Sequence record: NC_027995.1
Reading direction: 5' to 3' (one strand)
DNA: 41,666 nt
Source of the DNA: Escherichia phage vB_EcoM_ECO1230-10
Positions 1-41,666 of the stretch are shown piece after piece. Positions within the stretch are counted from its first letter, which is position 1. The number at the start of each line of letters is the position of its first letter. The position numbers were made by a program, and so were the translations under genes. The notes below the pieces were generated by a model. That model made no database searches. It saw only the letters and a list, made by a program, of their open reading frames with translations, and was not told the origin of the DNA.

Positions 1-27
1 CCCGCCGTTATGGCGGGTTTTTCTTTG
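1..27 (+). terminator. intrinsic terminator-like hairpin at window start
   Basis: stem cccgcc/ggcggg with 5-nt loop followed by tttttcttt; would terminate the plus-strand operon ending with SSB if the ends are contiguous. Confidence 0.45.
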
Positions 28-74
28 GCTTTGTATAATCTAAGCACGTTTAAACGCATTGCGAGGAAATATAT

Positions 75-749
75 ATGGACCGTGAAGGTTGGTTAAATGC
101 TTTGGCGGCGAAGTTTGCGCCGCGCTTTAAAGAATTCGGCTACGAAATGCCTAAATTCCGCGTATCAGTTGGCTTTTGCAGCGGCGGTGCGCGTTCAAGT
201 ACGGCTGCACAGTGCTGGCACAGCAAGTGCAGTTCAGACAACACGTTTGAAATCTTCATCATGCCAGACCAGGTGGAACCGTACCTGGTCGCAAACCACC
301 TGTGGCACGAACTGACTCACGCCACCGTTGGTTTTGACTGTGGACATAAGGGCGCGTTTGCCACGGTGTGCAAGGCTGTTGGCCTGAATGGACCGATGAC
401 CGCCACCACGCCTGGCGAGAAATTCAAAGAGTACGTCAAACCGTTCCTGGACGAACTTGGCCCGATGCCACACGCCAAGCTGACGTTTGACCGTGGCATG
501 TCCATAAAGGTTCCACGCCTGCGCATCGGCCTGGATGAAGGTGGTGACGATGGTGAAGGGGAAGAAATCGAAGTGGCACCGGTCGGCGGCGCGTCCACAG
601 CGAAGCCTAAGCAAACCACCAGGCTGAAAAAGTGCGAATGCCAGGAATGTGGCTACACGGTTCGGGTAACGCAAAAGTGGCTGGAAGTCGGTCCGCCTCA
701 CTGCCCGGAACACGGTGAAATGAAACCGGAAGGGGATGGCGATGATTGA
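75..749 (+). CDS. HExxH (SprT-like) zinc-metallopeptidase-domain protein with C-terminal zinc ribbon
   Basis: ATG at 75 preceded by GAGGAAAT; WHELTHA motif; C-terminal CxxC...HCPEH cluster. Confidence 0.5.
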   Translation: MDREGWLNALAAKFAPRFKEFGYEMPKFRVSVGFCSGGARSSTAAQCWHSKCSSDNTFEIFIMPDQVEPYLVANHLWHELTHATVGFDCGHKGAFATVCKAVGLNGPMTATTPGEKFKEYVKPFLDELGPMPHAKLTFDRGMSIKVPRLRIGLDEGGDDGEGEEIEVAPVGGASTAKPKQTTRLKKCECQECGYTVRVTQKWLEVGPPHCPEHGEMKPEGDGDD

Positions 750-888
750 TTATCTTGGCGCGCTTATTCTGATAGCTGGCATTTACAGCTTTACGCGTGG
801 TTGCTGGTTAGGTGGCGGCTACCTGTTCGCCTGGCTGGTTCCGGCGCTGATCTATATTTGCACCGCCATCAGCATTTTTGAGCGATAA
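742..888 (+). CDS. small hydrophobic membrane protein (48 aa)
   Basis: ATG overlaps the upstream stop (ATGA); translation MIDYLGALILIAGIYSFTRGCWLGGGYLFAWLVPALIYICTAISIFER; not in ORF track (under 60 aa). Confidence 0.3.
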   Translation: MIDYLGALILIAGIYSFTRGCWLGGGYLFAWLVPALIYICTAISIFER

Positions 889-890
889 AT

Positions 891-916
891 AAAAACCCCG
901 CCGAAGCGGGGTTTTG
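891..916 (+). terminator. bidirectional intrinsic terminator
   Basis: aaaaa-ccccgc-cgaa-gcgggg-ttttgtg; perfect 6-bp GC stem flanked by A-run and T-run. Confidence 0.55.
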
Positions 917-1475
917 TGTCACGTGACGCTGTGATGCGAGATACAGATCACCTGCCTTATTGGAATCACTTGTCGGGTAAGTTCCAGTCTGTGCGAATGA
1001 CGCACTGGGATGCGCTTTCACGTTGCGAGGTAACACCCTGGGGTTGTAAGTGTTCGCAAAAGCGCATCACGGTGCGTGTTGTGGTTGCCGGTGTTGCTTG
1101 CCACTTCCGTTATTCCAACTACGGACGCTATTTACACCGGCGAACTATTAAGAACCACAACGGAAAGAACACTGAACCTATGCTTGATGGATTTCTCGCT
1201 GGGTGATCAACTCCAGCGTTCCTGACGGCCTCACCAAACAAGCGGAATCGAACCGCTCAATGCTCTTGCCTGTTGTGTGCCGGTTACATCTCCGGCGCTG
1301 CGCCTATATCAGCCGTCTGCGTAGAGCTAGATTTTTCGTCAGCGTCTGCGTTGCAGTTCTAACTACTCGTTGTCGCTCTGTTAATAACTCTACATCACGC
1401 TATAGCATTCTGCAACCATATTTCCCACTTATTCATCGCCTCTCGCATCTGCGGCAGGTAGTATAAGCGGTAGGT

Positions 1476-1504
1476 TGCAGGTTCGATTCCTGGAGTGGTC
1501 GCCA
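1476..1504 (+). other. tRNA 3'-end-like fragment (T-loop consensus, acceptor 3' strand, CCA) without a complete cloverleaf
   Basis: GGTTCGATTCC at 1480-1490 then tggagtggtcgCCA; no complementary 5' acceptor strand or anticodon arm found upstream. Confidence 0.25.
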
Positions 1505-1510
1505 CAAACA

Positions 1511-1542
1511 AAAAGCCCGCCGAAGTGGCGGGCTGTTGTTTT
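1511..1542 (-). terminator. bidirectional intrinsic terminator
   Basis: aaaa-gcccgcc-gaagt-ggcgggc-tgttgtttt immediately after stop of the 1541-1810 gene. Confidence 0.55.
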
Positions 1543-1810
1543 AGGAGTCCTGGTTAAAACTCGTCATTCTGTCAATCAGCGGCCCTATCTTCGATTCTGC
1601 TAACTGCTGGTCAAAGACATCAAAAGCCTGTTCAGCGGCCTCCACGGATGGAAAACCCATCCCCATTTCCGCTTCCGCCATATCACCAACATAAAAATAA
1701 ATGCGCACCTGCATTTCAACCCCTGGTGAACTATCGCTGTCAGGCTCGCGCAACATTACAACTATCTGGCCGTATTTCTCACTTTCAAACAGCTTTGCAA
1801 ACTTTTTCAC
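1541..1810 (-). CDS. hypothetical protein (89 aa)
   Basis: ORF track; GTG start preceded by AGGGGGAAG; last gene of minus-strand operon before terminator. Confidence 0.55.
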   Translation of the reverse strand: MKKFAKLFESEKYGQIVVMLREPDSDSSPGVEMQVRIYFYVGDMAEAEMGMGFPSVEAAEQAFDVFDQQLAESKIGPLIDRMTSFNQDS

Positions 1811-1819
1811 ACTTCCCCC

Positions 1820-2131
1820 TTACGCCGTCAGTTCGGCGGGTTTGTCTTTGGTCAGTTGGTCAGGTTCCTGGTGGTCGTCACCGTCGATTGGCATCAGACA
1901 TCTTGGCGCAAAAAGCGACCAGCCTTGATCATGTTCACATCCTTTTGGATAAACATTCCCGGTCACCAACCATGAGGCATCGGCTTTCAGAGATAAGAAA
2001 GTCTCTCCGCCTGTAGGAATGTTAAACATCTGGCCAGGGGTGACAAAACGAACCAGCGTTACACACTTCCCGGCGTGTGGGTTGTCACCAATAACCAGCG
2101 CCAGGCAACCGGCTTTCAGTTCGCCTTTCAT
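1820..2131 (-). CDS. hypothetical protein (103 aa)
   Basis: ORF track; ATG overlaps upstream stop (ATGA coupling with ParB-like gene). Confidence 0.55.
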   Translation of the reverse strand: MKGELKAGCLALVIGDNPHAGKCVTLVRFVTPGQMFNIPTGGETFLSLKADASWLVTGNVYPKGCEHDQGWSLFAPRCLMPIDGDDHQEPDQLTKDKPAELTA

Positions 2132-3003
2132 TCCGGCACCCCGCCCACGTAATCAGCCACCAGGGCCATGAATTCACGCACCACGCCAGCAGGTGCGCGC
2201 AGGGTCATGGATTCGTCATCCTCGGCATCTTCCAGACGTTCATCGCTGTGGACCAGTTCGATATGCACAGCCAGGTCAGCCAGGCGCGTCAGCTTGTCTT
2301 TGCCAAACGGTGGCTGGATGGCTTCCGGCTTGGCCTTCTGCGCTTTCGGTGCCTTCGGCTCGGTGAATTTCTTCGTTACTTTATCCTTGCCAGCGGCTTT
2401 GGCTTCTTCCAGCGCCTGTGCGGCCACGGCTTCTGCTTCGGTTCCGTGCTGGCGTGTCAGTTCGGTGGCGGTCACGTAGGACATCTGGCCGCCGCGCACC
2501 ATGTCTTTGATGGGGTCCGGGCACTCAGCCAGGGCCAGCATGTTGGCCACGTCTGACGGGCTGCGCTTCACCTTCCTGGCTATCTCGTCATTGGTCCAGC
2601 CCTGCGCTTTCAGGCGCGCATAGGCTTTGGCGCGTTCCAGCGGTTCCAGTGGCTTGCCCTGGCTGCTGGTGACCATCAGCGCGATTTTGTCAGCCTCACT
2701 GGTGCCGGTGATGTCGTTCACTTCCAGACGCAGTTCCATGCCGGTTTCTGCGGCCATCTTGGCACCGGCAAAGCGGTGGTGGCCGTCAATCACCTTGATG
2801 CCATGCTGCGTCACTTCCACGGTCAGCGGAGGCACATATTCACCTGCCAGGTACGCATCGCGGAATTCTTCAACGTGCGCCTGGTCCACGTCGCGGATGT
2901 TGTAGCCATCTTCCACATACAGTTCAGCCAGCGGTACCCAAAACACCTTGCGCGGCTTTGCTTCTGTTTGTTTTGATTTATAAAGTTGTCCGATAGTAGC
3001 CAT
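2128..3003 (-). CDS. ParB-like nuclease domain protein
   Basis: IDGHHRFAGAKMA ParB/Srx-type motif in N-terminal half, followed by HTH-like segment and Lys/Ala-rich linker. Confidence 0.7.
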   Translation of the reverse strand: MATIGQLYKSKQTEAKPRKVFWVPLAELYVEDGYNIRDVDQAHVEEFRDAYLAGEYVPPLTVEVTQHGIKVIDGHHRFAGAKMAAETGMELRLEVNDITGTSEADKIALMVTSSQGKPLEPLERAKAYARLKAQGWTNDEIARKVKRSPSDVANMLALAECPDPIKDMVRGGQMSYVTATELTRQHGTEAEAVAAQALEEAKAAGKDKVTKKFTEPKAPKAQKAKPEAIQPPFGKDKLTRLADLAVHIELVHSDERLEDAEDDESMTLRAPAGVVREFMALVADYVGGVPE

Positions 3004-3083
3004 TTACATAAACCCCAACACAAATGAAGTGATTAAAAATGAAGCCCATACAATAATGATGGGCAGATCACGTTTTTTAACAA

Positions 3084-3791
3084 TCATTGTTTACGATAAC
3101 CTTTGCCAGAAAGCCAAATTGCAATTTCTGTGGCAACACCAATGTCAAGGCTGGTTTTTGTAGTGGCCGCAAAGTTAGCCAGTTCGTAAAGTATTTCATC
3201 ACGCGCTTCACATTCATTCATGTCGGACTCTAACTGATCATCGTTCAATATCGCAGTATCGCGAGGCACAACAATTCCAGCGGTTTGGGATTCGTTAGGC
3301 TGTACGATGCGGTAAGCAATGATGTCACCGTTACTGCCAGTATGTGACCATGAAAAATCTCCTGCTCTGTCATTATTGAAATGAAGCGGACTAGGTTTCA
3401 GGTATTTGACTTCAACAATTGCGTCACTATCCACCGGGCATTCACCGCCAGCCCATTCAATCCAGCCGTCAGCGTCGGCAGCACTGGCGGTTTTGCCTGC
3501 CCCTGCGTCAGACGTGTAGTGTCCAGTTGAAACCTGGTACGGTCGCAGTTCTTTACTGGCTGCCAGCGCGGCTTCGTACTGTTCGCGGGTGATTTTTACG
3601 CCAGCCTCGCCACATTTTCTGTGATCAATAGCCAGTTCATTAAGGAAGATTCCTGTTCTTACATTTCCTCGACCGTAAAACATAAGTTCACGGTCGTAAT
3701 CTTGCCCGATGCGGGTTACTTTTTTTGGCCACCCGCCATTTTCAGGAAGATACGCAACCAGCAAAGCAAGTAAAGTTTTTGATGTGTTCAT
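3084..3791 (-). CDS. hypothetical protein (235 aa), accessory gene downstream of tail gene D
   Basis: ORF track; no recognisable motif; relatively AT-rich compared with tail genes. Confidence 0.6.
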   Translation of the reverse strand: MNTSKTLLALLVAYLPENGGWPKKVTRIGQDYDRELMFYGRGNVRTGIFLNELAIDHRKCGEAGVKITREQYEAALAASKELRPYQVSTGHYTSDAGAGKTASAADADGWIEWAGGECPVDSDAIVEVKYLKPSPLHFNNDRAGDFSWSHTGSNGDIIAYRIVQPNESQTAGIVVPRDTAILNDDQLESDMNECEARDEILYELANFAATTKTSLDIGVATEIAIWLSGKGYRKQ

Positions 3792-3885
3792 GTGGGCATT
3801 ACCTCGTTATTAATCCGGGCAGGTTATCCGCCCGGATAAGGTAATGATATGCGATGATGTAGAGTGATTGCAACAATGTTTGTTG

Positions 3886-5040
3886 TTATTTTTCTTCAAT
3901 GACGTGACCAGGTCCGTCATCGCCTTCGTTAATGTCCTTTTCTTCGATCACGTGTCCTGGACCATCATCGTCAGGCGGGTCGCTTTCTTGCGGCTTCCTG
4001 CGCTCGATGATTTGCACCTTAGGTTCTTCTTCGCTGTTCGGCTTCGTTGCTTCCACGTCGCACGAATAACCATTATCATCCAGCCTGTGATCTGCGCGGG
4101 TAATCAGCCATTCCCCATCAATGCCATCTCGGAACCCAACAAGCACCAGTTTGCATTCAGCGGCAATGGTCGGGTCACCAGGCAGCGTTACGGCAACAGT
4201 CACCTGGTTGCGCTGACGCTTAGACAGTTCGGCTTTGGCTGCGTCCAGTGCCATTGCCTGCGTTGGGTAGTATTTGCCAATGCGTTTTACCGGCTCACCT
4301 TCGCCAACCTTCACTTCGTTGCGCGCGGCCTTCTTCGTCACCTGGTAGTAAGCCACCACCGTGCCTGCGTTTTCGCGCTTCTGGCTGGTTAGCCGGAATG
4401 CGGTGCAATCCTGCGCCGTCAGCGTTATGGTTGGCAGTTCTTCGCCGCTGGCCGTCTTACCTTCTCCGCGCTTCGTGACCGTGATTTTGCCGCCTGATGG
4501 CTTCACTACGCCGTCATATTTCTTGGCCAGTCGCAGTAACAGGTTCAGGTCAGATTCATCGGCCTGGTCGGTGTGGGGCAGGGTGATTTTGGCCATGCTA
4601 TCTGACACGGCTGATTCCATGCCGTGTTCTTCGGCAATCTTCTTCACCATGTCGCCAAACTTCGTGCCTTTGGTCCAGCTACGTGATTTTTGCGTTTGCA
4701 GGTCGGTTTTGCCTCCCTTTGACTTGTCATAGGTGGCGGCGCGCGCCCTGATTGTCATGGCGCCTGGCCAGCCAGCCAGTTCCACTTCGTCACAGATGAA
4801 CAAGCCCATGCGCTGTGTCCAGTTATCATAACCCAGGAACAGTTCCAGTTCTGCGCCTGTTTCCGGCATCTGGATTGGGTTGGCCGGTTCATCATCGGCA
4901 AGGCTTATTTCCAGCGTGTCAGATTCCAGCCCCACACCATCGGACAGGCTAAGACTTATCAGGCGTTCATTGATTTTTGCGGTGATGTCATCGCCGTTGG
5001 CCAGCACGCGAAACGCTGGCGCAATTCCAGTCAATCCCAT
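3886..5040 (-). CDS. tail protein D (P2 gpD / late control D family)
   Basis: size and sequence style of P2 gpD; terminal position in tail operon after U and X; C-terminal DDGPGHVIEEK x2. Confidence 0.85.
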   Translation of the reverse strand: MGLTGIAPAFRVLANGDDITAKINERLISLSLSDGVGLESDTLEISLADDEPANPIQMPETGAELELFLGYDNWTQRMGLFICDEVELAGWPGAMTIRARAATYDKSKGGKTDLQTQKSRSWTKGTKFGDMVKKIAEEHGMESAVSDSMAKITLPHTDQADESDLNLLLRLAKKYDGVVKPSGGKITVTKRGEGKTASGEELPTITLTAQDCTAFRLTSQKRENAGTVVAYYQVTKKAARNEVKVGEGEPVKRIGKYYPTQAMALDAAKAELSKRQRNQVTVAVTLPGDPTIAAECKLVLVGFRDGIDGEWLITRADHRLDDNGYSCDVEATKPNSEEEPKVQIIERRKPQESDPPDDDGPGHVIEEKDINEGDDGPGHVIEEK

Positions 5041-5240
5041 AATTTGATGCCCTGCGTGGTTGCTGGTGTCGTGATTTCCGGCAGGTTGATGACCAGGCCA
5101 GCAGGCAGCACAGGTCCACGGTCTGCCAGCCCTTTGTTGGCGTTCAGCAGTGCTTCCACGGTGCCAGCGTCCTGGTTTCCGTAGTATTTCCAGGCGATGT
5201 AATCAGCCGTGTCACCATCTTTGGTAATGTAAGTTTGCAT
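5031..5240 (-). CDS. tail protein X (P2 gpX-like, LysM-like)
   Basis: 69 aa; GDT..D.I...YYG......ALL.AN.GLA..G.VLP.G pattern as in P2 gpX. Confidence 0.8.
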   Translation of the reverse strand: MQTYITKDGDTADYIAWKYYGNQDAGTVEALLNANKGLADRGPVLPAGLVINLPEITTPATTQGIKLWD

Positions 5241-5650
5241 CAGTTGAACCGCCGAAGTTGCAAATTGAATTCCTGTTTGCGTGGCGCACCGAACGCCGCG
5301 AACAATGATTGTTTTTCGTCAATGGCTTCAATCAGCCACTTGCCCCACAGCTTACCCAGGCCGTCCACCAGCAACAGCGGCTGACCACGTCCAGCCATGC
5401 TGCGCATTTGCTCTACCTGCTGAAAACCGCCACGGTATTCAGGGTAAATGATGCCAGCCAGGGTGATGGTTTCCTCTCCAATACCCACGAATTGCGATGA
5501 TGGTCGCTGGCCAAAACGGTGCTGCGATGGCCACTTATATTCGCTGTGGCGGTTCAGTTCCTGATATGCAGCAGTGAGGATGCAGAACTGGAAGCCGCCC
5601 AACATCATCATGATGTTGGTCTGCCCGGTTAAAATCGTGAAACTGGTCAT
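5240..5650 (-). CDS. tail protein U (P2 gpU-like)
   Basis: YQEL...S...P....G.RP..QF.G.GEETITL.G..YPE..GG and WLIEAIDEKQ motifs typical of gpU. Confidence 0.8.
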   Translation of the reverse strand: MTSFTILTGQTNIMMMLGGFQFCILTAAYQELNRHSEYKWPSQHRFGQRPSSQFVGIGEETITLAGIIYPEYRGGFQQVEQMRSMAGRGQPLLLVDGLGKLWGKWLIEAIDEKQSLFAAFGAPRKQEFNLQLRRFN

Positions 5651-7992
5651 GGTGCCGTCACTCCGTCATTCATCATGCTGCGCTGGCGCACCTGGCGTCG
5701 GCGCTCCTGTTCGTCGGCAATACGTTTGGCCAGGTCGGCGTTGTTCTCACCAGGGCGCTGCGTCACCTGAATGGTGGTTGTGCTGCTGTCGGTGTACGTA
5801 CTGCCGCCACGGTTTGCCAGGGCAGGCGCTGGCAATGCGTTACCTGGCGTCATCGGTGATGCCAGTGTGTTACCTTCTGGTACGTCATCACCACCAAACG
5901 GATTGCGGAAAAAGTCTTTTGTTGACTCCCACGCGCTGCCAGCCATGTCAGAAACGCTGTTTTTGAAATCAATGGCTTTTTGCGTCAGTGCGCCAATGTT
6001 GTCAGAAACCCAAATGATCTTATCAATCAGGAACTGAATTGGCCCCAACACAAAATCAATGCCTGCGGCAAGCGCCTTGCCGAACTTCTGGCCAGCGTCA
6101 CCGGCCTTTTTCAGTTCTTCGCTGCTGTAGCTCACCGGTTCGGCCAGTTTTGTGAACCAATCCCACACCTTGCCAGCAACGTCAGCAACCCACTGGAACG
6201 CGGTTTTGACTGGCCCTAACTTATCCCACAGCGCCTGGAATTTCTCCGTCACTGGTTGCAACCCTTGCTGGATTCCCTGCAAAGTGCCGGTCATGAACGC
6301 TTTGACGCCAGCCCAATTGCGGTAAATCCACAGGCCGCCAAGCGCCAGTCCGGTAATCAGGGCACCAATGCCGGTGGAAATGAACGCCGCACCTATGGCG
6401 CGCACACCAGCGACAACGGCAGGGATTCCACGCGTTGCCATGCCCAACAGTCCACCGTTGGCCACGGTAGCTGCGGCACCAACCGCACGCGAGGAAACTG
6501 CGGTCAAGGCCATCTGTGCGCGGGCACCAGCCAGGGCGCCTACAATACGAAGCGCACCACCACGCAGGTACGTGAACGCGAAGCCAGCAGCAAACGTGGC
6601 AATGCGCATGGTAATCAGTGCGCCAGCCGTGGCTACAATGGCTTTGGTGACAACCGGGTGCGCTTGCGCCAGTTCTGTAACCTTGCCAATCCACGGACTA
6701 ATGGTTTTCAGGACGCTGTTGAATGCTGGAAGCAGCACGCTGCCAATAGTGATACCAAGTGCGGTGATCTGGTTTCGGAATATTACCAGTTCGTTTGCCG
6801 TTGTTGCGGCCCGTGCCTGGTATTCTTTTTCCATCGAACCGGCATATTTCATTTTGTTCGCTACAGCGTCAAAATTCTTTTCCAGTTCCTTGATGTTCGT
6901 CAGCAATGGCGCAATTGAACCAACAACCTCTTTGCCAAAAAGCTGCGTCAGAACCGCTGACTGTTCGTGTTTCCGCAGTTTTGCAACCTGCTTGAGAATG
7001 ACAAGCATGGTTTTTTTGGAGTCCAGTTGCATGGATTTTGCAACTGCTGTTGAGGAATAGCCAAGCCGTGCGAATGCTTCGCGCTGCGATTTTGTCGCAG
7101 CTTTACCCGCCGTCAGTGACAGCATCAGGTTTTTGATACCAGTGGCGGCAATCTCGTTTTGCACACCCATGCCGCGCAGTGTCGCACCAAGTGCGGCAAT
7201 CTCACCGGAAGCAGTACCGGCAACCTCGCCAAGTGGCCCGATGCGCTGCACGATCTCCATGATGTCTTTGGCTGATGCGGCAGTGTTATTGCCCAGGTAG
7301 TTGATTTTGTCAGCCAGGACGACAACCTGTTGCTGGTTCATCTTGAACGCAGAGCGCATCTCTGCCATCGCCTGGCCTGCCTGGTCAGCGGTGATGTCGA
7401 ACGCCACGCCCATCTTGATGGCTGATTCCGCAAACGTCATCAGTTCTTTGGCTGCAATGCCAGACTGACCACCCGCGGCAACGATCTTGCCAATGTCGTT
7501 GGCTGTCATCGGCAGAACTTTTGACATGTTGATAATGTCCTGCCCCATCTTTTTGAATCCGTCAGGTGTGTCGAAATCAACAACCTTTTTCACGTCAGCC
7601 ATCGTGGATTCAAAATCAATAGCGGCTTTGACCGGTGCGGCGATAGTGGCACCCAGGGCAATGGTGCCCATGATCCCATCTTTGTATTGTTCACGCTTCG
7701 CCAGGTTGCGTTCGCGGGCATCCTCCACGCGTTTCAGGCGTTCGGTGGCGGTGCGCAGTTTGTCAACCGCAGCAACGTTGGCGGCATATTTGGCGCGCAG
7801 TGAATCAACGTTTTTGCCCTGGCGGCCAAACGTCTGGATGGCGTTGGTTAGTGTGCGTTGTTCGCGTTCCAGCTTGGCCATTGCTGCGCCAACCTGTTCC
7901 ACAGATGATTTGACGGTGCCGAATGCGCCTTTAAGGCTGCTTGAAACTGCCCCGCCTATCGTGATCGTTGCATTGAGCTTCTTATTTGCCAT
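5647..7992 (-). CDS. tail tape measure protein
   Basis: 781 aa, Ala/Gly-rich with coiled-coil N-terminus; sits between E/E' chaperone and U. Confidence 0.85.
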   Translation of the reverse strand: MANKKLNATITIGGAVSSSLKGAFGTVKSSVEQVGAAMAKLEREQRTLTNAIQTFGRQGKNVDSLRAKYAANVAAVDKLRTATERLKRVEDARERNLAKREQYKDGIMGTIALGATIAAPVKAAIDFESTMADVKKVVDFDTPDGFKKMGQDIINMSKVLPMTANDIGKIVAAGGQSGIAAKELMTFAESAIKMGVAFDITADQAGQAMAEMRSAFKMNQQQVVVLADKINYLGNNTAASAKDIMEIVQRIGPLGEVAGTASGEIAALGATLRGMGVQNEIAATGIKNLMLSLTAGKAATKSQREAFARLGYSSTAVAKSMQLDSKKTMLVILKQVAKLRKHEQSAVLTQLFGKEVVGSIAPLLTNIKELEKNFDAVANKMKYAGSMEKEYQARAATTANELVIFRNQITALGITIGSVLLPAFNSVLKTISPWIGKVTELAQAHPVVTKAIVATAGALITMRIATFAAGFAFTYLRGGALRIVGALAGARAQMALTAVSSRAVGAAATVANGGLLGMATRGIPAVVAGVRAIGAAFISTGIGALITGLALGGLWIYRNWAGVKAFMTGTLQGIQQGLQPVTEKFQALWDKLGPVKTAFQWVADVAGKVWDWFTKLAEPVSYSSEELKKAGDAGQKFGKALAAGIDFVLGPIQFLIDKIIWVSDNIGALTQKAIDFKNSVSDMAGSAWESTKDFFRNPFGGDDVPEGNTLASPMTPGNALPAPALANRGGSTYTDSSTTTIQVTQRPGENNADLAKRIADEQERRRQVRQRSMMNDGVTAP

Positions 7993-7998
7993 TTATTT

Positions 7999-8408
7999 TT
8001 AAGCCTTCGGCAATCCTTCCAACCACCACACAAAGCGGGAAACCCGCAACCTTTGAATTTCCGATAACTGCCAGCCCGTATGACTTGCGAGCGCCAAAGC
8101 GCCCGCGCGTATGTATTCCGGGCTTAATCTAAAAAACTGATGTAGGCAGCCTGTAGGCGCTTATAGTCTTTCAGCGGCAGGCGGCGGATGTCATCAGGTG
8201 CCTGTTCACACAGGTTGGCAAACGTCTGGATTTCGCGCGCAGCATCGCTGCCGCCCATGTCGCTTGCAATCTCCTGGTCAGCCACGGTGGGTTCGCGCAT
8301 ACGCAGCACGGAAACGTCAACGCCCGCGATTTTCAGCGGTCGTGACAGGGTGATGTCACAGTGGCCGGTTTCGTTGTTGAATTTCAGGTAATCAGGTAAT
8401 TTCGCCAT
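7999..8408 (-). CDS. tail assembly chaperone E+E' (-1 frameshift product, about 136 aa)
   Basis: -1 frame is open from slippery site to TAA at 7999-8001, 8 nt before tape-measure ATG; extension RLSPEYIRAGALALASHTGWQLSEIQRLRVSRFVWWLEGLPKA. Confidence 0.55.
8124..8408 (-). CDS. tail assembly chaperone E (P2 gpE-like)
   Basis: 94-aa ORF directly upstream of tape measure; ends ...ISFLD with slippery site in last codons. Confidence 0.7.
   Translation of the reverse strand: MAKLPDYLKFNNETGHCDITLSRPLKIAGVDVSVLRMREPTVADQEIASDMGGSDAAREIQTFANLCEQAPDDIRRLPLKDYKRLQAAYISFLD
8130..8136 (-). promoter_or_regulatory. -1 programmed ribosomal frameshift slippery heptamer T_TTT_TTA
   Basis: plus-strand taaaaaa; in gene E frame reads AGT TTT TTA GAT TAA. 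Confidence 0.55.
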
Positions 8409-8468
8409 TTCTTATCGCCTTAAACAATGATTGTTGAAAATGGCCAGCCAAATGACTGGCCGTAAAAA

Positions 8469-8975
8469 TTACATCGCCAGCGCAGAACGGATGGCTGCCA
8501 GGGTGTCTACACCGTTGATGATGCGCACCATGTTTTCCACGTCGATTTCGTGGATGGTCTTTCCGTTATGCTGCTGTTTGAAATAGTTCAGGCTGACAGT
8601 GACGTTAAGGGAACTCAGTTCCCCAGGCGTCCAGGTGCCTGGCTCCATGCTGGTGATTTTGCCGCGCATGTTCATGACAACGGCTTTAACGCTGCCGTCA
8701 TAGGATTCCAGCGCACCGCGAAACGTCAGCGGAACGCTTGCACCTTCTGACAGGCCAAACAGCGCCAGCACGTCAGAATCATAAGCACGCAGCGCAAAGC
8801 TGGCTTCCAGCTTTTCCATGCCCAACGTCACATCAATGGGCGCGTCCATGCCGCCTGCGCGGAATTCTTCGGTTTGCAGGGTTAAGGTGGGCGGCGTGAC
8901 GCTCTCCACCTGGCCCGCGTAACCACGGCCATCAACAAATAAGTTGATGTTTTTCAAAACGTCACGTGCGGCCAT
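8469..8975 (-). CDS. major tail tube protein (P2 FII-like)
   Basis: 168 aa; NLFVDG...TEEFRAGG pattern; follows sheath gene with TAATG overlap. Confidence 0.8.
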   Translation of the reverse strand: MAARDVLKNINLFVDGRGYAGQVESVTPPTLTLQTEEFRAGGMDAPIDVTLGMEKLEASFALRAYDSDVLALFGLSEGASVPLTFRGALESYDGSVKAVVMNMRGKITSMEPGTWTPGELSSLNVTVSLNYFKQQHNGKTIHEIDVENMVRIINGVDTLAAIRSALAM

Positions 8976-10399
8976 TATTCGAATACCTCACTAATATAAT
9001 CGTTGGTCAATTGGCTGCGGAAGATAATGTGTTCAGCCGGATAAACAGGCGTGAAATCAAAATCAAAGTATACCTTACCATCCGCGATCTGGTCAGCAGT
9101 ATTTAAGTCAGGGTCAGCCCAACACGTGCCGCCAAGAATTGCGCCCAGGCTCACCAGGTTGCGCAGGTACGCGTTCACGCCTTCAATCACGTCATTGACG
9201 TATTGTTTGGTGATGCCACGGTCTACGGCCCACAGGTGTGCACGCAGCAGACTGTCATTGATGATGTCAGCCGTGCGAACCACGCACAGGAACGCCCATT
9301 TCTGATCGCTGGAACAGGTGCGGTTGCCCCACAGGCGGAAACCGTCCTGGCGAATGATGGTGGTGACTTCGTTTTCATTCAGCAGGTTTGCACGGCTGGA
9401 TGTGTCACCCAGGGTGAAATCAATGGTTCGGGCCGTGCCCTGGATGCCATAGATTTCCTGGTTTGATGGTGACCACCAGAAACCGCGCTCGTTGTCGATG
9501 CGGGCAATCAGACCAGCCACGCGCGGCGATGCCCAATCAGTAATCGTGGTTCCATCTTCGTCAAGCACCAGCACTTTTGGGTCAACCACATAAACGCGCT
9601 TGCTGCCAAAGTCTTTGCGGTAGGCGATAGCGTCAGCGTCGTTGGTGTTTGGACCATCGGCAATGATGACGGCACGCAGGCGGTTGGCGATGCCAAGCAG
9701 TTCAGAAACCACGGCGTTTGCCGCCACTCCAACGGATGCGGTTGCAGTTGCGCCGGTGCCGTTTCCGCCAGTGATGGCTACGGTTGGCGCTGTGGTGTAA
9801 CCCATACCGGAATTGGTGACGGTGATTTTGGTGATTACTCCACCAACCACAGTGGCTTGCGCTGTTGCGCCAGTGCCACCGCCACCTGTCAGGGAGATCG
9901 TAGGCGTTTCGGTGTAGCCGCTGCCGCCGTTGCCGATACTGATAGCCGTGACGCCATCCTGAACGCGGGTATGCGTGAAGCCAGGCACGCACAGAATGCG
10001 AGGCGAGTAGCCCACAACGGATTCAGCGCCAAGCAGTGCGTGAACGCCTTCATATTTGCCGGTTGATGCGTTAACGCCACCCATGATGTTGGCCAGTGTT
10101 GCTGCTTCGTCTTCGCCTTCTTCAACACGCACAACGATGACCACAGCGCCGATCTGGTCAAGGATGGCATCCAGTGCTTTTGGCAGTGTGCCTTCACCGG
10201 TGCCAAGCATGTCCAGTTTTGCCGCTTCGCGCTGGCTGCCAGCAATCAGGGTAGGGGTGTTAATCGGGAATGCGTCAGGGTCGGCATTCGGCGCTGTGCC
10301 TACAATGCCAATGACGCTGGATTTAACGGTTTGAATGACGCGTGAACCGGAATCAATTTCCAGCACCTCCACGCCATGTAAGAAATCAGTACCTGCCAT
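8975..10399 (-). CDS. tail sheath protein (P2 FI-like), start corrected to internal ATG
   Basis: [18 protein letters not shown] sheath N-terminus; ATG at 10399 preceded by AGGAAA; track ORF starts further upstream at a non-ATG codon. Confidence 0.85.
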
Positions 10400-10470
10400 T
10401 ATTCGGTTTCCTATTAACTGTGCACACAGTGAAAATTCGCAGTGTGATGGTCGCAGGAACCGTGCGTGGC

Positions 10471-10488
10471 TTCTTCTTGGGGTTTGTC
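10471..10488 (-). promoter_or_regulatory. late-junction motif copy 1 (GACAAACCCCAAGAAGAA), upstream of sheath
   Basis: exact 18-mer; 72 nt from sheath ATG; just downstream of Tfa terminator. Confidence 0.45.
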
Positions 10489-10490
10489 CG

Positions 10491-10514
10491 TAAAAAAGCC
10501 CGCGTGATGCGGGC
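10491..10514 (-). terminator. intrinsic terminator after tail-fibre assembly gene
   Basis: minus sense gcccgc-atcac-gcgggc followed by TTTTTTA. Confidence 0.6.
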
Positions 10515-10693
10515 AAAGGCGACAAATCAGTAACCGATGGCGAACCAGTCAACGGTTAGTGTTGTTGTTCCTGGTGCTGTCCCTTCATTCTGCACCCCGC
10601 CAAGAATGCTTGAAAATGTGGTTAGCGTACGCCCGCTGATGTTAGCATATTCAAGAACAATGTTTTTGTTAGTTATGCCTCTAAAGACTTCGC

Positions 10694-10999
10694 TCATACA
10701 TTGTTCGCCTCATTCGTTGCGCCAATCAGCGCGGCCACATCCGGGTTTGCGTTCAGGAACGAACGCAGTTTGTCTACCGGGTCAGTTTGCTTGTTGTCGT
10801 TGGCCACCTGTACGGTGACCAGTTGCCATTCCGCGCCGTTCCAGCGCGGCCATTGGCCATCGATGAAATCAGGTGGTGCCACCGTGACACAGCGCGCAGG
10901 AATCAGGAACACGCCAGGTTCCAGCGGCGATTCATCGGCATCAGTCTGGCCAACATACATGCCAGCCAGGTCATATTGATAAACTGGTTTAGTGTTCAT
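10694..10999 (-). CDS. tail fibre assembly chaperone (Tfa-like, short)
   Basis: APPDFIDGQWPRWNGAEWQLV resembles conserved N-terminal Tfa region; immediately downstream of fibre gene. Confidence 0.6.
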   Translation of the reverse strand: MNTKPVYQYDLAGMYVGQTDADESPLEPGVFLIPARCVTVAPPDFIDGQWPRWNGAEWQLVTVQVANDNKQTDPVDKLRSFLNANPDVAALIGATNEANNV

Positions 11000-11008
11000 A
11001 ATGCCGCC

Positions 11009-12364
11009 TTAAAATTTGATGCAAGCCAACATGGCAACGTTGCGCGGGCGCGCTTCGCTTCCGCCGCTTGATTTTGTCACCAGGTCTGCTTGCTGCGCGC
11101 CACCTGCGCCGGTATCTGCGCCAACCGCATAAACCCCGCCAGTGGCGTCAATTTGCGTTGCTCTCCACGCCTGCAAATTATGGGTATGTTCCTTGTTCTG
11201 GTCGCCCTGCCAGCTACCGAGAGCGCGTCCAGTGTCTATGTCTCTCGCGTCATCCCAGGCGCGAATAAACTCTCCTCGCAGGTCTGGAACGTTGAATGTA
11301 GTAGCACCGTCACCCTCCCCAAACGTTGTGCCGATGGCAGAAAACAGGTCTGCGTAAGCTGTTCGACTGACCGCTGCTCCGTTGGCTTTCAGCCATCCAG
11401 TTGGTGCACTGTTGCGAGCAAACATCGCCACCATTCCTGCTGGTGCCTGCTGGCGTGCCAGGTTGTAGGTTTCGGCCTTGCTGTACACATCCAGATTGTT
11501 GCGCGACGTTACTTTGTCTGCAACATCAGCCAGGTTTTTGCTGCGTTCCAGTGGTGCAGGCGCACTTCCTGCTGGCTCGTTGTTCACGCACTCTATTTTT
11601 GTTCCTTCCGGGTATGATTTGCCAAGAATGACTCGATTTGCCAACGTTTCATCTGGCTGCCAGTCATCAACGTCAGGTCCACGCGTAAGGCGAACACCTT
11701 CGATGTACACCGCAAGGCCGTATGTAATGGTTTTCGTCAGGTCAACGTTGGTCTGACCGGCTGCCAGTATTTGCTTTTCTGCTACCGTATCAACAACAAC
11801 GTTTGCCTGCGTCGGGTCAATCCAGTGCACATCGCCGTCAGAGTTTGAAACCTTAGCCAGCACCTGCCCGGTTGTGCCACCAGGGATAAGCGTTCCAGCA
11901 GTCACGTTGTTGCTGATCCACTGCTGAGTGACAACCACAACGTTTGGGTCAATCTGCAGCGCGATGGTGTTTGCGTTCGAAACCATGAAATCAAGACGCA
12001 CCACCGTGTCAGCGTATGCGCCTTCGGTGTCCTGTGGTTTATAGGTGGCAGGCAGGTTGCCAACCACGAACAGTGAACCGTCAGAATCAAACACGCCAAC
12101 TTCGCGCAGAGTAAAGCCGCCAACGCTTGCCGGAATAACCAATTCAGCTGTGAACCGCAGCGGGTCGTCAGGTGCCTGGTAAACGCGGTTAATTACCGCG
12201 CGGTATCTCTCGCGCACAAGTTGGATTTGATTTCCAGACGGGGTTACCGCGTTACCGCCACCGTCACCAACCGCCATGTGGGTAAGGTTTATTGCTTTGC
12301 CTGTAGATTCAGCCCTGGCAAGCTCTTGTAAACCGTAGTTCGTGTGAATGGTCATAAAAGACAT
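11009..12364 (-). CDS. tail fibre protein (P2 gpH-like N-terminus)
   Basis: MAVGDGGG...AELVIPASVGGF...YKP motifs as in P2 H; ATG at 12364 chosen over the track's TTG at 12400. Confidence 0.8.
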   Translation of the reverse strand: MSFMTIHTNYGLQELARAESTGKAINLTHMAVGDGGGNAVTPSGNQIQLVRERYRAVINRVYQAPDDPLRFTAELVIPASVGGFTLREVGVFDSDGSLFVVGNLPATYKPQDTEGAYADTVVRLDFMVSNANTIALQIDPNVVVVTQQWISNNVTAGTLIPGGTTGQVLAKVSNSDGDVHWIDPTQANVVVDTVAEKQILAAGQTNVDLTKTITYGLAVYIEGVRLTRGPDVDDWQPDETLANRVILGKSYPEGTKIECVNNEPAGSAPAPLERSKNLADVADKVTSRNNLDVYSKAETYNLARQQAPAGMVAMFARNSAPTGWLKANGAAVSRTAYADLFSAIGTTFGEGDGATTFNVPDLRGEFIRAWDDARDIDTGRALGSWQGDQNKEHTHNLQAWRATQIDATGGVYAVGADTGAGGAQQADLVTKSSGGSEARPRNVAMLACIKF

Positions 12365-12398
12365 ATCGTAATCTCTTGTCGGGGTAATAAATTTATAC

Positions 12399-12420
12399 AA
12401 CCCCGCGTTTGCGGGGTTTG
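12399..12420 (-). terminator. terminator-like hairpin between tailspike and fibre genes
   Basis: minus sense ccccgc-aaac-gcgggg followed by TTGTATAAATTTATT. Confidence 0.4.
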
Positions 12421-12423
12421 TAA

Positions 12424-14901
12424 TTAATAATAAACAGGTATTTCACCGGCAGAATAGTTACCTGCTGCACCTTCGCGGCTACACAGTGCGAACCTCTTGT
12501 CAACAATATCTCTTGAATCTGTAGAAACTATATCATAACAAATATTGTTCGCAGAACGATGAACAAAAGCATTGACGATCGGTTTTGTTGGTGATGAACC
12601 TTTTGCGCGTGTTCCGTCGATAAGGCAATAAGTGAACGAAATAAAACCAGCAACAGGATTATTCCCTGTGTCCCAATCTATGAAAGACTGGTCAAAATAA
12701 ACGCCGCCCTGCATGTAGGTTGTTCCGCCAGAGTACCCTACAAAACGTCGCATGATTCCTTTCTCTACGCGGATGTAACTCCTGTTCATGCCTGATGTAA
12801 TGTTCATGAAAGTCATGTCCATGTTACTTTCAAGGCCATACAGACAGGTTGCATACTCCGCCTGATACCCGACATAAGCAGTAACTTTGCAACCAGTTGA
12901 TTTTGCTGGCGTCAGTTTCACTAATGTCATAGGCCTGGTGGTGGCGTCATGATAGGACAGCGCCCATTCAAACCGTGCAGTTTTGCCGTTGAATGTGCTT
13001 CCGGTGAAGTCAATGACATCCGGCATAACAAAATCACGCAGTGGTGAATTCTGTGTTTTGAAATTATTTTTAAACGAAACAATATTAAGCGTAACGGAAT
13101 CTGGCCAGTAAATATTCGTTGCAATAATAACGTTCTTCGGCAGGTTCAATGCTCGTGGCTGTAGTGGGTTACCAGAAGAAATTACGTTGTCACAACGGCA
13201 GGTGAACAGGTCAACAATTCCAGTTTTATCAGGCGCGACGCGAACAGAACCACCGCGAACAATAAAATCGCCCTTATGTTCGCCATAATCCGAACGAATA
13301 CCAAAAGGCCCGGTATGTGAGTTTATAATTTGTGTTGCTTCATCAAACGCACCAGTACCAAATGATAAGCCGTTTGGGATTCGGCAGTTATCAATCAGTA
13401 TCTTTGAAGAACCATAATGAAGGTTGAAACTGTCCATTGTGCAGTCTCTGACCACAGTGTCACGGCAATAGTTGCCATCCACTGACCGCCAGCCTTTTCC
13501 AACTATGGAACTATTGAAGGTATGTTTGAGCGTGTATTCCATCAGTACCGAATAGCGAGAATTTGTGTCTGATTGCGTGATACCAGAAGAAGAAATGGTC
13601 CAGACAACGCCATATGTAGAACTGCTGCCAAGAATATTTGAATCCATTGCGGTCATGCCCATTTCGTTGGCGTATACAACTTCTACGTCAACCAATGAAC
13701 GTTGGATGTCGAAAGTAAACCGGTTAAATTGGCCGGTGATGCGCGGAAGGACGATTTTGTTACGCTTGTTTGGCAGTTTGTATAAGGTGCAGGTAACAGC
13801 ATCGTTATACGTATTTTTCAGCGTATAGGCTAACTCTCCGGCTTTCGCCATGAAATTGACTTCGCCTTTATAGCGCGGGGTGCTCACACCGTTTAGCAGT
13901 CGATACAAATCAACCTCTGTTGGGCTGATGATCTTAACTAGTGAATTCTCCCAACCTTCTAAAACGTCAGATGTCGGCAAAACAGACGTTAACTCAACAA
14001 GTGGGTAGTTTGTCAGGGTTATGGTTTTTTTATACTCTGAAATGTCCCGCTCATCTGCATAGATCACCTTTCCGCCAGAAAGATTGAATGTCAGGTTGCT
14101 GAAATCAAAGTTTCCGTATGCGGTAACATCTGTGTCAATGTTAAAAGTAAGTGCGACGCTTGAATACAGCGTTACGTTTCTCCCGCGATACGCGGAAAAA
14201 ATAGAGTTAAGCATCGCTGAATCTTTCGTGCCGCTTACTTTAGATATATCAACCAGTGACAGGCGTTCTTCCAGGCCTCCAACGATAGAAACACCGCTAT
14301 TTGAACCTAACTGGCTGCGCAGTGTTTGCGATTTCAAGTCGTTCCATGCACCTGTTGAAATTCCGCCAGTACCTTCCGGTGTCGATTCCTCCGGTACGCT
14401 CTTTGGAAGATTTCCACCCCATGAGTAGCAAGCACCACCAGCAATATGCCAGACAGCATCGTTAACTGACTGCGCTGTAGCACCTTCTTCAAAGCTGCCA
14501 TCCACAAGGTTAAAACCGGCATCAGCCAGCGTTCTGCGCCATTGCTCGCGTGCGTTAGCGTTTATGTTTGCTACATTAATTTCAATGCTTTGCGCTGCTG
14601 ATTCAGCACGTTCCGCAGCGCCATTTGCGTCAGATAGTTGCTGACCGATGTCAACGCACTGGAACGTCACGCGCGTGCCGGTATCTGTCCCAACACTAAC
14701 CTGCATGTCGTAAATGCCATCTGGTGCGCGGAACTGGATTTTTCCATCTGCGTCAGCCGTGAACGGGTTAGCTAGCGCATTGCCGCCCACCGTTTTAAGG
14801 CCGCTTGCCATCGTGGTTGTTTCTGTCAGGTAAATTGTGACAGTAGCGCCTGGAATAAGCGAACCGTTTCGATCCTGCGCGAAGTATGTTTTTAATTCCA
14901 C
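12424..14901 (-). CDS. second tail fibre / tailspike protein with putative beta-helix (depolymerase-like) C-terminal region
   Basis: 825 aa; GTG start coupled to gpI stop; Asn/Ser/Thr/Gly-rich repetitive body; body visibly more AT-rich than flanking tail genes. Confidence 0.6.
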   Translation of the reverse strand: MELKTYFAQDRNGSLIPGATVTIYLTETTTMASGLKTVGGNALANPFTADADGKIQFRAPDGIYDMQVSVGTDTGTRVTFQCVDIGQQLSDANGAAERAESAAQSIEINVANINANAREQWRRTLADAGFNLVDGSFEEGATAQSVNDAVWHIAGGACYSWGGNLPKSVPEESTPEGTGGISTGAWNDLKSQTLRSQLGSNSGVSIVGGLEERLSLVDISKVSGTKDSAMLNSIFSAYRGRNVTLYSSVALTFNIDTDVTAYGNFDFSNLTFNLSGGKVIYADERDISEYKKTITLTNYPLVELTSVLPTSDVLEGWENSLVKIISPTEVDLYRLLNGVSTPRYKGEVNFMAKAGELAYTLKNTYNDAVTCTLYKLPNKRNKIVLPRITGQFNRFTFDIQRSLVDVEVVYANEMGMTAMDSNILGSSSTYGVVWTISSSGITQSDTNSRYSVLMEYTLKHTFNSSIVGKGWRSVDGNYCRDTVVRDCTMDSFNLHYGSSKILIDNCRIPNGLSFGTGAFDEATQIINSHTGPFGIRSDYGEHKGDFIVRGGSVRVAPDKTGIVDLFTCRCDNVISSGNPLQPRALNLPKNVIIATNIYWPDSVTLNIVSFKNNFKTQNSPLRDFVMPDVIDFTGSTFNGKTARFEWALSYHDATTRPMTLVKLTPAKSTGCKVTAYVGYQAEYATCLYGLESNMDMTFMNITSGMNRSYIRVEKGIMRRFVGYSGGTTYMQGGVYFDQSFIDWDTGNNPVAGFISFTYCLIDGTRAKGSSPTKPIVNAFVHRSANNICYDIVSTDSRDIVDKRFALCSREGAAGNYSAGEIPVYY

Positions 14902-15495
14902 TTAATCACCTATTGAAATATTAGCCTGCGGCATAACGTAATCATTCAAAGCCCCAACGCTCCGAACGTAGTTTGTGATACTAATTTCACTGCCAACACC
15001 CGCAATAATTCCGGTTCTGACTACTGCGGTTGATTTTACGGTCAGGCTGGTTTTAACCATGTGTGAACGCAAATTCTTGTTTGTGTCAATAATCTGCTTA
15101 ATTCTGTTCAGGTCTGCTTGCGTGGCCGATGTCTGGTCAATCGTTATGTAAACCTCAAAAGTATATGGCGCGCCGGTGGTTGCCATTCGGAACCACTCAA
15201 CAATGCGAATATCAAGGCCAAGCGCCGCAAGTTGGCGTTTCACTGCACCAATAGTTCCCTTAATGCGCTGTGATACTATGGATTGCTTGATGGTGTCGCG
15301 CTTCTGCTGTTCGGTCCAGTTGGTGTCCCAATCATCAACGCTGAACGCCCACGCCAGCCAGGGGAGGACGCTAACCGGGCAGGTGTCAGGGTTCCAGACT
15401 TCACGAACCACAACTGGCACGTCACTAATCCTGGCCACCGTCCCAGCCAGTGCGCGTTCCTGCGCTGTTGCGTTCGATGGCAGCAAATCAGACAT
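14902..15495 (-). CDS. baseplate/tail protein I (P2 gpI-like)
   Basis: EVWNPDTCPVSVLPWLAWAFSVDDWD matches gpI signature; ATG at 15495 (MSDLLP) preferred over the track's GTG at 15504. Confidence 0.8.
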   Translation of the reverse strand: MSDLLPSNATAQERALAGTVARISDVPVVVREVWNPDTCPVSVLPWLAWAFSVDDWDTNWTEQQKRDTIKQSIVSQRIKGTIGAVKRQLAALGLDIRIVEWFRMATTGAPYTFEVYITIDQTSATQADLNRIKQIIDTNKNLRSHMVKTSLTVKSTAVVRTGIIAGVGSEISITNYVRSVGALNDYVMPQANISIGD

Positions 15496-16390
15496 CTGTT
15501 TCACCTGCTGCGTTCACGGCAATGCTGGTGCAGTAGCTCGCCTGGCCGTCTCCAATCACCAGCGATTCAGTCGGTGAAATCAGGTTCACATTTTGAACGC
15601 CTGGCTGATGCAACGCGTGATACAAGCCAGACAAAGTGACATCGTACCCGATGCGGCGCTGCGTTTCGGCGTATGCGGTCACCGCATCAATGGCGGATTG
15701 CAGAACAACCGTTGCGTCAGGCCCAGGGTACAGGGTTAGTTCTGCTTCAATGTTGTAAGGCACAATGATTGCCGACTGCACTTGCACCTGGTCAGTCATT
15801 GGGCGCACGGTTTCTGCGTTCAGCGTGGTGTTAACATTTTCAAGCAGACTTTCTGGTGCGGTTCCATCGCCAGTGCGTGATAAAACGTAAACCACCACAA
15901 CCCCTGGCGTTGGGCTGACAGGCTGCACGTCCTTCACGTCAGGGTCAGCGCCAAGCGCGTGGAACACGTAACTGCCTTCGGAACCTGCTGTGGTGTATGC
16001 TTCCGGTGATAACTGGATGCGCGCGCGGAAATCATCGTCAGATTCCATGACGGCGGCCACTGGCGGCACTGCGTCAGGGTCAGCCGGTGTGATGGTCTGC
16101 CGTTCCACGTTGACGTTTGCGCCAAGCTGGTCCAGGTCGGAACCGGTGGCGTAGGCCAGCATGATGGCTTTGGCGGCCTCATTGACGCGATGACGCATCA
16201 GCAGTTCACGATAGGCGCAAACCTCCAGAACCTTATAAGCCGGATCAGATTCCACCAGTGCGGTGAATGTGGGGTCACGCTCCTGTAAGTCGGCAATCAT
16301 GGCCGCCAGGATAGTTTCGAAGTCCAGCGATTCAACAACGTTTGGCGCTGGTAATTGAGATAAGTTTACAACTGTGAAGGCACCCGCCAT
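15488..16390 (-). CDS. baseplate assembly protein J
   Basis: NLSQLPAPNVVESLDFETILA N-terminus and overall gpJ-like sequence; TAAATG junction with W. Confidence 0.85.
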   Translation of the reverse strand: MAGAFTVVNLSQLPAPNVVESLDFETILAAMIADLQERDPTFTALVESDPAYKVLEVCAYRELLMRHRVNEAAKAIMLAYATGSDLDQLGANVNVERQTITPADPDAVPPVAAVMESDDDFRARIQLSPEAYTTAGSEGSYVFHALGADPDVKDVQPVSPTPGVVVVYVLSRTGDGTAPESLLENVNTTLNAETVRPMTDQVQVQSAIIVPYNIEAELTLYPGPDATVVLQSAIDAVTAYAETQRRIGYDVTLSGLYHALHQPGVQNVNLISPTESLVIGDGQASYCTSIAVNAAGETDV

Positions 16391-16729
16391 TTATGTCACC
16401 ACTATGCCATCAATCGTTATTTGTTTGCCGTCTGGCAGGTATTCGCCGGTAATGGAAAATTCCACGCGCCCTGGCACCGCTGCGGTGGCTGTCACCTGCT
16501 GCACGCTGATGCGTGGTTCCCAGGCTTCCAGCGCTTCCGCCGTCGCTGCGTACAGGTCCAGCAGCGTGCTGCGGTTCATTGGTGCATCAACCAGGTACGG
16601 CAACCGGCTGCCGTAGTCGCGGCGCATCACTCTCGTGCCAATTGGCGTCGTGAGTATGTCACGTATGGATTGGCGCAGATGGTCCAGGCCATCCAGCGGC
16701 GCGCCTGTTGCCGCGTTTGTTCCTTTCAT
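16391..16729 (-). CDS. baseplate protein W (gp25-like)
   Basis: LRQSIRDILTTPIGTRVMRRDYGS matches GPW/gp25 signature. Confidence 0.85.
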   Translation of the reverse strand: MKGTNAATGAPLDGLDHLRQSIRDILTTPIGTRVMRRDYGSRLPYLVDAPMNRSTLLDLYAATAEALEAWEPRISVQQVTATAAVPGRVEFSITGEYLPDGKQITIDGIVVT

Positions 16730-16762
16730 GCGGGCAATGATGCCCGCATGGCCAGTGTTTTA

Positions 16763-16779
16763 TCTTCTTGGGGTTTGTC
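16763..16779 (-). promoter_or_regulatory. late-junction motif copy 2 (17 of 18), between V and W
   Basis: starts 4 nt after V stop; 34 nt from W ATG; followed by hairpin catgcgggc/gcccgcatg that contains the W start codon. Confidence 0.4.
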
Positions 16780-16782
16780 AGG

Positions 16783-17436
16783 TCAGACAGGTGCGCCGGT
16801 GTTGCTTCCGCCAGACTGCACGCCGCTGTGGCTGTGGTCACTGCCAACGTTTTTGCCGTTGTGGGTCAGGCTTGGCCCCTCGATGGAAACCGCGCCTTTC
16901 ATGGTCGCGCTGCCGCCCTCCTGGCCCATCGTCAGGCTTTTGGCCACGGTCAGGTTTCCGGTGCAAAACGTGTCAGGCGTGTCCATGGTGACGCTGGTGG
17001 ATGCCGTCACCGTGGCCGTTTCGGTGTTAACGTTAGCCTGTTTGCAGTTGATGATGACGTTACCCGCGCCAGCTACGGTGATGGTCAGCGTGTTACTGGC
17101 GCTGTTGTAGTCAACAGTTGTGCCATCAGGGTAAACGGTTGTTTCCTGGTCGGCGCTGGCTGCTGGCGCTGCGTGGTCATCCTGGAAGATTGAAGGTCCG
17201 ATGACGGCCTGGCCTAAATCGCCATAAGGCGCAAACAACACCACCTGTTCACCGATGACAGGCGGTGACCAGTCGCGTCGCTTGCCAGCGCGGTTAGTTC
17301 CCCAGGGCAGCCAGTCAGTGGTGCAGCCAGCTACAGAAACCTTTGCCCGCGCGTTGGCCAGATCCAGTTGCTTAATGGTTCCGATGCGAACAACGTTGTT
17401 TAGCTGGCGGTTCAGTTCGCTAACTTCTGCGCTCAT
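16783..17436 (-). CDS. baseplate central spike protein V
   Basis: gpV-like N-terminal OB region; C-terminal Thr/Val-rich spike segment with DHSHSGVQSGG tip. Confidence 0.8.
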   Translation of the reverse strand: MSAEVSELNRQLNNVVRIGTIKQLDLANARAKVSVAGCTTDWLPWGTNRAGKRRDWSPPVIGEQVVLFAPYGDLGQAVIGPSIFQDDHAAPAASADQETTVYPDGTTVDYNSASNTLTITVAGAGNVIINCKQANVNTETATVTASTSVTMDTPDTFCTGNLTVAKSLTMGQEGGSATMKGAVSIEGPSLTHNGKNVGSDHSHSGVQSGGSNTGAPV

Positions 17437-18002
17437 GGTGCCACCTGTTCGTAATCTTCTTCGTTCCCGGTGCCGATTTCAGGACTCCAGGAGAAAAACA
17501 CCTGTGATGGTGTAATACCCTCATCGTTCCAGACACTTTCACCCAAGTGGATGACTTGCTGCCACTCCACGCGCCACACCTCGAATTTGTCCAGTTCCGG
17601 GGTGAAGTCGTCAGGGAAGCCGCCAACCACGTTGGCTGGCCCTGTGGGCAGTTTCTTGGCCGGGTTAGCCTGGTTGGTCCAGCGGCGCTTGCGCAGCCAG
17701 GCCATGAAGGCAGCGGCCAGCGTCCTGATGGCCAGGGCGGCACGCGGCGTGCGGATGCTGTTGATGATAAAATGCGCCTCAAACGTGGCCACTACAGCCA
17801 GTTGTTCGGTGCCGGGGTCAATGTCGTTGTCTGCCTCCATTTCGCTGATTGTCAGCAGGCAGGCAGGGATTGGCAGCGTTTTGCGCGCTTCCGGGTCATC
17901 CTGGTAAAACTCCACGGTGACCAGTTGCGGGAATGCGGCTTTGATGTCGGCCACAATGGCGCTGTGCAGCACTTCTAAATCAATGTGAGTATCGGCGTTC
18001 AT
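17433..18002 (-). CDS. putative tail completion protein (P2 R-like position)
   Basis: position between S-like gene and V; ATG at 18002 overlaps upstream TAA; the track's GTG start at 18011 is less likely. Confidence 0.4.
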   Translation of the reverse strand: MNADTHIDLEVLHSAIVADIKAAFPQLVTVEFYQDDPEARKTLPIPACLLTISEMEADNDIDPGTEQLAVVATFEAHFIINSIRTPRAALAIRTLAAAFMAWLRKRRWTNQANPAKKLPTGPANVVGGFPDDFTPELDKFEVWRVEWQQVIHLGESVWNDEGITPSQVFFSWSPEIGTGNEEDYEQVAP

Positions 18003-18556
18003 TATGCCCACCTATCAGATGTTTCAATGTATTTTACGCGTGCCCTTAAATCGCGTTCGAAATGCTTCCAGAATATTTCTTCAACCTGCGTGAATATTTC
18101 ATCTTCAATGAAGATTTCTGCTTTGTCCTTAATGGGCATCAACTGTTCAGTGATTGGCAAGCGTGCTTTGCCAGCGCGTTTAAACACTGTGCGTTTGCCT
18201 TTCACCGTGCTGCGGCCCACAAATGCGCCGTCAAACTTCTGATCACGGAACGTGGCCCCGTCACTGGTCTGCTTGGCTCGGCCCTTAAAGCTACTCACCG
18301 GCAAATCATTTAAGCCGTACCACAACACAACGCCCTGTTGGCGCGTGCGCAGCCTGATTGATTTCAGGCGCTTGCGCATAGCCGCCATCGTGCGCAGTTG
18401 CAGTTCATCTTTCAGGCCACGGCCAGACATTTTTCGCAGGGTGGCCGCCGTGCGGTTACATGCGCGGCTTAATGCGGCTTTGAACTGCTTTTCACTGGCT
18501 TCCAGTTCAGTAGCCACGCCGCGCAGTTGTTGCCAATCCAGGTCAAAATGCAGCAT
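18002..18556 (-). CDS. putative virion morphogenesis / tail completion protein (P2 S / Mu G-like)
   Basis: 184 aa basic protein at the head-tail junction of the late operon. Confidence 0.45.
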   Translation of the reverse strand: MLHFDLDWQQLRGVATELEASEKQFKAALSRACNRTAATLRKMSGRGLKDELQLRTMAAMRKRLKSIRLRTRQQGVVLWYGLNDLPVSSFKGRAKQTSDGATFRDQKFDGAFVGRSTVKGKRTVFKRAGKARLPITEQLMPIKDKAEIFIEDEIFTQVEEIFWKHFERDLRARVKYIETSDRWA

Positions 18557-18875
18557 CTTGGCGCGTCATCCTCACCACGGCGGTGCCTGTTCCATCCTGT
18601 TCAGGGGATGCCAGCACGTCGAACGTTTCACCGGCCACAATGATTGTGTCACCACGCAGAATGCCAGCCAGGTCAGATTCCTTTGCCGTGATGCGCGGGC
18701 TGCTGGTGTCCGCTTCATACTCGCCAATTTGCGCGTTGAAGTACGGGTCATCAAAAATGGCGTTAATTGTTCTGGTCCAACCTTTTTGCGAATGAATAAC
18801 GGCGGGAAATGCAAACCCGCCGTTGGTGTCAAGGTCAAAAAAGTCGTCCAGGTTTTCCCATGACGGCGCGGGCAT
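18543..18875 (-). CDS. putative head completion / head-tail connector protein
   Basis: 110 aa; position downstream of capsid genes; overlapping starts and stops with neighbours. Confidence 0.35.
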   Translation of the reverse strand: MPAPSWENLDDFFDLDTNGGFAFPAVIHSQKGWTRTINAIFDDPYFNAQIGEYEADTSSPRITAKESDLAGILRGDTIIVAGETFDVLASPEQDGTGTAVVRMTRQDAAF

Positions 18876-19231
18876 TACTGTGATTCCCGCTTATTGCCAA
18901 CCAGCACAACGCTGCGGATTGCCGAACCGGTATCTGCTGAAACATCTTTCACGCGAACGAATTTTTTGAAACGGTCAGCGTTAAACAGGATGGTGTCAGC
19001 CTTCGCTGCGGTGCCGATCTGCGCAAACGTGGTGTTTGGAACCGCAGTCCAGTTGTCTGTGCCATTGTCGCTGTGTTCAAGGCTTACAGTGGTGGTTCCA
19101 GCAGTGCCAATGCCATTCATGTGCAGAAGGCACAGGCCGTGATAATCACCAACGTTGACGGCTGAACCGTTGCCGTTAGCTGTAATGGTCGCTGGTGCTG
19201 CCAGCACAGTTACAGAAGTGCCGTGTTGCAT
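18875..19231 (-). CDS. hypothetical head-associated protein (118 aa)
   Basis: Thr/Ala/Gly-rich; position after capsid gene; TAATG coupling. Confidence 0.35.
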   Translation of the reverse strand: MQHGTSVTVLAAPATITANGNGSAVNVGDYHGLCLLHMNGIGTAGTTTVSLEHSDNGTDNWTAVPNTTFAQIGTAAKADTILFNADRFKKFVRVKDVSADTGSAIRSVVLVGNKRESQ

Positions 19232-19533
19232 TATTCGTCACCCTCTTTGGTTTCGCCTGCGGCTTCGATGGATTCAATCAACTGCGCTTTGGTCATCTTT
19301 TCAGCGCCTTCGATTTCCATATGTTCTGCAATAGCGATAAGCTGATCTTTGTTCATTTTCGTGATTTCAACATCTTCATCACGCGCCGGTTGTTCGTCGT
19401 GCATCACGGCTTTGCCACGTGACAACAGGTTTTTGGCCTCAAGCTCTGAAACCTCAACCAGTGAACCCGCTTTCATGACTTCACCGCTGATAGCAATGGC
19501 GGAAGTCAATTTCAGTACGTAAGTACCAGACAT
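19231..19533 (-). CDS. hypothetical protein with C-terminal Rho-N/HeH-like helix motif
   Basis: strong AGGAGA RBS; C-terminal MNKDQLIAIAEHMEIEGAEKMTKAQLIESIEA. Confidence 0.45.
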   Translation of the reverse strand: MSGTYVLKLTSAIAISGEVMKAGSLVEVSELEAKNLLSRGKAVMHDEQPARDEDVEITKMNKDQLIAIAEHMEIEGAEKMTKAQLIESIEAAGETKEGDE

Positions 19534-19561
19534 AAAACTGTCTCCTGTCGGAAAAGACTAT

Positions 19562-19577
19562 GGCCGCCGAAGCGGCC
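19562..19577 (-). terminator. hairpin (possible partial terminator) after capsid gene
   Basis: ggccgc-cgaa-gcggcc directly after the capsid stop; weak T-tract. Confidence 0.35.
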
Positions 19578-19584
19578 ATGATCG

Positions 19585-21633
19585 TTATTCTACTTTGCGG
19601 CCAAGCGCGAAGGATTCAACGCGGCGCACAGCAAAATCCACGTCCTGGAATACCACGATGCGCAGGCCACCGGATTTGCTCAGGCTGTACGGGTCAACCG
19701 TCATGTCCAGGCCGCCCCACATACCAACAACCAGGTCAGCGAAGTTGCCAAAGAACACGTCACCATCCTGCACCTGGTTGGTTACTTCGGCGCGGTAGCC
19801 GTTCAGGGTGTTGCCCGGTTCCCAAATCACACCAGCATCAGCAACGGAAGAACCGCTGGCAAACTTAGGCGTGGTTTTCGCTGCGCCACGGCCACGCGCG
19901 TTCAGCACATACGCCATGTTGTTAACGTCAGCGTTGTCAGCCGCAATTTCGGTTTCCATCTGCACCAGTTCCGCATAAGTCGGATTGTCTGCTGCGAAGT
20001 CTACCGCGTTAATGCCGGTGTAGTTCGCCAGGCCCAGCGGCTGGTTGCTGGTGCCGGTGCCGTAGTAACCAGCGTAATCAATCGCCTGCGCGATAGCTGC
20101 CACCAGATCACCACGCACGATGGCTTCCGCATCCGGGGTGGATTGCATCAGCAGGCGGCGGGTAATGTCGGTGTAAGCCGCAACGGTTTTAGGTGACAAG
20201 CCAAGCTGGCCGATGGTCGGCGTGGTTTCGGTTGCGTCATCACCTTCACCAATCCAGTAGGCAGTAGCGCCGCCAGTCTGTTTCGGAATTTCAACGTTGC
20301 CAACCAGGCCGCCCATAGTGCGCGCCAGGCGCATGATGGTGGTACGCGGGCGCAGCAGGTCGATGAACGAACTGGCCATAAAGTCAGTACCCACCAGGTT
20401 GGAACCGGTTTGAGCGCCTGTCGGGGTGTTCGGTGCGCCGCCAGCGTTGAATGCACGCAGAACATCGTCAGGGATCAGAATGCCTTTTGCACTGCGGCCA
20501 TACTGCTGTTGCGCTGCGTGGCTGCATTCGATTTCAAACGCTGCGGCACGTTGTGCGGCTGCATCGTTCGGGTTAGCCAGCGCGCGAACCACGTTGAAAA
20601 TGCTATAGCGGCGGATGTCTTTGTCAGACATACCAATAACGCTTGACGGCATTTCTGACAGCGGTTTGCCGCCTGAACGGGTGTCATCAGCCGGTTGTGC
20701 CGGGTCTTTCGTCTTGTTAAGGTGGTCCAGCAAGGAACGCTGGAAATCTTCGGCGGTGGTGCCTTCGCCAATGGCTTTCAAAGCCAGGTCACGTGCGTTG
20801 TACTTCTCACCCATTTCGGTGATTGAGCGAACGCGCGCCTTTTCGGCTTCACGGCCACGCTGTTCAGCGCTGCGCACATCATCGCCAGCACGTTCCAGCA
20901 TTTCCAGAACCTGCGTGATTTTGCCTTTCTCGTCTACCATCGCGCGCACCAGATTACCGGCAGCGTCGCGCAGAGTTTTTTCTAACATTCGTGAATCCTC
21001 AAATGATTTTTTTGGTGCTGGAACCTCTACGGTGCCCGCAGTATCGGATTTGCTGCCGCGTTGTTCTTCTTGGGGTTTGTCAAACGCACGCCCAATGCCA
21101 ACGCTGGTGTCAGCGGGAACGCTCACAATTGAAATTTCGAACGGTTCCCATTCAGTGATGCGGTAGACATCCTGCCACTCGTCACGCGTTTCCTGTAGCT
21201 TGGCCGCTAACACGCGGTAGCCAACGGAAACATGCTTGCGAATGCCGTCAACGATGTCCTGGAAAATCTCGTCAGCGCGCGCACTTCTGCCAAAGCGCAC
21301 CACAGCCCGCCCCCGGCGGTCAGCGTCAATGCTGACGGATTCAACAACGCCCACCTGGTCAGTCCAATCGTGGTCAACCAGCAGCGCCCCACCGTCACGC
21401 AGACGGTCTAGGCGCACGCTTTCCGGCGAATGGTCCAGAATTTCGATACCGTACCAGCGTTCAACCTCGATTTCAGAGGAAAAAGCCAGTTCTACGGTGC
21501 GTTTTTCGGTGTCAAACTTGCGCACTTCCATAGTGCGCACTAGCCCACCTTTGTTGAAGTCAGGCAGCGTTTTGCTGTCTGATTTGCGGGTAAATTCGGC
21601 CCCAATGATGCTATTCAGCAGGTTTTTCTGCAT
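19585..21633 (-). CDS. prohead protease - scaffold(delta) - HK97-fold major capsid protein fusion ORF
   Basis: N-terminal about 190 aa protease-like (LLVDHDW), coiled-coil linker, C-terminal HK97-like capsid body; single 682-codon frame. Confidence 0.8.
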   Translation of the reverse strand: MQKNLLNSIIGAEFTRKSDSKTLPDFNKGGLVRTMEVRKFDTEKRTVELAFSSEIEVERWYGIEILDHSPESVRLDRLRDGGALLVDHDWTDQVGVVESVSIDADRRGRAVVRFGRSARADEIFQDIVDGIRKHVSVGYRVLAAKLQETRDEWQDVYRITEWEPFEISIVSVPADTSVGIGRAFDKPQEEQRGSKSDTAGTVEVPAPKKSFEDSRMLEKTLRDAAGNLVRAMVDEKGKITQVLEMLERAGDDVRSAEQRGREAEKARVRSITEMGEKYNARDLALKAIGEGTTAEDFQRSLLDHLNKTKDPAQPADDTRSGGKPLSEMPSSVIGMSDKDIRRYSIFNVVRALANPNDAAAQRAAAFEIECSHAAQQQYGRSAKGILIPDDVLRAFNAGGAPNTPTGAQTGSNLVGTDFMASSFIDLLRPRTTIMRLARTMGGLVGNVEIPKQTGGATAYWIGEGDDATETTPTIGQLGLSPKTVAAYTDITRRLLMQSTPDAEAIVRGDLVAAIAQAIDYAGYYGTGTSNQPLGLANYTGINAVDFAADNPTYAELVQMETEIAADNADVNNMAYVLNARGRGAAKTTPKFASGSSVADAGVIWEPGNTLNGYRAEVTNQVQDGDVFFGNFADLVVGMWGGLDMTVDPYSLSKSGGLRIVVFQDVDFAVRRVESFALGRKVE
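21064..21081 (-). promoter_or_regulatory. late-junction motif copy 3, inside protease-capsid ORF linker
   Basis: exact 18-mer encoding DKPQEE; 76 nt upstream of internal GAGGA-N7-ATG at 20988. Confidence 0.45.
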
Positions 21634-23167
21634 TTTGCTGCCCCATTAACAGTTGTTTGTCCATGCCCATGCTTTGCATGACCAGTTTTTCCGCCATTTC
21701 GCGGCTGATACCGTGCTGCGTGTACGCCTCAATCATGCGCGCCACGTCGCTGGCGGTTTCCTTCCAAACGGTGTCAGGGTCGCTGCCACCTTCACGGATG
21801 ATGCGGCCAGGTGATTGCAGCATGTTGTTTTTGGACCGTTCAGCAGCTGCCACGTCAGATGACGGGTCAATCCAGGCCCAACGGCGTGGCTGCCATTCAA
21901 TGTTGCTGTAGCGGTCGATGCGTTCCGGTTTCAGGCTTCGTCCTTTAACGGTGATGCGGCCAGCAAGCAGGGCACGCGGCAACCATGCTTCAAAAACTGG
22001 TTGATGCAGGTTTTCAATCAACCATTCCTGCAATTCTTTCCAGTTTTCTCGGCTGTCTAGCGTTCCCTGGCGGATAGAGCTGAAATTGACGCCTTCCAGG
22101 TCGCTGGCAAGGTCATTATATGGAACACCCATACCCGATGCCATGCCGCGCAGCATTTGTTTGGTGAACACGGCAAATTCGCCGTTTGGGTATTGTGGCG
22201 ACCAGTCTTTGACGCGTGCGCCCTGTGGCAGAATCTGGAATTCACCCGGTTCACTGTCAATGATCAGTTCATCATCATCTTCAAACTCAGGACCAGCGGA
22301 ATTTTCATCCCATTCGATGAATCCCATTTTGTTGGCACCGGCGCGCGCGTTGACCAGCGCGGCTTCTTCCATGCCACCCAGGTGGCGCATACGAAACAGG
22401 CTGGTGGCCATCCACGGAAGGCCGCGTTTCTGCCCCACCATGTCATCCAGGAAGCCGTGAAGGATTTCATCAGCGGGAATTCGCACGAAATCACGCCCGG
22501 ACCAACGGTAGTTATCATTGGATTCATCAACCGTGCTGAAATAGTACGCAACAGGCCGCCCGTAGCGATTAAACTCGATGCCCTGGCGGATGAAATTTCC
22601 GTTATTCAGACGATCTTCAACCATGTCAACAGGGCAGCGTTGCGGGTCCAGCAGTTGCAGCGCGAAGCCCCACGGCCCTGCATCGGCACCGAACACCAGG
22701 CGCACGAAGAATTCACCATCTTTAGCCGTGCTGTTGACGCAGGCAGCCTGGATGGCGCGCCAGGATAACTTCCCTGTCACGTCGCAGTTTGACTTGTGCC
22801 CCCACTTATCGAAGGCCGTTTCAATGGCTTCGTTGGCCAGGGTGTCCAGTTTCCCGGTGTTGTCAGTGCTTTTGGCCTGCAACAGAACGCCTTTTGGACC
22901 AACAATATTGTTGCGGCACAGGCGCAGGAACTTTTTGGCATAATCATTGTTGGCGGCCTGCTCGCGGGAACGCGCCACCAGGATGCGTTGATTTTTGTTT
23001 ATTACCTCGTCAGCCGTCAGCGGCTGTGTACCCCACGCGGTTCCAAAACGGTCAATACTGGCACCGGTAAACATACGGGACGCCAGGCGGTTAAGCGATA
23101 AACGCCGCGTGCGCGGCTGTTGTGCCTGTTCTGCAGGCTTATTTCTGGTAAATGGCCACAGTTTCAT
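21611..23167 (-). CDS. portal protein (lambda gpB family)
   Basis: 518 aa; position between terminase and protease; lambda-B-like central region. Confidence 0.85.
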   Translation of the reverse strand: MKLWPFTRNKPAEQAQQPRTRRLSLNRLASRMFTGASIDRFGTAWGTQPLTADEVINKNQRILVARSREQAANNDYAKKFLRLCRNNIVGPKGVLLQAKSTDNTGKLDTLANEAIETAFDKWGHKSNCDVTGKLSWRAIQAACVNSTAKDGEFFVRLVFGADAGPWGFALQLLDPQRCPVDMVEDRLNNGNFIRQGIEFNRYGRPVAYYFSTVDESNDNYRWSGRDFVRIPADEILHGFLDDMVGQKRGLPWMATSLFRMRHLGGMEEAALVNARAGANKMGFIEWDENSAGPEFEDDDELIIDSEPGEFQILPQGARVKDWSPQYPNGEFAVFTKQMLRGMASGMGVPYNDLASDLEGVNFSSIRQGTLDSRENWKELQEWLIENLHQPVFEAWLPRALLAGRITVKGRSLKPERIDRYSNIEWQPRRWAWIDPSSDVAAAERSKNNMLQSPGRIIREGGSDPDTVWKETASDVARMIEAYTQHGISREMAEKLVMQSMGMDKQLLMGQQNAEKPAE

Positions 23168-23706
23168 CAGCGAAGGCTCACCCGAACTTTACGCCCGAAT
23201 GGGTTTTTGCCGCACTGCGCCTGTTTTTCGCGTGCTACTTCCAGGCGGTACAAGTCGCGCAGTTTCAACAAATCCGCAATCGGGGTGCGATATAACTCGC
23301 GGTTATTGATGCGGTAGCGTTCCTGGTCCATCGTTGCGCGTCGTTCAATGACCGCTTCAATGGCTTCCAGTGTGCGTTGCGCGTGAGTTTTCCCGTTAAA
23401 TCCATCACTGGCGCTGGCCAGGTCTGGCAGGATGGTGATCTGGCCGTTTCCGGCCTCCATAACGTCATCGCCTTTGGTTGCGCGCAGCGAATACCAGTAA
23501 TCGCCTGCTGGCCACGTTGCAGTGACGCCAGCGGCAGCGCGGATGACGTGATCGTTACCATCAGCGACGGCGTTGATGTTAATTGACTGCGGGCCGCGTA
23601 GCAGTAGCTGAACGGCCCATTCAGTTGCAGGATAGCCGGGAAGCGTCAGACGCGTCTCAAATGTCAATCCAGCAGTAATTTTCTGCGGTACTTGGCAGTT
23701 TTTCAC
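23167..23706 (-). CDS. head-tail joining protein W-like with N-terminal extension
   Basis: GTG start with GGTGA SD; C-terminal ERYRINNRELYRTPIADLLKLRDLYRLEV resembles lambda gpW; lies between terminase and portal. Confidence 0.45.
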   Translation of the reverse strand: MKNCQVPQKITAGLTFETRLTLPGYPATEWAVQLLLRGPQSININAVADGNDHVIRAAAGVTATWPAGDYWYSLRATKGDDVMEAGNGQITILPDLASASDGFNGKTHAQRTLEAIEAVIERRATMDQERYRINNRELYRTPIADLLKLRDLYRLEVAREKQAQCGKNPFGRKVRVSLR

Positions 23707-23712
23707 TTTTTA

Positions 23713-25761
23713 TCACCAGCGGCTAACCCATCCACCGCCACGGCGTTTTGCTGCCCTGGCGGAACGTTTAATGGTCTTAGTCTCTGTGACTTGCTGTTTT
23801 TCTTCTTCTTGGGGTTTGTCATTTGCCGGTTGCGGTGTTTCTACCGGTTTCATGACTGGTTTGACGCTCGGCAGCCGCTTGCGGCGTTCCGGTGGCGCGT
23901 TGTCGTTTGCTACCCCAAACTTTTCAGCCAGGCGGCGGAATGACGGCTGCATGATTTTCAGCGCGGCCAGCGCATAGTTGCGGCAGTCCAGTGCTTCGTT
24001 GCGCGCCCGGTCGGGTTTCTTCCATTCTCGGATTGGCTGGCCCTTCACGTAACGCATGGTCAGCTTTTCAGCGGTGATTTGCTTGAACCATTCTTCATCG
24101 CGGTCAGCAGGGAAGTGGCAATAACCCGGCCCCGGTGCCGTCTTGTTTAAACGCCTTGCGGTTATCAGCTTGGCTTCATCGGTTCCAACCAGGAACAAAT
24201 CCACTTTGCGGGTATCCTTCCCGGATTGCTTGCGCTGCGGCTTCTCCACGATAGGGCGGCCCCATCCACCAACGCCTTTGATGGCAAACAGGCGGCGGCC
24301 TGTGCGGCCTCTTGCGTAGTCGTATGCGGCCTGCGTGTAACCGCTGGTGCCCCCGGTATCGAGGCAGGCGGCCATGATCGGCATGATGGCCCCGGTTTCG
24401 TGCTGGTAGGTTTCCGCCAGCAGGTCATCCAGCGCATCCCAGGGGTCTGGCGTCAGCGGGTCGCCCCACAGGACGTGGTAACCCAATGACCAGGATTCTT
24501 CACCCACGCCCCAGGCCACAACCTCACATTCCAGGCGGTCAACCTGCATGTCTATGCCTGCGGTGATATACAGACCACCAGCAGGCACCTGCGCGGCGTA
24601 TTCCTCGCGGCGCGCCATCAGTGAATCCGGGTCAACCTTGTCGCCTTCTTCTTCCCATGTGCGCGCCAGGCTGACGTTGGTGAAGGTTTGCAGGTCGTCC
24701 GTTTTCAGCTTGTCCAGGTAGTCACGCACGATGGCCGGTACTTTACGGAATGTGCTGTATAGTTCGTTCAGGTGGTAGCTGGCGTGACCTTCAAACGGCC
24801 TGGATGCCTTCCATCCTGCGCCCTTTTCTTCGGCCTGGCGGATAGCCGCTATCCGTTCGCCGTCATTCCACTGCGCGCCGCATGATGGGCAATACAGGTG
24901 CGCTGTTTCCGGCTTCTGTTCGTCGATGGCCGCCAGCGTTTCCGCGTCAGTTTCGCGCTGGCCATCCCATTTGACGTTTTCCCATTCAAGCGTAACGTGA
25001 TCGTCACAGTGCGGGCAGCAAACATAGAAGTGTCGCTGGTCGCCCATTTCATACGCTTTTTCGATGTACGATTCCCCCTTAAGGGTAGGGGTGCTGATTT
25101 CCAGCAAAAACCGTTGGTCACCGAAGGTGGCAGAACGCTGCCACAGCAGGCCAACCGGGTGACCTTCGCTGGTTCGTTCATATCCGTCTACCTCGTCACA
25201 TACGATCAGCGGCGCTGAACGACCGCGCATGGTCTTTGGCGAACCGGACCATGCGAACATCAGGAACCCGCCAGGGTATGATTTCATTTTCTGGTTGTTC
25301 ACCCCGTCGCGGCCACGCGGTTTGGCAATGGCGTTGTTTACCGGCGCGCATTCTTCCGCCAGCGGGTTGAATTTTGTTTCCAGCCAGGTGCGCAAGTCAT
25401 CCTGGCTTGGCTGCATCATCATCTGGCTGCGCGGTTCAGCGGCTACGCTGTACGCCTGCACGCACAGTGCCAGCATGGTTTTGCCCACCTGTGCGCCCCA
25501 CATCAGCGTTACGCGGTAGCAATCCGGGTCAACCAGCATGTCCATTGGTTCGCGCTGGTATGGCGCGTTATCCAGGCGCAGCGGCCCTGGCACGGCGTTG
25601 CCAGACGGAATGCGGATGTTTGCCTGCGCCCACTCTGACGGCTTCATGTCTGGCGGCGGCAACAATTGTTGTTGTGCGCGCCTGATGGCCTGGTCGATGC
25701 CTTCAATGTTGGCAAACGGGTTATTCTTCGCTGTCACCGTCGCCCCCTTCGTCATAGCCAT
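23713..25761 (-). CDS. terminase large subunit (lambda gpA family)
   Basis: 682 aa; N-terminal PSEWAQANIRIP...MWGAQVGKT region aligns with lambda A; nuclease and ATPase motifs present. Confidence 0.9.
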   Translation of the reverse strand: MAMTKGATVTAKNNPFANIEGIDQAIRRAQQQLLPPPDMKPSEWAQANIRIPSGNAVPGPLRLDNAPYQREPMDMLVDPDCYRVTLMWGAQVGKTMLALCVQAYSVAAEPRSQMMMQPSQDDLRTWLETKFNPLAEECAPVNNAIAKPRGRDGVNNQKMKSYPGGFLMFAWSGSPKTMRGRSAPLIVCDEVDGYERTSEGHPVGLLWQRSATFGDQRFLLEISTPTLKGESYIEKAYEMGDQRHFYVCCPHCDDHVTLEWENVKWDGQRETDAETLAAIDEQKPETAHLYCPSCGAQWNDGERIAAIRQAEEKGAGWKASRPFEGHASYHLNELYSTFRKVPAIVRDYLDKLKTDDLQTFTNVSLARTWEEEGDKVDPDSLMARREEYAAQVPAGGLYITAGIDMQVDRLECEVVAWGVGEESWSLGYHVLWGDPLTPDPWDALDDLLAETYQHETGAIMPIMAACLDTGGTSGYTQAAYDYARGRTGRRLFAIKGVGGWGRPIVEKPQRKQSGKDTRKVDLFLVGTDEAKLITARRLNKTAPGPGYCHFPADRDEEWFKQITAEKLTMRYVKGQPIREWKKPDRARNEALDCRNYALAALKIMQPSFRRLAEKFGVANDNAPPERRKRLPSVKPVMKPVETPQPANDKPQEEEKQQVTETKTIKRSARAAKRRGGGWVSRW
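23803..23820 (-). promoter_or_regulatory. late-junction motif copy 4, in terminase C-terminal codons
   Basis: exact 18-mer encoding DKPQEE; 97 nt upstream of the next gene's GTG start. Confidence 0.45.
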
Positions 25762-26245
25762 CCAGCAGGGAAGCTGTCACCAGTGATTTCAGCACTTCGT
25801 CAATCTCTGACATCATCACCGATTTGAACCGGCGTTCATCGGTTTCACCGATAAGCATTGAAACGGTGCGCTGTGGCAGGTTGCGCATCCCGGCGCGCAC
25901 TTCCGCGAAGGCGCGGGCAACGGCGCGTTCAACCTGGTCGAGTGGTGCCACTTCGCCTTTGGCTTTGGCCAGTTCCAGTTCTGCTTTTTCGGTTTCGGCT
26001 GCCAGCTTGCGGCGCTTCAATTCCGTTTCATCTGCCAGCATGTCACCGGTGGCCGCTTTCACATCGCGTTCACGCAACCAGGCCGCCACCTGCGCGGTGT
26101 CGTACTCCCATTCTTTACCGCGCCCGCCAAGTGTTACATAGGGCGCGCCATCTTTTCGCCACTGGTCAACTGTTGGCGGTGCTACCCCGAAAACTTCCGC
26201 CAGGCCGCTGCGGTTAACTGTTCGGCCTTTTATTGCTTTTGCCAA
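25721..26245 (-). CDS. terminase small subunit (lambda Nu1-like)
   Basis: TTG start with AAGGCG SD; VNRSGLAEVFGVAPPTVDQWRKDGAPYV...GGRGKEWEYD matches Nu1 wing-helix. Confidence 0.7.
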   Translation of the reverse strand: MAKAIKGRTVNRSGLAEVFGVAPPTVDQWRKDGAPYVTLGGRGKEWEYDTAQVAAWLRERDVKAATGDMLADETELKRRKLAAETEKAELELAKAKGEVAPLDQVERAVARAFAEVRAGMRNLPQRTVSMLIGETDERRFKSVMMSEIDEVLKSLVTASLLDGYDEGGDGDSEE

Positions 26246-26409
26246 TTGATGTCGCCTTATCTAATGCTAAAAACGATTTTGATTATCCACGCACAACGCG
26301 AATTATGCGGGACCAATGCCCCCGCAGGCTGTACCCCCCTCGGAAGTACCTTGACTTTTTCGATTCCGGTCTATGTCAAGCATTTTTTGCGTAGTGCGTG
26401 AAAATATTT
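26246..26409. other. candidate cos / packaging-initiation region
   Basis: 164-bp noncoding gap immediately upstream of Nu1-like gene (lambda cos position); contains G/C-rich block cccccgcaggctgtacccccc and inverted cttgac/gtcaag. Confidence 0.35.
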
Positions 26410-26907
26410 TCATTGTCGTGATGTCGCTCTCACCGCGTCGTAAGCCCGTTCGCACGCCAGCCCAGCGGCTCTTGCCCTGTCAGCCTCTGCTGCATAGATG
26501 CCCGCTGCTGTGTCAATTTCTCTGAACAACTCGGCAAGCAGGCTGCTGGTGCTGGCCCTTGTCTTGCTGCTGATGGTAGCGCCGGGATTGCCGCTATCTG
26601 CCTGTAGTCTGGTGATGGCGTCTGCGATACCGTCTTGCAAGCGCTTAGACTCAGCAGCAGCAATGGCAGCATTACGCTGCGCTGTAGCAATGTCCTGCTG
26701 TGCTTGTTCCTGGATTGCATCAATAGCCCCCTGGCGCTCTAACTCGATGCGCCTTTGTTGTTCGGTGAATGCCTGCCTGCTCTGTGCGTCAGCAGTATCG
26801 CGGGCAGACCATTTGGCCTGCCATGTGTGGTTGCTGTACTGATAGCCAGACAGGAAAACCCCGGCCACAACGGCCAGGGCAATGACTGTTTCAGTTGCGG
26901 GCTTCAT
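26410..26907 (-). CDS. i-spanin (Rz / LysB-like)
   Basis: start MKPATETVIALAVVAGVF (N-terminal TM) overlapping lysozyme stop (ATGA); coiled-coil periplasmic region. Confidence 0.65.
   Translation of the reverse strand: MKPATETVIALAVVAGVFLSGYQYSNHTWQAKWSARDTADAQSRQAFTEQQRRIELERQGAIDAIQEQAQQDIATAQRNAAIAAAESKRLQDGIADAITRLQADSGNPGATISSKTRASTSSLLAELFREIDTAAGIYAAEADRARAAGLACERAYDAVRATSRQ
26430..26672 (-). CDS. o-spanin (Rz1 / LysC-like) embedded in alternate frame
   Basis: MLPLLLLSLSAC lipobox signal then Pro-rich segment; wholly nested inside i-spanin gene. Confidence 0.55.
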   Translation of the reverse strand: MLPLLLLSLSACKTVSQTPSPDYRQIAAIPALPSAARQGPAPAACLPSCSEKLTQQRASMQQRLTGQEPLGWRANGLTTR

Positions 26908-27392
26908 GCCGCCACCGTGCCACCGGCGTTGCGATACGCTGCCAGCAGGTTTGCAATCTTCTGTTCGTGCTGCCCATAACCAGCACCAGGCAGTGACGCC
27001 CAAATGTTGCGAACCTGGCGCACGGCCTGTTCAAACTGGCCTGCCTGAATAAGTGGCAAGGCTCGGCGTTCACGGATTTGCTGAATTGCAATCAAATCCT
27101 GTGATAACGGGCTGAAATCTTTCAGTCCCAATTGCTTTTTGTAGGCGTCGTAATAGCGGCTCAAAAGCTGATAACGTCCAGCCGCCGTGGATTTGATGCC
27201 CAGCTTAGGTAGTTCTACCAGCTTGCGCGGATGGTCTGCATAACCGGTGAACAGGCCACCGCCAACCAGCACGTCATAGCCGTGGTCATTGGTGCGCTGT
27301 CTGCCGTTGTCCGTTCCTTCGCTATAGGCGATCATATCCAGGAACGCGCAAACGTTCTTACCACCTGCCTGTTGTGGAGTAATAACAGCCAT
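26904..27392 (-). CDS. endolysin, P2 gpK-like lysozyme
   Basis: AFLDMIAYSEGTDNG...GYDVLVGGG...STAAGRYQLL...IWASLPGAGYGQ closely follows P2 K. Confidence 0.85.
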   Translation of the reverse strand: MAVITPQQAGGKNVCAFLDMIAYSEGTDNGRQRTNDHGYDVLVGGGLFTGYADHPRKLVELPKLGIKSTAAGRYQLLSRYYDAYKKQLGLKDFSPLSQDLIAIQQIRERRALPLIQAGQFEQAVRQVRNIWASLPGAGYGQHEQKIANLLAAYRNAGGTVAA

Positions 27393-27394
27393 TA

Positions 27395-27670
27395 TTAATA
27401 CCTCTCATGTGCGGTTTTGAAACGCTTAAGCCATGATAAAAAAACGTGACGAGCGCCAACCAGTGCAATGCTGACGTTCATGGTGACAAATGGCCGTTGT
27501 GAGTAATGGCCAGTGATGGTGTGAATGATGATTGCCAGTGCTGATATTGCCACCAGCGAAAAAAACAGTTTTCCAACAATGCCGTCTTTTACTCCGCTGT
27601 ACACCACGCACCATGATGCCCAGATGAAGATGAAACAGACGGCGATAAAGTTAATGGCAAAAGTTGTCAT
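27395..27670 (-). CDS. holin/antiholin-like membrane protein (91 aa)
   Basis: two to three predicted TM helices; between holin and lysozyme; ATGA coupling. Confidence 0.5.
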   Translation of the reverse strand: MTTFAINFIAVCFIFIWASWCVVYSGVKDGIVGKLFFSLVAISALAIIIHTITGHYSQRPFVTMNVSIALVGARHVFLSWLKRFKTAHERY

Positions 27671-27990
27671 GCGTTACCACCGAATTTGCTTTTGATAGCC
27701 TCAATTAAGGTCGCAATGTCGGCGTTCTGAATCTTCCTGATAACAGCCACCACCATCGAACCGCCAAATGATCCCAGCAGGAAACCAATAGCCGAAGTGT
27801 ATTGCTGTGGGATGCTGTAAAACCATGACGTCCAACCAGTCAGGAAGTAAGAGCAAGCCAGCCCGCTACAAACAAACCACAGACGGCCTTTGATGCTCTT
27901 ATCATCGTGAAAAGGAACAGCAATCAACGCACCCATTAAACCAGCGATTGCCCATCCAATGTTATCCAGAAACTTCTCAAAAATATTCAT
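27667..27990 (-). CDS. holin (3-TM class)
   Basis: 107 aa, three hydrophobic helices and charged C-terminus; first gene of lysis cassette. Confidence 0.65.
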   Translation of the reverse strand: MNIFEKFLDNIGWAIAGLMGALIAVPFHDDKSIKGRLWFVCSGLACSYFLTGWTSWFYSIPQQYTSAIGFLLGSFGGSMVVAVIRKIQNADIATLIEAIKSKFGGNA

Positions 27991-27995
27991 GCCAG

Positions 27996-28430
27996 TTATT
28001 GCCCCGTAGTCATTAGTAGTCGGTGCTGATGGTTGTCATTTGCAGGTGATGTGTCTTTATGGGGTTTGTCAGTGCAATGGCGCTTAACGGTGCGTTCTGA
28101 AACGTCCAACAGTTCCGCGATGGTTTTCGCGTCCACTCCTTCGCTGTGCATCCGCTTAATGCTGCGGTGAATGAAATGGCGGTAAATGTATTCACAATTA
28201 GCCGGGTGAAGCATTTCACCACCGAAGTGCTGCACCATCTTGCTGGCATCGTGCCACCCCAGGATTTTCACCAGTGGGTCATTGGGTCGGATCCGCTTTG
28301 GTACATACAGGATGACTTTGTGGTATTGCTGCGATGGCACCCACAGTTTTGGTAGTTGTCCGATAAGAAAAAGCGCACGTTCACGGCCAATAACGTCAGC
28401 TATTTCCTGCACAGTGCGCGGTAATTCCAT
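27996..28430 (-). CDS. Mor/C-family transcriptional activator (candidate late activator)
   Basis: FGGEML...(about 20 aa)...VDAKTIAELLDVSERTVKRH matches Mor/C layout; located immediately upstream of lysis genes as Mu C is. Confidence 0.55.
   Translation of the reverse strand: MELPRTVQEIADVIGRERALFLIGQLPKLWVPSQQYHKVILYVPKRIRPNDPLVKILGWHDASKMVQHFGGEMLHPANCEYIYRHFIHRSIKRMHSEGVDAKTIAELLDVSERTVKRHCTDKPHKDTSPANDNHQHRLLMTTGQ
28054..28070 (-). promoter_or_regulatory. late-junction motif copy 5 (variant GACAAACCCCATAAAGA), upstream of holin
   Basis: 13 of 17 match, same strand and frame (TDKPHKD) inside activator gene 3' end; 64 nt from holin ATG. Confidence 0.35.
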
Positions 28431-28500
28431 GTAACCCCCAATAATTATAAATAAAAGTCAATATGGGGATTGTAGCACACAGAATATACGAAAGTAACAA

Positions 28501-28768
28501 GGGACTAACTTGGGACTATCTCAGCAAAAGATAGTCCCACTGTTATGCTATTGATTAACTTAAAGAAAACGCCATTTTCTGGCTGATTTGGGACAAGTGG
28601 GACCAAATTTCCCTATATATACTATTACTCCCCATATATTTATAAATAATGTTTTATAAAAAGATAGTCCCTTATAGTCCCAAATGGTGTTTTCGTTATT
28701 AATATCAATAACTTAACGTGGGACCAGCTCAAAAAAAGATAGTCCCATTTGGGACCATAGATAGTCCC
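28501..28768. repeat. iteron-like cluster of 9-bp motif GATAGTCCC with AT-rich tract
   Basis: GATAGTCCC at 28530, 28663, 28738, 28760; TATAGTCCC 28673; inverted GGGACTATC 28512 and GGGACTAAC 28501; GGGAC(C/A)A x4; AT-rich tract 28611-28662. Confidence 0.7.
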
Positions 28769-28829
28769 AAATCGCATTTGTGTGACAATTACTTACCAGA
28801 AAAAGAGGTTAATATTGCTAAATCAACCA

Positions 28830-28854
28830 AAGAAAAAACCGCCCGAAGGCGGTT
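28830..28854 (-). terminator. intrinsic terminator after AP2-like gene
   Basis: minus sense aaccgcc-ttcg-ggcggtt followed by TTTTTTC. Confidence 0.6.
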
Positions 28855-28859
28855 AGTGT

Positions 28860-29177
28860 TCAAGCGCGGCTTGGTCCGGTTGGTATGTCGTCATATCCTC
28901 TGCGCTTCCACAGGCGATACAGTCGCCATGCTATGTGTGCGCGTGGCATTGTTTTGAAGGTTCCCAGTGTTCGCTTTTTCTTACCATCAATGCACGTCAC
29001 CTGCCAACCCCACGCCAGCCGCTGACAGCCAGGAACGCGCGCCATGTGCAGGTTGCGGTTGCTGATTGCTGTGACTGCCGGTTTTGGTTTTGCCACCACT
29101 GGTGCTGGTTTTTGCTTCCGCTTATGTTTCGCCTGCGTGACAAAAGCGTGCCACAGAATATCGGTTGCCAGGCTCAT
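28860..29177 (-). CDS. small basic protein with AP2-like DNA-binding motif
   Basis: GWQVTCIDGKKKRTLGTFKTMPRAHIAWRLYRL resembles AP2 core; Lys/Pro-rich N-terminus. Confidence 0.3.
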   Translation of the reverse strand: MSLATDILWHAFVTQAKHKRKQKPAPVVAKPKPAVTAISNRNLHMARVPGCQRLAWGWQVTCIDGKKKRTLGTFKTMPRAHIAWRLYRLWKRRGYDDIPTGPSRA

Positions 29178-29998
29178 AGCTTGCCGCTTCCCGCTCTGGT
29201 GGCCAGTGCGTTGATGGCGTCAGCCAGTTCCTGCGCATCTTCACGGTCACCGCATACGCACCATTCATTCTGCGCAAATTTCAGAGTGGGGTATTCATTC
29301 CCGGTGTAGTGCTTCACCGCAGCCACTGGTTCACGCTGTGCGCTGGTGGCCAACGCTTCAAACTGCTGCGCGGTGTTATCTGTGGCTGGTTCGTCAGTGA
29401 TGTAAGCTGGCGGGTTACCAAGCGGCGGTTTCCACATCTGGCCGCCGTGGTACGTGTATCCTTTTAATTCCAACGTCGCTACTGCGGCTTTGTGTTCTGG
29501 CGCTGCCTTTTGCGCTGACAGCCAGTTATGCAAGCGCGTGATTTCGCTCTCCAGGCGCTGGCCAAGTTCTGTTTTAGTGCAATGCTCTGCCCACTCGTTG
29601 TTTTCCAGCAGGACAACCACGTTGCGCACGTCATCATTAACGCTATTCACCTGTACTGGCGGTGCGGTATACAGCGGAACAACAACCGGGTCTAGCGATG
29701 GGTCTGCAACCCATTTAATCGAACCATCACCATGCGTGACGTATCGCCCGCCTTTTCCGTATGACTGCGCTTCTTCCATCGTTGCAAACGTGGTGTTCAC
29801 ATTCACGTAGTCATACAGCTTGCCTTCCATGTTTCTGAATATCAGAGAATAGACAACCGGTTTAGCCTCCAGCGATGCCGCCAGCATACGCAAACACGCC
29901 AGTTCAAATTCGCCGCGCAATGACAGTTCACCGTGACTGTTGACAATTTCCAGTTCCGCTATGCGCTCTCGCACGGTGTCAATCGTTACCTGTTTCAT
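29174..29998 (-). CDS. hypothetical protein (274 aa)
   Basis: ORF track; no recognisable motif; ATGA coupling with downstream gene. Confidence 0.6.
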   Translation of the reverse strand: MKQVTIDTVRERIAELEIVNSHGELSLRGEFELACLRMLAASLEAKPVVYSLIFRNMEGKLYDYVNVNTTFATMEEAQSYGKGGRYVTHGDGSIKWVADPSLDPVVVPLYTAPPVQVNSVNDDVRNVVVLLENNEWAEHCTKTELGQRLESEITRLHNWLSAQKAAPEHKAAVATLELKGYTYHGGQMWKPPLGNPPAYITDEPATDNTAQQFEALATSAQREPVAAVKHYTGNEYPTLKFAQNEWCVCGDREDAQELADAINALATRAGSGKL

Positions 29999-30068
29999 AA
30001 AACCCCCAATTCAATCAGTGCATTTGCCACCAGCAGTGCGACGATGGCGTAAATGAAAATGATGTTGT

Positions 30069-30407
30069 TCAATCGCAACCCCCACTGGATGAACTGCTGC
30101 TGTCACAACTGCCGCCGTCATATCCGCCGCTGTCGTGTCCGCTGCTGCGGTGGTGGCTGTCACCGCTGCTATGATAAATCTGGCTGTTCGGGCTTAACGG
30201 GTTCAGTGGGTTCAGCGGGTCGCTGGAATCGTTGCGGCGGCTGATGGTGGCACTACTGTGCCGGTGGCCAGTTGCCTTGCCGGTTGGACGTGAAGACAAT
30301 GCGCGCACGATGTCATCATGGTTGCGCAGGCTGGTGGTGATGGTCACCTTATTCTGTACGGTTTTCGGTTTGCGCCCAAACAGGCGTGCCAGTAAGCGTT
30401 TAAACAT
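30069..30407 (-). CDS. low-complexity protein (basic N-terminus; Ser/Gly/Asp/His-rich C-terminus with PLNPLNPLSP repeat)
   Basis: ORF track; underlying 9-bp tandem repeat gggttcag(t/c); coding status uncertain. Confidence 0.4.
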   Translation of the reverse strand: MFKRLLARLFGRKPKTVQNKVTITTSLRNHDDIVRALSSRPTGKATGHRHSSATISRRNDSSDPLNPLNPLSPNSQIYHSSGDSHHRSSGHDSGGYDGGSCDSSSSSSGGCD

Positions 30408-30453
30408 ACTCCTTTCCCCATGATGTGATGGCCCCGTTGCCGGGGCGTGTTGG

Positions 30454-30708
30454 TTAGTATGCCGCGTCCTGGTACGCGATTGAGTAGTTGGACTCAGTAA
30501 GGCCGATTGAACGCGCCTGCGTGGTGTCGCGAATCATAATCAGCGAACCATCCTTGAAGTTAATCTCGCGGTGGTGAAAGGAGATTGACTCGATTTCCGG
30601 AAGGTTTTCATTCGCGATGATTTCCAGTGCTGCCATTGCGTTCACGTTCATGTTGCTTTTGGTGTTAGCGATAATCTGTGCAAGTTTCATTTCGTTTTCC
30701 TCATTCAT
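30454..30708 (-). CDS. hypothetical protein (84 aa; start may be ATG at 30690)
   Basis: ORF track; GAGGAA SD is optimally placed for the second ATG (MKLAQ...). Confidence 0.5.
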   Translation of the reverse strand: MNEENEMKLAQIIANTKSNMNVNAMAALEIIANENLPEIESISFHHREINFKDGSLIMIRDTTQARSIGLTESNYSIAYQDAAY

Positions 30709-30736
30709 CTGCGGCCCCGCGCCGCTTCATGTAAGT

Positions 30737-30790
30737 AATACTATATTTACTTAGGTAAATGTTCTAATCGTTTGTACCTATCAATAAAAA
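30737..30790 (-). promoter_or_regulatory. conserved intergenic element copy B (downstream of primase)
   Basis: about 80% identical over about 55 bp to 36676-36731; core CTATA...GGTAAAT...AATCG.TTGTACCTAT.AATAAA. Confidence 0.4.
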
Positions 30791-30811
30791 CAAAACCCGC
30801 CGAAGCGGGTT
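30783..30811 (-). terminator. intrinsic terminator after primase gene
   Basis: minus sense acccgc-ttcg-gcgggt followed by TTTTGTTTTTA. Confidence 0.65.
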
Positions 30812-30816
30812 ATCAA

Positions 30817-33120
30817 TCAAAATGGCCGGTCATCATCGTCATTGAATCGCCGGTGGTCAGGATTTGGCACCTTCGGCGGCAGGCTGAACAGGCGGTTGCT
30901 GCCAGACTTCCTGGCTGGCTTGCCAGTGAGTTTTCGAAGCACGCCAGCGCAATGGGTTGTCTGTGCCTTGTTCGGCTTATCGTAGCCTATTTCTTGCAGC
31001 ACCTGGGTTGCTGTACGGTCGGTGTAGGCTGCTGGTCTGTCGCAACCCCACTCGTAACGCATCAGTATCATTTCCTCTACCGGGTCAATCGCTTCGTGTT
31101 CCTTGTTCACTTGTTCCAGCATGGCTTCTTCTTCTGCGTTCATCCACCAGCGTTCGCCTTCGCGGTACAACTGCGCCACTTCTGCCCAAACTTGCTGCAT
31201 ATCAATATCGTGTTCGTAGTTGATGCGTGTTACCGGAATGGTCCACCAGCGAACGTTCCCTGTGTCATCCGCCAGGAAGTGTTTCGGGTTCACTGACGCA
31301 AAAAACACGGTTCTGCGCTGGTAGGTCGATTCAAGCCGGTCGTAAGGTCTGCGGATTTCGTCACGGTCCTGGCTGATGAATGATTTCAGGCGCGCAATGT
31401 CGGATTTGCGAAAAGTTGCATCCAGTTCGCCAAGCTCCACCATCCAGCGGCCAATTGCGCTGCTCACGCTGTCTTTGTTTGCCGGGTCGATTGTTGCCCC
31501 TACCTTAATTAATTCACGCAGTGTAGGCGGAACCAGCGAACGAAACCATGCTGTTTTCCCCAGCGACTGTTCACCCTGTAGCACCAGAACTCCTTTTGAG
31601 TAGAACCCGGTTGGCTGCATTGCTGCGGCAACGGCGGAAATCAACCAGCGGCGAACCATCATCAACACCAGACTGCGGTCAAAACCTTCCGCCGTTTCCA
31701 GTGTGTCACACAGGTCATAAATTCTGCTTACTCCATCCCACGGTTTTGCGGTGATAAATTCAGATGCAGGGTTGTAACGGTTGCTCATGGCAATCAGCTT
31801 TACATATTCAGCACAGGAACCAGACGGCATACCGTTGCGGGCACACAGGCTGACAATTTCAGTCAATGCACTGTTCGCTGATGCGTCGTTTCCGTAATCC
31901 TTTCCGGGGATCGTAACCACCACATCTTTGCTGATTTCGTTGTAACGCGATTTGATGCCGTACTGGTCAAGCAGCCATTCCAGGTTTTCCCACGTGTTAA
32001 GCGGTTTTTGCTGGTGGCTCATGTGCGGGAACATGAACGGGTTTACGCTGGCATCCAGAGGCAGAAAGTTATCATTCACCGGTTCCGGTATCACCGCGTT
32101 AATCTGGTCGCTTACAGCGTTTAAACCTTCCAGCACGTGCAGGTCATTAAAGTCGGTAGGCTTATCGCTAAGGCGCGTAAATTTAGGAACCGCCAGCAGG
32201 CCACCTGTTGTGATTGATGCCTGGCGCGCGTAGTGAACTCCATCATTTTGCTTGCCATCTTCGTGCCACTGGTCATTATCGGCTGCCACAACAATTGTTG
32301 CGCGTCCGAACTGCTGGCGCATCAGCTTGGCTACGGTCGGAACGTTTCCAGCATCGAAAGCGACCACCACGCAGTAACCGGTAGCCATGTGAATTGATGC
32401 GCCGGTGGAATACCCTTCACAGATAACAATAACCGGGTTTGCGCCAGTTGGTTTGTTGCCAATGACGTGGAAGCACCCACGTTTCTGGCCGCCCGGCAGG
32501 TAATCACGGTCACGCCCTAGCTGTGGGTTTTCGTTCTGGAATATGGCTTGCAGGCTGGTGATCTGCCCGTCAATGTTTCTGATTGGCACCAGCAGCGCGC
32601 CATCCTGGTTACGAAAACGACCGATGCGCAGCCCGAATGATTTAACCAGTTTGCGTTTCAGGTATGGGTGTTCATCGCCTTCCAGTTCGGTAGCTGATTC
32701 CCATATGTTGCGCGCCTGCTCTGCTGCCTGCGCCATACGTTCGGCGCGCAGTTGTTGTTCTTTGCGCTCTTCTTCTTCGCGGCGTTGTTTGCGCGCCTGA
32801 ATTTCTTCTGCAGAAATCGGCGTGCGTTCGTTGTCGTTCAGCGAAAAGCCAAATAACTGCGCCTCACCAATCAGGGTGCCAATGCCAATGCCGCCGTGAC
32901 GCTTCACTGATTTCCAGGTGTCGCGTGCGTCTTTGCTGTTGTACTTGTCAGACTGGCGTGACCAGTCATTCCAGACGGTGAAACCGCCGTCGCCTAGTTC
33001 CGATTTGACCGCCATCGCCATGCGCACCCATGTTTCACGGTCGCAACCGGCGTCAATGTAGGAAAGTGCTTCTGCAATTTCCTGTTCGGTCAAATCCTTA
33101 TAGTTTTGTTGTGCACTCAT
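30817..33120 (-). CDS. DNA primase / replicative NTPase (PriCT + TOPRIM + P-loop, P4-alpha/D5-like)
   Basis: TOPRIM VIVICEGYSTGASI and VVAADND; Walker A GEQSLGKT; 767 aa; C-terminus ends DDDDRPF. Confidence 0.85.
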   Translation of the reverse strand: MSAQQNYKDLTEQEIAEALSYIDAGCDRETWVRMAMAVKSELGDGGFTVWNDWSRQSDKYNSKDARDTWKSVKRHGGIGIGTLIGEAQLFGFSLNDNERTPISAEEIQARKQRREEEERKEQQLRAERMAQAAEQARNIWESATELEGDEHPYLKRKLVKSFGLRIGRFRNQDGALLVPIRNIDGQITSLQAIFQNENPQLGRDRDYLPGGQKRGCFHVIGNKPTGANPVIVICEGYSTGASIHMATGYCVVVAFDAGNVPTVAKLMRQQFGRATIVVAADNDQWHEDGKQNDGVHYARQASITTGGLLAVPKFTRLSDKPTDFNDLHVLEGLNAVSDQINAVIPEPVNDNFLPLDASVNPFMFPHMSHQQKPLNTWENLEWLLDQYGIKSRYNEISKDVVVTIPGKDYGNDASANSALTEIVSLCARNGMPSGSCAEYVKLIAMSNRYNPASEFITAKPWDGVSRIYDLCDTLETAEGFDRSLVLMMVRRWLISAVAAAMQPTGFYSKGVLVLQGEQSLGKTAWFRSLVPPTLRELIKVGATIDPANKDSVSSAIGRWMVELGELDATFRKSDIARLKSFISQDRDEIRRPYDRLESTYQRRTVFFASVNPKHFLADDTGNVRWWTIPVTRINYEHDIDMQQVWAEVAQLYREGERWWMNAEEEAMLEQVNKEHEAIDPVEEMILMRYEWGCDRPAAYTDRTATQVLQEIGYDKPNKAQTTHCAGVLRKLTGKPARKSGSNRLFSLPPKVPNPDHRRFNDDDDRPF

Positions 33121-33132
33121 AGAACCCCGATT

Positions 33133-33363
33133 TTATGGCCTGTTAGCGCGCCATATGGCCAGTGCGCGTTGTTCTAGTTCTTCGCGGGCTGTTGCTCCGC
33201 GCCGTTTTTCTATCGCTGCCAGCAGGGTGCGCCGTGCTTCAATGGTTGGCTGATTCAGAACGTATTTGGCTTCGCATTCCAGCAACCATTCCCGGCTATC
33301 GCTCAACACTTCGCGCCCATCGTGCAGCGTCACTGTGGTGGGCTGCCAGGTACAGGCGTTCAC
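33133..33363 (-). CDS. hypothetical protein (76 aa)
   Basis: ORF track; coupled to upstream gene. Confidence 0.5.
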   Translation of the reverse strand: MNACTWQPTTVTLHDGREVLSDSREWLLECEAKYVLNQPTIEARRTLLAAIEKRRGATAREELEQRALAIWRANRP

Positions 33364-34058
33364 GCGACAGCCTCACCGCTTGACGGTTCATTGTCGTTAG
33401 CGTGGCGCAGGTGAGTCGCGTTGGCGTTGAAAACAGCAATGGCGAAGCCCAATGGCGTTGCGCTGCGGATGTTTGCACGCTCTGGACCAGGTGGGCATTT
33501 ATGGATTCTGTCATCTGGCGCGCCTAACGTTTCATCGCGGAACGCTTCCGGCATAACGAAACCGCCACCAGTCCAAAGGCATGTTTTCTTTGTGTAATTG
33601 TCGTTTGCGCAATATCCAGTAAAGTCAGCCGGGTTGAAAGCGTAGTCGGGTTTACGCCACAGGCTGCTAATCTGGCTTACCGGGTTTTCAACGGCCCACG
33701 GCACACCGGCCATCTCGCCAATAATCTGGCACTGCCACACAACGTGCATTGCTTTGAACTGGAAAGCCGGGTCAGCCTCACGTTTCGTGCTAAACCAGCG
33801 AGCACCGCTTACCGCCAAATCAGTGCATGGAGGGAACCCCATAACAAAAACAACGTGACCAGTGGACACGGTGCGGCGCAAAATATCCCACGTAGCTGGA
33901 TGGTCGATAATATGGCCAACGCGGGTGATTGCGCCATCAACGTGAACGCCTTCCGGGTGCTGCGGGTCAACCAGAACGGCTTCATAACCTGCGTCAACCC
34001 ACGGCTTTGCCATTACGCCAGTGATGTCACACAGGCAGATAATAATTCCTTTACTCAT
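33360..34058 (-). CDS. small C5-cytosine-methyltransferase-like protein (minimal, 232 aa)
   Basis: GFPPC (motif IV-like Pro-Cys) and AVENP (motif VI-like ENV) about 44 aa apart; no clear FxGxGG motif I; too short for a canonical Dcm. Confidence 0.4.
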   Translation of the reverse strand: MSKGIIICLCDITGVMAKPWVDAGYEAVLVDPQHPEGVHVDGAITRVGHIIDHPATWDILRRTVSTGHVVFVMGFPPCTDLAVSGARWFSTKREADPAFQFKAMHVVWQCQIIGEMAGVPWAVENPVSQISSLWRKPDYAFNPADFTGYCANDNYTKKTCLWTGGGFVMPEAFRDETLGAPDDRIHKCPPGPERANIRSATPLGFAIAVFNANATHLRHANDNEPSSGEAVA

Positions 34059-34243
34059 AATTTGTTACCCCCGGACAATTTATACTCAAGCAATTCAAGC
34101 TGGTGGGTCGGAATGACTTTCCCGCCCTTACAGCGCCAGATAAGCACCGTTTGTTCAGTGCGGCCAAGTAAACGGCCAACATCGCGGCAGGTTAAGCCAT
34201 GTTTAGCCATAATGTCGTGAAGTCGTTCGGTCCTTTCGTCCAT
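34055..34243 (-). CDS. small HTH DNA-binding protein (Cro/XRE-like)
   Basis: start MDERTERL with GAGG SD; HGLTCRDVGRLLGRTEQTVLIW helix-turn-helix. Confidence 0.5.
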   Translation of the reverse strand: MDERTERLHDIMAKHGLTCRDVGRLLGRTEQTVLIWRCKGGKVIPTHQLELLEYKLSGGNKL

Positions 34244-34285
34244 AGTAATAGCCTCGTAATAACAATGCGCCCATAGTACAGGGCG

Positions 34286-34305
34286 CATTTCCTAAAGTAA
34301 ATATC
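34286..34305 (-). promoter_or_regulatory. conserved intergenic element partial copy C (CATTTCCT..GTAAATATC)
   Basis: same orientation as copies A and B; adjacent to palindrome aatgcgccc/gggcgcatt (34264-34289). Confidence 0.3.
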
Positions 34306-34323
34306 TTTTGAAATAATCTTACG

Positions 34324-34548
34324 TCATCTTGATGATTTCGGCATCACGAAACGGAAACCGGCCTGGTGCTTCATGGCCATTGCGCCTGCCAGGCGTATCA
34401 GTTCAGCGAAAGGGTCTTTGCCGATAGTTGACGTGGTGCGGTACTGTTGCGCCGCGTAGTCAGCCGCGTGCTGCGCTGTGCCAGGTGATGCGCCTTGCTT
34501 CACCAGTTCGGCCATGACTTGTTTTTTGATGAAGTCTACCGGGTTCAT
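34324..34548 (-). CDS. hypothetical small protein (74 aa)
   Basis: ORF track; ATGA coupling with upstream gene. Confidence 0.45.
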   Translation of the reverse strand: MNPVDFIKKQVMAELVKQGASPGTAQHAADYAAQQYRTTSTIGKDPFAELIRLAGAMAMKHQAGFRFVMPKSSR

Positions 34549-34781
34549 GCTGCCGCCCTCCGGTTGCGCTCCTTTCGTGCCTTGCGTCGCATAGCTGCAA
34601 TGCCGGTGAAGCGTGAACGGCGTGGCCCTGGCTTCGGGTAATCCAGTACCACTTGCATTGACCGCACCTTTGGACGCCAGCCAGCACGCACCAACGCCAT
34701 TTGAAAACCCAGGCTGATTTCCCTGGCTGATAACTTCCAGGCGTCAACCAGCCGCTGCATTGCCACTTTGAAAATATTCAT
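34545..34781 (-). CDS. hypothetical small basic protein (78 aa)
   Basis: ORF track; Arg/Lys-rich C-terminus; ATGA coupling. Confidence 0.45.
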   Translation of the reverse strand: MNIFKVAMQRLVDAWKLSAREISLGFQMALVRAGWRPKVRSMQVVLDYPKPGPRRSRFTGIAAMRRKARKERNRRAAA

Positions 34782-34939
34782 TCAACACCCCACGTTTGTT
34801 TCAGGTTTTCCACTTCAAGCGCCGTTAACATGCCGTAACGGTTCAGATTCCACATTGCCGTTTTTGCCGCCAGGAACGTGATGTGGTTCCTGGTCACCAG
34901 TGCTTCTGCAAACAGTCTGCGAATGCTTTCGATTGTCAT
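34778..34939 (-). CDS. hypothetical small protein (53 aa), alternative to the track's 68-aa ORF
   Basis: MTIESIRRLFAEALVTRNHITFLAAKTAMWNLNRYGMLTALEVENLKQTWGVE; globular-looking; stop overlaps next ATG (ATGA); under 60 aa so absent from track. Confidence 0.35.
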   Translation of the reverse strand: MTIESIRRLFAEALVTRNHITFLAAKTAMWNLNRYGMLTALEVENLKQTWGVE

Positions 34940-35017
34940 CATGGTTTAGCCACTCCATCATTGATCGTCCGGTATCTACGCTGTAGCGCAGTGCGTCGGA
35001 TGCTATCTGTTTTATGC

Positions 35018-35431
35018 TCATTTGCCGAACACCAGTTTTTCAGCGTCAGCCACTGACCGCACAACACCGGCGCGGCCACCATCAGCATTCACCACACTAA
35101 TGAACGTTTTTTGCAGCGGTGACGGCTTGCCATTTTCGTCCTTAACTTCTGGACCAATGAAAATCGCCACCTTTTGGCCAACCATGTCAGCGGTTATTTC
35201 TTCAACCACATAACCAAACAGGTCGGTGAATCCTGGTGGCAACCCGGTGTCAAACGGCCTTGCGTTCCGCAGCAGGACATCACGCGGCCCCATAACAACC
35301 GGCATCTTGCGCGGCACCTTCACCACGTCATTACTGGCCCACGCTTTTCCTACGTTGGCGCGAAACAGTTTGCATCGCCCAGCCAGTGCGTTGCGGATTT
35401 CGTTCTGTATCGCGTGCTCTTTGTTAGCCAT
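35018..35431 (-). CDS. VRR-NUC domain nuclease
   Basis: start MANKEH with GGTGGGGG SD; LFRANVGKAW then PGFTDL...IFIGPEVK (PD-(D/E)xK). Confidence 0.6.
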   Translation of the reverse strand: MANKEHAIQNEIRNALAGRCKLFRANVGKAWASNDVVKVPRKMPVVMGPRDVLLRNARPFDTGLPPGFTDLFGYVVEEITADMVGQKVAIFIGPEVKDENGKPSPLQKTFISVVNADGGRAGVVRSVADAEKLVFGK

Positions 35432-35531
35432 AGATAACCCCCACCAGGACAGCACAGGCAGCCAGCACCACCAGCAGCAAGAACAATTCATCTTTCAGCA
35501 TCGCCAGGATGCCACGCAGAAACAGTTTCAT
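35424..35531 (-). CDS. 35-aa hydrophobic membrane peptide
   Basis: MKLFLRGILAMLKDELFLLLVVLAACAVLVGVIYG; ATGA-coupled on both sides; not in ORF track. Confidence 0.35.
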   Translation of the reverse strand: MKLFLRGILAMLKDELFLLLVVLAACAVLVGVIYG

Positions 35532-35920
35532 TTGACGGCCCCTGGATATTCACCAGAATTGCAGCGCATCCACACACGCAGGCCAATTTGTTCAGGTCGA
35601 AGGCTTGCCGATTGTGGCCAGAACACCTGGCGCGCCACCCAAATGATGCGGTTCTGGTTGTTGTTGGCCAGCAGGGTGACCACGCCCTGTTCGCCTGCGC
35701 CTTTGTCGCGCAGTTCAGCGATTTTGACGGCGATTTTTTGCAGTTCCAGGCAGTAGTAAACCTGGTCAACGTCCTGCAATTCCGGCTGTGGTGCCGGTTC
35801 CTGTTCTTCCGTCACCTGGCAGTTGTCCTTTGCCGGGTCCATGCCTGGCAGGCATTCGCGCGCCTGTGCTGCTGCGCTGGTGGCCGCCAGGAGGAAAGCG
35901 GCGATGATAAGTTTTTTCAT
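35528..35920 (-). CDS. secreted/periplasmic protein with Sec signal peptide
   Basis: ATG at 35920 with AGGTGA SD; MKKLIIAAFLLAATSAAAQA signal; several Cys. Confidence 0.6.
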   Translation of the reverse strand: MKKLIIAAFLLAATSAAAQARECLPGMDPAKDNCQVTEEQEPAPQPELQDVDQVYYCLELQKIAVKIAELRDKGAGEQGVVTLLANNNQNRIIWVARQVFWPQSASLRPEQIGLRVWMRCNSGEYPGAVK

Positions 35921-35962
35921 GGTGTCACCTGTGAGAACTGCCCGGCGCACCGGGCATGGTTG

Positions 35963-36631
35963 TTATTTGCCGGTCGGAATCCCACACAGCGCGTTCAGGT
36001 CAGCGACTGACAGCGCAATGCCAGTGCATGGCTGTTTAGCAATCGGCGTAGTTTCTGGAATCAGTTCTTTTGCATCTGGCCATGCTTCCAGGAGTTTTTC
36101 CACAGTTGTGAACCCTGAAATTGTCGCTTTCAGTGTTGATTTAAGCGTGTTGTATTCTTCACGCAGTTGCGCAGCTTCCTGGTCGATAGCGTCCAGTTCT
36201 TCGCGCCATTTCGGATCGCATACGATGAAATCTTTTTCGCAGGTATGCGGTGAATATTTTTTCTCGTCGTATTCAGCCACCGATTCCTTGAATAGCGGTT
36301 CATATCGTGCATCGGTGTTAACGCCGTTGCGATAAACGTAACGAGACTGGCCGGATAAATTAACGTCTAAACGGTATTGGCTACCATCAAATTCTACTCG
36401 CACATAGCTAGCGCCTTCGTGCTTAACCTCTTTTGCAAGTTTCTCAACCTGCTCCTTGATTTCTGCCAGTCGTTCATCAGTCAGACCGTATTCACCCAGG
36501 ATAAATAGGCGCAGACGTTCAGCAAAATCAGCGCGTTTCTGAACGATAGCCAAATCACGGCCTGCAAAGTCTTTGGTTTTGATTGCGTTGGCAATGATGC
36601 CATCACGGATTGCAGCGGTTAAACGTGCCAT
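35963..36631 (-). CDS. hypothetical protein (222 aa)
   Basis: start MARLTAAI with AAGAGGAAA SD; the track's longer ORF starts at the ATG inside element A. Confidence 0.6.
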   Translation of the reverse strand: MARLTAAIRDGIIANAIKTKDFAGRDLAIVQKRADFAERLRLFILGEYGLTDERLAEIKEQVEKLAKEVKHEGASYVRVEFDGSQYRLDVNLSGQSRYVYRNGVNTDARYEPLFKESVAEYDEKKYSPHTCEKDFIVCDPKWREELDAIDQEAAQLREEYNTLKSTLKATISGFTTVEKLLEAWPDAKELIPETTPIAKQPCTGIALSVADLNALCGIPTGK

Positions 36632-36675
36632 TTTGGTGTTTCCTCTTTTGTTGTTGAGCACCTGTGTGCCGGTGA

Positions 36676-36731
36676 AATAACTATACATTTCCTTTGGTAA
36701 ATATCGCCAATCGGTTGTACCTATTAATAAA
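36676..36731 (-). promoter_or_regulatory. conserved intergenic element copy A (downstream of helicase)
   Basis: homologous to 30737-30790; contains AGGAAATG. Confidence 0.4.
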
Positions 36732-36735
36732 CACG

Positions 36736-38154
36736 CTATTTACGTTTAAATCTTCTTCCGCCCATCTTCGCTATGGCCCAACCTGATGGGTTCGGCAGCC
36801 CTCGTTTCATCGCCAGGGCGGTCAGTGCGCCAATGTCTTTGCACGCATCTTCTTCGCGCCTCATCTTGGCGCGCAGACTTTCTTTGGCGCGTTCGTCCAT
36901 TTCGCGCAGTTCACCTTCCGCCACTTCAATTTCTTTGGCTTCGGCCTGTAGTTCCTTCTGGCAGTGCGGGCACTTCGGCGGCAGCGGTCTTCGGATGGCG
37001 TTGAAACAGCCTTTGCAGATGACTGGCGGCGGTGGTCCACCAGCGCTGCTGGATTTGCTGCCGCTATCATCGCCAGCCAGTGACCATTCCCGTTCATCAT
37101 CGGGGAAGCCATGACGCAGCGCATTGCCAGCGTGGTCCAGGATGATGGCGGTTTTTCCTTTGGACGGTCGCAACACGCGCCCATCTTTCTGTAACACCAG
37201 CGACAATGATTGTGTGGGCTGCGCGTCAATCAGGCAGTCAATCGTCACGTCAGTCTGCGCGATGGCTGACAGGTCGAAACCTTCACCGAACAGGGACACG
37301 TTGAAAATCACATCCAGGTTATCGTTGGCGTAGTCCTGAATGATGCGCTTGCGTTCCGCCTTATCGGTGCCGCCGTCCAGGTGTGCGGCTCGGATGCCTG
37401 AATCAATGAATGCCTGCGTTAAATGGCGGCTGTGTGCGATGTTTACCGCAAAGCCAACCGTTTTCATGCCTTTGGCGTATTTCAGCCAGTGGCTGATGAT
37501 GTTGCCGGTTAGTTTCGGTTTATCCATCTTCTCGGCGGTTTCGCCTTTTGAGAAATCGCCCATCTGCTTGCGTACACCCTTCATGTCAGGGATGTCCGGG
37601 CAGAACATGCGATAATCAGACAGGTGGCCGTTATCCATCAGCCAGCGCACAGATGGCCCCAACACGATGTCATCAAAGTGGTCATCCAGGCCGGTGCCGT
37701 CCAGGCGCTTTGGCGTGGCTGACAGGCCGATGACATACGCGCCATTCTCAAACAGCCAGGCGTTGACGCGTGCCCAACCAGCCGCGCCACAGTGGTGCGC
37801 TTCGTCCATGATTGCCAGTTTAGGGGCGGGCAGGGTGTGCAGGCGGTTTTTCAGGGTGTCGATGCTGCACACCTGCACCCCGGCGCGCAGGTTCATGGGA
37901 TAGCCTGCGGCAATAAAGCCGTGATCAATGCCGAACTTGCGAAACGTCAGGCTGGTTTGCAGCACCAGTTCTGCGCGGTGGCAAATAAACCACACCTGCT
38001 GCCCTTTTGACGATGCTTCCCCAGCCATGAATGACGCCAGCGCAGTTTTCCCCGCGCCTGTTGGTGCCTGCAATAACACGCGCCGGTTGCGCCGCATACA
38101 AAGGCGCGCCCTATTGATAATGTCGGATTGATAGTCCCTAAGTATTACGCCCAT
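36736..38154 (-). CDS. DEAH-box superfamily-2 helicase with C-terminal zinc ribbon
   Basis: Walker A APTGAGKT; MDEAHH box; CKGC...CPHC; first gene of minus-strand early operon. Confidence 0.85.
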   Translation of the reverse strand: MGVILRDYQSDIINRARLCMRRNRRVLLQAPTGAGKTALASFMAGEASSKGQQVWFICHRAELVLQTSLTFRKFGIDHGFIAAGYPMNLRAGVQVCSIDTLKNRLHTLPAPKLAIMDEAHHCGAAGWARVNAWLFENGAYVIGLSATPKRLDGTGLDDHFDDIVLGPSVRWLMDNGHLSDYRMFCPDIPDMKGVRKQMGDFSKGETAEKMDKPKLTGNIISHWLKYAKGMKTVGFAVNIAHSRHLTQAFIDSGIRAAHLDGGTDKAERKRIIQDYANDNLDVIFNVSLFGEGFDLSAIAQTDVTIDCLIDAQPTQSLSLVLQKDGRVLRPSKGKTAIILDHAGNALRHGFPDDEREWSLAGDDSGSKSSSAGGPPPPVICKGCFNAIRRPLPPKCPHCQKELQAEAKEIEVAEGELREMDERAKESLRAKMRREEDACKDIGALTALAMKRGLPNPSGWAIAKMGGRRFKRK

Positions 38155-38348
38155 AATTATTATTCATCGCTTATCATTCAAAGTATTCGCAATTGTATGT
38201 TACTGCGTTGCTTCTGTGCAACCGCAAGTATTCGTTATTGATGTTCAGCAAAACGTGATCTGCAAAAAAAAAGCATGGCAGATGTACAGCTAAGGTTTGT
38301 TGATTAGGCCTCATGACGCCAATTAAAACCCTGTTATCGACAAAGAAG

Positions 38349-38378
38349 TTGACAGTATAACAGCACGTAAGTCATAAT
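38349..38378 (+). promoter_or_regulatory. sigma70-like promoter for plus-strand early operon
   Basis: TTGACA (38349-38354), 18-nt spacer, CATAAT (38373-38378); about 45 nt upstream of exonuclease ATG with GAGGGG SD. Confidence 0.45.
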
Positions 38379-38428
38379 TCACCGCAGTTAATCGGAAGTC
38401 ATGTTAAATAATCGTTGCGAGGGGCAAT

Positions 38429-39568
38429 ATGAAACCAGGAGTTTACGAAGGCATTTCAAACGCTGAATACCACGGCGGCCCAGGCATCAGTAAGTCTGGC
38501 CTGGATTTGGTGCACCGCAGCCCGATGCACTACAACGCTGTTGTGACTGCTGCTAATGACCGCACGCCAACACCAGCGCAGGAAATCGGCACGGCTGTGC
38601 ATATGGCAATTCTTGAACCGGAAGAATTCGCAAAAACCTATTGCATGGCGCTGCGCCGTTCTGATGTGCCTGATGCCATTGATGACCGCGAAGTGCTGGT
38701 GGAAATGGTCAACAAGCTGAATGAAGCCCGCCTGGCAAAACTGTCAACCAGCGGTAATAAAGACGCGCTTATTGACCGTATTGTTGAATTTACCACTGGA
38801 TGGGGGACACGCGAAGAACTGGAAGCGATGAAAGTCGCAGAACTCAAAGCCTTCATTGAACGAGTCAACGAAAAACGCACTGGTTTGCTTTCCACCAGCG
38901 GCAGCCGTCATGAACTGGCCAACCTGCTGCGCGAAAACGGCGTGGAAGTCACACTGTGGTCAGATGTGCTGGAAGAATGGCAGCGCAATAACAGCGAACG
39001 CAAAGTGCTGTCACCGGAAGCGTTTGAACAAATTTTTGCCATGCGTGACTCGGTAATGAATCACCCGGCAGCTTTCGCTATCCTGCACCACGTCAAAGAC
39101 ATCATTGGTGACCTGAAAACAACAGAAGATGCCAGCCCGGAAGGGTTCGCAAAGTCAATCGCAAACTGGCGCTATGACGTGCAACACGCATACTACATTG
39201 ACGGCACGCGTCTGGCGCTTGAGCAGGGCAAGTGCAATCCGCCGCAGGAAGGAAAAGCAGAGTTATCAGTTTACTGGACGGATCCGGTGACCGGCGTTCT
39301 GTGCCGCTGCCGCCCTGATTTCTGGCGTGGTTATCCTAAACACTTTGCGTTTATCGCCGTTGAGAAAAAACCGCCTTACGCAGTTGGTGTTTATGTACTG
39401 GATAGCGAAGGCGTAGAAATTGGCCGCGCACAGTACCAGCATGATTTGCGCGTGTACGCTGAATGCGTGCGTTCAGGTGAATGGCCTGGCTACGGCGATA
39501 AAGTCCAGACCATCAGCCTGCCAGGCTGGCACGCGAACAAAAACGCCCACCTGGTTGGTGCGGCTTAA
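38429..39568 (+). CDS. PD-(D/E)XK recombination exonuclease (RecE/Cas4-like fold) with SAP-like inserts
   Basis: N-terminal GISNAEYH...H.AILEP pattern; two LSTSG...L SAP-like helices; first gene of Sak4/SSB module. Confidence 0.6.
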   Translation: MKPGVYEGISNAEYHGGPGISKSGLDLVHRSPMHYNAVVTAANDRTPTPAQEIGTAVHMAILEPEEFAKTYCMALRRSDVPDAIDDREVLVEMVNKLNEARLAKLSTSGNKDALIDRIVEFTTGWGTREELEAMKVAELKAFIERVNEKRTGLLSTSGSRHELANLLRENGVEVTLWSDVLEEWQRNNSERKVLSPEAFEQIFAMRDSVMNHPAAFAILHHVKDIIGDLKTTEDASPEGFAKSIANWRYDVQHAYYIDGTRLALEQGKCNPPQEGKAELSVYWTDPVTGVLCRCRPDFWRGYPKHFAFIAVEKKPPYAVGVYVLDSEGVEIGRAQYQHDLRVYAECVRSGEWPGYGDKVQTISLPGWHANKNAHLVGAA

Positions 39569-39595
39569 TTTCCATAACCTAAGAGAATAAAAACA

Positions 39596-40585
39596 ATGGC
39601 AGTAATTAATATTCGTAAGGCAGAACGTGAAGGCGCGCGCCTGGTCATCGGCCTGGCAGGTATCAGCGGCAGTGGCAAAACCCTGTCAGCACTTATGCTG
39701 GCATACGGCCTGGCCAACGGTGACGGCACAAAGGTTGGCTTTCTCGATACTGAAAACCGCCGTGGCTCACTGTATGCCAGTGATGACACTTATGAAAAAA
39801 TCAAGGAATCACTTGGACTGAAAGAACGCCCTGACGCGTTTTGGATTGGCGATTTAGAACCTCCTTTCAGTCCGCAGCGCTACATTGACGCCATCCGCGA
39901 ATTTGAAAAGGCAGGCGTTGAAGTTCTGGTGATCGACTCCATCAGCCACGAATGGGAAGGAACAGGCGGCTGCGAAGAAATCGCCACCCTGGCCAACCCG
40001 TTGAAGCCACAATGGAACCGCGCGAAGGCGGAACACAAACGATTCATGAACGCGTTGCTGCAATCCAACATGCACATCATCTGCTGCATCCGCGCACGTG
40101 AAAAAGTGAAACTGGTGAAGGTCAACGGTAAAACGGAATATGAACCGCAAGGCATCATGCCGGTGACGGAAAAGAACGTGATGTTTGAAATGACCGCCAG
40201 CCTGATGATGTGGGATTCTGGCAGCGCGCAGCAGGTCATGAAGTGCCCGGAAGAATTGCGCGGCATCTTAGGACGTGAAACGGGCTACATTAGCGCGCAG
40301 GACGGTTTGGCGCTGCGTCAGTGGGTTCATGGTGGCAACAAGTTAGATCCGAAGGTGGAAGCCTACCGCAACAAGCTGCGCGGCGTTACAGAACAGGGTG
40401 AGCAGTACACGCAAGAATGTTGGGACAAAACCCCGCCAAATATCCGCAAGGCGTTGGGCGATGACTTCAAACAATCATTGTTGGAAGCGGCCCGCGCATA
40501 TGACGAACAGCGCACCAACGCCAACGGCGATGCGCAGGACGTTGATGATTTAAACAGCCAGGTGATGGGCACCGGCGCACAGTAG
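39596..40585 (+). CDS. Sak4-like RecA-fold ATPase (single-strand annealing/recombination)
   Basis: Walker A GISGSGKT; VLVIDSISHEW (Walker B-like); adjacent to exonuclease and SSB. Confidence 0.65.
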   Translation: MAVINIRKAEREGARLVIGLAGISGSGKTLSALMLAYGLANGDGTKVGFLDTENRRGSLYASDDTYEKIKESLGLKERPDAFWIGDLEPPFSPQRYIDAIREFEKAGVEVLVIDSISHEWEGTGGCEEIATLANPLKPQWNRAKAEHKRFMNALLQSNMHIICCIRAREKVKLVKVNGKTEYEPQGIMPVTEKNVMFEMTASLMMWDSGSAQQVMKCPEELRGILGRETGYISAQDGLALRQWVHGGNKLDPKVEAYRNKLRGVTEQGEQYTQECWDKTPPNIRKALGDDFKQSLLEAARAYDEQRTNANGDAQDVDDLNSQVMGTGAQ

Positions 40586-40598
40586 GAAAGGGTAGAAC

Positions 40599-40826
40599 AT
40601 GGCACAACCGGCACAGAAACAAAGCACGTATCTGACGCCACAGGAACTGGTGCAGCGCTGGAATGGCGCTGTTACCACCGGCACCCTGGCGAACTGGCGT
40701 AACAAAGGCAAAGGGCCAGCCTATACAAAATTTGGCTCACGCGTTCGCTACTCCATCACCAGCGTGGAAGCGTATGAAGCAAAACACATGATTGGGGCAA
40801 ATGACAATGACACGACCACCAGCTAA
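40599..40826 (+). CDS. AlpA/Xis-like HTH DNA-binding protein
   Basis: YLTPQELVQRWNGAVTTGTLANWRNKGKGPAYTKFGSRVRY matches excisionase/AlpA-type HTH. Confidence 0.55.
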   Translation: MAQPAQKQSTYLTPQELVQRWNGAVTTGTLANWRNKGKGPAYTKFGSRVRYSITSVEAYEAKHMIGANDNDTTTS

Positions 40827-41148
40827 CGGATATGAATCACTGCGCGATGTACTTGACCGGGCATTTGCGCAGGCTGCCAGTGGCAAAGGCCACGAACGTC
40901 ACGCGGTAAACAAGCCGTTTGACCAGCAGCCCATGCAAAAACTGATTGACCTTTACGGGCCAGGGTTCGCACTCGGCCAGGCAGCGAAGAAAGCGCAGGA
41001 ATCACAGCGCCTTCCAGCGGGCCGTGATGTAGCGGAACTGTTAGGCGCAATCAACTACCTGGCTGGCGCGGTCATCGCGCTGGAACGTCACCGCCAGCCG
41101 GTAGCTGGTAACGACAACGAACACGCCGCACACTTAAAACGCAAATAG
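40792..41148 (+). CDS. hypothetical protein (118 aa; true start possibly a few codons downstream)
   Basis: ORF track; overlaps preceding gene by 35 nt. Confidence 0.5.
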
Positions 41149-41156
41149 GGGCAATT

Positions 41157-41642
41157 ATGGCCGGTTCACTGAACAAAGTAGAAATCATTGGCAACTTAGG
41201 CAACGATCCAGAAATCCGTTACATGCCAAGCGGCGGCGCGGTTGCTAATCTAAGCATCGCCACAACTGAAAGCTGGAAGGATAAAACCACCGGCGAGAAG
41301 AAAGAACAAACGGAATGGCACCGCGTTGTCATCTTCGGTAAGCTGGCAGAAATTGCTAGCGAATACCTGCGCAAAGGTAGCAAGGTGTTCATTGAAGGCA
41401 GCCTGCGAACGCGTAAATGGCAGGACCAGGCTGGCGTTGATCGCTACACCACTGAAATCAACGTGGGCATGAATGGACGGTTGTTGATGCTGTCAGCGGC
41501 CAACGATAACCAGGCCGGTGGGCAAAGCCAGGGCAGCCAGCAAGGCGGATGGGGTAATCCGCAGCAGCCAACCCACAGCGGCAAACAGAAACCACCAGCG
41601 AACGAACCCCCGATGGACTTCGATGATGACATCCCGTTTTAA
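41157..41642 (+). CDS. ssb: single-stranded DNA-binding protein
   Basis: OB-fold N-terminus ([33 protein letters not shown]), Gly/Gln-rich linker, acidic tail DFDDDIPF. Confidence 0.9.
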
Positions 41643-41666
41643 TTCCAAATAATTCTAAGTAATTAG

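Follow-up and report, generated by a model that had tools for sequence, protein, structure and literature searches.

What are the four genes that follow the last tail gene of Escherichia phage vB_EcoM_ECO1230-10, and does the ParB-like protein encoded by one of them have a part in the growth of the phage? The window analyzed here is the whole 41,666-nucleotide genome of this phage (NC_027995.1), which belongs to the genus Jilinvirus. A preliminary description had presented the genes as an accessory island downstream of tail gene D, with a possible defense, anti-defense or partition-like function. The conclusion that emerges from our analysis is that the cluster is a ParB-like module found throughout Jilinvirus, together with three small variable genes, and is not a foreign island. 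The best reading of the ParB-like protein, in which we place about even confidence, is that it is an orphan, KorB-like, site-specific DNA-binding protein used in lytic growth, with candidate palindromic sites and autoregulation of its operon.

The tail operon ends with the gene for gpD (3886-5040, minus strand; 384 aa; Pfam Phage_GPD, E = 9.6e-13; phrog_52). Compared with the D protein of most relatives (368 aa), the product has a C-terminal duplication, DDGPGHVIEEK. The four open reading frames that follow are co-directional on the minus strand, as described earlier, and encode proteins of 235, 291, 103 and 89 aa: orf235 (3084-3791), the ParB-like gene (2128-3003), orf103 (1820-2131) and orf89 (1541-1810; GTG start, ribosome binding site GGGGGAAG). 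The cluster is closed by the bidirectional intrinsic terminator that had been recognized at its end (1514-1534; RNA folding energy −23.9 kcal/mol, z = −4.96). Translational coupling had been proposed for all four genes. It is found between the ParB-like gene and orf103, where stop and start codons share a 4-nt ATGA overlap, and at no other junction. The spacing between orf103 and orf89 is 9 nt. The gap between D and orf235 (94 nt) contains a promoter-like site and a hairpin, and that between orf235 and the ParB-like gene (80 nt) contains a terminator-like hairpin (3035-3064, minus strand; GCCCAT...ATGGGC and then a T-run; z = −3.1) in which phage Arya has a compensatory change to GCCCAC...GTGGGC.

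The palindrome noted previously between D and orf235, ATCCGGGC/GCCCGGAT, is present at 3813-3837. On the minus strand it gives a leader hairpin near the predicted 5′ end of the mRNA, with a stem CCGGGCGG/CUGCCCGG and a 5-nt loop. As RNA this has a folding energy of −22.8 kcal/mol (z = −4.86), and none of 200 shuffled sequences folded as well; the stem is unchanged in seven aligned phages and in the metagenomic relative L019, while the loop varies. A consensus scan predicts a sigma70-like promoter upstream of orf235 (3844-3873, minus strand; TTGCAA-18 nt-TATCAT), which is a consensus match only, four such sites being found in the region against 3.4 expected. Its −10 hexamer is invariant and its −35 hexamer nearly so in seven phages, despite the fact that the D gene of Arya is only ∼75% identical in nucleotide sequence, and the corresponding site in L019 is TTGCGA-18-TATCAT. 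A search of positions 1-5200 for known RNA families gave none at gathering score, only sub-threshold terminator-like matches.

The position had been likened to that of a moron, and the layout bears this out. It forms the final transcription unit ahead of attP and tRNA-Arg, with its own predicted promoter (conserved in eight phages) and a strong terminator, and it lies next to the remnant of the attachment site. The 3′ part of the tRNA-Arg gene, a remnant of the attP core, is found at 1464-1501 (plus strand) by blastn to the tRNA-Arg region of phage HeidiAbel, and the last ∼25 codons of the integrase gene at 1383-1471 (minus strand) by blastn to the 3′ end of HeidiAbel int and tblastn with int residues 349-403. 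The 5′ part of the tRNA gene was deleted along with the integrase, and ARAGORN found no intact tRNA. Both the integrase and the CI-like repressor have been lost from this phage. Among close relatives, presence is sporadic for orf89 and for the small-ORF slot following orf103, and in part for orf235, but not for the ParB-like gene.

Homologues of orf235, the ParB-like gene and orf103 occupy the same position in all six sequenced Jilinvirus relatives, in the order D, orf235, ParB, orf103, variable ORFs, terminator and tRNA-Arg. For this core, the idea of an accessory island is largely refuted. The same order occurs in L022, L023 and L024, and in L019 with the exception of orf235; ParB and orf103 retain their place in L019, L023 and L024, which are metagenomic relatives. 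The ParB-like gene was present here in every relative examined, and a gpD-anchored search for a Jilinvirus relative lacking it returned only three viral contigs, all of which had the gene. The protein is 96%-97% identical in five of the six sequenced relatives (gpD is 95%-98% identical in five and 78% in Arya), and dN/dS values of 0.11-0.19 indicate purifying selection, including between phages with no integrase. In Arya the gene is apparently split near its 3′ end, yet the palindromic sites discussed below are kept. Where the cluster does vary, the earlier view holds: none of the six relatives has a homologue of orf89, the slot for small ORFs is filled differently in every phage, and orf235 is absent from one metagenomic relative. 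The “island” is only partly accessory, and the ParB-like gene is a conserved gene of the lineage rather than cargo.

The three smaller proteins had been said to have no recognizable motif. We agree, since searches of Pfam, NCBIfam, PADLOC and PDB sequences gave nothing significant, and PHROGs matches were to families of unknown function only. The orf235 protein is a mosaic of three modules, comprising an N-terminal section (1-81), a middle GWIxWxGGECPV...DIIAYR section and a C-terminal helical hairpin ending in GYRKQ. Its N-terminal half is hypervariable, the modules are shuffled among 1378 homologues, and identity across the six sequenced relatives is 41%-61%. For orf103 the identity is 38%-54% in five of the six and 95% in ep3. 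A good structural model of orf103 was obtained, showing a small SH3/KOW-like β-barrel whose C-terminal tail is acidic, disordered and conserved. The N terminus is likewise conserved, and between the two lies a hypervariable middle. As a generic SH3/KOW/PsaE-like barrel with no helix-turn-helix (HTH), this fold points to no function. Its matches in BFVD are all uncharacterized phage proteins, where the label “ATPase” is an annotation artifact for a barrel of ∼100 aa. P22-like phages, in their nin regions, and jumbo phages have relatives of orf103 without ParB, and we therefore reject an obligate pairing in which orf103 is a dedicated ParB partner analogous to KorA. No homologue of orf89 was found in 50,697 phage records; a search of 1.84 billion representatives gave only 11 clusters, and the protein matches phrog_9037. 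We regard orf89 as unique cargo. None of the three is a defined partner of ParB; they are small accessory proteins, modular and rapidly exchanged.

Could these neighbors be directed against host defenses? They would then be fast-evolving inhibitors, acting in anti-defense or host takeover and swapped by recombination, with ParB as a conserved neighbor. The divergence of orf235 and orf103 between phages whose D and ParB are 95%-98% identical (five of six) is what this predicts, as are the variable middles between conserved ends in both proteins, the shuffled modules of orf235, the uniqueness of orf89 and the swings in GC content across the cluster, from 0.42 to 0.63. The moron-like position with its predicted promoter and terminator would fit too, and the nin regions and jumbo phages in which orf103 relatives reside are typical of small accessory genes. 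Yet none of the proteins resembles any known anti-defense or defense protein, orf235 is dispensable in nature, and variability alone does not identify a target. Furthermore, HeidiAbel is reported to be very sensitive to restriction-modification systems (PMC11990801); because it carries the module, the latter has at least no effective anti-restriction function. Of the anti-defense role suggested earlier, we keep a tentative possibility, and for the hypervariable neighbors only.

A defense function fares less well. PADLOC-DB v2 gave nothing below E = 0.01, the best values being 0.014 and 0.05 over short stretches. This bears on the idea that the cluster is a host-protecting moron for defense or superinfection exclusion, expressed from the end of a prophage, where it would sit because it adjoins attP. 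It has a sigma70-like predicted promoter and a terminator, and ParB bound at sites on an incoming homologous genome could conceivably interfere with it. Against this, ParB is under purifying selection in phages that have neither int nor cI and so are unable to lysogenize, and no lysogeny has been observed for the genus (PMC11990801). Prophage copies were sought by megablast in 5,426 complete E. coli genomes, with no match. We consider this explanation very unlikely. The maintenance of ParB by selection in phages without integrase and repressor suggests instead that it works in lytic growth.

What type of protein is the product of the ParB-like gene? From the N to the C terminus it comprises a ParB/Srx-type domain, an HTH_ParB domain, a K/P-rich linker and a C-terminal domain. 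The DGHHR motif reported in the first of these is real, and lies at residues 73-77. The domain had been described as a ParB/Srx-type nuclease domain; the fold is of this type, but “nuclease” is merely a historical domain name. Nuclease activity is not general to the ParB/Srx fold. HTH_ParB (PF17762) alone passed the Pfam cut-off (E = 9e-13; 48.7 bits against 22.6), with no match to ParBc at E ≤ 0.1 and a sub-threshold match to KorB (PF08535; E = 0.048, 14 bits against 22.3). The protein matches phrog_1033 (8e-85), and scores 46.8 bits against TIGR00180 (parB_part), under the cut-off of 58.45. Matches in the PDB are to Spo0J, ParB, Noc and KorB (E = 1e-10 to 3e-4; residues 38-240), and the N-terminal domain is homologous to the solved N-terminal domains of Spo0J/ParB (E = 1e-10).

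The phmmer alignment to Spo0J (1vz0, 6sdk) and ParB (7bnk) covers residues 38-183. In it GERR is aligned with GHHR (G74, R77), so that the GxxR phosphate motif of Box II (P-motif) is retained as GHHR. Box III is lost, with ENLQRE aligned to TSSQGK, i.e., ENLQR has become TSSQG. Both replacements are kept in 95 distant members of the family, and such strict conservation indicates that the pocket is under constraint. Canonical ParB needs the missing Box III residues to hydrolyze CTP and to close the clamp, and thus a KorB-type sliding clamp may not form. The C-motif loop is EYVPP. The loops reported for ATP binders include KDVPP, although the authors call such resemblance unreliable and find that the nucleotide specificity of the fold is not predictable from sequence or AlphaFold3 (PMC12704722).

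These features allow two further explanations to be weighed. In the first, the protein would be an enzyme (a nuclease or NTPase) or would guide a DNA-modifying enzyme, in the manner of the ParB-dependent phage T-dioxygenases. A phage ParB activates a 5mYOX enzyme; however, the ParBs associated with 5mYOX lack a DNA-binding domain, unlike the HTH_ParB-containing protein studied here (PMC13229309). The strictly conserved GHHR and TSSQG are compatible with a catalytic or guiding role, as is the similarity of EYVPP to the loops of ATP binders, and in Bas80, a Skate-like phage, a DNA methyltransferase gene comes directly after that of the homologue. In the Jilinviruses, by contrast, no modifying enzyme is adjacent, none of the three neighbors looks enzymatic, and the DNA of HeidiAbel is readily restricted. 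We judge this explanation unlikely. The second is plasmid-type partition, with ParB segregating an extrachromosomal prophage or replicating phage genomes by means of centromere-like sites. Partition had been raised as a possible function, and a ParB-family protein with several palindromic sites clustered near its gene is what might be expected. No ParA or Walker ATPase partner accompanies it, however; there is none annotated in the HeidiAbel genome, nor among the Pfam matches of the retrieved 20.9-kb stretch of L019. The ParA-binding motif LG[KR]GL was not found in the protein by regular expression, the TIGR00180 score is below cut-off and Box III is lost. Moreover, a tyrosine integrase and a tRNA attP are present in the temperate relatives, which integrate by this route. 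Partition is therefore not upheld, and we regard it as extremely improbable.

One new lead of the analysis is a 13-bp palindrome, AACAAT(G/C)ATTGTT, that may be the binding site of this ParB-like protein. It is conserved throughout the genus, and there are about nine copies per genome, where ∼0.1 would be expected. Seven are exact matches (0.08 expected; none of 100 shuffles reached seven), and inclusion of core variants gives nine sites against ∼0.13 in simulations. Four of the nine lie within 5.4 kb beside the ParB-like gene (P = 0.02). Site 1 (3872-3884; AACAAACATTGTT on the gene strand) lies 1 nt past the D stop codon and overlaps the first 2 nt of the predicted −35 hexamer; it is kept in HeidiAbel, Arya, L019, L022, L023 and L024. 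Site 2 (3079-3091; AACAATGATTGTT) overlaps the stop codon of orf235, ∼75 nt upstream of the ParB start, and L019, L023 and L024 have an equivalent 53-75 nt upstream of ParB, regardless of which gene precedes it. The operator-like placement therefore persists where orf235 has been deleted or replaced.

The same sequence AACAATGATTGTT recurs at 5301-5313 in the gpU-like gene, where the site is identical in HeidiAbel and Arya (the flanks in Arya being 76.5% identical), and at 8423-8435 in the spacer between the tube and tail-chaperone genes. Further sites are found at 40470-40482 (AACAATCATTGTT) in an early-operon gene, with cores at 18636-18648 (CACAATGATTGTG) and, in the helicase gene, at 37202-37214 (GACAATGATTGTG). 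Variants occur close to where the large terminase gene begins (25661-25673; AACAATTGTTGTT) and in the tail-fiber gene (12537-12549; AACAAATATTGTT), for which HeidiAbel and Arya have no alignable orthologous region. Comparison of orthologous sites in Arya gave four mismatches in 104 positions, against 21% divergence in the flanks (P = 6e-7). Six of the nine sites are within coding sequence with no obvious promoter nearby, and none is found in the early promoter region (38155-38428). We rejected the possibility that the palindromes are promoters, there being no common flanking −10 or −35 element. Nor are they CI operators, as the window has no CI-like gene and yet the sites are retained. A search of the literature for the sequence found nothing relevant.

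Does the site belong to ParB? Every one of the 40 ParBs of Jilinvirus type has the predicted recognition helix RSPSDVAN(M/F)LAL, which is absent from the 80 homologues encoded on other backbones. The link between protein and palindrome is a co-occurrence within a single lineage, and is thus confounded by phylogeny; other candidate owners common to these phages are a 77-aa repressor-like protein, an Xis/MerR-like protein and the late activator. We rejected the idea that the palindrome is general to the ParB-like subfamily, as there was no enriched palindrome in Erwinia phage 59 or Bas80. In three prophages with identical ParB, the only palindrome shared near the gene was one that encodes the DGHH motif. 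Since no comparable palindrome accompanies the ParB-like genes of lambdoid prophages and the Skate-like phage, such a cis site is not a general feature of the family.

The closest functional parallel is KorB of the IncP plasmid RK2, a ParB-family CTPase and global repressor. Both proteins bear an HTH (similarity to 8qa8 and 1r71, E = 3e-4 and 2e-3), neither is used with a dedicated centromere, and each replicon has about 9-12 copies of a short perfect palindrome as sites or candidate sites. The KorB operator is also 13 bp in length with a central G/C, as is the candidate palindrome. Among the candidate sites, some immediately precede a predicted −35 element, with others farther away or within genes; KorB operators are likewise placed directly upstream of −35 elements and at distal positions (PMC11790492). 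The differences are that Box III (ENLxR), needed for clamp closure by KorB, is replaced by TSSQG, the Pfam KorB match is sub-threshold, the site sequence is not the same, and the carrier is a phage rather than a plasmid. Neither a KorA-like partner nor IncC/ParA was identified. A small co-repressor of the KorA or TrbA type was not encountered, the coupled orf103 being an SH3/KOW-like barrel without an HTH.

In our reading, the protein would be active during lytic growth and would bind as a dimer to the palindrome AACAAT(G/C)ATTGTT. The operon would be autoregulated through the copy abutting its own predicted −35 element and that ∼75 nt upstream of the ParB start codon. The remaining copies might allow a wider action on the phage DNA, much as KorB acts on RK2; KorB-like loading at the sites, possibly nucleotide dependent, could lead to transcriptional control or to organization of the phage DNA. 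A stronger form of the proposal appears doubtful to us: that the protein is a genome-wide regulator or organizer that loads at all of the approximately nine palindromes using its Box III-less pocket (possibly with ATP and not CTP) and controls lytic transcription or DNA handling, with orf235 and orf103 tuning it or acting with it against host factors. If correct, it would provide the first defined cis sites for the orphan ParB proteins of phages, which form a large class.

Phages and prophages very commonly encode orphan ParB-fold proteins, which often lack Box III and had their functions left open by a survey (Kaljevic et al., 2025; PMC12704722). A DNA target or a role is known for hardly any of them. 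The Jilinvirus protein resembles this class in being encoded on a mobile element and not within a parAB operon, with no ParA-binding motif, a TIGR00180 score under the threshold, a divergent Box III and a retained GxxR. It differs from the novel fusions of that survey, which defines a class and not a function, in having a canonical-looking HTH and C-terminal domain (PMC12704722). We have here a testable pairing of a conserved ParB-like protein with a palindrome family that has operator-like placement at its own predicted promoter, in a small genus of coliphages for which derivatives of E. coli K-12 serve as hosts. HeidiAbel (Bas97) belongs to the BASEL collection, and this would make for a tractable E. 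coli model. If the pairing is true, it offers a simple system for the role of a ParB lacking both ParA and Box III in lytic infection; if false, there is merely the “ParB-like partition protein” gene already annotated in the genus, and a few small ORFs.

The best matches of solved structure are to chromosomal ParB/Spo0J and Noc (1vz0 at 1e-10, 6sdk, 7bnk and 7ol9), which share the domain order of N-terminal domain, HTH and C-terminal domain. Unlike these, the phage protein has no ParA and no LG[KR]GL, has GHHR for GERR and TSSQG for ENLQR, and has a different candidate site. The ParB-like genes of lambdoid prophages and Skate-like siphoviruses are true homologues, with 50%-59% identity, similar length, and both DGHHR and TSSQG. 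They sit, by contrast, in early or replication operons of unrelated phages, their loci lack the AACAATSATTGTT palindrome, and their predicted recognition helix is different, RSxADV(D/E)HHL. In lambdoid prophages the homologues are located after N or between cII and O; a P2-like phage has one after Ogr, and FoX3 has one in its replication region.

The four minus-strand open reading frames described downstream of tail gene D (gpD; 3886-5040, minus strand, Pfam Phage_GPD) of Escherichia phage vB_EcoM_ECO1230-10 (hereafter ECO1230-10) are present as claimed. orf235 (3084-3791, 235 aa) is the first, followed by the ParB-like gene (2128-3003, 291 aa), orf103 (1820-2131), which overlaps the ParB gene by ATGA, and orf89 (1541-1810), lying 9 nt from orf103. 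The bidirectional terminator beyond them (1514-1534) is confirmed, and is strong. The preliminary description took all the genes to be translationally coupled. This holds for the ParB-like gene and orf103, but D and orf235, and orf235 and the ParB-like gene, are separated by long spacers that carry signals. The D/orf235 spacer (94 nt) contains a promoter-like element, TTGCAA-18-TATCAT, that may be active, together with the palindrome noted earlier (3813-3837). The latter is real, with an RNA fold far beyond chance (z = -4.86), and comparison over eight phages shows a constant stem and a variable loop. The orf235/ParB spacer (80 nt) contains a terminator-like hairpin, with a compensatory change in Enterobacter phage Arya. 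The predicted orf235 leader fold (3800-3850, minus strand) has the Shine-Dalgarno sequence GAGG paired with a CCUU that lies upstream of it, directly past the -10 element; transcription of the CCUU segment depends on the real start site. The C-terminus of gpD (3886-3940) carries a tandem duplication (...DDGPGHVIEEKDINEGDDGPGHVIEEK), which accounts for its length of 384 aa in ECO1230-10, compared with 368 aa in ep3, HeidiAbel, PT1 and Alux-21; the longer form is also found in ECOO78.

Is the cluster an accessory island, as had been proposed? We measured its conservation by tblastn against six sequenced relatives. ECO1230-10 has ~92% DNA identity to the Jilinvirus phages ep3, ECOO78, Alux-21, HeidiAbel (Bas97) and PT1, with Arya more distant. 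The BASEL paper presents Jilinviruses as small myoviruses of uncertain lifestyle, and HeidiAbel is reported to be very sensitive to restriction-modification systems (PMC11990801). The ParB-like protein is 96-97% identical in five of the six relatives, in which gpD is 95-98% identical, and 56% identical in Arya. Its dN/dS of 0.11-0.19 indicates purifying selection, also between two phages without integrase, and the gene order is unchanged in two IMG/VR relatives whose ParB identity is 48-50%. The identity of orf235 is merely 41-61%, its variable region being the N-terminal half (nt 3478-3778), while that of orf103 reaches 95% in ep3 but is 38-54% in the other five; in none of the six was a homologue of orf89 found. 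In a metagenomic relative (L019) D is followed directly by ParB, and orf235 is reduced to its first four codons; orf235 is thus dispensable. The GC content is 0.42 for orf235 and 0.63 for ParB, a difference consistent with a mosaic origin. On these comparisons the term accessory fits orf89 and the slot around it, which are true cargo, but not the ParB-like gene, which is a conserved gene of the lineage. orf235 and orf103 are genes that are always close by, yet quickly exchanged.

None of the three proteins other than ParB matched a defence model, and a role of the cluster in defence is unlikely. The orf103 protein has an invariant N-terminus, a hypervariable middle and an acidic tail, and its model has a confident fold (pLDDT 85) with an SH3/KOW/PsaE-like barrel. 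We considered orf103 as a dedicated partner of ParB, but its relatives in phages that lack ParB, namely P22-like phages (nin regions) and jumbo phages, rule this out. The orf89 family is tiny: 1.84 billion representatives yielded 11 clusters, and 50,697 phage records yielded no match. The main rival to our interpretation, in which the ParB-like protein is a KorB-like DNA binder (see below), takes these variable neighbours to be cargo for anti-defence or for host takeover. We regard this as possible though doubtful, and since different genes are concerned the two readings are compatible.

Pfam gave HTH_ParB (9e-13) as the sole match for the 291-aa protein, with no match to ParBc, and its TIGR00180 score falls under the cut-off. 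Searching PDB sequences with phmmer aligned residues 38-183 to Spo0J/ParB (E = 1e-10 to 1e-8), and Noc and KorB were matched too. The DGHHR motif, described previously as part of a nuclease domain, is real (residues 73-77). In the alignment GHHR takes the place of GERR and TSSQGK that of ENLQRE, and both replacements are kept in 95 distant subfamily members. The Box II P-motif is therefore retained and Box III lost, the same pattern as in orphan ParBs on mobile elements in a 2025 survey of the fold, according to which sequence cannot predict the nucleotide specificity of a ParB fold (PMC12704722). The ParA-binding motif is absent from the protein, and no ParA was found among the annotated genes of HeidiAbel or in the Pfam-annotated L019. 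A role in partition is unlikely. In the records of relatives the gene is already annotated 'ParB-like partition protein', and phage ParBs of the orphan type have been recognised as a class.

Lambdoid prophages and Erwinia phage 59 carry homologues with 50-59% identity, placed between cII and O or downstream of N. More distant ones (30-33% identity) are found in the replication region of Xanthomonas phage FoX3 and, in the P2-like Burkholderia phage ST79, downstream of Ogr. To judge from these positions the family recurs across many phages as an early or regulatory gene, and is no appendage of the tail operon. In the Skate-like virulent siphovirus Escherichia phage ChristineMuster_Bas80 (17608-19214) the ParB-like gene (50-59% identity) is directly followed by a DNA methyltransferase gene. 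No such adjacency to a modification enzyme was seen in Jilinviruses, and an enzymatic or modification-guiding role of the protein is unlikely. In Arya (5388-6355) the gene is matched in two frames, covering residues 1-235 and 235-287, which points to a frameshift, or an error in sequencing, that removes the C-terminal domain; the palindromes discussed next are still present.

Alignment of the D-orf235 spacers revealed a palindrome directly past the D stop codon (3872-3884). It belongs to a family of which AACAATGATTGTT is the candidate ParB site. AACAANNNTTGTT occurs seven times in the genome compared with 0.08 expected, and none of 100 shuffles contained as many; counting the core ACAAT(G/C)ATTGT raises the total to nine sites, compared with ~0.13 in simulations. 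The AACAAT(G/C)ATTGTT family is the sole strongly enriched palindrome genome-wide. The count is likewise nine in HeidiAbel, and eight in Arya. The orthologous sites of Arya differ at 4 of 104 positions compared with 21% divergence of the flanks (P = 6e-7), indicating selection on the sites at the DNA level, including within genes. Four of the nine lie inside 5.4 kb beside the ParB-like gene (P = 0.02). One touches the -35 of the conserved promoter-like element that precedes orf235, and another lies ~75 nt upstream of the ParB start, a distance of 53-75 nt in relatives with orf235 deleted or replaced. KorB operators on RK2 are arranged in a similar way, with positions immediately ahead of -35 elements as well as distal ones (PMC11790492). 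Many otherwise dissimilar orf235-type mosaic proteins share a terminal GYRKQ-stop (3084-3095). The DNA of this ending (AAACAATGA) forms one half of palindrome site 2 (3079-3091), so selection on the DNA site may in part explain why the C-terminus is conserved.

The predicted recognition helix RSPSDVAN(M/F)LAL is present in 40 of 40 Jilinvirus-type ParBs and in 0 of 80 homologues on other backbones. The palindrome was not found at the loci of those homologues, nor was an analogous site found near the ParB-like genes of other phages; the association of palindrome and ParB is restricted to a single lineage. The sites could instead belong to other DNA-binding proteins that the phages share. They are retained in ECO1230-10, which has no CI-like repressor. 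We infer that ParB is the binder, and that its binding has a downstream effect at the palindromes. In the reading that we favour, with confidence evenly poised, it would be an orphan, KorB-like, site-specific DNA binder in the service of lytic growth, regulating the small operon in which it is encoded and probably acting at the palindromes dispersed over the genome. We found no report of this palindrome family in the literature, and together with its operator-like placement it appears to be unreported. Both make the function of ParB testable in a tractable coliphage.

Beyond the terminator the final ~38 nt of a tRNA-Arg gene (1464-1501) are joined to the final ~25 codons of a tyrosine integrase (1383-1471), forming a deletion scar (1383-1541) in which the 3′ part of the tRNA gene represents the attP core. 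The corresponding place in HeidiAbel, PT1 and Alux-21 holds an intact tRNA-Arg and a 403-aa integrase; the integrase is also intact in L019, and the full tRNA is annotated in HeidiAbel and PT1. The cluster is thus the last unit ahead of attP, and the remnants indicate that ECO1230-10 is an integrase-less deletion derivative of a temperate ancestor. The CI-like gene of HeidiAbel lies between the exonuclease VIII and helicase genes; tblastn gave no match in ECO1230-10, which has a 274-nt AT-rich spacer there (38155-38428). Megablast of the island (1400-3900) against 5,426 complete E. coli genomes gave no matches. Finished assemblies of E. coli rarely or never contain prophages bearing the module, despite the temperate-type genes in the genus.

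Two further motifs were observed elsewhere in the genome. A 17-nt motif that is not palindromic (TGACAAACCCCAAGAAG, gene strand) is present at five places (10464-10489, 16755-16780, 21057-21082, 23796-23821 and 28046-28071). Four of these precede the sheath, baseplate W, head-tail joining and holin genes, 30-115 nt ahead of the gene starts, and the major head gene contains the fifth. Possibly they are late promoters specific to the phage, on which the annotated late activator (27996-28430) would act. The gene for that activator is preceded by a 430-nt spacer with several TGGGAC(T/C)A...GATAGTCCCA palindromes and repeats (28500-28760; for example 28506-28539, 28714-28747 and 28673-28759). These form a second, distinct family of protein-binding-like sites, and could act as operators or as an origin.

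Follow-up and report, generated by a model that had tools for sequence, protein, structure and literature searches.

A duplicated, clade-specific C-terminal peptide in gpD, the predicted baseplate hub protein of Escherichia phage vB_EcoM_ECO1230-10

The window analysed here, a stretch of 41,666 nucleotides, is the complete genome of Escherichia phage vB_EcoM_ECO1230-10 (genus Jilinvirus). Open reading frame 3886-5040 encodes gpD, a protein whose exact sequence is deposited as ADE87912.1 / YP_009168889.1, and which is the final gene of a P2-like tail operon in the order T-U-X-D. Genes for a P2-type spike, for the gpW/J/I wedge and for two fibres lie upstream in the genome. The spike gene occupies 16783-17436, gpW 16391-16729, gpJ 15488-16390 and gpI 14902-15504, and a phrog_1072 protein is encoded at 17433-18011. 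The features of the operon end and of the gpD 3' end are as follows.

5647-7992: tape measure protein (TMP), upstream of gpU
5240-5650: gpU (PF06995)
5031-5240: gpX, a LysM protein of 69 aa (PF05489)
3886..5040, minus strand: gpD gene, predicted gp27-like baseplate hub, 384 aa (from Pfam, phrog, phmmer, Foldseek and gene order)
3889..4038, minus strand: acidic C-terminal tail past the hub fold, approximately residues 335-384 (the pyocin hub alignment stops at residue 330)
3937..3969, minus strand: internal copy of DDGPGHVIEEK, aa 358-368, intact in 8/8 unique two-copy proteins
3922..3936, minus strand: linker DINEG, aa 369-373, between both copies
3889..3921, minus strand: terminal copy of DDGPGHVIEEK, aa 374-384, followed by the stop codon at 3886-3888
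3916..3963, minus strand: the 48 nt (16 codons) missing in one-copy relatives, placed by a MAFFT gap whose exact position within the repeat is arbitrary

The gpD protein matches Pfam PF05954 (Phage_GPD) at 48.4 bits, above the gathering threshold (cut-off 30.1, E 9.6e-13), and phrog_52 with an E value of 2.5e-119. Its sole sequence match in the PDB by phmmer is the pyocin R2 hub (6u5h_C, E 1.4e-42), which aligns over residues 7-330. An AlphaFold2 model calculated from 64 homologues has a mean pLDDT of 81 and a pTM of 0.74. Foldseek matched this model with probability 1.0 to pyocin R2 (6u5h, E 1.4e-22), MuSo2 (3cdd) and Mu (9ki1/1wru), and with the same probability to P1 (9vzk), T4 gp27 (1k28), the Milano hub and VgrG/Pvc8 proteins. 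Sequence and predicted fold together identify gpD as the putative trimeric gp27-like baseplate hub of a P2-type contractile tail. A preliminary description of this DNA had named the gene 'tail protein D'; the assignment to gpD holds, and gp27-like baseplate hub is the more precise term. Database labels at this locus are inconsistent. RefSeq calls gpX, the small LysM protein, 'baseplate hub' and the true hub gpD 'tail protein', and GenBank records carry gpD as 'putative transcriptional regulator', a label inherited from 'late control gene D'. For Bas97 and PT1 the annotated gpD begins at an internal start and has 333 aa; the frame is 368 aa long when read from the GTG that aligns with the ATG of the window.

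The closest characterised systems share the family, the fold and the position at the operon end after T, U (and X). These are the pyocin R2 hub PA0628 (6u5h) and P2 gpD, the latter 30% identical to gpD of the window. In all three proteins the final strand of the fold is followed by a short acidic tail. P2 gpD, with the terminus ...SDVEYETEDDE, and the pyocin hub (329 aa) stop no more than ~10-15 residues past the fold, and both differ from Jilinvirus gpD in having neither an extension of ~25 residues nor the peptide DDGPGHVI. P2 gpD was rejected as a precedent for such a long tail at the C-terminus, since what makes it longer is a basic insertion inside the protein. Mu gp44 is also a gp27-like hub (Foldseek 1.0 to 9ki1_G and 1wru) with a flexible C-terminus. 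It is only 12-13% identical to gpD, its tail has no sequence similarity to that of gpD, and a repeated peptide is unreported in Mu.

Disorder is predicted for gpD residues 354-384 (window 3889-3981), a segment that holds both copies of the peptide. The AlphaFold2 model has blocks of pLDDT ~85-94 in the core and values below 50 for residues 354-384 (means of 32, 30 and 32 over successive 10-residue blocks). This segment has no secondary structure in the model, and a short strand at residues 342-346 is predicted at moderate confidence.

Among 120 gpD homologues drawn from the database, those of ~72% identity or less end approximately 10-12 residues past a conserved ...KPN with a short acidic tail. 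These shorter proteins are mostly of 342-356 aa and come from Serratia, Pseudomonas, Ralstonia, Burkholderia and Xanthomonas relatives. The extra extension of ~25 residues is confined to the enterobacterial Jilinvirus clade (at least 74% identity; homologues P0002-P0013) and has no counterpart in homologues from P0014 onward or in P2 gpD. Within the clade it always ends in DDGPGHVI(E/Q)EK* or DDGPGHVITE*. DDGPGHVI is invariant in 15/15 unique one-copy tails, and the spacer ahead of it is variable (RKKPQESDPP, RKKPAASAPP, HKRSTPSSWKP). A conserved island within a variable, predicted disordered stretch is, on sequence and model, the signature of a putative short linear motif.

The motif appears to be private to this clade. 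In INPHARED (50,697 phage records), tblastn at E<=10 found it only in Jilinvirus gpD, apart from three matches at chance level. Degenerate DNA patterns run against IMG/VR and JGI metagenomes matched only at the C-termini of Jilinvirus gpD, and no related prophage copies were found in 5,426 complete E. coli genomes. Neither the BASEL paper on Bas97 nor the Milano and Mu baseplate papers mention this tail, and of the three only the work on Mu locates the C-terminus of a hub.

In the window the motif is doubled. The gpD C-terminus reads ...PPDDDGPGHVIEEKDINEGDDGPGHVIEEK* and contains DDGPGHVIEEK twice, exactly; written by its parts, the translated end is ...P-DDDGPGHVIEEK-DINEG-DDGPGHVIEEK*. The internal copy is encoded by GAT GAT GGT CCA GGA CAC GTG ATC GAA GAA AAG and is preceded by CCT GAC, the linker by GAC ATT AAC GAA GGC, and the terminal copy by GAT GAC GGA CCT GGT CAC GTC ATT GAA GAA AAA, followed by TAA. 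When the protein was shuffled 2000 times, every shuffle but one, which reached 8 aa, had a longest repeated peptide of 3-6 aa, compared with the observed 11 aa; chance is therefore excluded as the source of the repeat. The preliminary description had reported a repeated peptide in gpD, which is confirmed at the extreme C-terminus of the frame, together with an imperfect direct repeat of 30 bp in the DNA. That repeat exists and is longer than was stated, 33 nt with a start-to-start distance of 48 nt, and its identity is 27/33 (82%) in the repeat search or 26/33 in codon register. The term 'tandem' does not apply, as the copies stand 15 nt apart rather than in head-to-tail contact. The DINEG linker bears no relation to the SDPPD codons, the 15 nt that precede the first copy (3/15 nt match, by inspection), and has no likeness to the 3' flank. 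Tandem Repeats Finder at a minimum score of 30 did not call the region, because 15 unrelated nucleotides part the copies.

Copy number varies among relatives. Comparison with gpD homologues, the check that the preliminary description had recommended, shows that they carry either one copy or two, separated by an in-frame insertion or duplication of 48 nt. Two copies are present in ECO1230-10, ECOO78 and ET-SD-TH and in four metagenome contigs (DNA, at least seven independent sequences). One copy is present in the sister E. coli and Salmonella phages ep3, HeidiAbel/Bas97, PT1 and Alux-21, and in KA2-1 and Arya. The unique tails retrieved number 8 with two copies and 15 with one, and a protein cluster at 90% identity (196 members) mixes forms of 384 aa and 368 aa. 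Megablast alignments span 1323 nt to ECOO78 and ET-SD-TH, as against 1275-1276 nt, in two pieces, to Bas97, PT1 and Alux-21. In a DNA alignment of the window with ECOO78, Bas97, PT1, Alux-21, ep3, KA2-1 and Arya the indel of 48 nt (16 codons) is clean. Alleles with three or more copies were absent from every collection searched.

The one-copy orthologues of E. coli and Salmonella phages retain 96-97% amino-acid identity to gpD of the window, and those of Arya and KA2-1 78-79%; tail and terminal motif are alike in all of them. They differ in being 48 nt shorter, and in Arya and KA2-1 the terminus is ...GPGHVITE* in place of ...GPGHVIEEK*.

It might be argued that the repeat is an artefact of assembly or sequencing, the outcome that the preliminary description had named as fatal to its claim. 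The two-copy structure recurs in ECOO78 (China), in ET-SD-TH (Ethiopia) and in the four metagenome contigs, which come from different samples. The same architecture is thus found in at least seven independent assemblies from several countries and samples. Furthermore, fixed synonymous differences tell the copies apart, and collapse or expansion of a repeat during assembly would not yield seven nucleotide differences between them. We regard an artefact as having practically no probability.

The direction of the change can be read from the outgroups. Arya, KA2-1 and the homologues P0004 and P0009 have one copy each. Upstream of the motif, all two-copy tails read ...VQII..., as against ...VEVI... 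in the one-copy E. coli and Salmonella relatives. Since the outgroups are all one-copy and the two-copy tails share VQII, one copy is ancestral and the insertion single. The descriptive part of our account, that an in-frame insertion of 48 nt occurred once on the stem of the two-copy lineage and was then stably inherited, is on this sequence evidence very probably correct. No reversion to one copy was seen within the two-copy clade.

Identical peptides might suggest a young event, and 'recent' was the word used in the preliminary description. The codons contradict it. The copies in the window differ in 7/11 codons (GAT/GAC, GGT/GGA, CCA/CCT, GGA/GGT, GTG/GTC, ATC/ATT and AAG/AAA), and every difference between copies is synonymous: 7/7 in the window, 4/4 in ECOO78 and 6/6 in ET-SD-TH. 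Over ~6.7 synonymous sites, pS between the copies is 0.6-1.05 in these three phages. Gene-wide pS of gpD in E. coli and Salmonella Jilinviruses is 0.16-0.27, that is 0.16-0.20 when two-copy phages are compared with each other and 0.19-0.27 when they are compared with one-copy phages; gpD genes within the two-copy clade lie at a dS of ~0.2 from each other. Two of the differences are fixed in 7/7 two-copy DNA sequences (the three isolates and the four contigs): the valine codon of the internal copy is GTG and that of the terminal copy GTC, and for lysine the internal copy has AAG and the terminal copy AAA. The other differences fall at polymorphic four-fold or three-fold sites. The GTC and AAA of the terminal copy are also the codons of all one-copy E. 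coli and Salmonella relatives. As the two pairs are fixed across all seven sequences, the duplication predates the diversification of the two-copy clade. Judged from these codons, its age is close to that of the deepest split among E. coli Jilinviruses, and it is not a strain-level event. The pattern illustrates that a short repeat can seem recent in the protein and yet be old and selectively maintained.

The same DNA sequences separate the copies from the linker between them. Counted by eye across the seven, the internal copy is polymorphic at five synonymous sites and unchanged in its amino acids. In the five codons of the linker N->T, N->A, N->D and I->V occur with no synonymous change, giving the forms DINEG, DITEG, DIAEG and DVDEG in two-copy phages. 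Since the copies vary mostly at synonymous sites and the linker is free to change its amino acids, purifying selection acts on the peptide and not on the DNA. Gene-wide dN/dS for gpD is ~0.05; at that rate the motif should, by our estimate, have gathered ~2-3 non-synonymous changes, and none was observed. With only 11 codons this speaks only weakly for a stronger constraint on the motif; it shows a constraint at least equal to that on the folded core, and not demonstrably greater.

The two copies are not equally preserved. The terminal copy is intact in 5/8 unique two-copy proteins and altered in 3/8, by H->G plus E->G in two and by E->G in one; every two-copy sequence retains at least one intact copy. 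The H->G change (CAC->GGC) takes two nucleotide changes. This comparison indicates weaker constraint on the terminal, second copy. Metagenome contigs L021 and L024, from different samples, carry a terminal DDGPGGVIGEK (CAC->GGC, GAA->GGA) beside an intact internal copy. Their degenerate terminal motif suggests functional redundancy between the copies.

Conservation at a gene end might instead reflect a nucleic-acid element, such as a regulatory repeat at the 3' end, or a second reading frame. A plus-strand frame of 174 aa (3868-4392) does overlap gpD, and a conserved, regulatory-looking region begins directly past the gpD stop codon. Variation in the motif nevertheless lies nearly all at third codon positions of the gpD frame, and Rfam gave no match. 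The codon-position pattern effectively refutes constraint at the level of DNA or of another frame, and we consider this explanation highly improbable.

The intergenic region itself (3792-3885, minus strand), from the gpD stop codon to the next gene, has several features of its own, and no Rfam family matches it. A perfect palindrome, CAACAAACATTGTTG, occupies 3871-3885, directly past the stop codon, and a promoter-like TTGCAA-18-TATCAT lies at 3873-3844. A hairpin lies at approximately 3797-3846; in its outer stem AUUACCU is paired with AGGUAAU, the Shine-Dalgarno of the gene that follows, and the fold of the RNA has z = -5.4. In a 10-sequence alignment 23 pairs are predicted, and 4 of them covary on both sides, also in a divergent relative. 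These features look like translational control of the gene after gpD.

That gene (3084-3791, minus strand) encodes a protein of 235 aa (phrog_26870, no Pfam match) and lies between gpD and a ParB-like gene. It is far more divergent than its neighbours, with 41% identity to the protein of Arya and 30% to that of KA2-1, compared with 78-79% for gpD; a central DGWIEW.GG.CPV and a C-terminal ...GYRKQ are conserved. Its presence follows the motif in four genomes, being found in Arya and KA2-1 and missing from Serratia phage MQ-4 and Pseudomonas phage PPpW-3, which lack the motif. A link between this gene and the motif is nevertheless unsupported, because a homologue (E 2e-18) stands beside the motif-less gpD of a metagenomic phage (P0014, L016). 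Other well-defined genes with a full-length match gave none with the same pattern of presence and absence as the motif. Two further differences among relatives were noted. In L016 and L017 the gpU homologue is 317-327 aa long, as against 136 aa, and has an extra domain, which is uncorrelated with the gpD motif. Downstream of gpD, at a distance of a few genes, Arya and MQ-4 have a tRNA-Arg; a search of the ECO1230-10 genome found no tRNA gene.

A role for the motif can be proposed from the position of the tail in related machines. In VgrG-type fusions the gp27 module runs straight into the spike. [quoted passage not shown] Taken together, these arrangements would have the Jilinvirus tail emerge at the hub/spike junction and, by precedent of Mu gp44, the gpD C-terminus may sit where hub, spike and tape measure protein meet. 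A partner at such a site would most likely be another baseplate component or an assembly factor. We propose that DDGPGHVI(E/T/Q)E, carried at the tip of a flexible acidic tether of ~30-50 residues, serves as a short linear docking motif. With the duplication each hub trimer would bear 6 motifs in place of 3, adding avidity or redundancy. This docking mechanism, drawn by analogy, is tentative, and we place it somewhat below an even chance. Description and mechanism taken as a whole are the best explanation we can offer, and a reasonably probable one.

The doubling could also be neutral. Replication slippage or illegitimate recombination would then have made an insertion that was tolerated in a disordered tail and hitch-hiked in a single lineage; the motif could matter even so, and only its doubling would not. 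One-copy relatives are viable on E. coli, Salmonella, Klebsiella and Enterobacter, and the gain from doubling may therefore be slight or nil. The decay of the terminal copy in 3/8 unique variants points the same way: as H->G and E->G are tolerated there in some lineages, the phages can do without a second functional copy. Set against this, the copies are identical in protein in most lineages despite 4-7 synonymous differences, over a period in which the linker acquired its four amino-acid variants. The two-copy clade has also kept both copies, although direct repeats of 33 nt could mediate deletion. For the second copy a neutral origin is plausible; as an account of the doubling we judge it a minority possibility, with perhaps one chance in four.

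A third possibility is that the motif is directed at the host. Driven through the outer membrane, the peptide would enter the periplasm with the hub and spike and capture a periplasmic or envelope protein of the host in the manner of a Tol or Ton box, and doubling would increase capture. Colicin TolB and TonB boxes resemble the gpD motif in being short invariant peptides within a variable, disordered, charged segment, and the change of motif copy number by duplication adds to the likeness drawn to short linear motifs of the colicin type. The presence of a conserved island in a disordered tail only in an enterobacterial clade fits such a role, and the D-G-x-G core loosely recalls the TolB box. 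The TolB box of colicins is DG(S/T)GW with an essential Trp. The gpD motif reads DGPGH and, in the E. coli phages, has no Trp in or beside it; it fits neither the TolB-box nor the TonB-box consensus, and it lies in a virion hub protein. Dependence of Jilinviruses on Tol or Ton is unreported, the BASEL paper giving only O-antigen dependence for Bas97, and exposure of the hub tail is unsupported. We therefore consider a host-directed role improbable. If it were true, the two-copy lineage would have adapted to its hosts by doubling its valency.

The docking motif remains the reading we prefer. The duplication is real, inherited and selectively maintained, and it is an ordinary, small change in a known protein. 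An invariant peptide that is private to one clade offers a specific and cheap target for mutagenesis and pull-down experiments in poorly studied phages that are candidates for therapy. The natural one-copy and two-copy alleles provide a ready-made comparison.

Follow-up and report, generated by a model that had tools for sequence, protein, structure and literature searches.

Tail assembly chaperones and −1 frameshifting

Phage P2 encodes its tail assembly chaperone in two lengths. Gene E, whose product belongs to PF10109, has the tail tube gene (FII) on one side and the tape-measure gene (T) on the other. A −1 frameshift in this gene gives rise to E and E+E′ (Christie et al. 2002, J Bacteriol 184:6522, via PMC3091744 and PMC5009743), and the P2 RefSeq record (NC_001895) annotates E (91 aa), E+E′ (142 aa, by the −1 shift), and T. 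In lambda, the gene just upstream of the tape-measure gene yields a short and a long protein, G and GT, which have a common N-terminus, through low-level −1 shifting close to its 3′ end. The logic of this arrangement, as PMC5009743 sets it out, is a fixed ratio of short to long chaperone (Levin 1993; Xu, Hendrix and Duda 2004, 2013, 2014); the same source gives the lambda ratio as about 30:1 and relates that P2-type shifting has been reported to be 2–3 times higher. A further point of reference is HIV-1 gag-pol, which shifts on the heptamer U_UUU_UUA and whose junction is mixed, with about 70–80% Leu and 20–30% Phe (PMC5009743).

A locus of this kind is described here in the genome of Escherichia phage vB_EcoM_ECO1230-10 (NC_027995.1), analyzed as one stretch of 41,666 nucleotides that is called the window throughout. 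We consider it highly likely that a −1 ribosomal slip at the end of the window's gene E yields an E+E′ chaperone in the manner of P2 and lambda, and, judged from sequence comparison, the E+E′ product is almost certainly made, as it is with P2 E/E+E′ and lambda G/GT. Position, chaperone family, slip site, a −1 open reading frame without a start codon, and coding constraint are the marks that the locus has in common with the class to which lambda G/GT and P2 E/E+E′ belong (Xu et al. 2004), and by these sequence marks it is a member of that class. A frameshift at the end of E is known in the related phages Mano and Mica and is new for the annotation of Jilinvirus.

Gene neighborhood and anatomy of the locus

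By its sequence, the window is the genome of a Jilinvirus (subfamily Iiscvirinae) or a close relative, with the region in question displaying 98.5% identity to Escherichia phage ET-SD-TH and 90–96% identity to ECOO78, PT1, HeidiAbel_Bas97, and ep3. A megablast search of complete E. coli genomes retrieved no prophage copy, and a sequence search of the PDB found no solved relative. The genes run in the order tail sheath, tube (PF04985), E, tape measure (PF10145), and homologues of gpU (PF06995), gpX (PF05489), and gpD (PF05954), which on the strength of these family assignments is a P2-type contractile-tail block. Homologues of U and D lie downstream in both phages, and the window's block, unlike that of P2, has the gpX gene between them.

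Directly upstream of E, the FII-like tail tube gene (8975..8469, minus strand) encodes a 168-aa protein that matches Phage_tube (PF04985, E = 1.8e-57). Gene E itself (8408..8124, minus strand; stop TAA at 8126..8124) encodes the tail assembly chaperone, a zero-frame product of 94 aa and 10.5 kDa that matches Phage_TAC_7 in Pfam (PF10109, E = 6.6e-18, 65 bits against a cut-off of 25) and the tail protein family phrog_166 in PHROGs (E = 2e-22). On its other side stands the tape measure protein gene (7992..5647, minus strand), whose 781-aa product matches PhageMin_Tail (PF10145, E = 1.8e-36) and is the presumed client of E and E+E′. The original prediction had likened the locus to the G/GT and E/E′ frameshifts upstream of tape-measure genes, and the likeness holds: a PF10109 protein is encoded between a PF04985 tube and a PF10145 tape measure, and the −1 frame is under constraint in 16 phages.

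On the minus strand, the 3′ end of gene E reads ...GCC TAC ATC AGT TTT TTA GAT TAA. The slippery heptamer T_TTT_TTA, which had been picked out from the ending AGT TTT TTA GAT TAA, is confirmed at 8136..8130 (minus strand) in the X_XXY_YYZ register of the zero frame, with TTT as the P-site codon, TTA as the A-site codon, and one sense codon (3 nt) between the heptamer and the E stop. It begins with the U_UUU tetramer (8136..8133, minus strand), that is, the Phe codon TTT at 8135..8133 after a T, which is the sole slip-site element kept family-wide. A stop at 8163..8161 closes the −1 frame upstream, and from 8160 onward the frame is open, so that a productive shift is confined to 8160..8124 (minus strand), the zone of 11 codons up to the E stop in which the zero and −1 frames are both open. 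T_TTT_TTA is the only heptamer in this zone, and close relatives have the same 11-codon overlap.

The E′ extension (8130..7999, minus strand) consists of 43 sense codons in the −1 frame (RLSPEYIRAGALALASHTGWQLSEIQRLRVSRFVWWLEGLPKA) followed by TAA at 8001..7999, in agreement with the earlier claim of a 43-codon open frame across the gap between E and the tape-measure gene, which measures 131 nt. The coordinates given for the feature likewise stood, but its strand had been left unstated and is minus. Full-length E+E′, join(8408..8130, 8130..7999), has a predicted length of 136 aa and a predicted mass of 15.4 kDa, and the −1-frame translation of the minus strand gives LSPEYIR and AGALALASHTGWQLSEIQR as predicted tryptic peptides of E′.

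Compared with P2, both heptamers are of the U6R type near the 3′ end of E (T_TTT_TTG in P2, T_TTT_TTA in the window), but the distance from the heptamer to the E stop is 18 nt in P2 and 3 nt in the window. The −1 extension runs in both phages for about 45–55 codons and ends at the start of the tape-measure gene. P2 E′ overlaps T by 8 nt, whereas E′ of the window ends short of the tape-measure ATG (7992), separated from it by the 6-nt spacer AAATAA and not by the 8 nt originally predicted.

With lambda G/GT, the locus shares the short and long proteins with a common N-terminus, the presumed low-level −1 shift near the 3′ end, and the place just upstream of the tape-measure gene; no sequence similarity is detectable between lambda G/GT and the window's E/E′. 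The lambda slip site is G_GGA_AAG and serves a non-contractile tail, whereas T_TTT_TTA of the window belongs to a P2-type contractile-tail block. True homologues are found in Mano, Mica, and Murka, with E 44–47% and E′ 61–73% identical to those of the window and with the same gene order and an aligned slip Phe codon, but with slip sequences unlike the window's (described below). The heptamer of HIV-1 is identical to that of the window, but it is read by a eukaryotic ribosome, and the gene and its stimulatory element are unrelated to those of the window. The mixed junction formed in HIV-1 on this same heptamer predicts that both Leu and Phe junction variants would occur in the window's E+E′.

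Coding constraint on the −1 frame

From the window alone, the frameshift pattern is weak against chance. TTTTTTA occurs 5 times against 6.9 expected, X_XXY_YYZ stands in frame at 0.2% of codon positions, 4 of 46 long open reading frames carry such a heptamer at most 10 codons from their stop, and the chance of a 43-codon open frame is about 0.15 at the base composition of the window. The pattern rises far above chance because of comparative evidence, namely conservation among relatives, pN/pS, and the slip codon.

For this comparison, E′ was aligned across 16 phages (the window and 15 GenBank relatives), and substitutions were analyzed over 117 nt lying wholly downstream of the E stop, using Nei-Gojobori pN/pS with the window as reference. 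E′ aligns over 44 codons without a gap in all 16 phages, none of which has a −1-frame stop in the 117 nt past the E stop. Column entropy at −1-frame codon positions 1, 2, and 3 amounts to 0.58, 0.36, and 1.20, respectively, and pN/pS is 0.03–0.35 in the −1 frame, the two remaining frames giving values from about 0.7 to over 7. Codon periodicity together with a low pN/pS solely in the −1 frame indicates that the stretch is protein-coding in that frame.

These measurements bear on the alternative that the gap is a non-coding spacer, holding a promoter, a terminator, or a structured RNA for the tape-measure gene, with an open −1 frame that is coincidental. Such a spacer would fit the deposited Jilinvirus records, every one of which leaves the gap unannotated (nothing is entered between E and the tape-measure gene in ECOO78, ep3, HeidiAbel/Bas97, PT1, or Arya, or in the record of ET-SD-TH), and would fit both the chance probability given above for the open frame and the presence of one terminator-like hairpin at 8047..8035. 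It leaves unexplained why substitutions follow a codon period and why purifying selection is strong in the −1 frame and in neither of the others; moreover, the region has no Rfam match and no promoter-like site, its terminator-like sites are no commoner than in shuffled sequences, and its folding energy is ordinary. A non-coding spacer is thus a vanishingly improbable reading of the gap. Papers describing Jilinvirus phages make no mention of a frameshift. The records of Achromobacter phage Mano and Burkholderia phage Mica, the work of Center for Phage Technology curators, annotate a homologous "tape measure chaperone frameshift product". In ep3 and Alux-21, an inserted endonuclease-like gene sits downstream of the E′ stop, which is intact.

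In all distant relatives, E′ is conserved better than the body of E, the identities to the window for E′ and E being 73% versus 45% in Murka, 83% versus 54% in KA2-1, and 71% versus 41% in Alexa. A tblastn search with the fused 136-aa query recovered two pieces in two frames from about 35 phage records, 33 of which cover at least 80% of the query, with identity reaching down to about 50% within the window's lineage and to about 34% at the weakest. The hosts of the matched phages include Serratia, Klebsiella, Pseudomonas, Xanthomonas, Ralstonia, Achromobacter, Burkholderia, and Acinetobacter. Scanning IMG/VR with the E′ alignment identified 236 loci that encode the E′ peptide. The distance from the E′ stop to the tape-measure start ranges from −20 (an overlap) to +12 nt in most relatives.

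Entry into the E′ frame

Conservation of E′ begins at the slip codon, with the pattern F-[YFH]-x-L-x-x-x-[YF]-[IV]-R..., and this weighs against the alternative that E′ is no fusion but a free-standing small protein, translated from a start of its own or by reinitiation after termination at the E stop. A 32-aa open reading frame with a TTG start does exist in the E′ frame of the window (7999..8097), the record of Xanthomonas phage Murka enters E′ as a stand-alone 35-aa CDS, and two stand-alone proteins of 39–40 aa are found in the protein database. In every phage, however, the peptide is conserved for at least 12 codons upstream of the first possible start: past the slip site, the E′ frame offers no ATG, GTG, or TTG before codon 12–13, the place of the first such codon varies among phages, and in phage Alexa the whole frame is free of start codons. 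Nor does the 11-codon overlap before the E stop hold a start in the −1 frame, and the few candidate start codons farther upstream, which occur within E in Mano, Mica, PPpW-3, and Persinger, are unconserved. On these sequence grounds, the conserved N-terminal third of E′ cannot stem from independent initiation or reinitiation, and as an account of E′ as a whole we hold either to be extremely unlikely.

Since the conserved part of E′ starts at the slip codon and thus ahead of every possible start, the frame can be reached only from E by a −1 shift. The original proposal of a −1 frameshift giving E+E′ gains support from pN/pS, the lack of a usable start, and a T_TTY that is universal among the loci surveyed.

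The slip site across relatives

T_TTT_TTA, 3 nt before the E stop, is present in the window, ET-SD-TH, ep3, and Alux-21. In other relatives, the heptamer lies one codon further upstream and reads A_AAT_TTT (ECOO78, HeidiAbel, PT1, Arya, MQ-4, KA2-1, Mica, and Alexa), G_GGT_TTT (Mano), or G_GGT_TTC (PPpW-3 and Persinger), and Murka has CGT TTT only, a T_TTT tetramer with no canonical heptamer. Comparison of the 3′ end of E in ECOO78 (GTA AAT TTT ATC GAC TAA) with that in the window (ATC AGT TTT TTA GAT TAA) reveals a heptamer displaced by one codon, a TTT codon common to both, and the same product length. That the slip site has moved between ECOO78, PT1, and Arya on the one hand and the window on the other without a change in product length argues for selection on slipperiness.

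A wider survey of the slip site drew on 80 loci fetched from the 236 in IMG/VR. T_TTY occupies the aligned position in all 80, as it does in 15 of 15 GenBank relatives (95 in total), and 79 of the 80 have it three codons ahead of the E stop; in the exception (L024), the zero frame continues for 33 nt. A canonical heptamer surrounds T_TTY in 47 of the 80 loci, mostly G_GGT_TTT, A_AAT_TTT, or G_GGT_TTC. The heptamer at the window's offset (U_UUU_UUR/C) occurs in 7 of the 80, 3 of which also have the upstream heptamer, and 33 of the 80 have the tetramer alone, with no canonical heptamer. A universal T_TTY combined with a variable heptamer points to U_UUY as the conserved core of the signal, and the window's heptamer is, as far as the aligned sites tell, one of several interchangeable contexts round this core and of a minority type.

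These same data speak to a second route to the fusion, in which RNA polymerase adds one U on the T6 run. The six consecutive T's that would permit this are present at 8136..8131, although six is short for efficient transcriptional slippage. E′ of most relatives follows runs of only 3–4 identical bases (A_AAT_TTT, G_GGT_TTC, GCT_TTC), which are too short for the polymerase and suit re-pairing of a tRNA. Such products are known to arise when a polymerase slips on a homopolymer run (PMC5009743), but because relatives with runs of 3–4 bases encode the same E′, we judge this route very unlikely here and retain ribosomal frameshifting as the preferred explanation.

A less distant alternative concerns which element the ribosome slips on. 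The operative signal could be the U_UUU tetramer, with a single slip of tRNA-Phe, and T_TTT_TTA incidental or a modest enhancer. This would accord with the survey, in which T_TTY occurs in 80 of 80 loci yet 33 of them have no canonical heptamer, and with work in E. coli, where U_UUC and U_UUU are among the few tetramers that are shift-prone when given a stimulator (Sharma 2014, PMC4066793). According to the same study, however, tetramers barely shift without a stimulator, and the stimulator at the present locus is a candidate; the heptamer is also maintained in 47 of 80 loci, and the sub-clade of the window gained a new heptamer as the ancestral A_AAT_TTT went, which suggests that heptamer context matters. 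A signal consisting of the tetramer is the less likely, though not a remote, reading.

Background on the efficiency of such sites comes from E. coli. In a systematic study, UUY A-site codons shifted better than UUA or UUG, with R_RR.U_UU.Y motifs as efficient exceptions (PMC4066793). U_UUU_UUA is far less shifty than A_AAA_AAG in E. coli (PMC5009743), so that shift efficiency in the phage may be low. The site of the window is of the weaker heptamer type, which is also that of P2, and is consistent with a low-level shift.

A candidate downstream hairpin

A stimulatory hairpin downstream of the heptamer is no more than possible, the signal of selection on its structure being weak. The candidate stem-loop, tentatively placed from folds at 8124..8073 (minus strand), starts 5–6 nt past the heptamer. 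In the minimum-free-energy fold, its outer stem pairs AGCCCG (8124..8119) with CGGGCU (8078..8073) and contains the hairpin GCGGGCGC-UUUG-GCGCUCGC (8106..8087); an alternative stem, of the kind seen in relatives, pairs GCCCG at 8123..8119 with CGGGC at 8105..8101. Relatives have analogous stems with differing arm sequences, and the pairing register is unconserved, the sum of paired positions ranging from 26 to 30 across phages.

Folding z-scores for the window are not significant: −1.2 and −1.35 against dinucleotide shuffles, and −1.5 when the reference is synonymous recodings that preserve the peptide. Control coding segments from the same loci have a mean z of −0.35 to −0.44, and 18% of them lie at or below −1.5. 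Across 14 GenBank phages, synonymous-codon resampling gave a mean z of −1.6 to −1.8 for the region downstream of the slip site. For 65 unique IMG/VR loci, the mean was −0.54 versus −0.21 in controls (p = 0.02), and no difference in z was found among these 65 between heptamer loci and those with the tetramer only. In P2 and its Burkholderia relatives, a hairpin is reported to be absent (PMC3091744).

E′ as a protein family

The E′ peptide has no match in Pfam or NCBIfam and a weak one in PHROGs (phrog_10636, E = 0.0013), to a family of unknown function. PF06528 (Phage_P2_GpE) is matched by E′ of P2 (1.2e-21) and of Pasteurella phage AFS-2018a (4.3e-14), which served as controls, whereas E′ of the window and of four relatives does not match it even at E ≤ 10. 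An alignment of 12 E′ sequences from the window's clade was also compared by hhalign with one of 17 P2-type sequences, yielding a weak hit (probability 33%, P = 4.5e-4, 29 columns) that brings H/W..SE[IL]...W motifs into register (LALASHTGWxLSEI...WWLEGL versus ADIAVIFHWPPSEL...WRxKA). On this comparison, the E′ domain would be at best a distant relative of P2 GpE, lying outside the curated model. Given the lack of a Pfam or NCBIfam match and so weak a likeness to P2 GpE, a function is assigned to E′ from its position and by analogy. Protein databases contain next to no E′ (a search returned 2 matches among 5.8 billion sequences), as is to be expected of an open reading frame that escapes gene callers; this scarcity is no measure of how widely E′ is distributed.

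Proposed mechanism

In the mechanism proposed for the window, most ribosomes translating E would stop at the TAA at 8126..8124 and release the 94-aa chaperone, and a minority would slip back one nucleotide on AGU_UUU_UUA. In a tandem slip, the P-site tRNA-Phe (on UUU) and the A-site tRNA-Leu (on UUA) would move together and produce the junction ...ISFL-RLSPEY; in a single slip, tRNA-Phe alone would move on U_UUU before UUA is decoded, and the junction would be ...ISFF-RLSPEY. After either, 43 further codons would be read to complete the 136-aa E+E′, which would end just before the start of the tape-measure gene. The efficiency of the shift is probably a few per cent.

By homology with P2 and analogy with lambda G/GT, E and E+E′ would both coat the tape-measure protein through their common E part. 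The rarer E′ tail would then recruit the tube protein, so that the tail polymerizes round the tape measure, and neither chaperone would end up in the virion. These chaperone roles of E and E+E′ are transferred from the described systems, and the tail tube protein is a likely binding partner of the E′ domain, the model being the interaction of lambda gpGT with gpV (PMC5009743).

For the lineage as a whole, which comprises Jilinvirus/Iiscvirinae, Hiroshimavirus, Harrisonburgvirus, Foxunavirus, Manovirus, Micavirus, and many uncultured viruses, a broader interpretation may be advanced tentatively, as one that is plausible but has the odds somewhat against it. The signal of the lineage would be a conserved single-codon U_UUY core whose flanks have been repeatedly rebuilt (as R_RRU_UUY, as U_UUU_UUR, or as nothing), possibly with compensation by a GC hairpin that shifts its register, and E′ would constitute an uncatalogued family.

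Significance

The conceptual gain is small, since the G/GT and E/E+E′ frameshifts have been known since 1993–2004 and are expected upstream of nearly every tape-measure gene. The practical consequence is a gap in annotation: in all deposited Jilinvirus genomes, about 130 nt ahead of the tape-measure gene carry no annotation, and a probably essential tail-assembly protein is missing from the records; its E′ peptide is missed by family models as well. Several Jilinvirus phages are under study for therapy or as models.

The 80 surveyed loci, which encode the same product behind differing heptamers or a tetramer only, could be used to test the rules of bacterial −1 frameshifting. If the signal of the lineage is indeed a U_UUY core, E′ would stand as a peptide better conserved than the body of its chaperone and hidden from protein databases by its missing start codon, and the group would be a natural series for the evolution of slip sites under a constant need for the product.

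Slippery Motifs and Hairpins

The canonical −1 slippery heptamer pattern X_XXY_YYZ (underscores marking zero-frame codons) recurs in frame in three other ORFs of the window, all on the + strand, at approximately 1203-1466, 16421-17110, and 17985-18242. The motifs are TTTCCCA, GGGTTTG, and TTTAAAC, and the −1 frames past them are open over 42-138 codons, likely because the next gene occupies that frame.

Two hairpins were found inside E′, the 43-codon −1-frame extension of the tail assembly chaperone gene E. A perfect 9-bp hairpin, UUGCCAGCC-ACACC-GGCUGGCAA, is present in 10 of the 16 relatives and lies in the LASHTGWQ codons, the most conserved part of E′ (loci L001-L004 of the relatives fetched, and others). 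KA2-1 displays one apparent compensatory change within it, and the window equivalent (8068-8091, − strand) carries two mismatches. The slip site is about 45 nt away from this element, too far for a classical stimulator. The second hairpin, GCGGG-TTT-CCCGC, resembles a terminator, with a T-rich run after it, and is located at 8035-8047 (− strand) within the codons RVSRF, about 40 nt upstream of the tape-measure start. Its sequence is identical in several relatives, and the count of terminator-like hairpins was not above that of shuffles.

Annotation of Neighboring Genes

The tail tube gene (8469-8975, − strand) matches PF04985 (E = 1.8e-57). Several database entries for this phage group, deposited or RefSeq, label it “head closure”; the records concerned are NC_041926, PQ850606, NC_031048, PQ571296, and PQ589898. 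This looks like a PHROG-based mislabel that has been propagated. The mechanically called sheath ORF (8975-10552, − strand) begins at a TTG located 51 codons 5′ of the likely start, an ATG at about 10399. The sheath also contains an internally repetitive segment rich in Gly/Thr that falls outside the Pfam sheath domains and is probably an additional surface domain.

The annotated start of the tape-measure gene lies 328 nt 3′ of the E′ stop in MQ-4 (L012, 1110-1439) and 170 nt 3′ in Murka (L008, 1104-1275), unlike the −20 to +12 nt found in the other phages; the starts in these two records may be mis-called.

The Junction between E′ and the Tape-Measure Gene

An additional ORF separates the E′ stop from the tape-measure start in ep3 (L006, 2080-2763; 227 aa) and Alux-21 (L007, 2012-2629; 205 aa), with the E′ frame undisturbed in both. 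A Pfam search with this ORF returned no match, and the window has no counterpart of it between 7999 and 7992. Given that both copies match phrog_1035, “endonuclease VII” (1e-18 for ep3 and 2.5e-17 for Alux-21), the ORF looks like a homing-endonuclease-type insertion.

The E genes of Alux-21 and the window share 100% protein and 99% DNA identity, whereas identity across E′ is just 63% for protein and 56% for DNA. This drop marks a recombination breakpoint in Alux-21 (around 1877 in L007, equivalent to about 8124 in the window) exactly at the E/E′ boundary, which suggests that E′ and the tape-measure gene move together, separately from E.

Follow-up and report, generated by a model that had tools for sequence, protein, structure and literature searches.

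A 19-nt motif probably marks five activator-dependent late promoters in a Jilinvirus-type Escherichia coli phage

We propose that five copies of a 19-nt motif in the late region of Escherichia phage vB_EcoM_ECO1230-10 are probably the upstream, activator-binding halves of five late-gene promoters. The window analysed here is the whole 41,666-nt stretch of sequence record NC_027995.1, and the phage is a small E. coli myovirus of the Jilinvirus type with ~92% identity to ep3 and to Bas97, the latter a member of the BASEL phage collection (PMC11990801). Judged from sequence, these would be a variant of the Mu C-type activator-dependent late promoters, and a new one as far as the searchable literature goes, since no description of the promoters or of a transcription programme was found there for the motif sequence, Jilinvirus, Iiscvirinae or the named relatives. 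The Jilinvirus/Iiscvirinae group and its sister genera have been called poorly characterised (PMC11990801).

A search of the window found GACAAACCCCAAGAAGAA exactly at 10471-10488, 21064-21081 and 23803-23820, with one mismatch (last base T) at 16762-16779 and with three mismatches at 28053-28070, all on the minus strand. Since only 0.01 such copies are expected by chance, and five matches were reached in none of 100 shuffles, the original prediction was right that five same-strand copies are not a chance occurrence. The motif it described is real, but the conserved unit is 19 nt rather than 18, the 18-mer being joined by one extra 5' base that is T in four copies and G at the sheath copy. The copies do lie upstream of late-gene starts as it had claimed, but at 32-96 nt from motif 3' end to start codon instead of 34-97 nt. 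They are 2.7-6.3 kb apart, at roughly regular intervals, and since alignment of the flanks of the five copies revealed no similarity outside the motif, they are not duplicated segments. An unguided repeat search was too noisy to recover the motif and turned up two other repeat families instead.

The promoters are designated P1 to P5, and all of their features are on the minus strand. The upstream element of P1, TGACAAACCCCATAAAGAC (28053..28071), lies inside the 3' end of the activator gene, where it supplies the codons for DKPHKD, and an orthologous embedded copy was found in every lineage examined. Its -10-like hexamer AACCAT (28029..28034) begins 18 nt after the 19-mer, with a predicted start at about 28022 and the holin ATG at 27990. 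The P2 element TGACAAACCCCAAGAAGAA (23803..23821) is within the TerL 3' end (DKPQEE), followed by the hexamer GAGACT (23779..23784), a predicted start at about 23772 and the GTG (23706) of the head-tail joining gene, after which comes the portal gene. P3 is embedded in the 682-aa head gene, where its element (21064..21082) takes up codons 185-190, again DKPQEE, after the Peptidase_S78 domain (aa 84-176) and ahead of the capsid domain (aa 410-678) of the protein. The hexamer GATACT (21040..21045) predicts a start at about 21033, and a Shine-Dalgarno sequence, GAGGA (21000-20996), with an in-frame internal ATG at 20988 (together 20986..21000) would then allow P3 to give a 467-aa scaffold-capsid product that lacks the protease domain. 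An internal in-frame ATG with an ORF of 448-479 aa follows the P3-equivalent site in 9/9 genomes examined. The ORF coordinates also uphold the claim that the coding copies share a frame, since GAC is read as a codon in all three genes (activator, TerL and head).

The P4 element TGACAAACCCCAAGAAGAT (16762..16780) is in the gpV-gpW gap. Its -10, CATCAT (16742-16737), belongs to an inverted repeat with a 10-bp stem, CATGCGGGCA-tcat-TGCCCGCATG (16727..16750), and the ATG (16729) of gpW, whose protein matches Pfam GPW_gp25, is inside the 3' arm of this repeat. In 14 genomes the gpW ATG is 6-7 nt past the -10 and coincides with the predicted +1. In the window the +1 is predicted at 16729-16731, at or adjoining the ATG, so that P4 would start transcription on the start codon itself and a leaderless gpW mRNA is predicted. 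P5, the sheath promoter, has the element GGACAAACCCCAAGAAGAA (10471..10489), the hexamer GACCAT (10447..10452) and a predicted start at about 10440, with the sheath ATG at 10399. An intrinsic terminator, GCCCGCATCACGCGGGC followed by TTTTTT (10498..10514), closes the tail-fibre operon 8 nt upstream of P5, and a hairpin with a T-run is also found upstream of the sheath site in Arya, KA2-1, PPpW-3, Mica and Alexa.

Downstream of the 19-mer come an 18-nt spacer and the -10-like hexamer G-A-n-A-A/C-T. In 70 non-redundant sites from relatives, the only conserved positions downstream of the 19-mer were those of this hexamer (+19 to +24), with A at the key -10 position 2 in 67/70 and T at position 6 in 64/70, and no conserved TTGACA-like -35 hexamer was present 17 bp upstream of the -10. 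At a PWM score of at least 16 there were 140 sense-strand matches versus 1 antisense, and 128 of the 140 carried A+20/T+24 versus a background of 4.2%. Numbered from the predicted start, the 19-mer would be at about -49 to -31 with its centre near -40, and all sites have a single orientation relative to the -10. Dyad symmetry was found neither in the family consensus GGAAAnCCCACnAGAGGAA nor in the window's TGACAAACCCCAAGAAGAA, and the 5' and 3' ends of the element did not co-vary with each other. The five -10 hexamers of the window are weak, matching TATAAT at just 3-4 of 6 positions; canonical promoter calling called 0/5 of the motif sites, and the late region has fewer matches to canonical sigma-70 promoters than expected (7 vs 14.9 +/- 3.8). 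The 5' TGACA was considered as a -35 hexamer and rejected, since it lies 32 bp away from the -10 and most lineages have GGAA instead.

Phages of Enterobacter, Klebsiella, Serratia, Ralstonia, Pseudomonas, Burkholderia, Achromobacter, Xanthomonas and Acinetobacter have sites at these five positions too, namely at the 3' end of the activator gene (before the lysis genes), at the TerL 3' end, within the head gene between its protease part and its scaffold-capsid part, ahead of gpW, and before the sheath gene directly 3' of a terminator. The search of related genomes suggested with the original prediction thus found the motif at equivalent junctions, in a sequence that is lineage-specific. Each lineage has its own 19-mer, identical among its sites but for one or two bases, usually at position 1 or 19, such as GACACCCCGCACGAAGAA in Arya and GACAAGCCGCACGAAGAA in KA2-1; phiRSP, PPpW-3, Mica, FoX1 and Alexa are further cases. 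Across at least eight host genera the motif has evolved in concert at every one of its sites, together with the Mor-like activator. Because a promoter lies within each gene, one hexapeptide is common to three unrelated proteins in each phage, and this peptide shifts in step between phages; the three embedded promoters are an example of regulatory DNA dictating protein sequence. The suggestion that the motif is an activator-dependent late promoter element has therefore gained strong comparative support, from the -10 at fixed spacing, the lack of a -35, the strict orientation, the five orthologous positions retained across deep divergence and the concerted change of motif and activator.

The candidate late activator is a 144-aa protein (27996..28430, minus strand) in which an N-terminal domain (aa 1-45) is followed by a Mor-like core (aa ~50-120) and a disordered tail, the last encoded by the P1 stretch. 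Its gene is located just before the lysis genes, so its placement was correctly likened to that of Mu C. The core contains an FGGEMLHP linker and the C-terminal HTH with the recognition helix SERTVKRHC (aa 111-119). The N-terminal domain of ~45 aa is invariant and is without counterpart in Mor, its first 27 residues being nearly invariant among orthologues while the HTH varies. Assignment to the Mor/C family holds in part only, as the protein is no closer than a remote Mor/C relative. In its favour are weak Mor matches (E<=0.1) in 23/47 orthologues and an hhalign link to Mu Mor (E=5.5e-4, 30% probability) in which the beta-linker and the HTH are aligned; against it are the N-terminal domain and the lack of any match of the window protein to Pfam Mor (PF08765), even at E<=1. 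In the ten orthologues with reported scores, L040 alone was above the PF08765 gathering score of 24.9 bits, at 32.6 bits. PDB sequence searches with the protein and the family profile gave just generic LuxR/resolvase-type HTH matches and did not retrieve Mor, and the structural similarity to Mor/C is at the generic HTH level.

Co-variation was examined in 33 non-redundant activator/motif pairs. The best associations of motif positions 1-4 were with residues 113, 117, 112 and 116 of the recognition helix, and are confounded by shared ancestry; residues 121-125, which are encoded by the embedded copy, served as the positive control. Loss of the C-terminal HTH in two lineages (L045-L062) left the promoters in place, and it follows that the HTH cannot be the sole reader of the element. 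In these lineages the conserved 3' part is kept while the 5' tetramers vary among a phage's own sites. This agrees, though weakly with just two lineages, with recognition of the 5' tetramer by the HTH.

From these data we infer how the late genes may be transcribed. Each promoter would comprise the 19-bp asymmetric element, an 18-bp spacer and a weak sigma-70-type -10 (nAnA[A/C]T) without a -35, and host RNA polymerase with sigma-70 alone would be unable to use it. The 144-aa protein would bind the 19-mer and recruit or activate the polymerase as Mu C or Mor does, with its C-terminal HTH reading the lineage-specific 5' tetramer, TGAC in the window phage. The five promoters would divide late transcription into five units, of which P1 would drive lysis and terminase (holin, endolysin, spanin, terS and terL), P2 head-tail joining, portal and head protease, P3 scaffold-capsid, neck and gpV, P4 gpW, baseplate and fibres, and P5 sheath, tube, tape measure and the remaining tail genes. 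More tentatively, the reader may be bipartite and asymmetric: the invariant N-terminal module with the beta hairpin and linker would read the core and 3' half and hold RNA polymerase at its usual -35 contact, while a swappable HTH would set the address given by the 5' tetramer (TGAC, GGAA, GCAG, GAAG, GGCA, GGGG and others), making the activator/promoter pairs of related phages mutually insulated. This scheme would also have gpW translated only from the leaderless transcript, with a compensatorily evolving hairpin hiding its SD-less AUG in read-through RNA. We regard it as possible but rather doubtful as a whole.

The same promoters might instead be served by a small protein that replaces or appropriates sigma-70 region 4 and occupies the -35 position in the style of T4 MotA/AsiA, its N-terminal domain docking on polymerase or reading the conserved 3' half (AGAGGAA, -37 to -31) and its HTH adding lineage specificity. 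This would suit the overlap of the element with the -35 position, the missing -35 hexamer, the near invariance of the N-terminal 27 residues beside a variable HTH, and the varied 5' tetramers and retained 3' part of the HTH-less lineages. Sub-threshold Pfam matches to Sigma70_r4 and r4_2 also occur in 17-25 of 47 orthologues; however, the similarities to sigma region 4 are all at the generic HTH level and under curated thresholds, and the best profile link is to Mor. We consider a region 4 surrogate unlikely.

Two further explanations would remove the motif from promoter function altogether. One is that it acts in RNA, where it might direct processing, serve antitermination or loading, or signal to translation; its sense-only orientation would then be explained by every copy being on the transcribed strand. 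Most lineages have GAGG in the 3' half, and the purine-rich AAGAGGAA of relatives is Shine-Dalgarno-like, but the window version AAGAAGAA lacks GAGG and start codons 32-96 nt away are too distant for such a role. Scanning the five sites gave no Rfam match, and their folding gave no common structure, the motif being unpaired or differently paired at each site. An RNA signal also leaves the -10-type A/T pattern at fixed distance unexplained, and placement right after a terminator suits a promoter, making this explanation highly improbable. We give slightly less credence still to a DNA site outside transcription, such as a T5-like strand-specific nick site, an orientation signal for packaging or replication, or the module-exchange boundary of the original prediction. 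Orientation on a single strand and the roughly regular spacing do resemble nick sites, but no candidate nicking enzyme co-varies with the motif. As for exchange, one variable fibre-module breakpoint (window ~10525) is 36 nt from the sheath copy, whereas the other (~15299) has no copy nearby, and a lineage-specific sequence would hinder rather than promote recombination between lineages, which counts against the boundary claim. Nor would a DNA site of these kinds account for the -10 box coupled to the motif, for the exact distance to the gpW ATG or for the context of the terminator.

If the sites are activator-dependent promoters as we propose, they make up a complete late regulon that can be tested: five promoters with predicted starts and one candidate activator. 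Promoter and activator have changed in step over >15 specificities, which provides a clean natural data set on the evolution of activator-DNA specificity, and the pairs are a possible source of orthogonal expression parts; if truly insulated, they would form a natural library of orthogonal late-gene switches. The gpW start codons of several deposited genomes, which are likely mis-annotated, are corrected by the analysis as well.

The proposed system shares features with three known ones. Like the MotA/AsiA-dependent middle promoters of T4, the sites have a phage-specified box in place of the -35 and keep a sigma-70 -10 (PMC6070864). The MotA box, however, is a 9-bp element centred at -30 that needs the co-activator AsiA, and MotA is unrelated to the candidate activator in sequence and fold. 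The late promoters of P2, 186 and P4 (PP, PO, PV, PF) have the zinc-finger proteins Ogr, B and Delta as their activators. They too have no -35 and use a phage activator acting with host polymerase, as we infer here, and the tail gene order is P2-type, with separate late promoters before the baseplate block and before the sheath gene (FI in P2). The Ogr family, by contrast, consists of ~72-aa proteins unrelated to the HTH protein described here, the Ogr site is a TGT-N12-ACA dyad near -55 of a kind absent from the window motif, and the baseplate promoter of P2 precedes V rather than W. The closest likeness is to the Mu C/Mor system, which has several dispersed late promoters with a recognisable -10 and no -35, a small protein with a C-terminal HTH as activator (here a candidate), and an activator gene immediately upstream of the lysis genes (PMC2582627, PMC4390567). 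Mu late promoters require a 19-bp region from -52 to -34 (PMC2582627), the position of the element in Plys, compared with about -49 to -31 as predicted here, so that the site would be about 3 bp nearer the -10. In Mor/C-type promoters generally (Mu Pm, Plys, PI, PP and Pmom) a 16-19-bp site overlaps the -35 or lies just upstream of it, with Mor centred at -43.5, and host sigma-70 holoenzyme transcribes in strict dependence on the activator; those sites are imperfect dyads bound by a symmetric dimer or tetramer, whereas the site here is asymmetric. The remote profile similarity to Mor includes the GG-x4-P beta-linker, yet the protein has the extra invariant N-terminal domain of ~45 aa and fails the Pfam Mor threshold. 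As far as can be read from the genome, a single activator tier takes the place of the Mor-then-C cascade, and unlike in Mu, three of the promoters lie within coding sequence, including one in the gene of the activator itself.

A search of the window for GACAAACCCCAAGAAGAA, with up to three mismatches allowed, returned exactly five matches against a chance expectation of 0.01. These were located at 10471, 16762 (one mismatch), 21064, 23803 and 28053 (three mismatches), all on the minus strand, which is the coding strand throughout the late region, and the original prediction of an 18-mer repeated five times on one strand was therefore borne out. Since alignment of the 200 nt around each copy revealed no similarity outside the motif, the five sites are independent and not duplicated segments. 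For the 8 kb of late region at 16000-24000, identity was ~92% with the Escherichia phages vB_EcoM-ep3, ECOO78 and HeidiAbel (Bas97) and ~90% with PT1 of Salmonella, falling to ~78% with Arya of Enterobacter and KA2-1 of Klebsiella. All of these phages are small myoviruses that belong to the genus Jilinvirus or fall near it, and they pair a lambda-like head module with a P2-like tail module; directly 5' of the lysis genes they have a gene annotated as "late transcriptional activator". The group has been termed poorly characterised in the BASEL paper (PMC11990801).

In the close relatives the identical motif occupies the equivalent five places, namely within the 3' end of the activator gene ahead of the holin (P1), within the 3' end of TerL ahead of the head-tail joining gene (P2), within the head gene (P3), in the gap ahead of gpW (P4) and ahead of the sheath gene (P5). 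In Arya and KA2-1 a repeated motif is again found at equivalent places, with the other sequences GACACCCCGCACGAAGAA and GACAAGCCGCACGAAGAA, respectively. Such retention of position, with the sequence changed alike at all copies in a genome, is the signature of a cis element tracking a phage-encoded recognition factor. Searching viral contigs with the activator protein produced 62 loci (26-95% identity), and in most of those with enough downstream sequence a lineage-specific 17-19-mer is present at the 3' end of the activator gene and recurs ~4 kb and ~7 kb downstream on the same strand. All versions align without gaps to one 19-mer, roughly GGAAAnCCCACnAGAGGAA, the window version being TGACAAACCCCAAGAAGAA. 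A weight matrix built from the relatives' sites and scanned on both strands gave 200 sense versus 35 antisense matches at a score of at least 12, and 140 versus 1 at a score of at least 16. All five sites are present in the complete genomes of phiRSP (Ralstonia), PPpW-3 (Pseudomonas) and Mica (Burkholderia), and the matrix scan found three or four in KA2-1, FoX1 (Xanthomonas) and Alexa (Acinetobacter), the gpW site of FoX1 being picked up by eye afterwards. The gpW site is also present in Persinger (Pseudomonas), Serratia MQ-4 and Achromobacter Mano, for which the gpW region alone was examined. The motif search in related phages that had been proposed as a check thus located lineage versions at equivalent junctions on the sense strand.

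Downstream of the 19-mer, conservation in 70 non-redundant sites is confined to positions +19 to +24, which read G-A-n-A-A/C-T (A+20 in 67, A+22 in 54 and T+24 in 64), with almost no information in the flanking positions. From its sequence this is a putative sigma-70-type -10 hexamer, matching positions 2, 4, 5 and 6 of TATAAT, at a fixed distance of 18 bp. A+20 and T+24 occur at the exact spacing in 128 of the 140 sense matches scoring at least 16, against a background frequency of 4.2%. With the hexamer set at -12 to -7, the 19-mer would occupy about -49 to -31 in this predicted numbering, and a -35 hexamer is absent upstream of the -10 in the 70 sites. The -10-like hexamers of the window are AACCAT (P1), GAGACT (P2), GATACT (P3), CATCAT (P4, with a 19-bp spacer) and GACCAT (P5). 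The late region is depleted in canonical sigma-70 promoter matches (7 versus 14.9 +/- 3.8 expected), and a strong intrinsic terminator at 10514-10498 stops 8 nt 5' of the sheath copy; a hairpin with a T-run is also found 5' of the sheath site in other genera. At its 5' end, the element of the enterobacterial lineage has the -35-like (T)TGACA (window 21082-21077 and equivalents). This was rejected as a -35 hexamer, since it lies 32 bp from the -10 and is replaced by GGAA in other lineages.

In 14 genomes the gpW ATG lies 6-7 nt 3' of the -10 hexamer, which puts the predicted +1 on the A of this codon or on the neighbouring base. The gpW start has no Shine-Dalgarno sequence, and the gpW mRNA is predicted to be leaderless; the exact spacing lends independent support to the promoter reading. 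The annotated gpW starts of PPpW-3 (L069 9744), Persinger (L074 37475, minus strand) and Mano (L076 2102) are upstream ATG or GTG codons overlapping the promoter -10 or spacer. They are probably mis-annotations, the start homologous to that of the other genomes being the ATG 6-7 nt past the -10. The gpW -10 is flanked in most lineages by the arms of an inverted repeat, the 3' arm of which includes the ATG (window 16727-16750, minus strand; L004 ~27970-27994; L069 ~9725-9755; also L075 and L076). The arms differ compensatorily across lineages, being ATGCGGGCA/TGCCCGCAT in the window, CATGCCGCC/GGCGGCATG in phiRSP and CATGCGGGCC/GGCCCGCATG in PPpW-3. Folded as RNA, the hairpin of the window has -20 kcal/mol of free energy; in Arya, KA2-1 and Persinger the hairpin is weak or absent. 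Plausibly, the AUG would be hidden by the hairpin in transcripts reading through from upstream, such that gpW would be made from the P4 transcript alone.

The head gene (19585-21633, minus strand) encodes one 682-aa fusion of a Peptidase_S78 prohead protease, a scaffold-like linker and an HK97-type capsid domain, and P3 falls between the protease (aa 84-176) and capsid (aa 410-678) domains. Downstream of P3 lie GAGGA and an in-frame ATG (20988), from which a 467-aa scaffold-capsid product would be made. An equivalent internal ORF of 448-479 aa lies downstream of the head-gene site in 9/9 genomes. A bidirectional hairpin is located just past the stop codon (19579-19560).

The late-promoter role first proposed for the motif has thus gained a -10 at fixed spacing and five orthologous positions, with its dependence on the activator being suggested by sequence. 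Action at the RNA level is not supported, as the Rfam scan gave no match and RNA folding no common fold, and it would leave the -10 pattern unexplained. Coupling to the -10 is equally unaccounted for if the motif is a nick site or a recombination boundary, as is the gpW spacing. The module-breakpoint test was equivocal for a boundary, and the module-exchange role in the original prediction is not supported. A live variant of the promoter reading is that the activator serves as a sigma-region-4 surrogate.

The frame of the copies embedded in coding sequence, of which most of the eight genomes checked have three and KA2-1, FoX1 and Alexa have two, begins at motif position 2 in 8/8 genomes, in agreement with the single frame noted originally. 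Consequently, the activator, TerL and the head protein have a common hexapeptide, which changes in step between phages (DKPQEE, DTPHEE, DKPHEE, EIPPME, ANPQEE, EIPREE, EIPDME, EKAQDE). The activator family's conserved C-terminal tail (…NPQEE…ANDN…), predicted by AlphaFold to be disordered, is simply the translated 19-mer and GACAAT -10. At the embedded copies, regulatory DNA appears to override protein sequence.

The 144-aa activator (27996-28430, minus strand) matches PHROG 836, "late transcriptional activator" (E=7e-30). A Pfam search with this protein gave sub-threshold generic HTH matches and none to Mor, but Mor was matched at E<=0.1 by 23 of 47 orthologues. In ten scanned individually, the matches span profile positions ~13-100 and residues ~46-134, and one sequence (L040) alone exceeded the gathering score. 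Using hhalign, FGGEiLQP of the family was paired with the LGGGQVYIP beta-linker and following HTH of Mu Mor (E=5.5e-4, probability 30%); the probability for Mu C was 1%. At the N-terminus, ~45 residues forming two helices and a beta hairpin hardly vary family-wide, with no counterpart in Mor and no match in a structure search. We conclude that the activator combines a core remotely like Mor/C with an additional N-terminal domain and is not a demonstrated family member; the earlier Mor/C-family label is partly right.

Across 33 non-redundant activator/motif pairs, motif positions 1-4 associate most with residues 113, 117, 112 and 116, all within the recognition helix of the C-terminal HTH. Residue 121, which interleaves among the top associations, is encoded by the embedded motif copy and thus acts as a positive control for the method. 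The helix S[DE]R[HQT]VRN goes with the tetramer GGAA, SRETVNA with GCAG or ACAG, TEQxVRF with GAAG, SERTVKR with TGAC and S[TK]Yx[VI]RE with GGGG. For motif positions 10-13 the associated residues are those of the N-terminal beta hairpin (29-31 and 37-38), and for positions 14-19 linker residue 73. Being confounded by common ancestry, the associations are only suggestive that the activator reads the motif. In two activator lineages (L045-L062, about 10001-10375 per locus) an AT-hook-like GNKGGRPKKN replaces the C-terminal HTH; the embedded promoter and downstream copies are retained, and the 5' tetramers vary among a lineage's own sites. In these two lineages, this would fit the HTH reading the 5' end of the motif and other parts of the activator reading the conserved core.

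Other repeats were also observed. A cluster of seven GGGACTATC copies, in either orientation and with at most one mismatch, lies at 28501-28768 in the AT-rich 430-bp gap 5' of the activator gene, between terminator-like hairpins at 28854-28837 and 28758-28739, and one further copy lies in the divergent early control region (38130-38138). Genome-wide, 8 copies compare with 3.0 expected, 8 being reached in 0/100 shuffles, and the box is also repeated 5' of the activator in locus L008. These boxes are candidates for an operator array or for iterons that set the timing of activator synthesis. The 13-bp palindrome AACAATNATTGTT has seven copies in the window (3079, 3872, 5301, 8423, 12537, 25661 and 40470) versus 0.15 expected, and 6-10 in Arya and KA2-1. 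Several fall between genes of the tail module and one is just 5' of a ParB-like gene (2128-3003, minus strand); it may be the binding site of ParB or a regulator. Relatives also encode small DksA/TraR-like zinc-finger proteins (Bas97_0034, Mica gp66, Alexa_054), labelled RNA polymerase alpha subunit in two records through an HHpred match to 6PST chain N, which could modulate the host polymerase in infection.

Searching the available literature by motif, genus, subfamily and named relatives turned up no account of these promoters. Functional analogues exist in the P2 Ogr-type and T4 MotA-type systems, whose proteins and sites are unrelated to those found here. By analogy, the present system would work like the Mu late promoters with C/Mor. 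Mu late promoters have -10 but not -35 hexamers and require a 19-bp region, -52 to -34, with an imperfect dyad bound by C (PMC2582627), and the Mor site is a 16-bp dyad centred at -43.5 (PMC4390567). In cryo-EM, tetramers touch alpha-CTD, sigma region 4 and the beta flap (bioRxiv 10.1101/2025.05.02.651988). The Mu C gene also lies directly 5' of the lysis genes, as originally noted for the activator gene. Unlike in Mu, the site here is asymmetric and ~3 bp nearer the -10, the activator has an extra domain and promoters are embedded in coding sequence.

What the first reader, a model, noticed from the sequence alone, without database searches (positions are those of the whole stretch)
12424..14901. 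Extra AT-rich tailspike-like gene inserted between baseplate gene I and the gpH-like fibre gene
P2-type order is I then H. Here an 825-aa gene lies between them, with a GTG start coupled to the gpI stop. Its first 150 codons have GC content like the neighbours, while the remaining body is clearly more AT-rich and Asn/Ser/Thr/Gly-rich in a way consistent with a beta-helix enzymatic receptor-binding domain. A terminator-like hairpin follows it. This pattern suggests a horizontally acquired host-range module, possibly a capsule or O-antigen depolymerase.
Basis: partly seen in the sequence, partly recalled or inferred. Interest (0 to 1): 0.58.

Follow-up and report, generated by a model that had tools for sequence, protein, structure and literature searches.

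The report
Modular tailspike, probable polysaccharide lyase
The gene is the already-annotated tailspike of coliphage vB_EcoM_ECO1230-10: it fills a receptor-binding slot that all its relatives share, and its exchangeable beta-helix body probably cuts an acidic surface sugar polymer, which is an ordinary arrangement for phages.

Summary
The ORF is real: 12424-14901, minus strand, 825 aa, with a GTG start directly after the gpI stop. The window is the complete genome of Escherichia phage vB_EcoM_ECO1230-10, where this gene is already annotated "tail spike protein".

It is extra only relative to P2. The related Jilinvirus phages examined (ECOO78, Arya) carry a spike in the same slot, in the order gpI, spike, tail-collar fibre. 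ECOO78's spike is the characterised depolymerase Dpo42.

Residues 1 to about 200 are a shared anchor, 64-69% identical to those relatives. Residues from about 205 to 825 are an exchangeable body. That body also occurs behind P22-type head-binding domains and other unrelated N-termini.

AlphaFold2 models the body as a right-handed beta-helix. Its nearest solved structures are tailspike lyases: AP22 gp54, LKA1 gp49, K64-ORF41 and K1 lyase. The K64-ORF41 catalytic residues Tyr528, His574 and Arg628 align with the conserved Y450, H495 and R536. I therefore predict a beta-eliminating polysaccharide lyase. The substrate is unknown.

The composition claim is only partly right. The GC step lies near codon 216 and comes from amino-acid composition. 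At synonymous sites the whole gene and distal gpI are AT-shifted. The hairpin after the gene is conserved in relatives but has no U-tract.

This is an ordinary finding of low interest.

The parts
12424..14901 (-). Tailspike gene, 825 aa, GTG start. It is identical to the GenBank 'tail spike protein' of Escherichia phage vB_EcoM_ECO1230-10.
   Evidence: ORF list. 100% match to P0001 on a 41,666-bp contig. BFVD entry D5LGZ1.
14581..14901 (-). N-terminal anchor, residues 1 to about 107. It is shared with other Jilinvirus spikes and is presumed to dock on the baseplate.
   Evidence: 60-90% identity per 20-aa window to the ECOO78 and Arya spikes. About 80 metagenomic proteins share residues 1 to about 200. 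pLDDT is below 50 here because the alignment is shallow.
14278..14580 (-). Long helix (residues 97-127) followed by the Tail_spike_N (PF18668) domain, about residues 108-208.
   Evidence: Pfam hit at residues 136-188, E = 7e-15. PDB sequence hits to 8x8m, CBA120 TSP1/3/4 and G7C gp63.1 cover only residues 112-211. pLDDT is 85-91.
12427..14277 (-). Exchangeable receptor-binding body, about residues 209-825: a right-handed parallel beta-helix plus a C-terminal domain, predicted to be a polysaccharide lyase.
13552..13554 (-). Codon for Tyr450, the predicted catalytic Tyr (aligns with K64-ORF41 Tyr528).
   Evidence: hhalign and the profile alignment to 8x8m. The residue is invariant in the family and in remote representatives.
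13417..13419 (-). Codon for His495, the predicted catalytic His (aligns with K64-ORF41 His574).
   Evidence: Conserved.
13294..13296 (-). Codon for Arg536, in the motif R-x-D-[YF]-G (aligns with K64-ORF41 Arg628).
   Evidence: Conserved.
12401..12416 (-). GC hairpin CCCCGC-aaac-GCGGGG between the spike and fibre genes. It is a conserved backbone element, terminator-like but without a U-tract.
   Evidence: Sequence. Fold energy -16.8 kcal/mol, z = -3.35. Same position in ECOO78 (CCCCAC..GTGGGG, a compensatory change) and in Arya. Not called by the terminator scan.
14902..15504 (-). gpI-like baseplate protein. Its stop abuts the spike's GTG start, and its distal two-thirds share the low-GC3 composition.
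   Evidence: Pfam Tail_P2_I, E = 8e-50. GC3 falls 0.68, 0.50, 0.44 along the gene. Identity to ECOO78 falls from 80% to 55-62% along the gene.
11009..12364 (-). Second receptor-binding protein: a tail-collar fibre (gpH-like N-terminus plus Collar domain), 451 aa from the ATG at 12364.
   Evidence: Pfam Phage_tail_fib and Collar. 68.5% identical to the ECOO78 fibre and 70.9% to the Arya fibre.
10694..10999 (-). Small 101-aa protein after the fibre, tail-fibre or assembly-like.
   Evidence: PHROG 1766, 1807 and 105. 79-82% identical to the ECOO78 and Arya proteins.

Best explanation
The gene encodes the enzymatic tailspike of phage vB_EcoM_ECO1230-10, a relative of the genus Jilinvirus. It is the first of the phage's two receptor-binding proteins.

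Residues 1 to about 200 form an anchor: a lineage-specific N-terminus, a long helix and a Tail_spike_N domain. The anchor fixes the presumably trimeric spike to the P2-like baseplate. It is common to the genus.

Residues from about 205 to 825 form a right-handed beta-helix body. This body has been exchanged by recombination with other enterobacterial phages and determines host range.

The body most likely binds a uronic-acid-containing surface polysaccharide of the host, either O-antigen or capsule. It most likely cleaves that polymer by beta-elimination, using Tyr450, His495 and Arg536. Cleavage would let the phage reach the outer membrane, where the downstream tail-collar fibre acts.

What is shown:
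- the gene, its synteny with relatives and the modular boundaries;
- the predicted fold;
- alignment and conservation of the three catalytic residues.

What is inferred: trimer formation, attachment to the virion, lyase chemistry and the substrate.
For: Identity and context:
- P0001 is 100% identical, is named 'tail spike protein', and sits on a 41,666-bp contig. The Dpo42 paper lists the same genome size for this phage.
- The slot is conserved in ECOO78 (gp42, the depolymerase Dpo42) and in Arya (gp15).
- The Dpo42 paper reports that the protein degraded capsular polysaccharide.
- The Jilinvirus HeidiAbel has two receptor-binding proteins and depends on O-antigen.

Modularity:
- About 80 proteins share only residues 1 to about 200. 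They then carry bodies with other Pfam domains, including pectate lyase, sialidase, GDSL and NosD.
- About 38 proteins share only the body, starting at residues 191-218. Their N-termini include P22-type head-binding domains, a Calx-beta domain and other unrelated types.

Fold:
- pLDDT is mostly above 90 across residues 220-800.
- The Foldseek top hit is K64-ORF41 (8x8m), E = 1.7e-14, TM 0.53/0.56.

Catalysis:
- hhalign to K64-ORF41 gives probability 99.4% over 608 columns.
- It aligns Y450, H495 and R536 to Tyr528, His574 and Arg628. A review lists these as the confirmed catalytic residues of that beta-elimination lyase.
- These residues are 100% conserved in 28 body homologues.
- They are also conserved in 26-33%-identical representatives, except for the weakest hit.
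Against: - No enzymatic, virion or host data exist for this protein.
- The body has no Pfam, NCBIfam or significant PDB sequence match.
- The stretch of the HMM alignment that covers the catalytic residues is weak on its own (independent E-value 1.3). Much of the hhalign score comes from the shared Tail_spike_N domain.
- Beta-helix tailspikes include many hydrolases, and conserved acidic residues (D475, E521, D538, E541) are also present.
- The substrate could not be inferred. Two P22-like prophage spikes that are 96.7% identical to each other carry this body, yet they sit in strains whose wzx/wzy genes are annotated O54 and O174.
Confidence: 0.75

Rival explanations
1. The body is a glycoside hydrolase, for example an endoglycosidase acting on a neutral O-antigen. 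It would use conserved Asp/Glu residues, as in the P22, Sf6, HK620 and KP32gp38 tailspikes.
For: The beta-helix fold is shared with many hydrolases, including GH28, GH87 and GH110 enzymes and the HK620 and P22 tailspikes. Conserved acidic residues D475, E521, D538 and E541 are present. Jilinviruses studied so far depend on O-antigen or capsule in general, with no chemistry defined.
Confidence: 0.18
2. This is a recent insertion of a foreign gene into this particular phage, between gpI and the fibre gene.
For: P2 itself has no gene between I and H. The gene is AT-shifted relative to its neighbours.
Against: The relatives examined have a spike gene in this slot, with a 64-69% identical N-terminal part of about 200 aa, the same GTG-type start and the same downstream hairpin. 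The spikes of ECOO78 and Arya show the same GC pattern. No near-identical donor DNA exists in the phage or E. coli collections; the best match is 68% nucleotide identity.
Confidence: 0.04
3. The spike only binds its receptor and has no catalytic activity.
For: No activity data exist. Some Jilinviruses use a non-enzymatic fibre as one of their receptor-binding proteins (HeidiAbel Gp15).
Against: A large beta-helix with strictly conserved polar residues at the positions of a known active site is typical of active depolymerases.
Confidence: 0.05

Closest known systems
Dpo42 (gp42) of Escherichia phage vB_EcoM_ECOO78, genus Jilinvirus
   Same: It occupies the same genomic slot, in the order gpI, spike, tail-collar fibre. 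It has the same GTG start and MELKTYFAQD N-terminus. It is 64% identical over residues 1-205 and has the same downstream hairpin. It is an experimentally shown capsule depolymerase.
   Different: The bodies are unrelated in sequence after about residue 200-223, so the specificity, and possibly the chemistry, differ.
K64-ORF41 tailspike of Klebsiella phage SH-Kp 152410 (PDB 8X8M), together with the K1 lyase NTUH-K2044-K1-1 ORF34 and AP22 gp54
   Different: Identity in the structural alignments is only about 12%. The N-terminal adaptor is T7 gp17-like rather than Jilinvirus-type. The host and substrate differ (Klebsiella K64 capsule). No activity has been shown for the window protein.
LKA1 gp49 and phi297 gp61 (Pseudomonas phage tailspikes)
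   Different: There is no detectable sequence similarity, and I did not compare catalytic residues.
P22-family tailspikes (P22, Sf6, HK620) as the model of module exchange
   Same: Homologues of this body are fused to the P22 head-binding domain (PF09008) in E. coli prophages. This illustrates the same exchange of a body between different anchors.
   Different: The P22 and HK620 bodies are hydrolases and are much weaker structural matches (Foldseek E = 5e-3 to 7e-3).

Membership tests
Phage tailspike depolymerase (N-terminal anchor plus right-handed parallel beta-helix) | Right-handed parallel beta-helix body | tested here: met
Phage tailspike depolymerase (N-terminal anchor plus right-handed parallel beta-helix) | Recognisable tailspike N-terminal module and a position within the tail/baseplate gene cluster | tested here: met
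   PF18668 Tail_spike_N, E = 7e-15. The flanking genes are Tail_P2_I and a tail-collar fibre.
Phage tailspike depolymerase (N-terminal anchor plus right-handed parallel beta-helix) | Homotrimer present in the virion | not testable with these tools
   Only a monomer was predicted. The homologue in Proteus phage PM16 is annotated 'virion protein', but that is not evidence for this protein.
Phage tailspike depolymerase (N-terminal anchor plus right-handed parallel beta-helix) | Degrades host surface polysaccharide | not testable with these tools
   This needs a halo or spot assay and product analysis.
Tyr/His/Arg beta-elimination tailspike lyases (K64-ORF41, K1 lyase, AP22 gp54 group) | Structural similarity to solved members | tested here: met
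Tyr/His/Arg beta-elimination tailspike lyases (K64-ORF41, K1 lyase, AP22 gp54 group) | Catalytic Tyr, His and Arg present at the aligned positions | tested here: met
   Y450, H495 and R536 align to Tyr528, His574 and Arg628. They are conserved in the family and in remote representatives. I could not check whether they cluster in space.
Tyr/His/Arg beta-elimination tailspike lyases (K64-ORF41, K1 lyase, AP22 gp54 group) | Uronic-acid-containing substrate and an unsaturated product | not testable with these tools
   The substrate is unknown. The attempt to infer it from lysogen serogroups was inconclusive.
Jilinvirus first receptor-binding protein (orthologue of Dpo42) | Gene order gpI, spike, tail-collar fibre, with a homologous N-terminal anchor | tested here: met
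   64% identity to ECOO78 and 69% to Arya over residues 1 to about 205.
Jilinvirus first receptor-binding protein (orthologue of Dpo42) | Body homologous to Dpo42 | tested here: not met
   The tblastn match ends at residue 223. Identity is 10-30% per window after residue 180. It is a positional counterpart of Dpo42, not an orthologue of the Dpo42 body.
Pfam pectate-lyase / Beta_helix sequence families (PF12708, PF13229) | Significant match to the profile HMM | tested here: not met
   Pfam finds only Tail_spike_N. NCBIfam finds nothing.
Rho-independent terminator | GC-rich stem-loop followed directly by a U-tract | tested here: not met
   The stem is strong. The tail is UUGUAUAA, and the scan did not call it. 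The relatives also lack a U-run.

The most novel reading that the evidence does not exclude
The body would define an uncharacterised, narrow family of Tyr/His/Arg polysaccharide lyases. Only 25 representatives at the 50%-identity level were found among 1.84 billion proteins. The module moves between several kinds of phage attachment system: Jilinvirus, an E217-like myovirus, P22-like prophages, T7-like podophages and Escherichia phage Paul. Its target may not be serogroup-specific O-antigen, because near-identical copies sit in strains annotated O54 and O174. It might instead recognise a shared acidic glycan or a motif common to both.
Probability: 0.3. Interest if true: 0.4.

Novelty: new member of a known kind. 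Interest (0 to 1): 0.22.

Why it matters
The practical value is modest. ECO1230-10 was isolated as a candidate therapeutic phage for bovine metritis (this point is from memory). Its host range is probably set by this spike.

Knowing that the body is a probable lyase with defined candidate catalytic residues gives two things:
- a testable depolymerase reagent;
- clean boundaries, at about residue 205 and at the conserved hairpin, for swapping receptor-binding modules in Jilinvirus phages.

It adds nothing conceptually new. Modular tailspikes with conserved anchors and exchangeable beta-helix depolymerase bodies are well established.

Tried and rejected
- Pfam, NCBIfam and PDB sequence searches gave nothing for the body. 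Only structure prediction and profile-profile comparison were informative.
- The GC3 change-point analysis did not place a break at the domain boundary. The best split was codon 746, driven by one low-GC3 bin. I therefore rejected the idea that only the body is compositionally foreign.
- The terminator scan did not call the hairpin, so I do not label it a terminator.
- I tried to infer the substrate from lysogens.
  - Only 3 of 5,426 complete E. coli genomes, representing two strains, carry a DNA-detectable homologue of the body.
  - I located their O-antigen clusters. PGAP annotates the wzx/wzy genes as O54 in strain 'numer 3' and O174 in strain JX21CE33.
  - Their spikes are 96.7% identical to each other and only about 64% identical to the window protein.
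  - No substrate follows from this.
- The O54 and O174 repeat-unit structures could not be retrieved from the held papers.
  - My recollection that O54 contains 4-linked GalA is unverified.
  - The O54 cluster does have ugd next to an NAD-dependent epimerase, which is only consistent with a uronic acid.
- Rfam and tRNA scans of the whole window found nothing.
- The model's coordinates are not exposed, so I could not measure distances between Y450, H495 and R536.
Full report
**What is there**

The ORF list shows an 825-aa ORF at 12424-14901 on the minus strand. Its GTG (14901-14899) directly follows the TAA stop of the upstream gene (14904-14902). An AGGTGA motif lies 4 nt before the GTG. The upstream protein is a P2 gpI-type baseplate protein (Pfam Tail_P2_I, E = 8e-50), preceded by Baseplate_J. 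The downstream protein carries Phage_tail_fib and Collar domains, and the tail sheath gene follows further downstream.

**Identity of the window**

The protein is 100% identical to "tail spike protein [Escherichia phage vB_EcoM_ECO1230-10]", on a contig of 41,666 bp, which is the window's length. The Dpo42 paper lists that phage (GU903191) with the same genome size. BFVD holds the same protein as D5LGZ1. PHROG scans of the larger ORFs show a complete phage: terminase, portal, a fused protease and capsid protein, a P2-like tail, a lysis cassette and replication genes. The closest phages in the collection are Arya, ECOO78, ep3, HeidiAbel and Alux-21. The two records I opened, ECOO78 and Arya, are classified in genus Jilinvirus, subfamily Iiscvirinae, and the BASEL preprint places HeidiAbel there too.

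**Is it an insertion?**

It is extra only relative to P2.
- In ECOO78 and Arya the order is also gpI, then a spike of about 750-815 aa, then the tail-collar fibre, then a 101-aa protein.
- The ECOO78 spike is Dpo42. Its cloning primer begins GTGGAACTGAAAACAT, the same GTG-Glu-Leu-Lys-Thr start as here. The paper reports that the protein degraded capsular polysaccharide.
- The BASEL paper describes the Jilinvirus HeidiAbel as having two receptor-binding proteins and depending on O-antigen.
- Protein identity to ECOO78 runs V 94%, W 97%, J 81%, I 69%, spike residues 1-205 64%, spike body none, small protein 79%, and fibre 68.5%.

The slot therefore belongs to the lineage. Its content is the most divergent part of the tail module.

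**Modular boundaries**

BLASTP boundaries against the database hits fall into two groups.
- About 80 proteins match only residues 1 to about 175-240, most ending around 198-210. They continue into unrelated bodies that carry Pfam pectate-lyase, BNR-sialidase, GDSL-esterase, NosD/Beta_helix, GDPD or SASA domains.
- About 38 proteins match only from residues 191-218 to the end, or from about 87-136 when they also have a Tail_spike_N domain. Their N-termini include the P22 head-binding domain PF09008 in E. coli prophages, a Calx-beta domain, and an MTVSTEVDH-type N-terminus in E. coli and Proteus prophages. The body also occurs in the tailspike of Vectrevirus P433.1, the "tail fiber" of phage Paul and the "virion protein" of Proteus phage PM16.

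Identity to the ECOO78 and Arya spikes drops from 60-90% to 10-35% per 20-aa window after about residue 180-200. One full-length homologue, P0003 (69% identical), lies in a different myovirus baseplate context.

**Composition**

- The gene has GC 0.457 against 0.534 for the window, and GC3 0.437 against 0.53-0.69 for other structural genes.
- The best single GC change point is codon 216 (0.518 against 0.436, log-likelihood ratio 6.5). This coincides with the module boundary rather than with codon 150.
- The step comes from codon positions 1 and 2. GC1 falls from 0.58 to 0.46 (p = 0.003) and GC2 from 0.51 to 0.43 (p = 0.035).
- GC3 is 0.449 in residues 1-205 and 0.434 in residues 206-825 (p = 0.75). 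Both are far below the neighbours' 0.593 (p = 8e-5 and 5e-12).
- The N-terminal part is simply rich in Ala and Gly. Asn+Ser+Thr+Gly is 33% in the body, 36% in the N-terminal part and 29% in neighbours.
- The low-GC3 tract begins inside gpI, where GC3 runs 0.68, 0.50 and 0.44 along the gene. Nucleotide similarity to ECOO78, ep3, HeidiAbel and PT1 stops at about the same place, near window position 15,299.
- The ECOO78 and Arya spikes show the same pattern.

The AT shift is real. It marks the whole exchangeable host-range region of these phages, not a body that was newly acquired in this one.

**The hairpin**

CCCCGC-aaac-GCGGGG (12401-12416) folds at -16.8 kcal/mol, z = -3.35. It is followed by UUGUAUAA, and the terminator scan did not call it. 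A hairpin sits at the same place in Arya (CCCCGC-tacg-GCGGGG) and in ECOO78 (CCCCAC-ttcg-GTGGGG, a compensatory change), behind unrelated spike bodies. It is therefore part of the backbone. It marks the right-hand edge of the exchangeable cassette. Its role, whether partial terminator or RNA-stabilising element, is not established.

**Fold and likely chemistry**

- Sequence libraries recognise only the Tail_spike_N region.
- An AlphaFold2 model built on 33 homologues has pLDDT mostly above 90 for residues 220-800. Its strand pattern is that of a beta-helix.
- The Foldseek top hit is the Klebsiella K64 capsule tailspike K64-ORF41 (8x8m; E = 1.7e-14, TM 0.53/0.56), followed by the K1 lyase.
- A review lists K64-ORF41 as a beta-elimination lyase with intrachain catalytic residues Tyr528, His574 and Arg628.
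- I translated K64-ORF41 from its genome and confirmed those residues.
- hhalign of the family alignment against K64-ORF41 gives probability 99.4% over 608 columns. It aligns Y450 to Tyr528, H495 to His574 and R536 to Arg628, with a shared R-x-D-[YF]-G motif.
- The phmmer and hmmsearch alignments place Y450 and H495 the same way, although that stretch is weak on its own.
- Y450, H495, R536, W471 and D538 are invariant in 28 body homologues. They are retained in 26-33%-identical representatives, except for the weakest hit.
- The family is small: 25 representatives at 50% identity among 1.84 billion proteins.

I therefore predict a polysaccharide lyase acting on a uronic-acid-containing glycan. 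A hydrolase remains a real alternative.

**Substrate**

- Only 3 of 5,426 complete E. coli genomes, representing two strains, carry a DNA-detectable homologue of the body. All three copies are P22-like prophage tailspikes.
- Strain 'numer 3' has wzx/wzy genes annotated O54, together with rfbBDAC and ugd next to an NAD-dependent epimerase.
- Strain JX21CE33 has wzx/wzy genes annotated O174.
- The two spikes are 96.7% identical to each other and about 64% identical to the window protein, with the three catalytic residues conserved.
- Nearly the same spike in two serogroups means the substrate cannot be read from these lysogens.
- I could not retrieve the O54 or O174 repeat-unit structures.

**Verdict**

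Three points need correcting:
- The gene fills a receptor-binding slot conserved in its relatives and is already annotated as a tail spike.
- The internal composition step is an effect of amino-acid composition.
- The hairpin is a conserved backbone element.

The only addition is a specific, testable assignment of the body to the Tyr/His/Arg tailspike lyases. This is a new member of a known kind and of low interest.

Noticed in passing
window 14902-15504 (gpI), especially about 14900-15300: The low-GC3 tract starts inside gpI: GC3 is 0.68 for codons 1-68, 0.50 for codons 69-130 and 0.44 for codons 131-200. Megablast similarity to ECOO78, ep3, HeidiAbel and PT1 stops at about 15,299, but for Alux-21 it runs on to about 14,698, inside the spike gene. 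The recombination boundaries therefore differ between relatives, and distal gpI may co-vary with the spike anchor.
   Followed up: partly
window 12401-12416; L001 about 6252-6267; L002 about 6452-6467: A GC hairpin directly after the spike gene is conserved in three related phages behind unrelated spike bodies. One base pair shows a compensatory change (G-C to A-T). None of the three has a U-tract.
   Followed up: partly
window 896-911: A second hairpin of the same type, CCCCGC-cgaa-GCGGGG. Two matches to the pattern were found against 0.54 expected by chance; 10 of 100 shuffles reached two matches.
   Followed up: no
L005 (Logan SRR28201382 contig), gene at 6001-8451: A 69%-identical full-length homologue, with the same MELKTYFAQD anchor and the same body, lies behind a different baseplate set (Pam3_gp18, E217_GP41 and Sheath_initiator families). 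The anchor is therefore not restricted to P2-type gpI baseplates.
   Followed up: no
L006 11323-13572 (E. coli 'numer 3', annotated O54) and L011 5297-7546 (E. coli JX21CE33, annotated O174): P22-like prophage tailspikes that are 96.7% identical to each other sit in strains of two different O serogroups and at two different integration sites (next to ybhB-bioA, and next to a tRNA-Arg with intS).
   Followed up: partly
window 3084-3791 (-): A 235-aa ORF with unusually low GC (0.473; GC3 0.40). It matches PHROG 26870, of unknown function, and lies between the gpD-like tail protein gene and a ParB-like gene.
   Followed up: no
window 8975-10552 (-), sheath gene: The mechanical ORF starts at a TTG and adds about 50 residues. 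The likely start is the ATG near 10399 (MAGTDFLHG). Residues of about 195-280 of the listed ORF form Gly/Thr-rich tandem segments (GGSGYT..., GMGYT...) that match large virion structural proteins in PHROGs. This looks like an inserted surface domain in the sheath.
   Followed up: no
whole window: There are no tRNA genes and no Rfam families at gathering threshold. None of the roughly 26 larger ORFs that I scanned matched an integrase.
   Followed up: partly

Follow-up and report, generated by a model that had tools for sequence, protein, structure and literature searches.

In bacteriophage lambda, the C/Nu3 locus yields an abundant 3'-coterminal assembly protein and a rare full-length form, the latter bringing the protease inside the procapsid. 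The protease in lambda is of a peptidase family other than S78, and to our knowledge no internal promoter has been described for C/Nu3. In HSV-1, the nested gene UL26.5 has its own promoter, which lies within the protease coding region. The nested protease-scaffold scheme, as found in lambda C/Nu3 and Mu I/Z, has been summarised together with the nested 3'-coterminal scaffold genes of HSV-1 (UL26/UL26.5) and of the archaeal virus HFTV1 (gp17/gp17.5) (bioRxiv 10.64898/2026.09.13.751334).

Protease, scaffold-like region and capsid protein may also be joined in a single gene. Such triple fusions are found in actinophage clusters AN, AM, AU, EE and EL, in Rhodococcus RRH1, Pseudomonas MD8, Xanthomonas Murka and the R. 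capsulatus RcC phages, and are represented by NCBIfam NF045541 and by PHROG 617 and 4523. The MD8 family is of the ClpP type. The related fused genes have been termed a single propeptide or a single gene (PMC10892653; PMC8508860; PMC7302621). The fused architecture has thus been published before, though solely under the description "single propeptide". In the usual view each subunit carries its own protease, which gives an unexplained 1:1 ratio of protease to capsid protein. Published descriptions of the triple fusions make no mention of an internal start or promoter, no nested CDS is annotated in the fused-phage records examined, VP882 included, and literature searches found no report of internal initiation in protease-capsid fusions. 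The fusion in Rhodococcus RRH1 has one candidate start with a Shine-Dalgarno (SD) sequence in its linker.

The window considered here is the whole stretch of 41,666 nucleotides of Escherichia phage vB_EcoM_ECO1230-10 (NC_027995.1), a Jilinvirus myophage with around 96% identity to the E. coli phage vB_EcoM-ep3. The literature searched contained no transcript, ribosome-profiling or protein data on this phage or its relatives, and papers on the ep3 relatives gave no virion or precursor protein data. The locus of interest is a single uninterrupted reading frame of 682 codons, laid out as follows.

19585..21633, minus strand: full-length ORF, 682 aa, 74.2 kDa, comprising protease, linker, scaffold-like region and HK97-fold capsid protein
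21085..21519, minus strand: protease domain, residues ~39-183, of the Peptidase_S78 / HK97 gp4 type (PF04586, TIGR01543, AlphaFold)
20989..21084, minus strand: disordered linker, residues 184-215, with the predicted promoter, 5' UTR and ribosome-binding site (pLDDT < 50; hypervariable as protein)
20434..20988, minus strand: scaffold/delta-like region, residues 216-~400 (AlphaFold secondary structure; limits of the TIGR01554 and R4C alignments)
19588..20433, minus strand: predicted mature HK97-fold capsid protein, residues ~401-682, ~30 kDa (Pfam, TIGR01554, AlphaFold and PDB matches)

The original prediction, made from the sequence of the window, had read protease-like, scaffold-like and HK97-fold capsid parts in this frame with no stop codon between them, and this reading agrees with Pfam, NCBIfam, the AlphaFold model and the PDB matches. 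Pfam places Peptidase_S78 at residues 84-176 and Phage_capsid at 410-678, and PHROG 617 ('major head protein') matches the protein from end to end. The frame opens with an ATG (21633-21631) that lies inside the portal gene (21611..23167), 23 nt from the 3' end of the latter, and a weak SD, GGGG (dG -4.7), precedes it. Residues 1-35 are conserved among homologues (alignment A1), so translation begins at or near Met1. Thousands of homologues likewise have both domains, protease and capsid, in a single unbroken ORF: 16,359 cluster representatives match the protein, some of them not fused, nearly all of the best 150 have the fused length, and full-length fused matches extend down to about 40% identity. 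True homologues include the proteins of Murka, PPpW-3, VP882, phiHAP-1 and R4C. NF045541 matches only residues 40-319, with 170.5 bits against a cutoff of 525, and the protein is therefore of the NF045541 type in architecture but outside that specific family.

The protease domain is modelled by AlphaFold with a pLDDT of around 88-94 across residues 39-183. PF04586 matches residues 84-176 above its cutoff (38.6 against 21 bits) and TIGR01543 matches below its own (36.3 against 59), which places the domain at the level of the family (MEROPS S78) and not of the equivalog. His88 and Ser136, the putative catalytic residues, show no variation across 35 sequences reaching down to 40% identity. At the other end of the protein, the capsid part matches PF05065 (E 1.6e-46) and PDB 8gta_A (E 3.7e-54), and Foldseek matches its model to the HK97, GTA, D3 and R4C capsids. 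TIGR01554, the HK97 capsid model, scores 113.8 bits against a cutoff of 27.5 and aligns only from residue 402, which corresponds to residue 105 of mature HK97. PDB 8GTA is the capsid protein of roseophage vB_DshS-R4C, a fused homologue; the deposited virion protein (8gta_A) has 268 aa, consists of the C-terminal part only and aligns to residues 411-678. The annotated genomes of HeidiAbel, Arya and KA2-1 list no second protease gene. This, the invariance of His88 and Ser136 and the C-terminal extent of the R4C virion protein all suggest that the full-length, protease-carrying protein is needed.

Between these two parts, AlphaFold predicts a small beta sheet (residues 217-247) and helices at 251-306 and 337-393, a scaffold-like region whose removal at maturation is predicted. 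The locus resembles HK97 genes 4 and 5, since protease (PF04586/TIGR01543) and capsid protein (PF05065/TIGR01554) belong to the same families and since the HK97 gene 5 product likewise has an N-terminal scaffold-like extension that is removed at maturation. In HK97, however, there are two genes with a stop between them, whereas here there is none and what were intergenic signals would be read as linker. The scaffold-like region is also larger, with about 185 residues and a small beta domain in place of the 102 helical residues of HK97.

The linker harbors a candidate second start for translation (...TTTGAGGATTCACGAATGTTAGAAAAAACT... on the minus strand).

20996..21000, minus strand: Shine-Dalgarno GAGGA, in the codons Glu-Asp, 7 nt ahead of the internal ATG (dG -6.0)
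19585..20988, minus strand: nested in-frame ORF from Met216 to the stop, 467 aa, 49.9 kDa, comprising scaffold-like domain and capsid protein

GAGGA (21000-20996), a 7-nt spacer (20995-20989) and ATG (20988-20986; Met216, MLEKTLRDAAG...) are present as originally described. In the AlphaFold model, the first element to fold after the linker begins with Met216. The SD is of moderate strength, at -6.0 as against -4.7 at the full-length start, and lies in an A-rich, unstructured context; RNA structure that would mask or expose it gave no signal (z-scores 0.3 and 0.8). An SD-like stretch (duplex dG <= -5) stands upstream of 4 of the 15 internal in-frame ATGs of the ORF, and Met216 ranks sixth among the in-frame start-like codons. 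Judged in the window alone, the SD-ATG at 20988 is not beyond chance, and its significance derives only from its position and its conservation.

That conservation was examined in homologues collected by scanning viral contigs with an alignment as query; a scan of genome contigs with the single protein had returned 4 loci. An ATG with an SD (dG <= -5) no more than 46 codons past the motif that ends the protease is found in 63 of 84 distinct fused ORFs of 40-98% identity, compared with 97 of 897 control windows (10.8%), the 84 homologues sharing a phylogeny so that the counts are not independent events. The remaining 21 miss the threshold. The strongest SD-start of the whole ORF falls in this boundary zone in 28 of the 84, where 4.6 would be expected. 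The Fisher p for the enrichment at the boundary is 8e-22. Many of the boundary starts are near consensus, such as AAGGAGG-N6-8-ATG. In 120 homologues the linker is variable, with indels, save for three small conserved islands. The stretch S-E-[D/E/G]-x-[R/K]-(x)-M is kept in nearly all homologues at 67-98% identity and is followed directly by a conserved EKILRDxxGNLVRA block; in DNA its E-[D/E/G] is GAG-GNx, which is to say an SD, and GAGG is invariant in an alignment of 9 genomes. Two cases without the ATG were read at the DNA level, both homologues from E. coli prophages with GAGG still in front: L009 has TTG (GAGGTCAAAAAATTG) and L012 has GTG (GAGGTCATTAAAGTG). A 460-aa protein beginning at the position of Met216 (P0157) was considered as a stand-alone capsid gene and rejected; the frame stays open through the 73 nt that separate it from the start of its contig, which makes it a truncated fusion of no evidential value here.

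These observations bear on the simplest alternative, namely that only a single polyprotein is made. Every subunit would then be a self-processing 74-kDa precursor, the SD-ATG in the linker would go unused, Met216 would be kept as the start of the scaffold fold, and an internal promoter would just boost the downstream head and tail genes. Such an account matches the descriptions of related genes in the literature, and it can draw on the frequency of SD-like stretches before in-frame ATGs in this ORF as well as on the conservative nature, at the protein level, of exchanges among Met, Val and Leu. We nonetheless regard it as unlikely. The Val and Leu replacements are precisely GTG and TTG, and an SD-like GAGG or AGGAGG is kept at the proper spacing in a linker that has neither conservation as protein nor predicted structure. 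The putative promoter lies 94 nt ahead of the ATG, while the next gene is 1.5 kb and a terminator-like hairpin away. By a rough estimate, a T=7 shell of such precursors would also enclose some 415 extra 24-kDa proteases and 20-kDa scaffolds, making for a crowded procapsid.

The promoter in question is predicted from an 18-nt motif, one copy of which had been placed 76 nt upstream of the internal ATG, a distance that is confirmed when measured from the end of the motif.

21065..21082, minus strand: 18-nt predicted late-promoter upstream element TGACAAACCCCAAGAAGA, at about -49 to -32 of the predicted start, in frame as D-K-P-Q-E-E
21040..21045, minus strand: -10-like hexamer GATACT, in the codons Asp-Thr, 19 nt after the motif
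23804..23821, minus strand: upstream motif copy in the C-terminal tail of the large terminase, likewise D-K-P-Q-E-E, with GAGACT as -10

The motif occurs five times in the window at 0-2 mismatches, against an expectation of 0.03. All five copies are on the minus strand, and each stands upstream of a gene start on this late strand; two are non-coding, and one comes directly after a terminator hairpin. The copy in the terminase tail is the likely source of the transcript for gp3, portal and full-length protease-capsid protein. The form of the motif differs between genomes, being TGACAAACCCCAAGAAGA in the window and in HeidiAbel, TGACACCCCGCACGAAGA in Arya and TGACA[A/G]GCCGCACGAAGA in KA2-1, and within each genome all copies vary in step, coding or non-coding. 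The syntenic capsid-linker site has its own variant in Arya, in KA2-1 and in more than 12 distant loci, and distant phages have a variant of their own at these three positions (terminase tail, capsid linker and after baseplate V). The linker residues follow, with DKPQEE in this phage, DTPHEE in Arya and DKPHEE in KA2-1. A meaning as a peptide, for instance as a cleavage site common to terminase, activator and capsid protein, was rejected because two of the copies do not code for protein and because the copies, coding or not, co-vary from genome to genome.

An alignment of 47 copies from 17 genomes was needed to find the true spacing of 19 nt from the 3' end of the motif: nAnnnT follows at 19 nt in 41 of the 47 copies and at 20 nt in 5 more. 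The [D/N/Q]-T that the hexamer encodes in the linker is a conserved island in that otherwise variable segment. In 11 of 14 baseplate-W copies the ATG of the gene comes 6-7 nt after the hexamer, as for a leaderless mRNA, the W ORF running off the locus end in the other 3. For one of the window's copies, the ATG of baseplate W, with its A at 16729, falls where transcription is predicted to begin, and it is on this leaderless copy that the start predicted near 21033 for the internal promoter was calibrated. A sigma-70 promoter was considered and rejected, as no -10 stands 17 nt from the motif's TGACA; a sigma-70-type -35 is absent, and a generic promoter scan made no call at the motif. Taken with its spacing and its copies, the 18-nt motif is to be read as the upstream half of a conserved, bipartite and phage-specific late promoter that is predicted to serve the internal start.

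Late promoters of this kind have precedents. In Mu (Mor/C) and P2/186 (Ogr/B) a small activator acts on late operons that share an upstream element overlapping the -35 position of a weak core promoter. As in those phages, one upstream element here recurs at several late operons at a fixed spacing from a -10 hexamer. Unlike theirs, the present motif is not a dyad, and one of the promoters lies inside a structural ORF. The candidate reader of the motif is the following protein.

27996..28430, minus strand: 144-aa 'late transcriptional activator' with a C-terminal helix-turn-helix (PHROG 836, E 7e-30)

This protein has weak matches to the sigma-70 region 4 and GerE helix-turn-helix families and, unlike Mor and C of Mu, shows no Pfam match to Mor (PF08765) at E <= 0.01. 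Its recognition helix is identical in four genomes with differing motifs, and only the preceding helix differs; that it reads the motif is put forward as a candidate assignment. The phage genome also codes for ParB-like and DksA-like proteins.

Could the motif be something other than a promoter? In that case the two products would still be made, the short one from the long late mRNA as with lambda Nu3, through an internal start of translation only, and the motif would be another phage-specific site in DNA or RNA, bound for instance by a regulator or by a protein of packaging or partition, or marking a place of RNA processing. The lack of a recognisable -35, the silence of the generic sigma-70 scan and the ParB-like and DksA-like proteins are all compatible with such a role. 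We consider it quite improbable, as the spacing of 19-20 nt to nAnnnT in 46 of 47 copies is what a promoter predicts and is hard to explain otherwise, as is the baseplate-W ATG 6-7 nt past the hexamer in 11 loci. The copy right after a terminator hairpin, and the placement of all copies ahead of late-strand gene starts, point the same way.

Behind the capsid gene lies an element that would close the transcription unit.

19560..19579, minus strand: GC-rich hairpin with a T-rich tail, terminator-like, 5 nt past the capsid stop codon

A comparable hairpin, mostly with a T-run, comes right after the capsid stop in most of the homologous loci examined, and we predict that it ends a short capsid transcription unit.

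A further possibility is that the SD-ATG and promoter are relics, left from a protease/capsid intergenic region that lost its stop codon and no longer under selection. The layout is indeed that of HK97-type genes 4 and 5 with the intervening stop deleted. The fusion is nevertheless ancient and very widespread, with matches down to about 40% identity, and the signals have persisted, co-varying with their counterparts elsewhere in each genome, in a linker whose remainder has diverged beyond alignment. Persistence and change in step, within a diverging linker, are a signature of ongoing selection, and a mere relic is hardly credible.

The explanation we favor, and hold to be probable as a whole, is that the locus specifies two co-terminal in-frame proteins by means of an internal promoter and start, and that these proteins co-assemble and are then cleaved. 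Conservation of the start and its SD, together with the bipartite promoter, suggests that the linker works as promoter, 5' UTR, ribosome-binding site and start codon while being read in frame. From the sequence anatomy, start-site conservation and promoter architecture documented here we infer the use of this promoter and start, the ratio of products, their co-assembly and the cleavage sites. Very probably the scaffold-capsid protein is made in bulk beside a rarer, protease-carrying version. The rare product would be the full-length protein of 74 kDa, made from the weak SD-ATG in the overlap with the portal gene, and the abundant one would be a protein of 467 aa and 50 kDa, scaffold-like domain plus capsid protein, begun at Met216 behind GAGGA. 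The 32-residue linker would double as a complete expression signal, its motif (21082-21065) probably being read by the phage's own late activator, with the -10-like GATACT at 21045-21040, a start at about 21033 and a 5' UTR of around 44 nt. Transcripts from the internal promoter would have the capacity to code for the short product only, and would mostly end at the hairpin after the capsid stop. The procapsid shell would be built from the short product, and a few full-length copies would join it via their capsid or scaffold part, so that the protease ends up inside. The protease would then cut off itself and the scaffold region of about 185 residues to leave the mature capsid protein of about 30 kDa.

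The original claim of two products from one frame thus finds strong support, short of proof, in the boundary SD-start (63/84 against 10.8% of controls), the GTG and TTG variants and the bipartite promoter. Its comparison with lambda C/Nu3 is apt for the mechanism, since in both there is an in-frame SD-ATG inside a protease ORF, the use of which is predicted here. It does not carry over to the protease family or to the nested product, for lambda nests only the scaffold and encodes its capsid protein, gpE, in another gene, whereas here the nested ORF takes in the whole HK97-fold capsid domain before its stop at 19585 and thus comprises scaffold and capsid protein rather than scaffold only. For the internal promoter, the closest analogue is that of HSV-1 UL26.5, which nonetheless belongs to a eukaryotic virus, is of another promoter type, accompanies a separate capsid protein and has no sequence relationship to the present locus.

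Protease-capsid fusion genes are common, with thousands of homologues of the present one and unrelated versions in many actinophages. If the two-product account is correct, the problems of a 1:1 ratio of protease to capsid protein and of a crowded procapsid would no longer arise, thanks to a conserved nested start under its own promoter, which would extend the logic of lambda C/Nu3 and UL26/UL26.5 to the capsid protein itself. Such genes would need two CDS in their annotation instead of one, and structural or nanocage work would call for a different design of expression. A by-product is the predicted late-promoter architecture of the Jilinvirus-like myophages, including a leaderless baseplate gene. 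More broadly, the balance tips slightly towards a reading in which this large and ancient family of tailed phages, and possibly such fusions generally, absorbed an intergenic control region as a functional disordered linker, with all of its parts retained (activator-dependent promoter, -10, 5' UTR, ribosome-binding site and start codon). A single stretch of 96 nt would then serve as protein code and as transcriptional and translational control of a nested capsid gene, a few capsid subunits would bring in the maturation protease as an N-terminal extension, in a manner of dosing like that of Gag and Gag-Pol, and the promoter word would co-evolve with its genomic copies, dragging the linker residues along. 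The locus would in this way offer a case of dual-use DNA, in which promoter, ribosome-binding site and protein linker occupy the same bases and each constrains the evolution of the others.

The capsid ORF (window 19585..21633, minus strand) is a single frame of 682 codons without a stop that, as the original prediction held, joins a prohead protease to an HK97-fold capsid protein, with Pfam matches to Peptidase_S78 (residues 84-176) and Phage_capsid (residues 410-678). The NCBIfam HK97 major capsid model matches residues 402-678 over model positions 105-383, the mature part of HK97 gp5, and the NCBIfam model 'prohead protease/major capsid protein fusion protein' gives a sub-threshold match. 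An AlphaFold model built with 35 homologues predicts the following regions.

Residues 39-183: protease domain, predicted with confidence
Residues 184-215: disordered linker (pLDDT < 50)
Residues 217-247: small beta sheet, starting from Met216/Leu217
Residues 251-306: helices
Residues 337-393: helices
Residues 394-421: disordered stretch
Residues 422-682: HK97 fold

Among solved structures the nearest is that of the roseophage vB_DshS-R4C capsid protein (8gta_A), whose 268 deposited residues align to residues 411-678. R4C, too, encodes this protein in a fused gene, a homologue spanning query residues 42-678, so that in at least one relative the virion protein is the C-terminal part only. Within the protease, His88 and Ser136 are invariant among the aligned homologues, and no second protease gene is annotated in the genomes of the relatives; the 74.2-kDa full-length protein is therefore the sole source of the protease.

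The internal SD and ATG proposed for the linker are present on the minus strand (TTTGAGGATTCACGAATG), with the ATG at 20988 encoding Met216. From this window alone the site does not exceed chance: SD-like sequence precedes 4 of the 15 internal in-frame ATGs of the ORF, and Met216 is sixth among its start-like codons by SD pairing energy. Comparison gives a different picture. Across 120 homologues (67-98% identity) the linker is hypervariable, in length as well as in sequence, yet nearly all of them carry S-E-[D/E/G]-x-[R/K]-(x)-M directly before a conserved EKILRDxxGNLVRA block. The DNA for E-[D/E/G] is GAG-GNx, with GAGG invariant in a nine-genome alignment. The few homologues without the Met have Val or Leu instead, and in the two that were read as DNA the codons are GTG (GAGGTCATTAAAGTG) and TTG (GAGGTCAAAAAATTG).

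A further 80 diverse viral-metagenome loci (40-70% identity) were added, and in-frame ATG, GTG and TTG codons were all scored for anti-SD pairing. At thresholds of our own choosing, an ATG with dG <= -5 lies no more than 46 codons past the protease-end motif P[AF]D..VG.GR in 63 of 84 distinct fused ORFs, which are related by descent and are not 84 independent events, compared with 97 of 897 equal-sized control windows from the same ORFs. The top SD-start of the whole ORF falls inside the linker in 28 ORFs (4.6 expected), and in many distant members the site is close to consensus, for example AAGGAGG-N6-8-ATG with a product that begins MSE. The SD words differ in nucleotide sequence among relatives, a sign that they are maintained and not simply inherited.

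The window is nearly the entire genome (41.7 kb) of a Jilinvirus, one of the small-genome myophages that infect enterobacteria (subfamily Iiscvirinae). Its capsid region is 96% identical to that of Escherichia phage vB_EcoM-ep3, 94-96% to those of HeidiAbel (Bas97), ECOO78, PT1 and Alux-21, and 82-84% to those of Enterobacter phage Arya and Klebsiella phage KA2-1. The minus-strand late genes run from the late activator through holins, endolysin, spanin, small and large terminase, gp3 and portal to the capsid ORF, and then to head completion, baseplate, fibres, sheath and tube. A non-coding region of ~370 nt (28431-28800) precedes the late-activator gene and contains at least 8 copies of AGATAGTCCCA / TGGGACTATCT in both orientations, among them a perfect 11-nt inverted pair (28511-28521 / 28529-28539), together with two AT-rich CCCC(A)ATA(A)TTATAAATAA repeats. 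It resembles an array of operators or iterons, which would control the late activator or serve as an origin.

The 18-mer TGACAAACCCCAAGAAGA does lie 76 nt 5' of the internal ATG, as had been noted, and is one of five same-strand copies in the window (0-2 mismatches; 0.03 expected).

28071-28054, minus strand: inside the late-activator C-terminal tail, read as TDKPHKD, 2 mismatches; next start holin
23821-23804, minus strand: inside the large-terminase C-terminal tail, read as NDKPQEEEK; next start gp3 / portal
21082-21065, minus strand: inside the capsid-ORF linker; next start internal capsid ATG
16780-16763, minus strand: intergenic; next start baseplate W
10489-10472, minus strand: intergenic, directly past a terminator hairpin; next start tail sheath

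The three coding copies all translate as D-K-P-Q/H-E/K-E/D. A role for the motif at the peptide level is excluded, as coding and non-coding copies shift in concert between genomes. The Arya word, at four syntenic sites, is TGACACCCCGCACGAAGA, that of KA2-1 is TGACA[A/G]GCCGCACGAAGA, and the linker residues track the motif (DKPQEE, DTPHEE, DKPHEE). Distant phages have words of their own (TGAAAAANCCCAAGAGGA, GGAAANCCCACAAGAGGA, GAAACCGCCAGAGGA, AAAACCCCGCCGTGGA, AATGCCATCCCNCACAATGACA) at the terminase tail, in the capsid linker and after baseplate V. The copies inside the terminase and activator tails imply that these tails have been shaped by promoter sequence. The activator copy stands at the head of the lysis genes and may serve as a promoter of lower strength or different timing.

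When 47 motif copies from 17 genomes are aligned on the motif 3' end, an nAnnnT hexamer (GATACT, GAGACT, CAAACT, GACAAT and others) starts exactly 19 nt past the motif in 41, at 20 nt in five, and is absent in one; the chance rate is ~1 in 16 positions. This spacing places the motif at roughly -49 to -32, and the -35 region that it overlaps holds no sigma-70 -35 consensus. Of 14 baseplate-W copies, 11 have the W ATG 6-7 nt past the hexamer, and the remaining three are in loci that end within the W ORF; this independent check supports the -10 assignment. In the window (16727-16780, minus strand) the ATG at 16729 is 7 nt past CATCAT (16742-16737), and the 6-7 nt spacing also holds in the homologous loci L094 (9536), L095 (9524), L020 (7356), L041 (6683), L008 (7606), L034 (4345), L024 (7274) and L032 (7272). 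Since this ATG sits at the expected transcription start, baseplate W appears to have a leaderless mRNA. The -10-like hexamer also accounts for the third conserved island of the capsid linker, [D/N/Q]-T (GAT/AAT/CAA-ACT).

The motif is best read as one half of a late promoter, the hexamer being its -10, with the layout of the activator-dependent type. The obvious candidate to read it is a 144-aa protein matching PHROG 836, 'late transcriptional activator', whose helix-turn-helix resembles sigma region 4 and GerE; a four-genome alignment gave no clear co-variation between recognition helix and motif. In two viral metagenome contigs (L024 3491 and L032 3491) an in-frame GTG or ATG lies 6 nt past the capsid-linker hexamer, and their nested product might also come from a leaderless transcript besides the downstream SD-ATG. 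A Paracoccus aestuariivivens prophage (L008, 2930 and 3542) has two copies of its own word, TGAAATNNCGCCAGAGGAAC, one ~60 nt before the full-length ATG and the other ~85 nt before the internal ATG, so that each start has its own copy; the first is the one copy of the 47 that lacks nAnnnT at the standard spacing.

Around the nested reading frame, the following elements are predicted.

21045-21040, minus strand: -10 element GATACT of the capsid-linker copy
near 21033, minus strand: predicted transcription start of the capsid-linker promoter
~21033 to ATG 20988, minus strand: A-rich, unstructured 5'UTR of ~44 nt
21000-20996, minus strand: SD before ATG 20988
19579-19560, minus strand: terminator-like hairpin 3' of the capsid stop codon

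An equivalent post-capsid hairpin is found in most homologous loci examined. Near-identical A-rich and GC-hairpin elements (AAAACCCGCCGAAGCGGG type, GAAG tetraloop-like) recur at several gene ends (885-910, 1504-1529, 28827-28852, 30784-30809, 19544-19575), probably a shared intrinsic-terminator design of which the post-capsid hairpin is one member. Beyond it, a 100-aa gene (19231-19533, minus strand) is named 'endonuclease VII' in relatives via PHROG 3281, a doubtful name because Pfam matches only a Rho_N (HeH-type) motif and DUF7210. The neighbouring 118-aa gene (18875-19231, minus strand; PHROG 5707) matches F5/8 type C weakly and could encode a head decoration or cement protein.

To judge from its sequence, the linker works as a full set of promoter, leader and RBS while also being translated in frame. 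Transcripts that start at the internal promoter would encode only the 467-aa, 49.9-kDa scaffold-capsid protein. The full-length protein begins at an ATG overlapping the portal stop region, behind a weaker SD (dG -4.7), and would come from longer transcripts, probably from the terminase-tail promoter. By analogy with lambda C/Nu3, HSV-1 UL26/UL26.5 and HFTV1 gp17/17.5, the short form would build the shell, a minority of full-length subunits would co-assemble and carry the protease inside, and proteolysis would then strip residues 1 to ~400. We base this account, including product ratio, promoter use, activator identity and cleavage sites, on conservation between genomes.

The fused architecture is already known: it is noted in papers on Arthrobacter, Microbacterium and Rhodobacter phages (PMC7302621 among them), and NCBIfam and PHROGs hold models for it. 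For Pseudomonas MD8 and Xanthomonas Murka, the three functions are described as lying in a 'single gene' or 'single 684-amino acid propeptide' (PMC10892653; PMC8508860), and the Murka protein is a true homologue of the window protein (48% identity). Given the maintained linker start and its promoter-like surroundings, we regard a single polyprotein as the only product as quite improbable. Two products from one frame is the reading that we prefer. The published descriptions and family models of these fusions contain no internal start or promoter, and no nested CDS is annotated in the phage records of the fused homologues compared, including VP882.

Nested protease/scaffold genes are well known as a class. 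The arrangement proposed here would differ on two points: the capsid protein is part of what the nested gene encodes, and that gene would be driven by a promoter of its own within the linker. An unrelated actinophage protease-capsid fusion without a Pfam match, RRH1 gp07 (Rhodococcus phage RRH1, NC_016651; L097 4439-6424), has an in-frame ATG at codon 274 behind GAAGGA-N9, the best SD-ATG of its ORF, within a Pro/Ser-rich stretch (...PQPSPEGTPA-M-NRDQLIAQLL...) at the start of a helical-looking segment. One example of this kind is a hint that other, independent families of fusions may have nested starts too.

Follow-up and report, generated by a model that had tools for sequence, protein, structure and literature searches.

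The non-coding gap at 28431-28859 (429 bp) of Escherichia phage vB_EcoM_ECO1230-10 is very probably the replication origin of the phage, of the type served by a self-loading primase-helicase, to judge from the layout of its repeats and from comparison with related genomes. The window referred to below is the whole stretch of DNA that was analysed, the 41,666 nucleotides of sequence record NC_027995.1. The phage belongs to the genus Jilinvirus (Iiscvirinae), with ECOO78, ep3, HeidiAbel, PT1 and Arya among its kin. Iiscvirinae/Jilinvirus phages are characterised as poorly known in the BASEL paper, which describes no origin for the genus (PMC11990801). A literature search on these phage names returned no paper focused on their replication, and a search for VapE-type primases with iterons in phages returned nothing relevant. 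The element is of a kind already known, the initiator-iteron origin of SaPIs, PICIs and P4; for this phage group it is not yet described.

Genes in the window lie mostly on the minus strand, and the gap separates the terminator of the early unit from the start of the late-activator gene (Table 1). This is the setting given in the original prediction, after a terminator and directly upstream of a Mor/C-like gene, and it holds on both sides. The terminator hairpin is also found in ECOO78, HeidiAbel, ep3 and the related locus L068. Most related loci keep the TACAAT of the putative -10 element, 34-45 nt ahead of the start codon of Mor; a simple sigma-70 scan of the gap region found no full promoter. 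An Rfam scan of the gap returned no RNA family, only one sub-threshold chance match. GC skew across the window shows no shift at the gap, and since the skew tracks transcription direction it says nothing for or against an origin.

Table 1. Features of the candidate origin, its flanks and its candidate initiator (window coordinates).
Feature	Position	Strand	Comment
Late transcriptional activator gene (Mor/C-like)	27996..28430	-	phrog_836, E 7e-30; directly downstream of gap
Putative extended -10, TGcTACAAT	28469..28477	-	44 nt before late-activator ATG; read by eye from sequence
Promoter-proximal iteron group	28500-28507 (+), 28511-28518 (+), 28532-28539 (-)		holds palindromic pair TGGGACTATCT-N7-AGATAGTCCCA
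Inner iteron pair, Mor side	28589..28605	+	TGGGACAA + TGGGACCA, 9 bp apart, opposite to other inner pair
AT-rich centre, predicted DNA-unwinding element	28611..28662		81% AT
Inner iteron pair, terminator side	28665..28682	-	AGGGACTA + TGGGACTA, 10 bp apart, point towards AT tract
Outer iteron group	28719-28726 (+), 28740-28747 (-), 28750-28757 (+), 28762-28769 (-)		start-to-start 21, 10, 12 bp
Rho-independent terminator	28837..28854	-	7-bp stem, 5 GC pairs, T-run; closes early (primase) unit, just upstream of repeats
Primase-helicase gene, 767 aa, candidate initiator	30817..33120	-	PriCT_2 + Toprim + VapE-like helicase + predicted C-terminal winged helix
Predicted C-terminal winged-helix domain, aa 683-750, coding region	30871..31074	-	
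Wing-tip codons G740-S741-N742	30895..30903	-	

The repeats had been described as a 9-bp motif, and every copy listed for the gap is present: four direct copies of GATAGTCCC on the plus strand at 28530, 28663, 28738 and 28760, a single variant TATAGTCCC at 28673, two inverted copies (GGGACTATC at 28512-28520 and GGGACTAAC at 28501-28509), and four GGGAC(C/A)A sites starting at 28589, 28598, 28719 and 28750. The reported inverted repeat with a 9-nt spacer is the pair 28512-28520/28530-28538, which can be extended to arms of 11 nt separated by 7 nt. The repeat unit is better described, however, as the 8-mer [TA]GGGAC[TCA]A. This 8-mer occurs 13 times in the 41.7-kb window and 11 of the 13 copies are inside the gap, a density of 25.6 per kb against 0.05 per kb outside; by simple arithmetic, the chance of finding 11 of 13 sites in 1% of the sequence is about 1e-20. 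Neighbouring sites in the gap are spaced 9-12 or 21 bp apart.

The arrangement of the sites is as distinctive as their number. Two plus-strand sites (28589, 28598) and two minus-strand sites (28665, 28675) face each other across the AT-rich tract. That tract had also been noted originally, and its composition contrasts with a window mean of 47% AT; outside the part where it lies, no 52-bp stretch of the window reaches 80% AT. A 34-nt unit (D1) carrying a palindromic site pair is present twice, at 28506-28539 and at 28714-28747, and the second copy is overlapped by the outer iteron group. A separate feature is a 36-nt imperfect inverted repeat, 28542-28577/28682-28717 (75% complementary), which brackets the inner iterons and the AT tract, so that the core as a whole has a dyad symmetry additional to that of its iterons.

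Only two 8-mers lie outside the gap, at 38132 and 40421, both isolated. The original prediction had pointed to an extra motif copy at 38130-38138 in the helicase gene; the copy exists, but it stands outside the system. ECOO78, whose gap carries a different motif, has it without a single base change, so we regard it as conserved coding sequence and a coincidence, and reject it as a second cis site. As a side observation, GGGAC/GTCCC is scarce outside the gap: a third-order Markov model predicts about 18 occurrences (simple base composition gives a rough estimate of about 80), where the window has 13 and ECOO78 has 6. The scarcity is seen in both genomes whichever iteron class they use, and restriction avoidance is a possible cause. 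Class-specific avoidance of the iteron word was considered and rejected, as the word is rarer still in ECOO78, which has no GGGAC iterons; GGTGAC outside the gap of ECOO78 occurs 48 times, with about 50 expected.

Relatives of this phage keep the element and change its word. In ECOO78, HeidiAbel and ep3, the flanking genes are about 90% identical to those of the window and the terminator and promoter-proximal sequence are the same, while the repeats read (G/T)GTCACC/GGTGAC and are laid out as in the window (the ECOO78 counterparts of the terminator-side and Mor-side inner pairs are GGTGACTAAGGGTGACAAG and TTGTCACCTTAGTCACC). A scan of viral contigs with the Mor protein supplied 62 related loci, of which 37 had enough upstream sequence for k-mer counts in the 700 bp upstream of Mor. 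About 26 of these 37 have a locus-specific over-represented word there; the words are GGGAC, GGTGAC, AGTGAC, GGTTAC, GGTAAC, GGGTAC, GTGTA and TGACYA. An AT-enriched central spacer of 63-92 bp is found in many relatives, and the inner core of two sites on each side recurs in ECOO78, L014, L068, L070 and L071. With the layout constant and the words different, the element is conserved in place and architecture, its sequence specificity having changed repeatedly. In the comparison with relatives proposed originally as a check, gap and layout are kept and the motif word varies. Since the words differ among phages that all infect E. coli, the specific binder cannot be a host protein.

Some loci depart from the common plan. 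In ep3 (L003), an extra minus-strand ORF at about 3915-4200, beginning MIEQKLDRIIELLE and with its own terminator, sits between the early terminator and the iterons and lengthens the gap, which here measures 758 bp; in L027 and L035 the iterons are preceded by ORFs that carry a similar "LERIADALE" motif. Phage MQ-4 (L075, 1817-2206) has 15 GTAAC sites and a primase with a different, longer C-terminal half. The primases of MQ-4, L012, L022 and L030 have about 900-925 aa and align with the window protein over the N-terminal ~350 aa only; the iterons in these four are GTAAC/GGTTAC. This looks like a second initiator type at the same origin position and with the same layout.

The candidate initiator is the primase-helicase encoded by the early unit. 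Its VapE-like domain covers aa 460-676 (Pfam, E 2e-51), with no Pfam domain in the tail after aa 676, and a phmmer search against PDB matches aa 443-633 to SaPI Rep1 (7pds_A, E 9e-18). For aa 640-767, an AlphaFold2 model based on a 34-sequence alignment reaches a mean pLDDT of 81 (about 90 over aa 680-750) and shows the order helix-strand-helix-helix-strand-strand, so that the tail is predicted to be a winged-helix domain. The modelled recognition helix is at aa 718-732; the wing strands are at aa 737-739 and 742-747, which would place G740 and S741 in the turn. The sequence of the C-terminal domain found nothing significant in PDB, and a protein search with the C-terminal 130 aa alone returned one match.

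The primase-helicase is 82% identical to the protein of ECOO78, where other shared early proteins are mostly 93-98% identical. With its counterparts in L007 and L008, two loci that have the same GGGAC motif, the identity is 86%, and for their other proteins it is 59-76%. In the window, 1.96 kb lie between the end of the primase gene (30817) and the start of the cluster (28769), with four non-conserved ORFs and the terminator in between; the cluster is always downstream of the primase gene and on the same strand, 0.5-2 kb away overall and 0.5-0.9 kb away in relatives. In Salmonella phage PT1 (L076, 8556-10860) the primase-helicase is annotated as two ORFs, a 366-aa "DNA primase" and a 395-aa hypothetical protein, which suggests a frameshift or sequencing error in an otherwise conserved gene.

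When the C-termini of 28 homologues are aligned and compared with the motif class of each locus, the class tracks a short C-terminal segment. The wing [ST]GS.R pairs with GGGAC in 14/14 loci and the wing [ST]K.GR with GGTGAC in 11/11; other pairings are TATSR with AGTGACCA and SNGR. with GTGTA. In an 816-column primase alignment comparing 12 GGGAC with 5 GGTGAC loci, G740, S741 and N742 are the only perfectly separating columns, and the same comparison for Mor, the DUF7696 protein and the 77-aa HTH protein gives zero class-separating columns. Motif class and helicase-core phylogeny do not agree: in at least five lineage pairs (L007/L006, L028/L017, L025/L023, L014/L069 and L033/L035) the cores are 82-93% identical and the classes are opposite. 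Judging from these pairs, wing and iteron have switched together independently in at least five lineages. The three-residue wing tip (G-S-x or K-x-G) may be a natural, repeatedly re-used switch of the initiator between GGGAC and GGTGAC iterons.

Within Jilinvirus, a query-anchored pile-up of 5 genomes against 7 places 20 of 22 discriminating primase positions in aa 687-765; such positions number 0-3 in the ORFs on either side of the gap and in the small ORFs of the early region. Here the C-terminal domain is exchanged as a whole block, and the recognition-helix residues T721, A725 and G726 change along with the wing; specificity may therefore depend on more than the wing tip.

The motif was called from the wing alone for four homologues whose genomic context was fetched only afterwards, and all four calls were correct. 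P0057 (wing SGSNR) proved to come from L068, with 12 GGGAC in the gap; P0108 (SGSRR) from L070, a Cupriavidus contig with 10 GGGAC; P0119 (SGSHR) from L072, with GGGAC in the 2+2 layout; and P0114 (TKAGR) from L071, which has 10 GGTGAC and is GGGAC-free. Arya, KA2-1, PT1, Alux-21 and ep3, with [ST]KNGR wings, have 9-13 GGTGAC sites each. L014 and L027 were put in the GGGAC class after their wings were known, and are consistent cases rather than independent tests. Of the binders named in the original prediction, then, the C-terminal region of the primase is the one that the co-variation and the blind predictions favour; the 77-aa HTH protein, one of the HTH class also listed there, carries no class-specific residues.

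The closest parallel to this arrangement is the origin recognised by the Rep and PriRep proteins of SaPIs, which has 6-12 penta- or hexanucleotide iterons and an AT-rich centre flanked on each side by two or more iterons, those of one side oriented against those of the other; the C-terminal winged helix reads the iterons, the helicase loads itself, and melting is ATP-independent (PMC9371898). The PICIs of E. coli have the same origin design (PMC6092414). In this group of elements (SaPI1, SaPIbov1, SaPI5, E. coli PICIs) a helicase serves as initiator, in some cases fused to a primase, and Rep and ori form allelic specificity groups (PMC9371898, PMC6092414). The window shares a VapE-like initiator core homologous to SaPI Rep1, a predicted C-terminal winged helix, eleven sites (built on a GGGAC core) where 6-12 are described, opposed inner pairs around an 81% AT centre, and initiator alleles that, by co-variation, seem matched to their own iterons. 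It differs in that the SaPI origin lies immediately 3' of rep, whereas the candidate origin of the window lies 1.96 kb downstream and abuts the late-activator promoter; in that the window is a full-size 41.7-kb myophage and not a satellite; and in the N-terminal part of the initiator, which is PriCT_2 plus Toprim.

As the gap agrees in almost every point with what has been published on SaPI Rep/PriRep origins, we propose a corresponding series of steps for binding, melting, self-loading and priming. The early operon would yield the 767-aa primase-helicase, whose C-terminal winged helix would bind the 8-bp iterons, with G740-S741-N742 at the wing tip helping to set the iteron sequence that is read. 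The opposed inner pairs would put protein on both sides of the AT tract, and the outer groups (28500-28539 and 28719-28769) may contribute cooperative binding. The tract would then melt and helicase hexamers load themselves, after which the Toprim domain of the same protein would prime and a host polymerase take over. We infer binding, melting, helicase loading and origin activity at the gap from sequence comparison; the SaPI/PICI-like layout, the co-variation with the winged helix and the blind predictions together favour the origin (iterons plus unwinding element) among the functions first suggested for this region.

P4 offers a second, more distant parallel. Its alpha protein is likewise a single polypeptide (777 aa, against 767 aa) with primase, helicase and a C-terminal origin-binding part, the last being putative in the window protein. 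The Toprim regions are 30% identical over 254 aa (BLASTP, E 3e-16) and both match Toprim_3; BLASTP finds no similarity between P4 alpha and the window protein outside the Toprim region. P4 has 8-bp type-1 repeats in both orientations, and the terminator of the alpha gene is closely followed by crr. There is a resemblance between the P4 repeat GGTGAACA and the GGTGACAA class of ECOO78; set side by side, the type-1 repeat (L078, 4291-4590) GGTGAACA/TGTTCACC is about one base off the ECOO78-type iteron GGTGACAA/TTGTCACC, and no similarity is detectable between the P4 and ECOO78-type origin-binding domains. Unlike the window protein, which is VapE-like, with DUF5906 at sub-threshold level only and no Pox_D5, P4 alpha has D5_N/DUF5906/Pox_D5; the solved P4 origin-binding domain is not among the fold matches listed for the window domain. 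P4 also needs two separated cis regions (ori and crr), where the window has one cluster.

Iteron plasmids and lambdoid phages (RepA/pi/TrfA, lambda O) share, as is generally known, repeated initiator sites by an AT-rich region, winged-helix-type initiator domains and specificity groups (PMC4980987). Their iterons, however, are 17-22 bp and mostly direct, against 8 bp in both orientations here, and their initiator is neither helicase nor primase and recruits host DnaB, whereas the putative binder of the window carries both domains.

The position of the cluster raises the question of the neighbouring promoter. In Mu-like and P2-like phages, replication is required for late transcription. We count this in favour of a dual function, in which the gap is an origin and the mor promoter beside it is also controlled by initiator binding or origin firing, so that late expression is tied to replication. 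In the majority of related loci examined, from many hosts and motif classes, the cluster is directly next to mor, and a promoter-proximal iteron group is found both in the window and in ECOO78. We nevertheless think such coupling unlikely: the distance from the last site to the -10 element ranges from 16 to 62 nt among relatives, so the geometry is not conserved; adjacency to mor is broken in L070, where another gene stands between cluster and Mor-like gene, and in L071, where the next gene is not Mor; and plain conservation of gene order would look alike.

The variable distance and the same two loci also speak against another interpretation, that the repeats are operators of the mor promoter at which a bound regulator switches mor and no replication starts. 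The gap does lie directly upstream of mor and its -10 element, the nearest iteron ends 26 nt upstream of TGcTACAAT, about where an activator would sit, and the last site of ECOO78 overlaps the -35 position. L014, on the other hand, has the 2+2 core only, 62 nt from the -10, and inverted pairs around an AT-rich spacer of 60-90 bp are unnecessary for an operator. The protein that co-varies with the motif is the primase-helicase, and not Mor or the 77-aa HTH "repressor", the regulators tested. The multi-operator promoter suggested originally as the other function for the region is thus the weaker of the two suggestions, and we consider it improbable.

The preferred reading, an origin bound by the primase-helicase, also has to be set against other binders that might have been inherited together with the motif: the 105-aa ORF that adjoins the gap, the 274-aa ORF, the 232-aa ORF (33360-34058), or some gene beyond the flanks that were retrieved. 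The flanks examined span 7 kb and most of each relative's genome lies beyond them, and the window and ET-SD-TH both have the 232-aa ORF, which ECOO78 lacks. But the classes cannot be told apart at any position of the 105-aa ORF, and in the 274-aa ORF at three scattered ones; the middle part of the 274-aa ORF is different in ET-SD-TH and in the window, two phages with the same motif; and neither ORF is conserved across the family, as the element is. The 232-aa ORF was rejected as binder, being a methyltransferase that is absent from L007/L008 (same motif) and present in KA2-1 (other motif). Also rejected, for want of co-variation with the motif, were the 105-aa and 274-aa ORFs, Mor, DUF7696, the 77-aa HTH protein, the small early ORFs, TerS and the ParB-like protein. 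A co-inherited binder other than the primase-helicase is very improbable. It is more improbable still, to the point of dismissal, that the repeats are a pac or parS site for a small terminase or ParB-like protein: such sites do contain repeated short motifs and the phage encodes both TerS (25721-26245) and a ParB-like protein (2128-3003), but these are 97.7% and 95.8% identical between the window and ECOO78 despite their different motifs, and the ends of the ECOO78 record map near 26.3 kb of the window, by terS and not at the gap.

Two other genes of the window are worth noting. The 232-aa ORF (minus strand) encodes a DNA methyltransferase (phrog_757, E 4e-81), inserted between the DUF7696 and HTH genes; it is found in ET-SD-TH, L068 and KA2-1. 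ECOO78, which lacks it, has a different methyltransferase between primase and origin (L004, 3889-4866). A 241-aa protein at 35963-36688 (minus strand) has an Nmad5 domain (nucleotide modification associated domain 5; Pfam E 8e-38); ECOO78 lacks this protein, and L008 has it at 98% identity. It may be a sign of DNA base modification.

With this analysis, the Iiscvirinae/Jilinvirus phages gain concrete, testable candidates for an origin and its initiator. If these are correct, a design formerly described as unique to PICI/SaPI satellites would be found also in a widespread family of full-size myophages and in their prophage-like relatives. The natural series of wing-tip and iteron switches would provide a data set for how a winged helix reads DNA; it could aid the prediction of replicon compatibility between co-infecting phages, and the construction of orthogonal primase-helicase/origin pairs for phage engineering. 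A dual function, if true, would mean that origin firing or initiator occupancy is coupled to the start of late transcription. Should the wing-tip switch hold, it would define groups of replicon specificity that pass between phages of different hosts.
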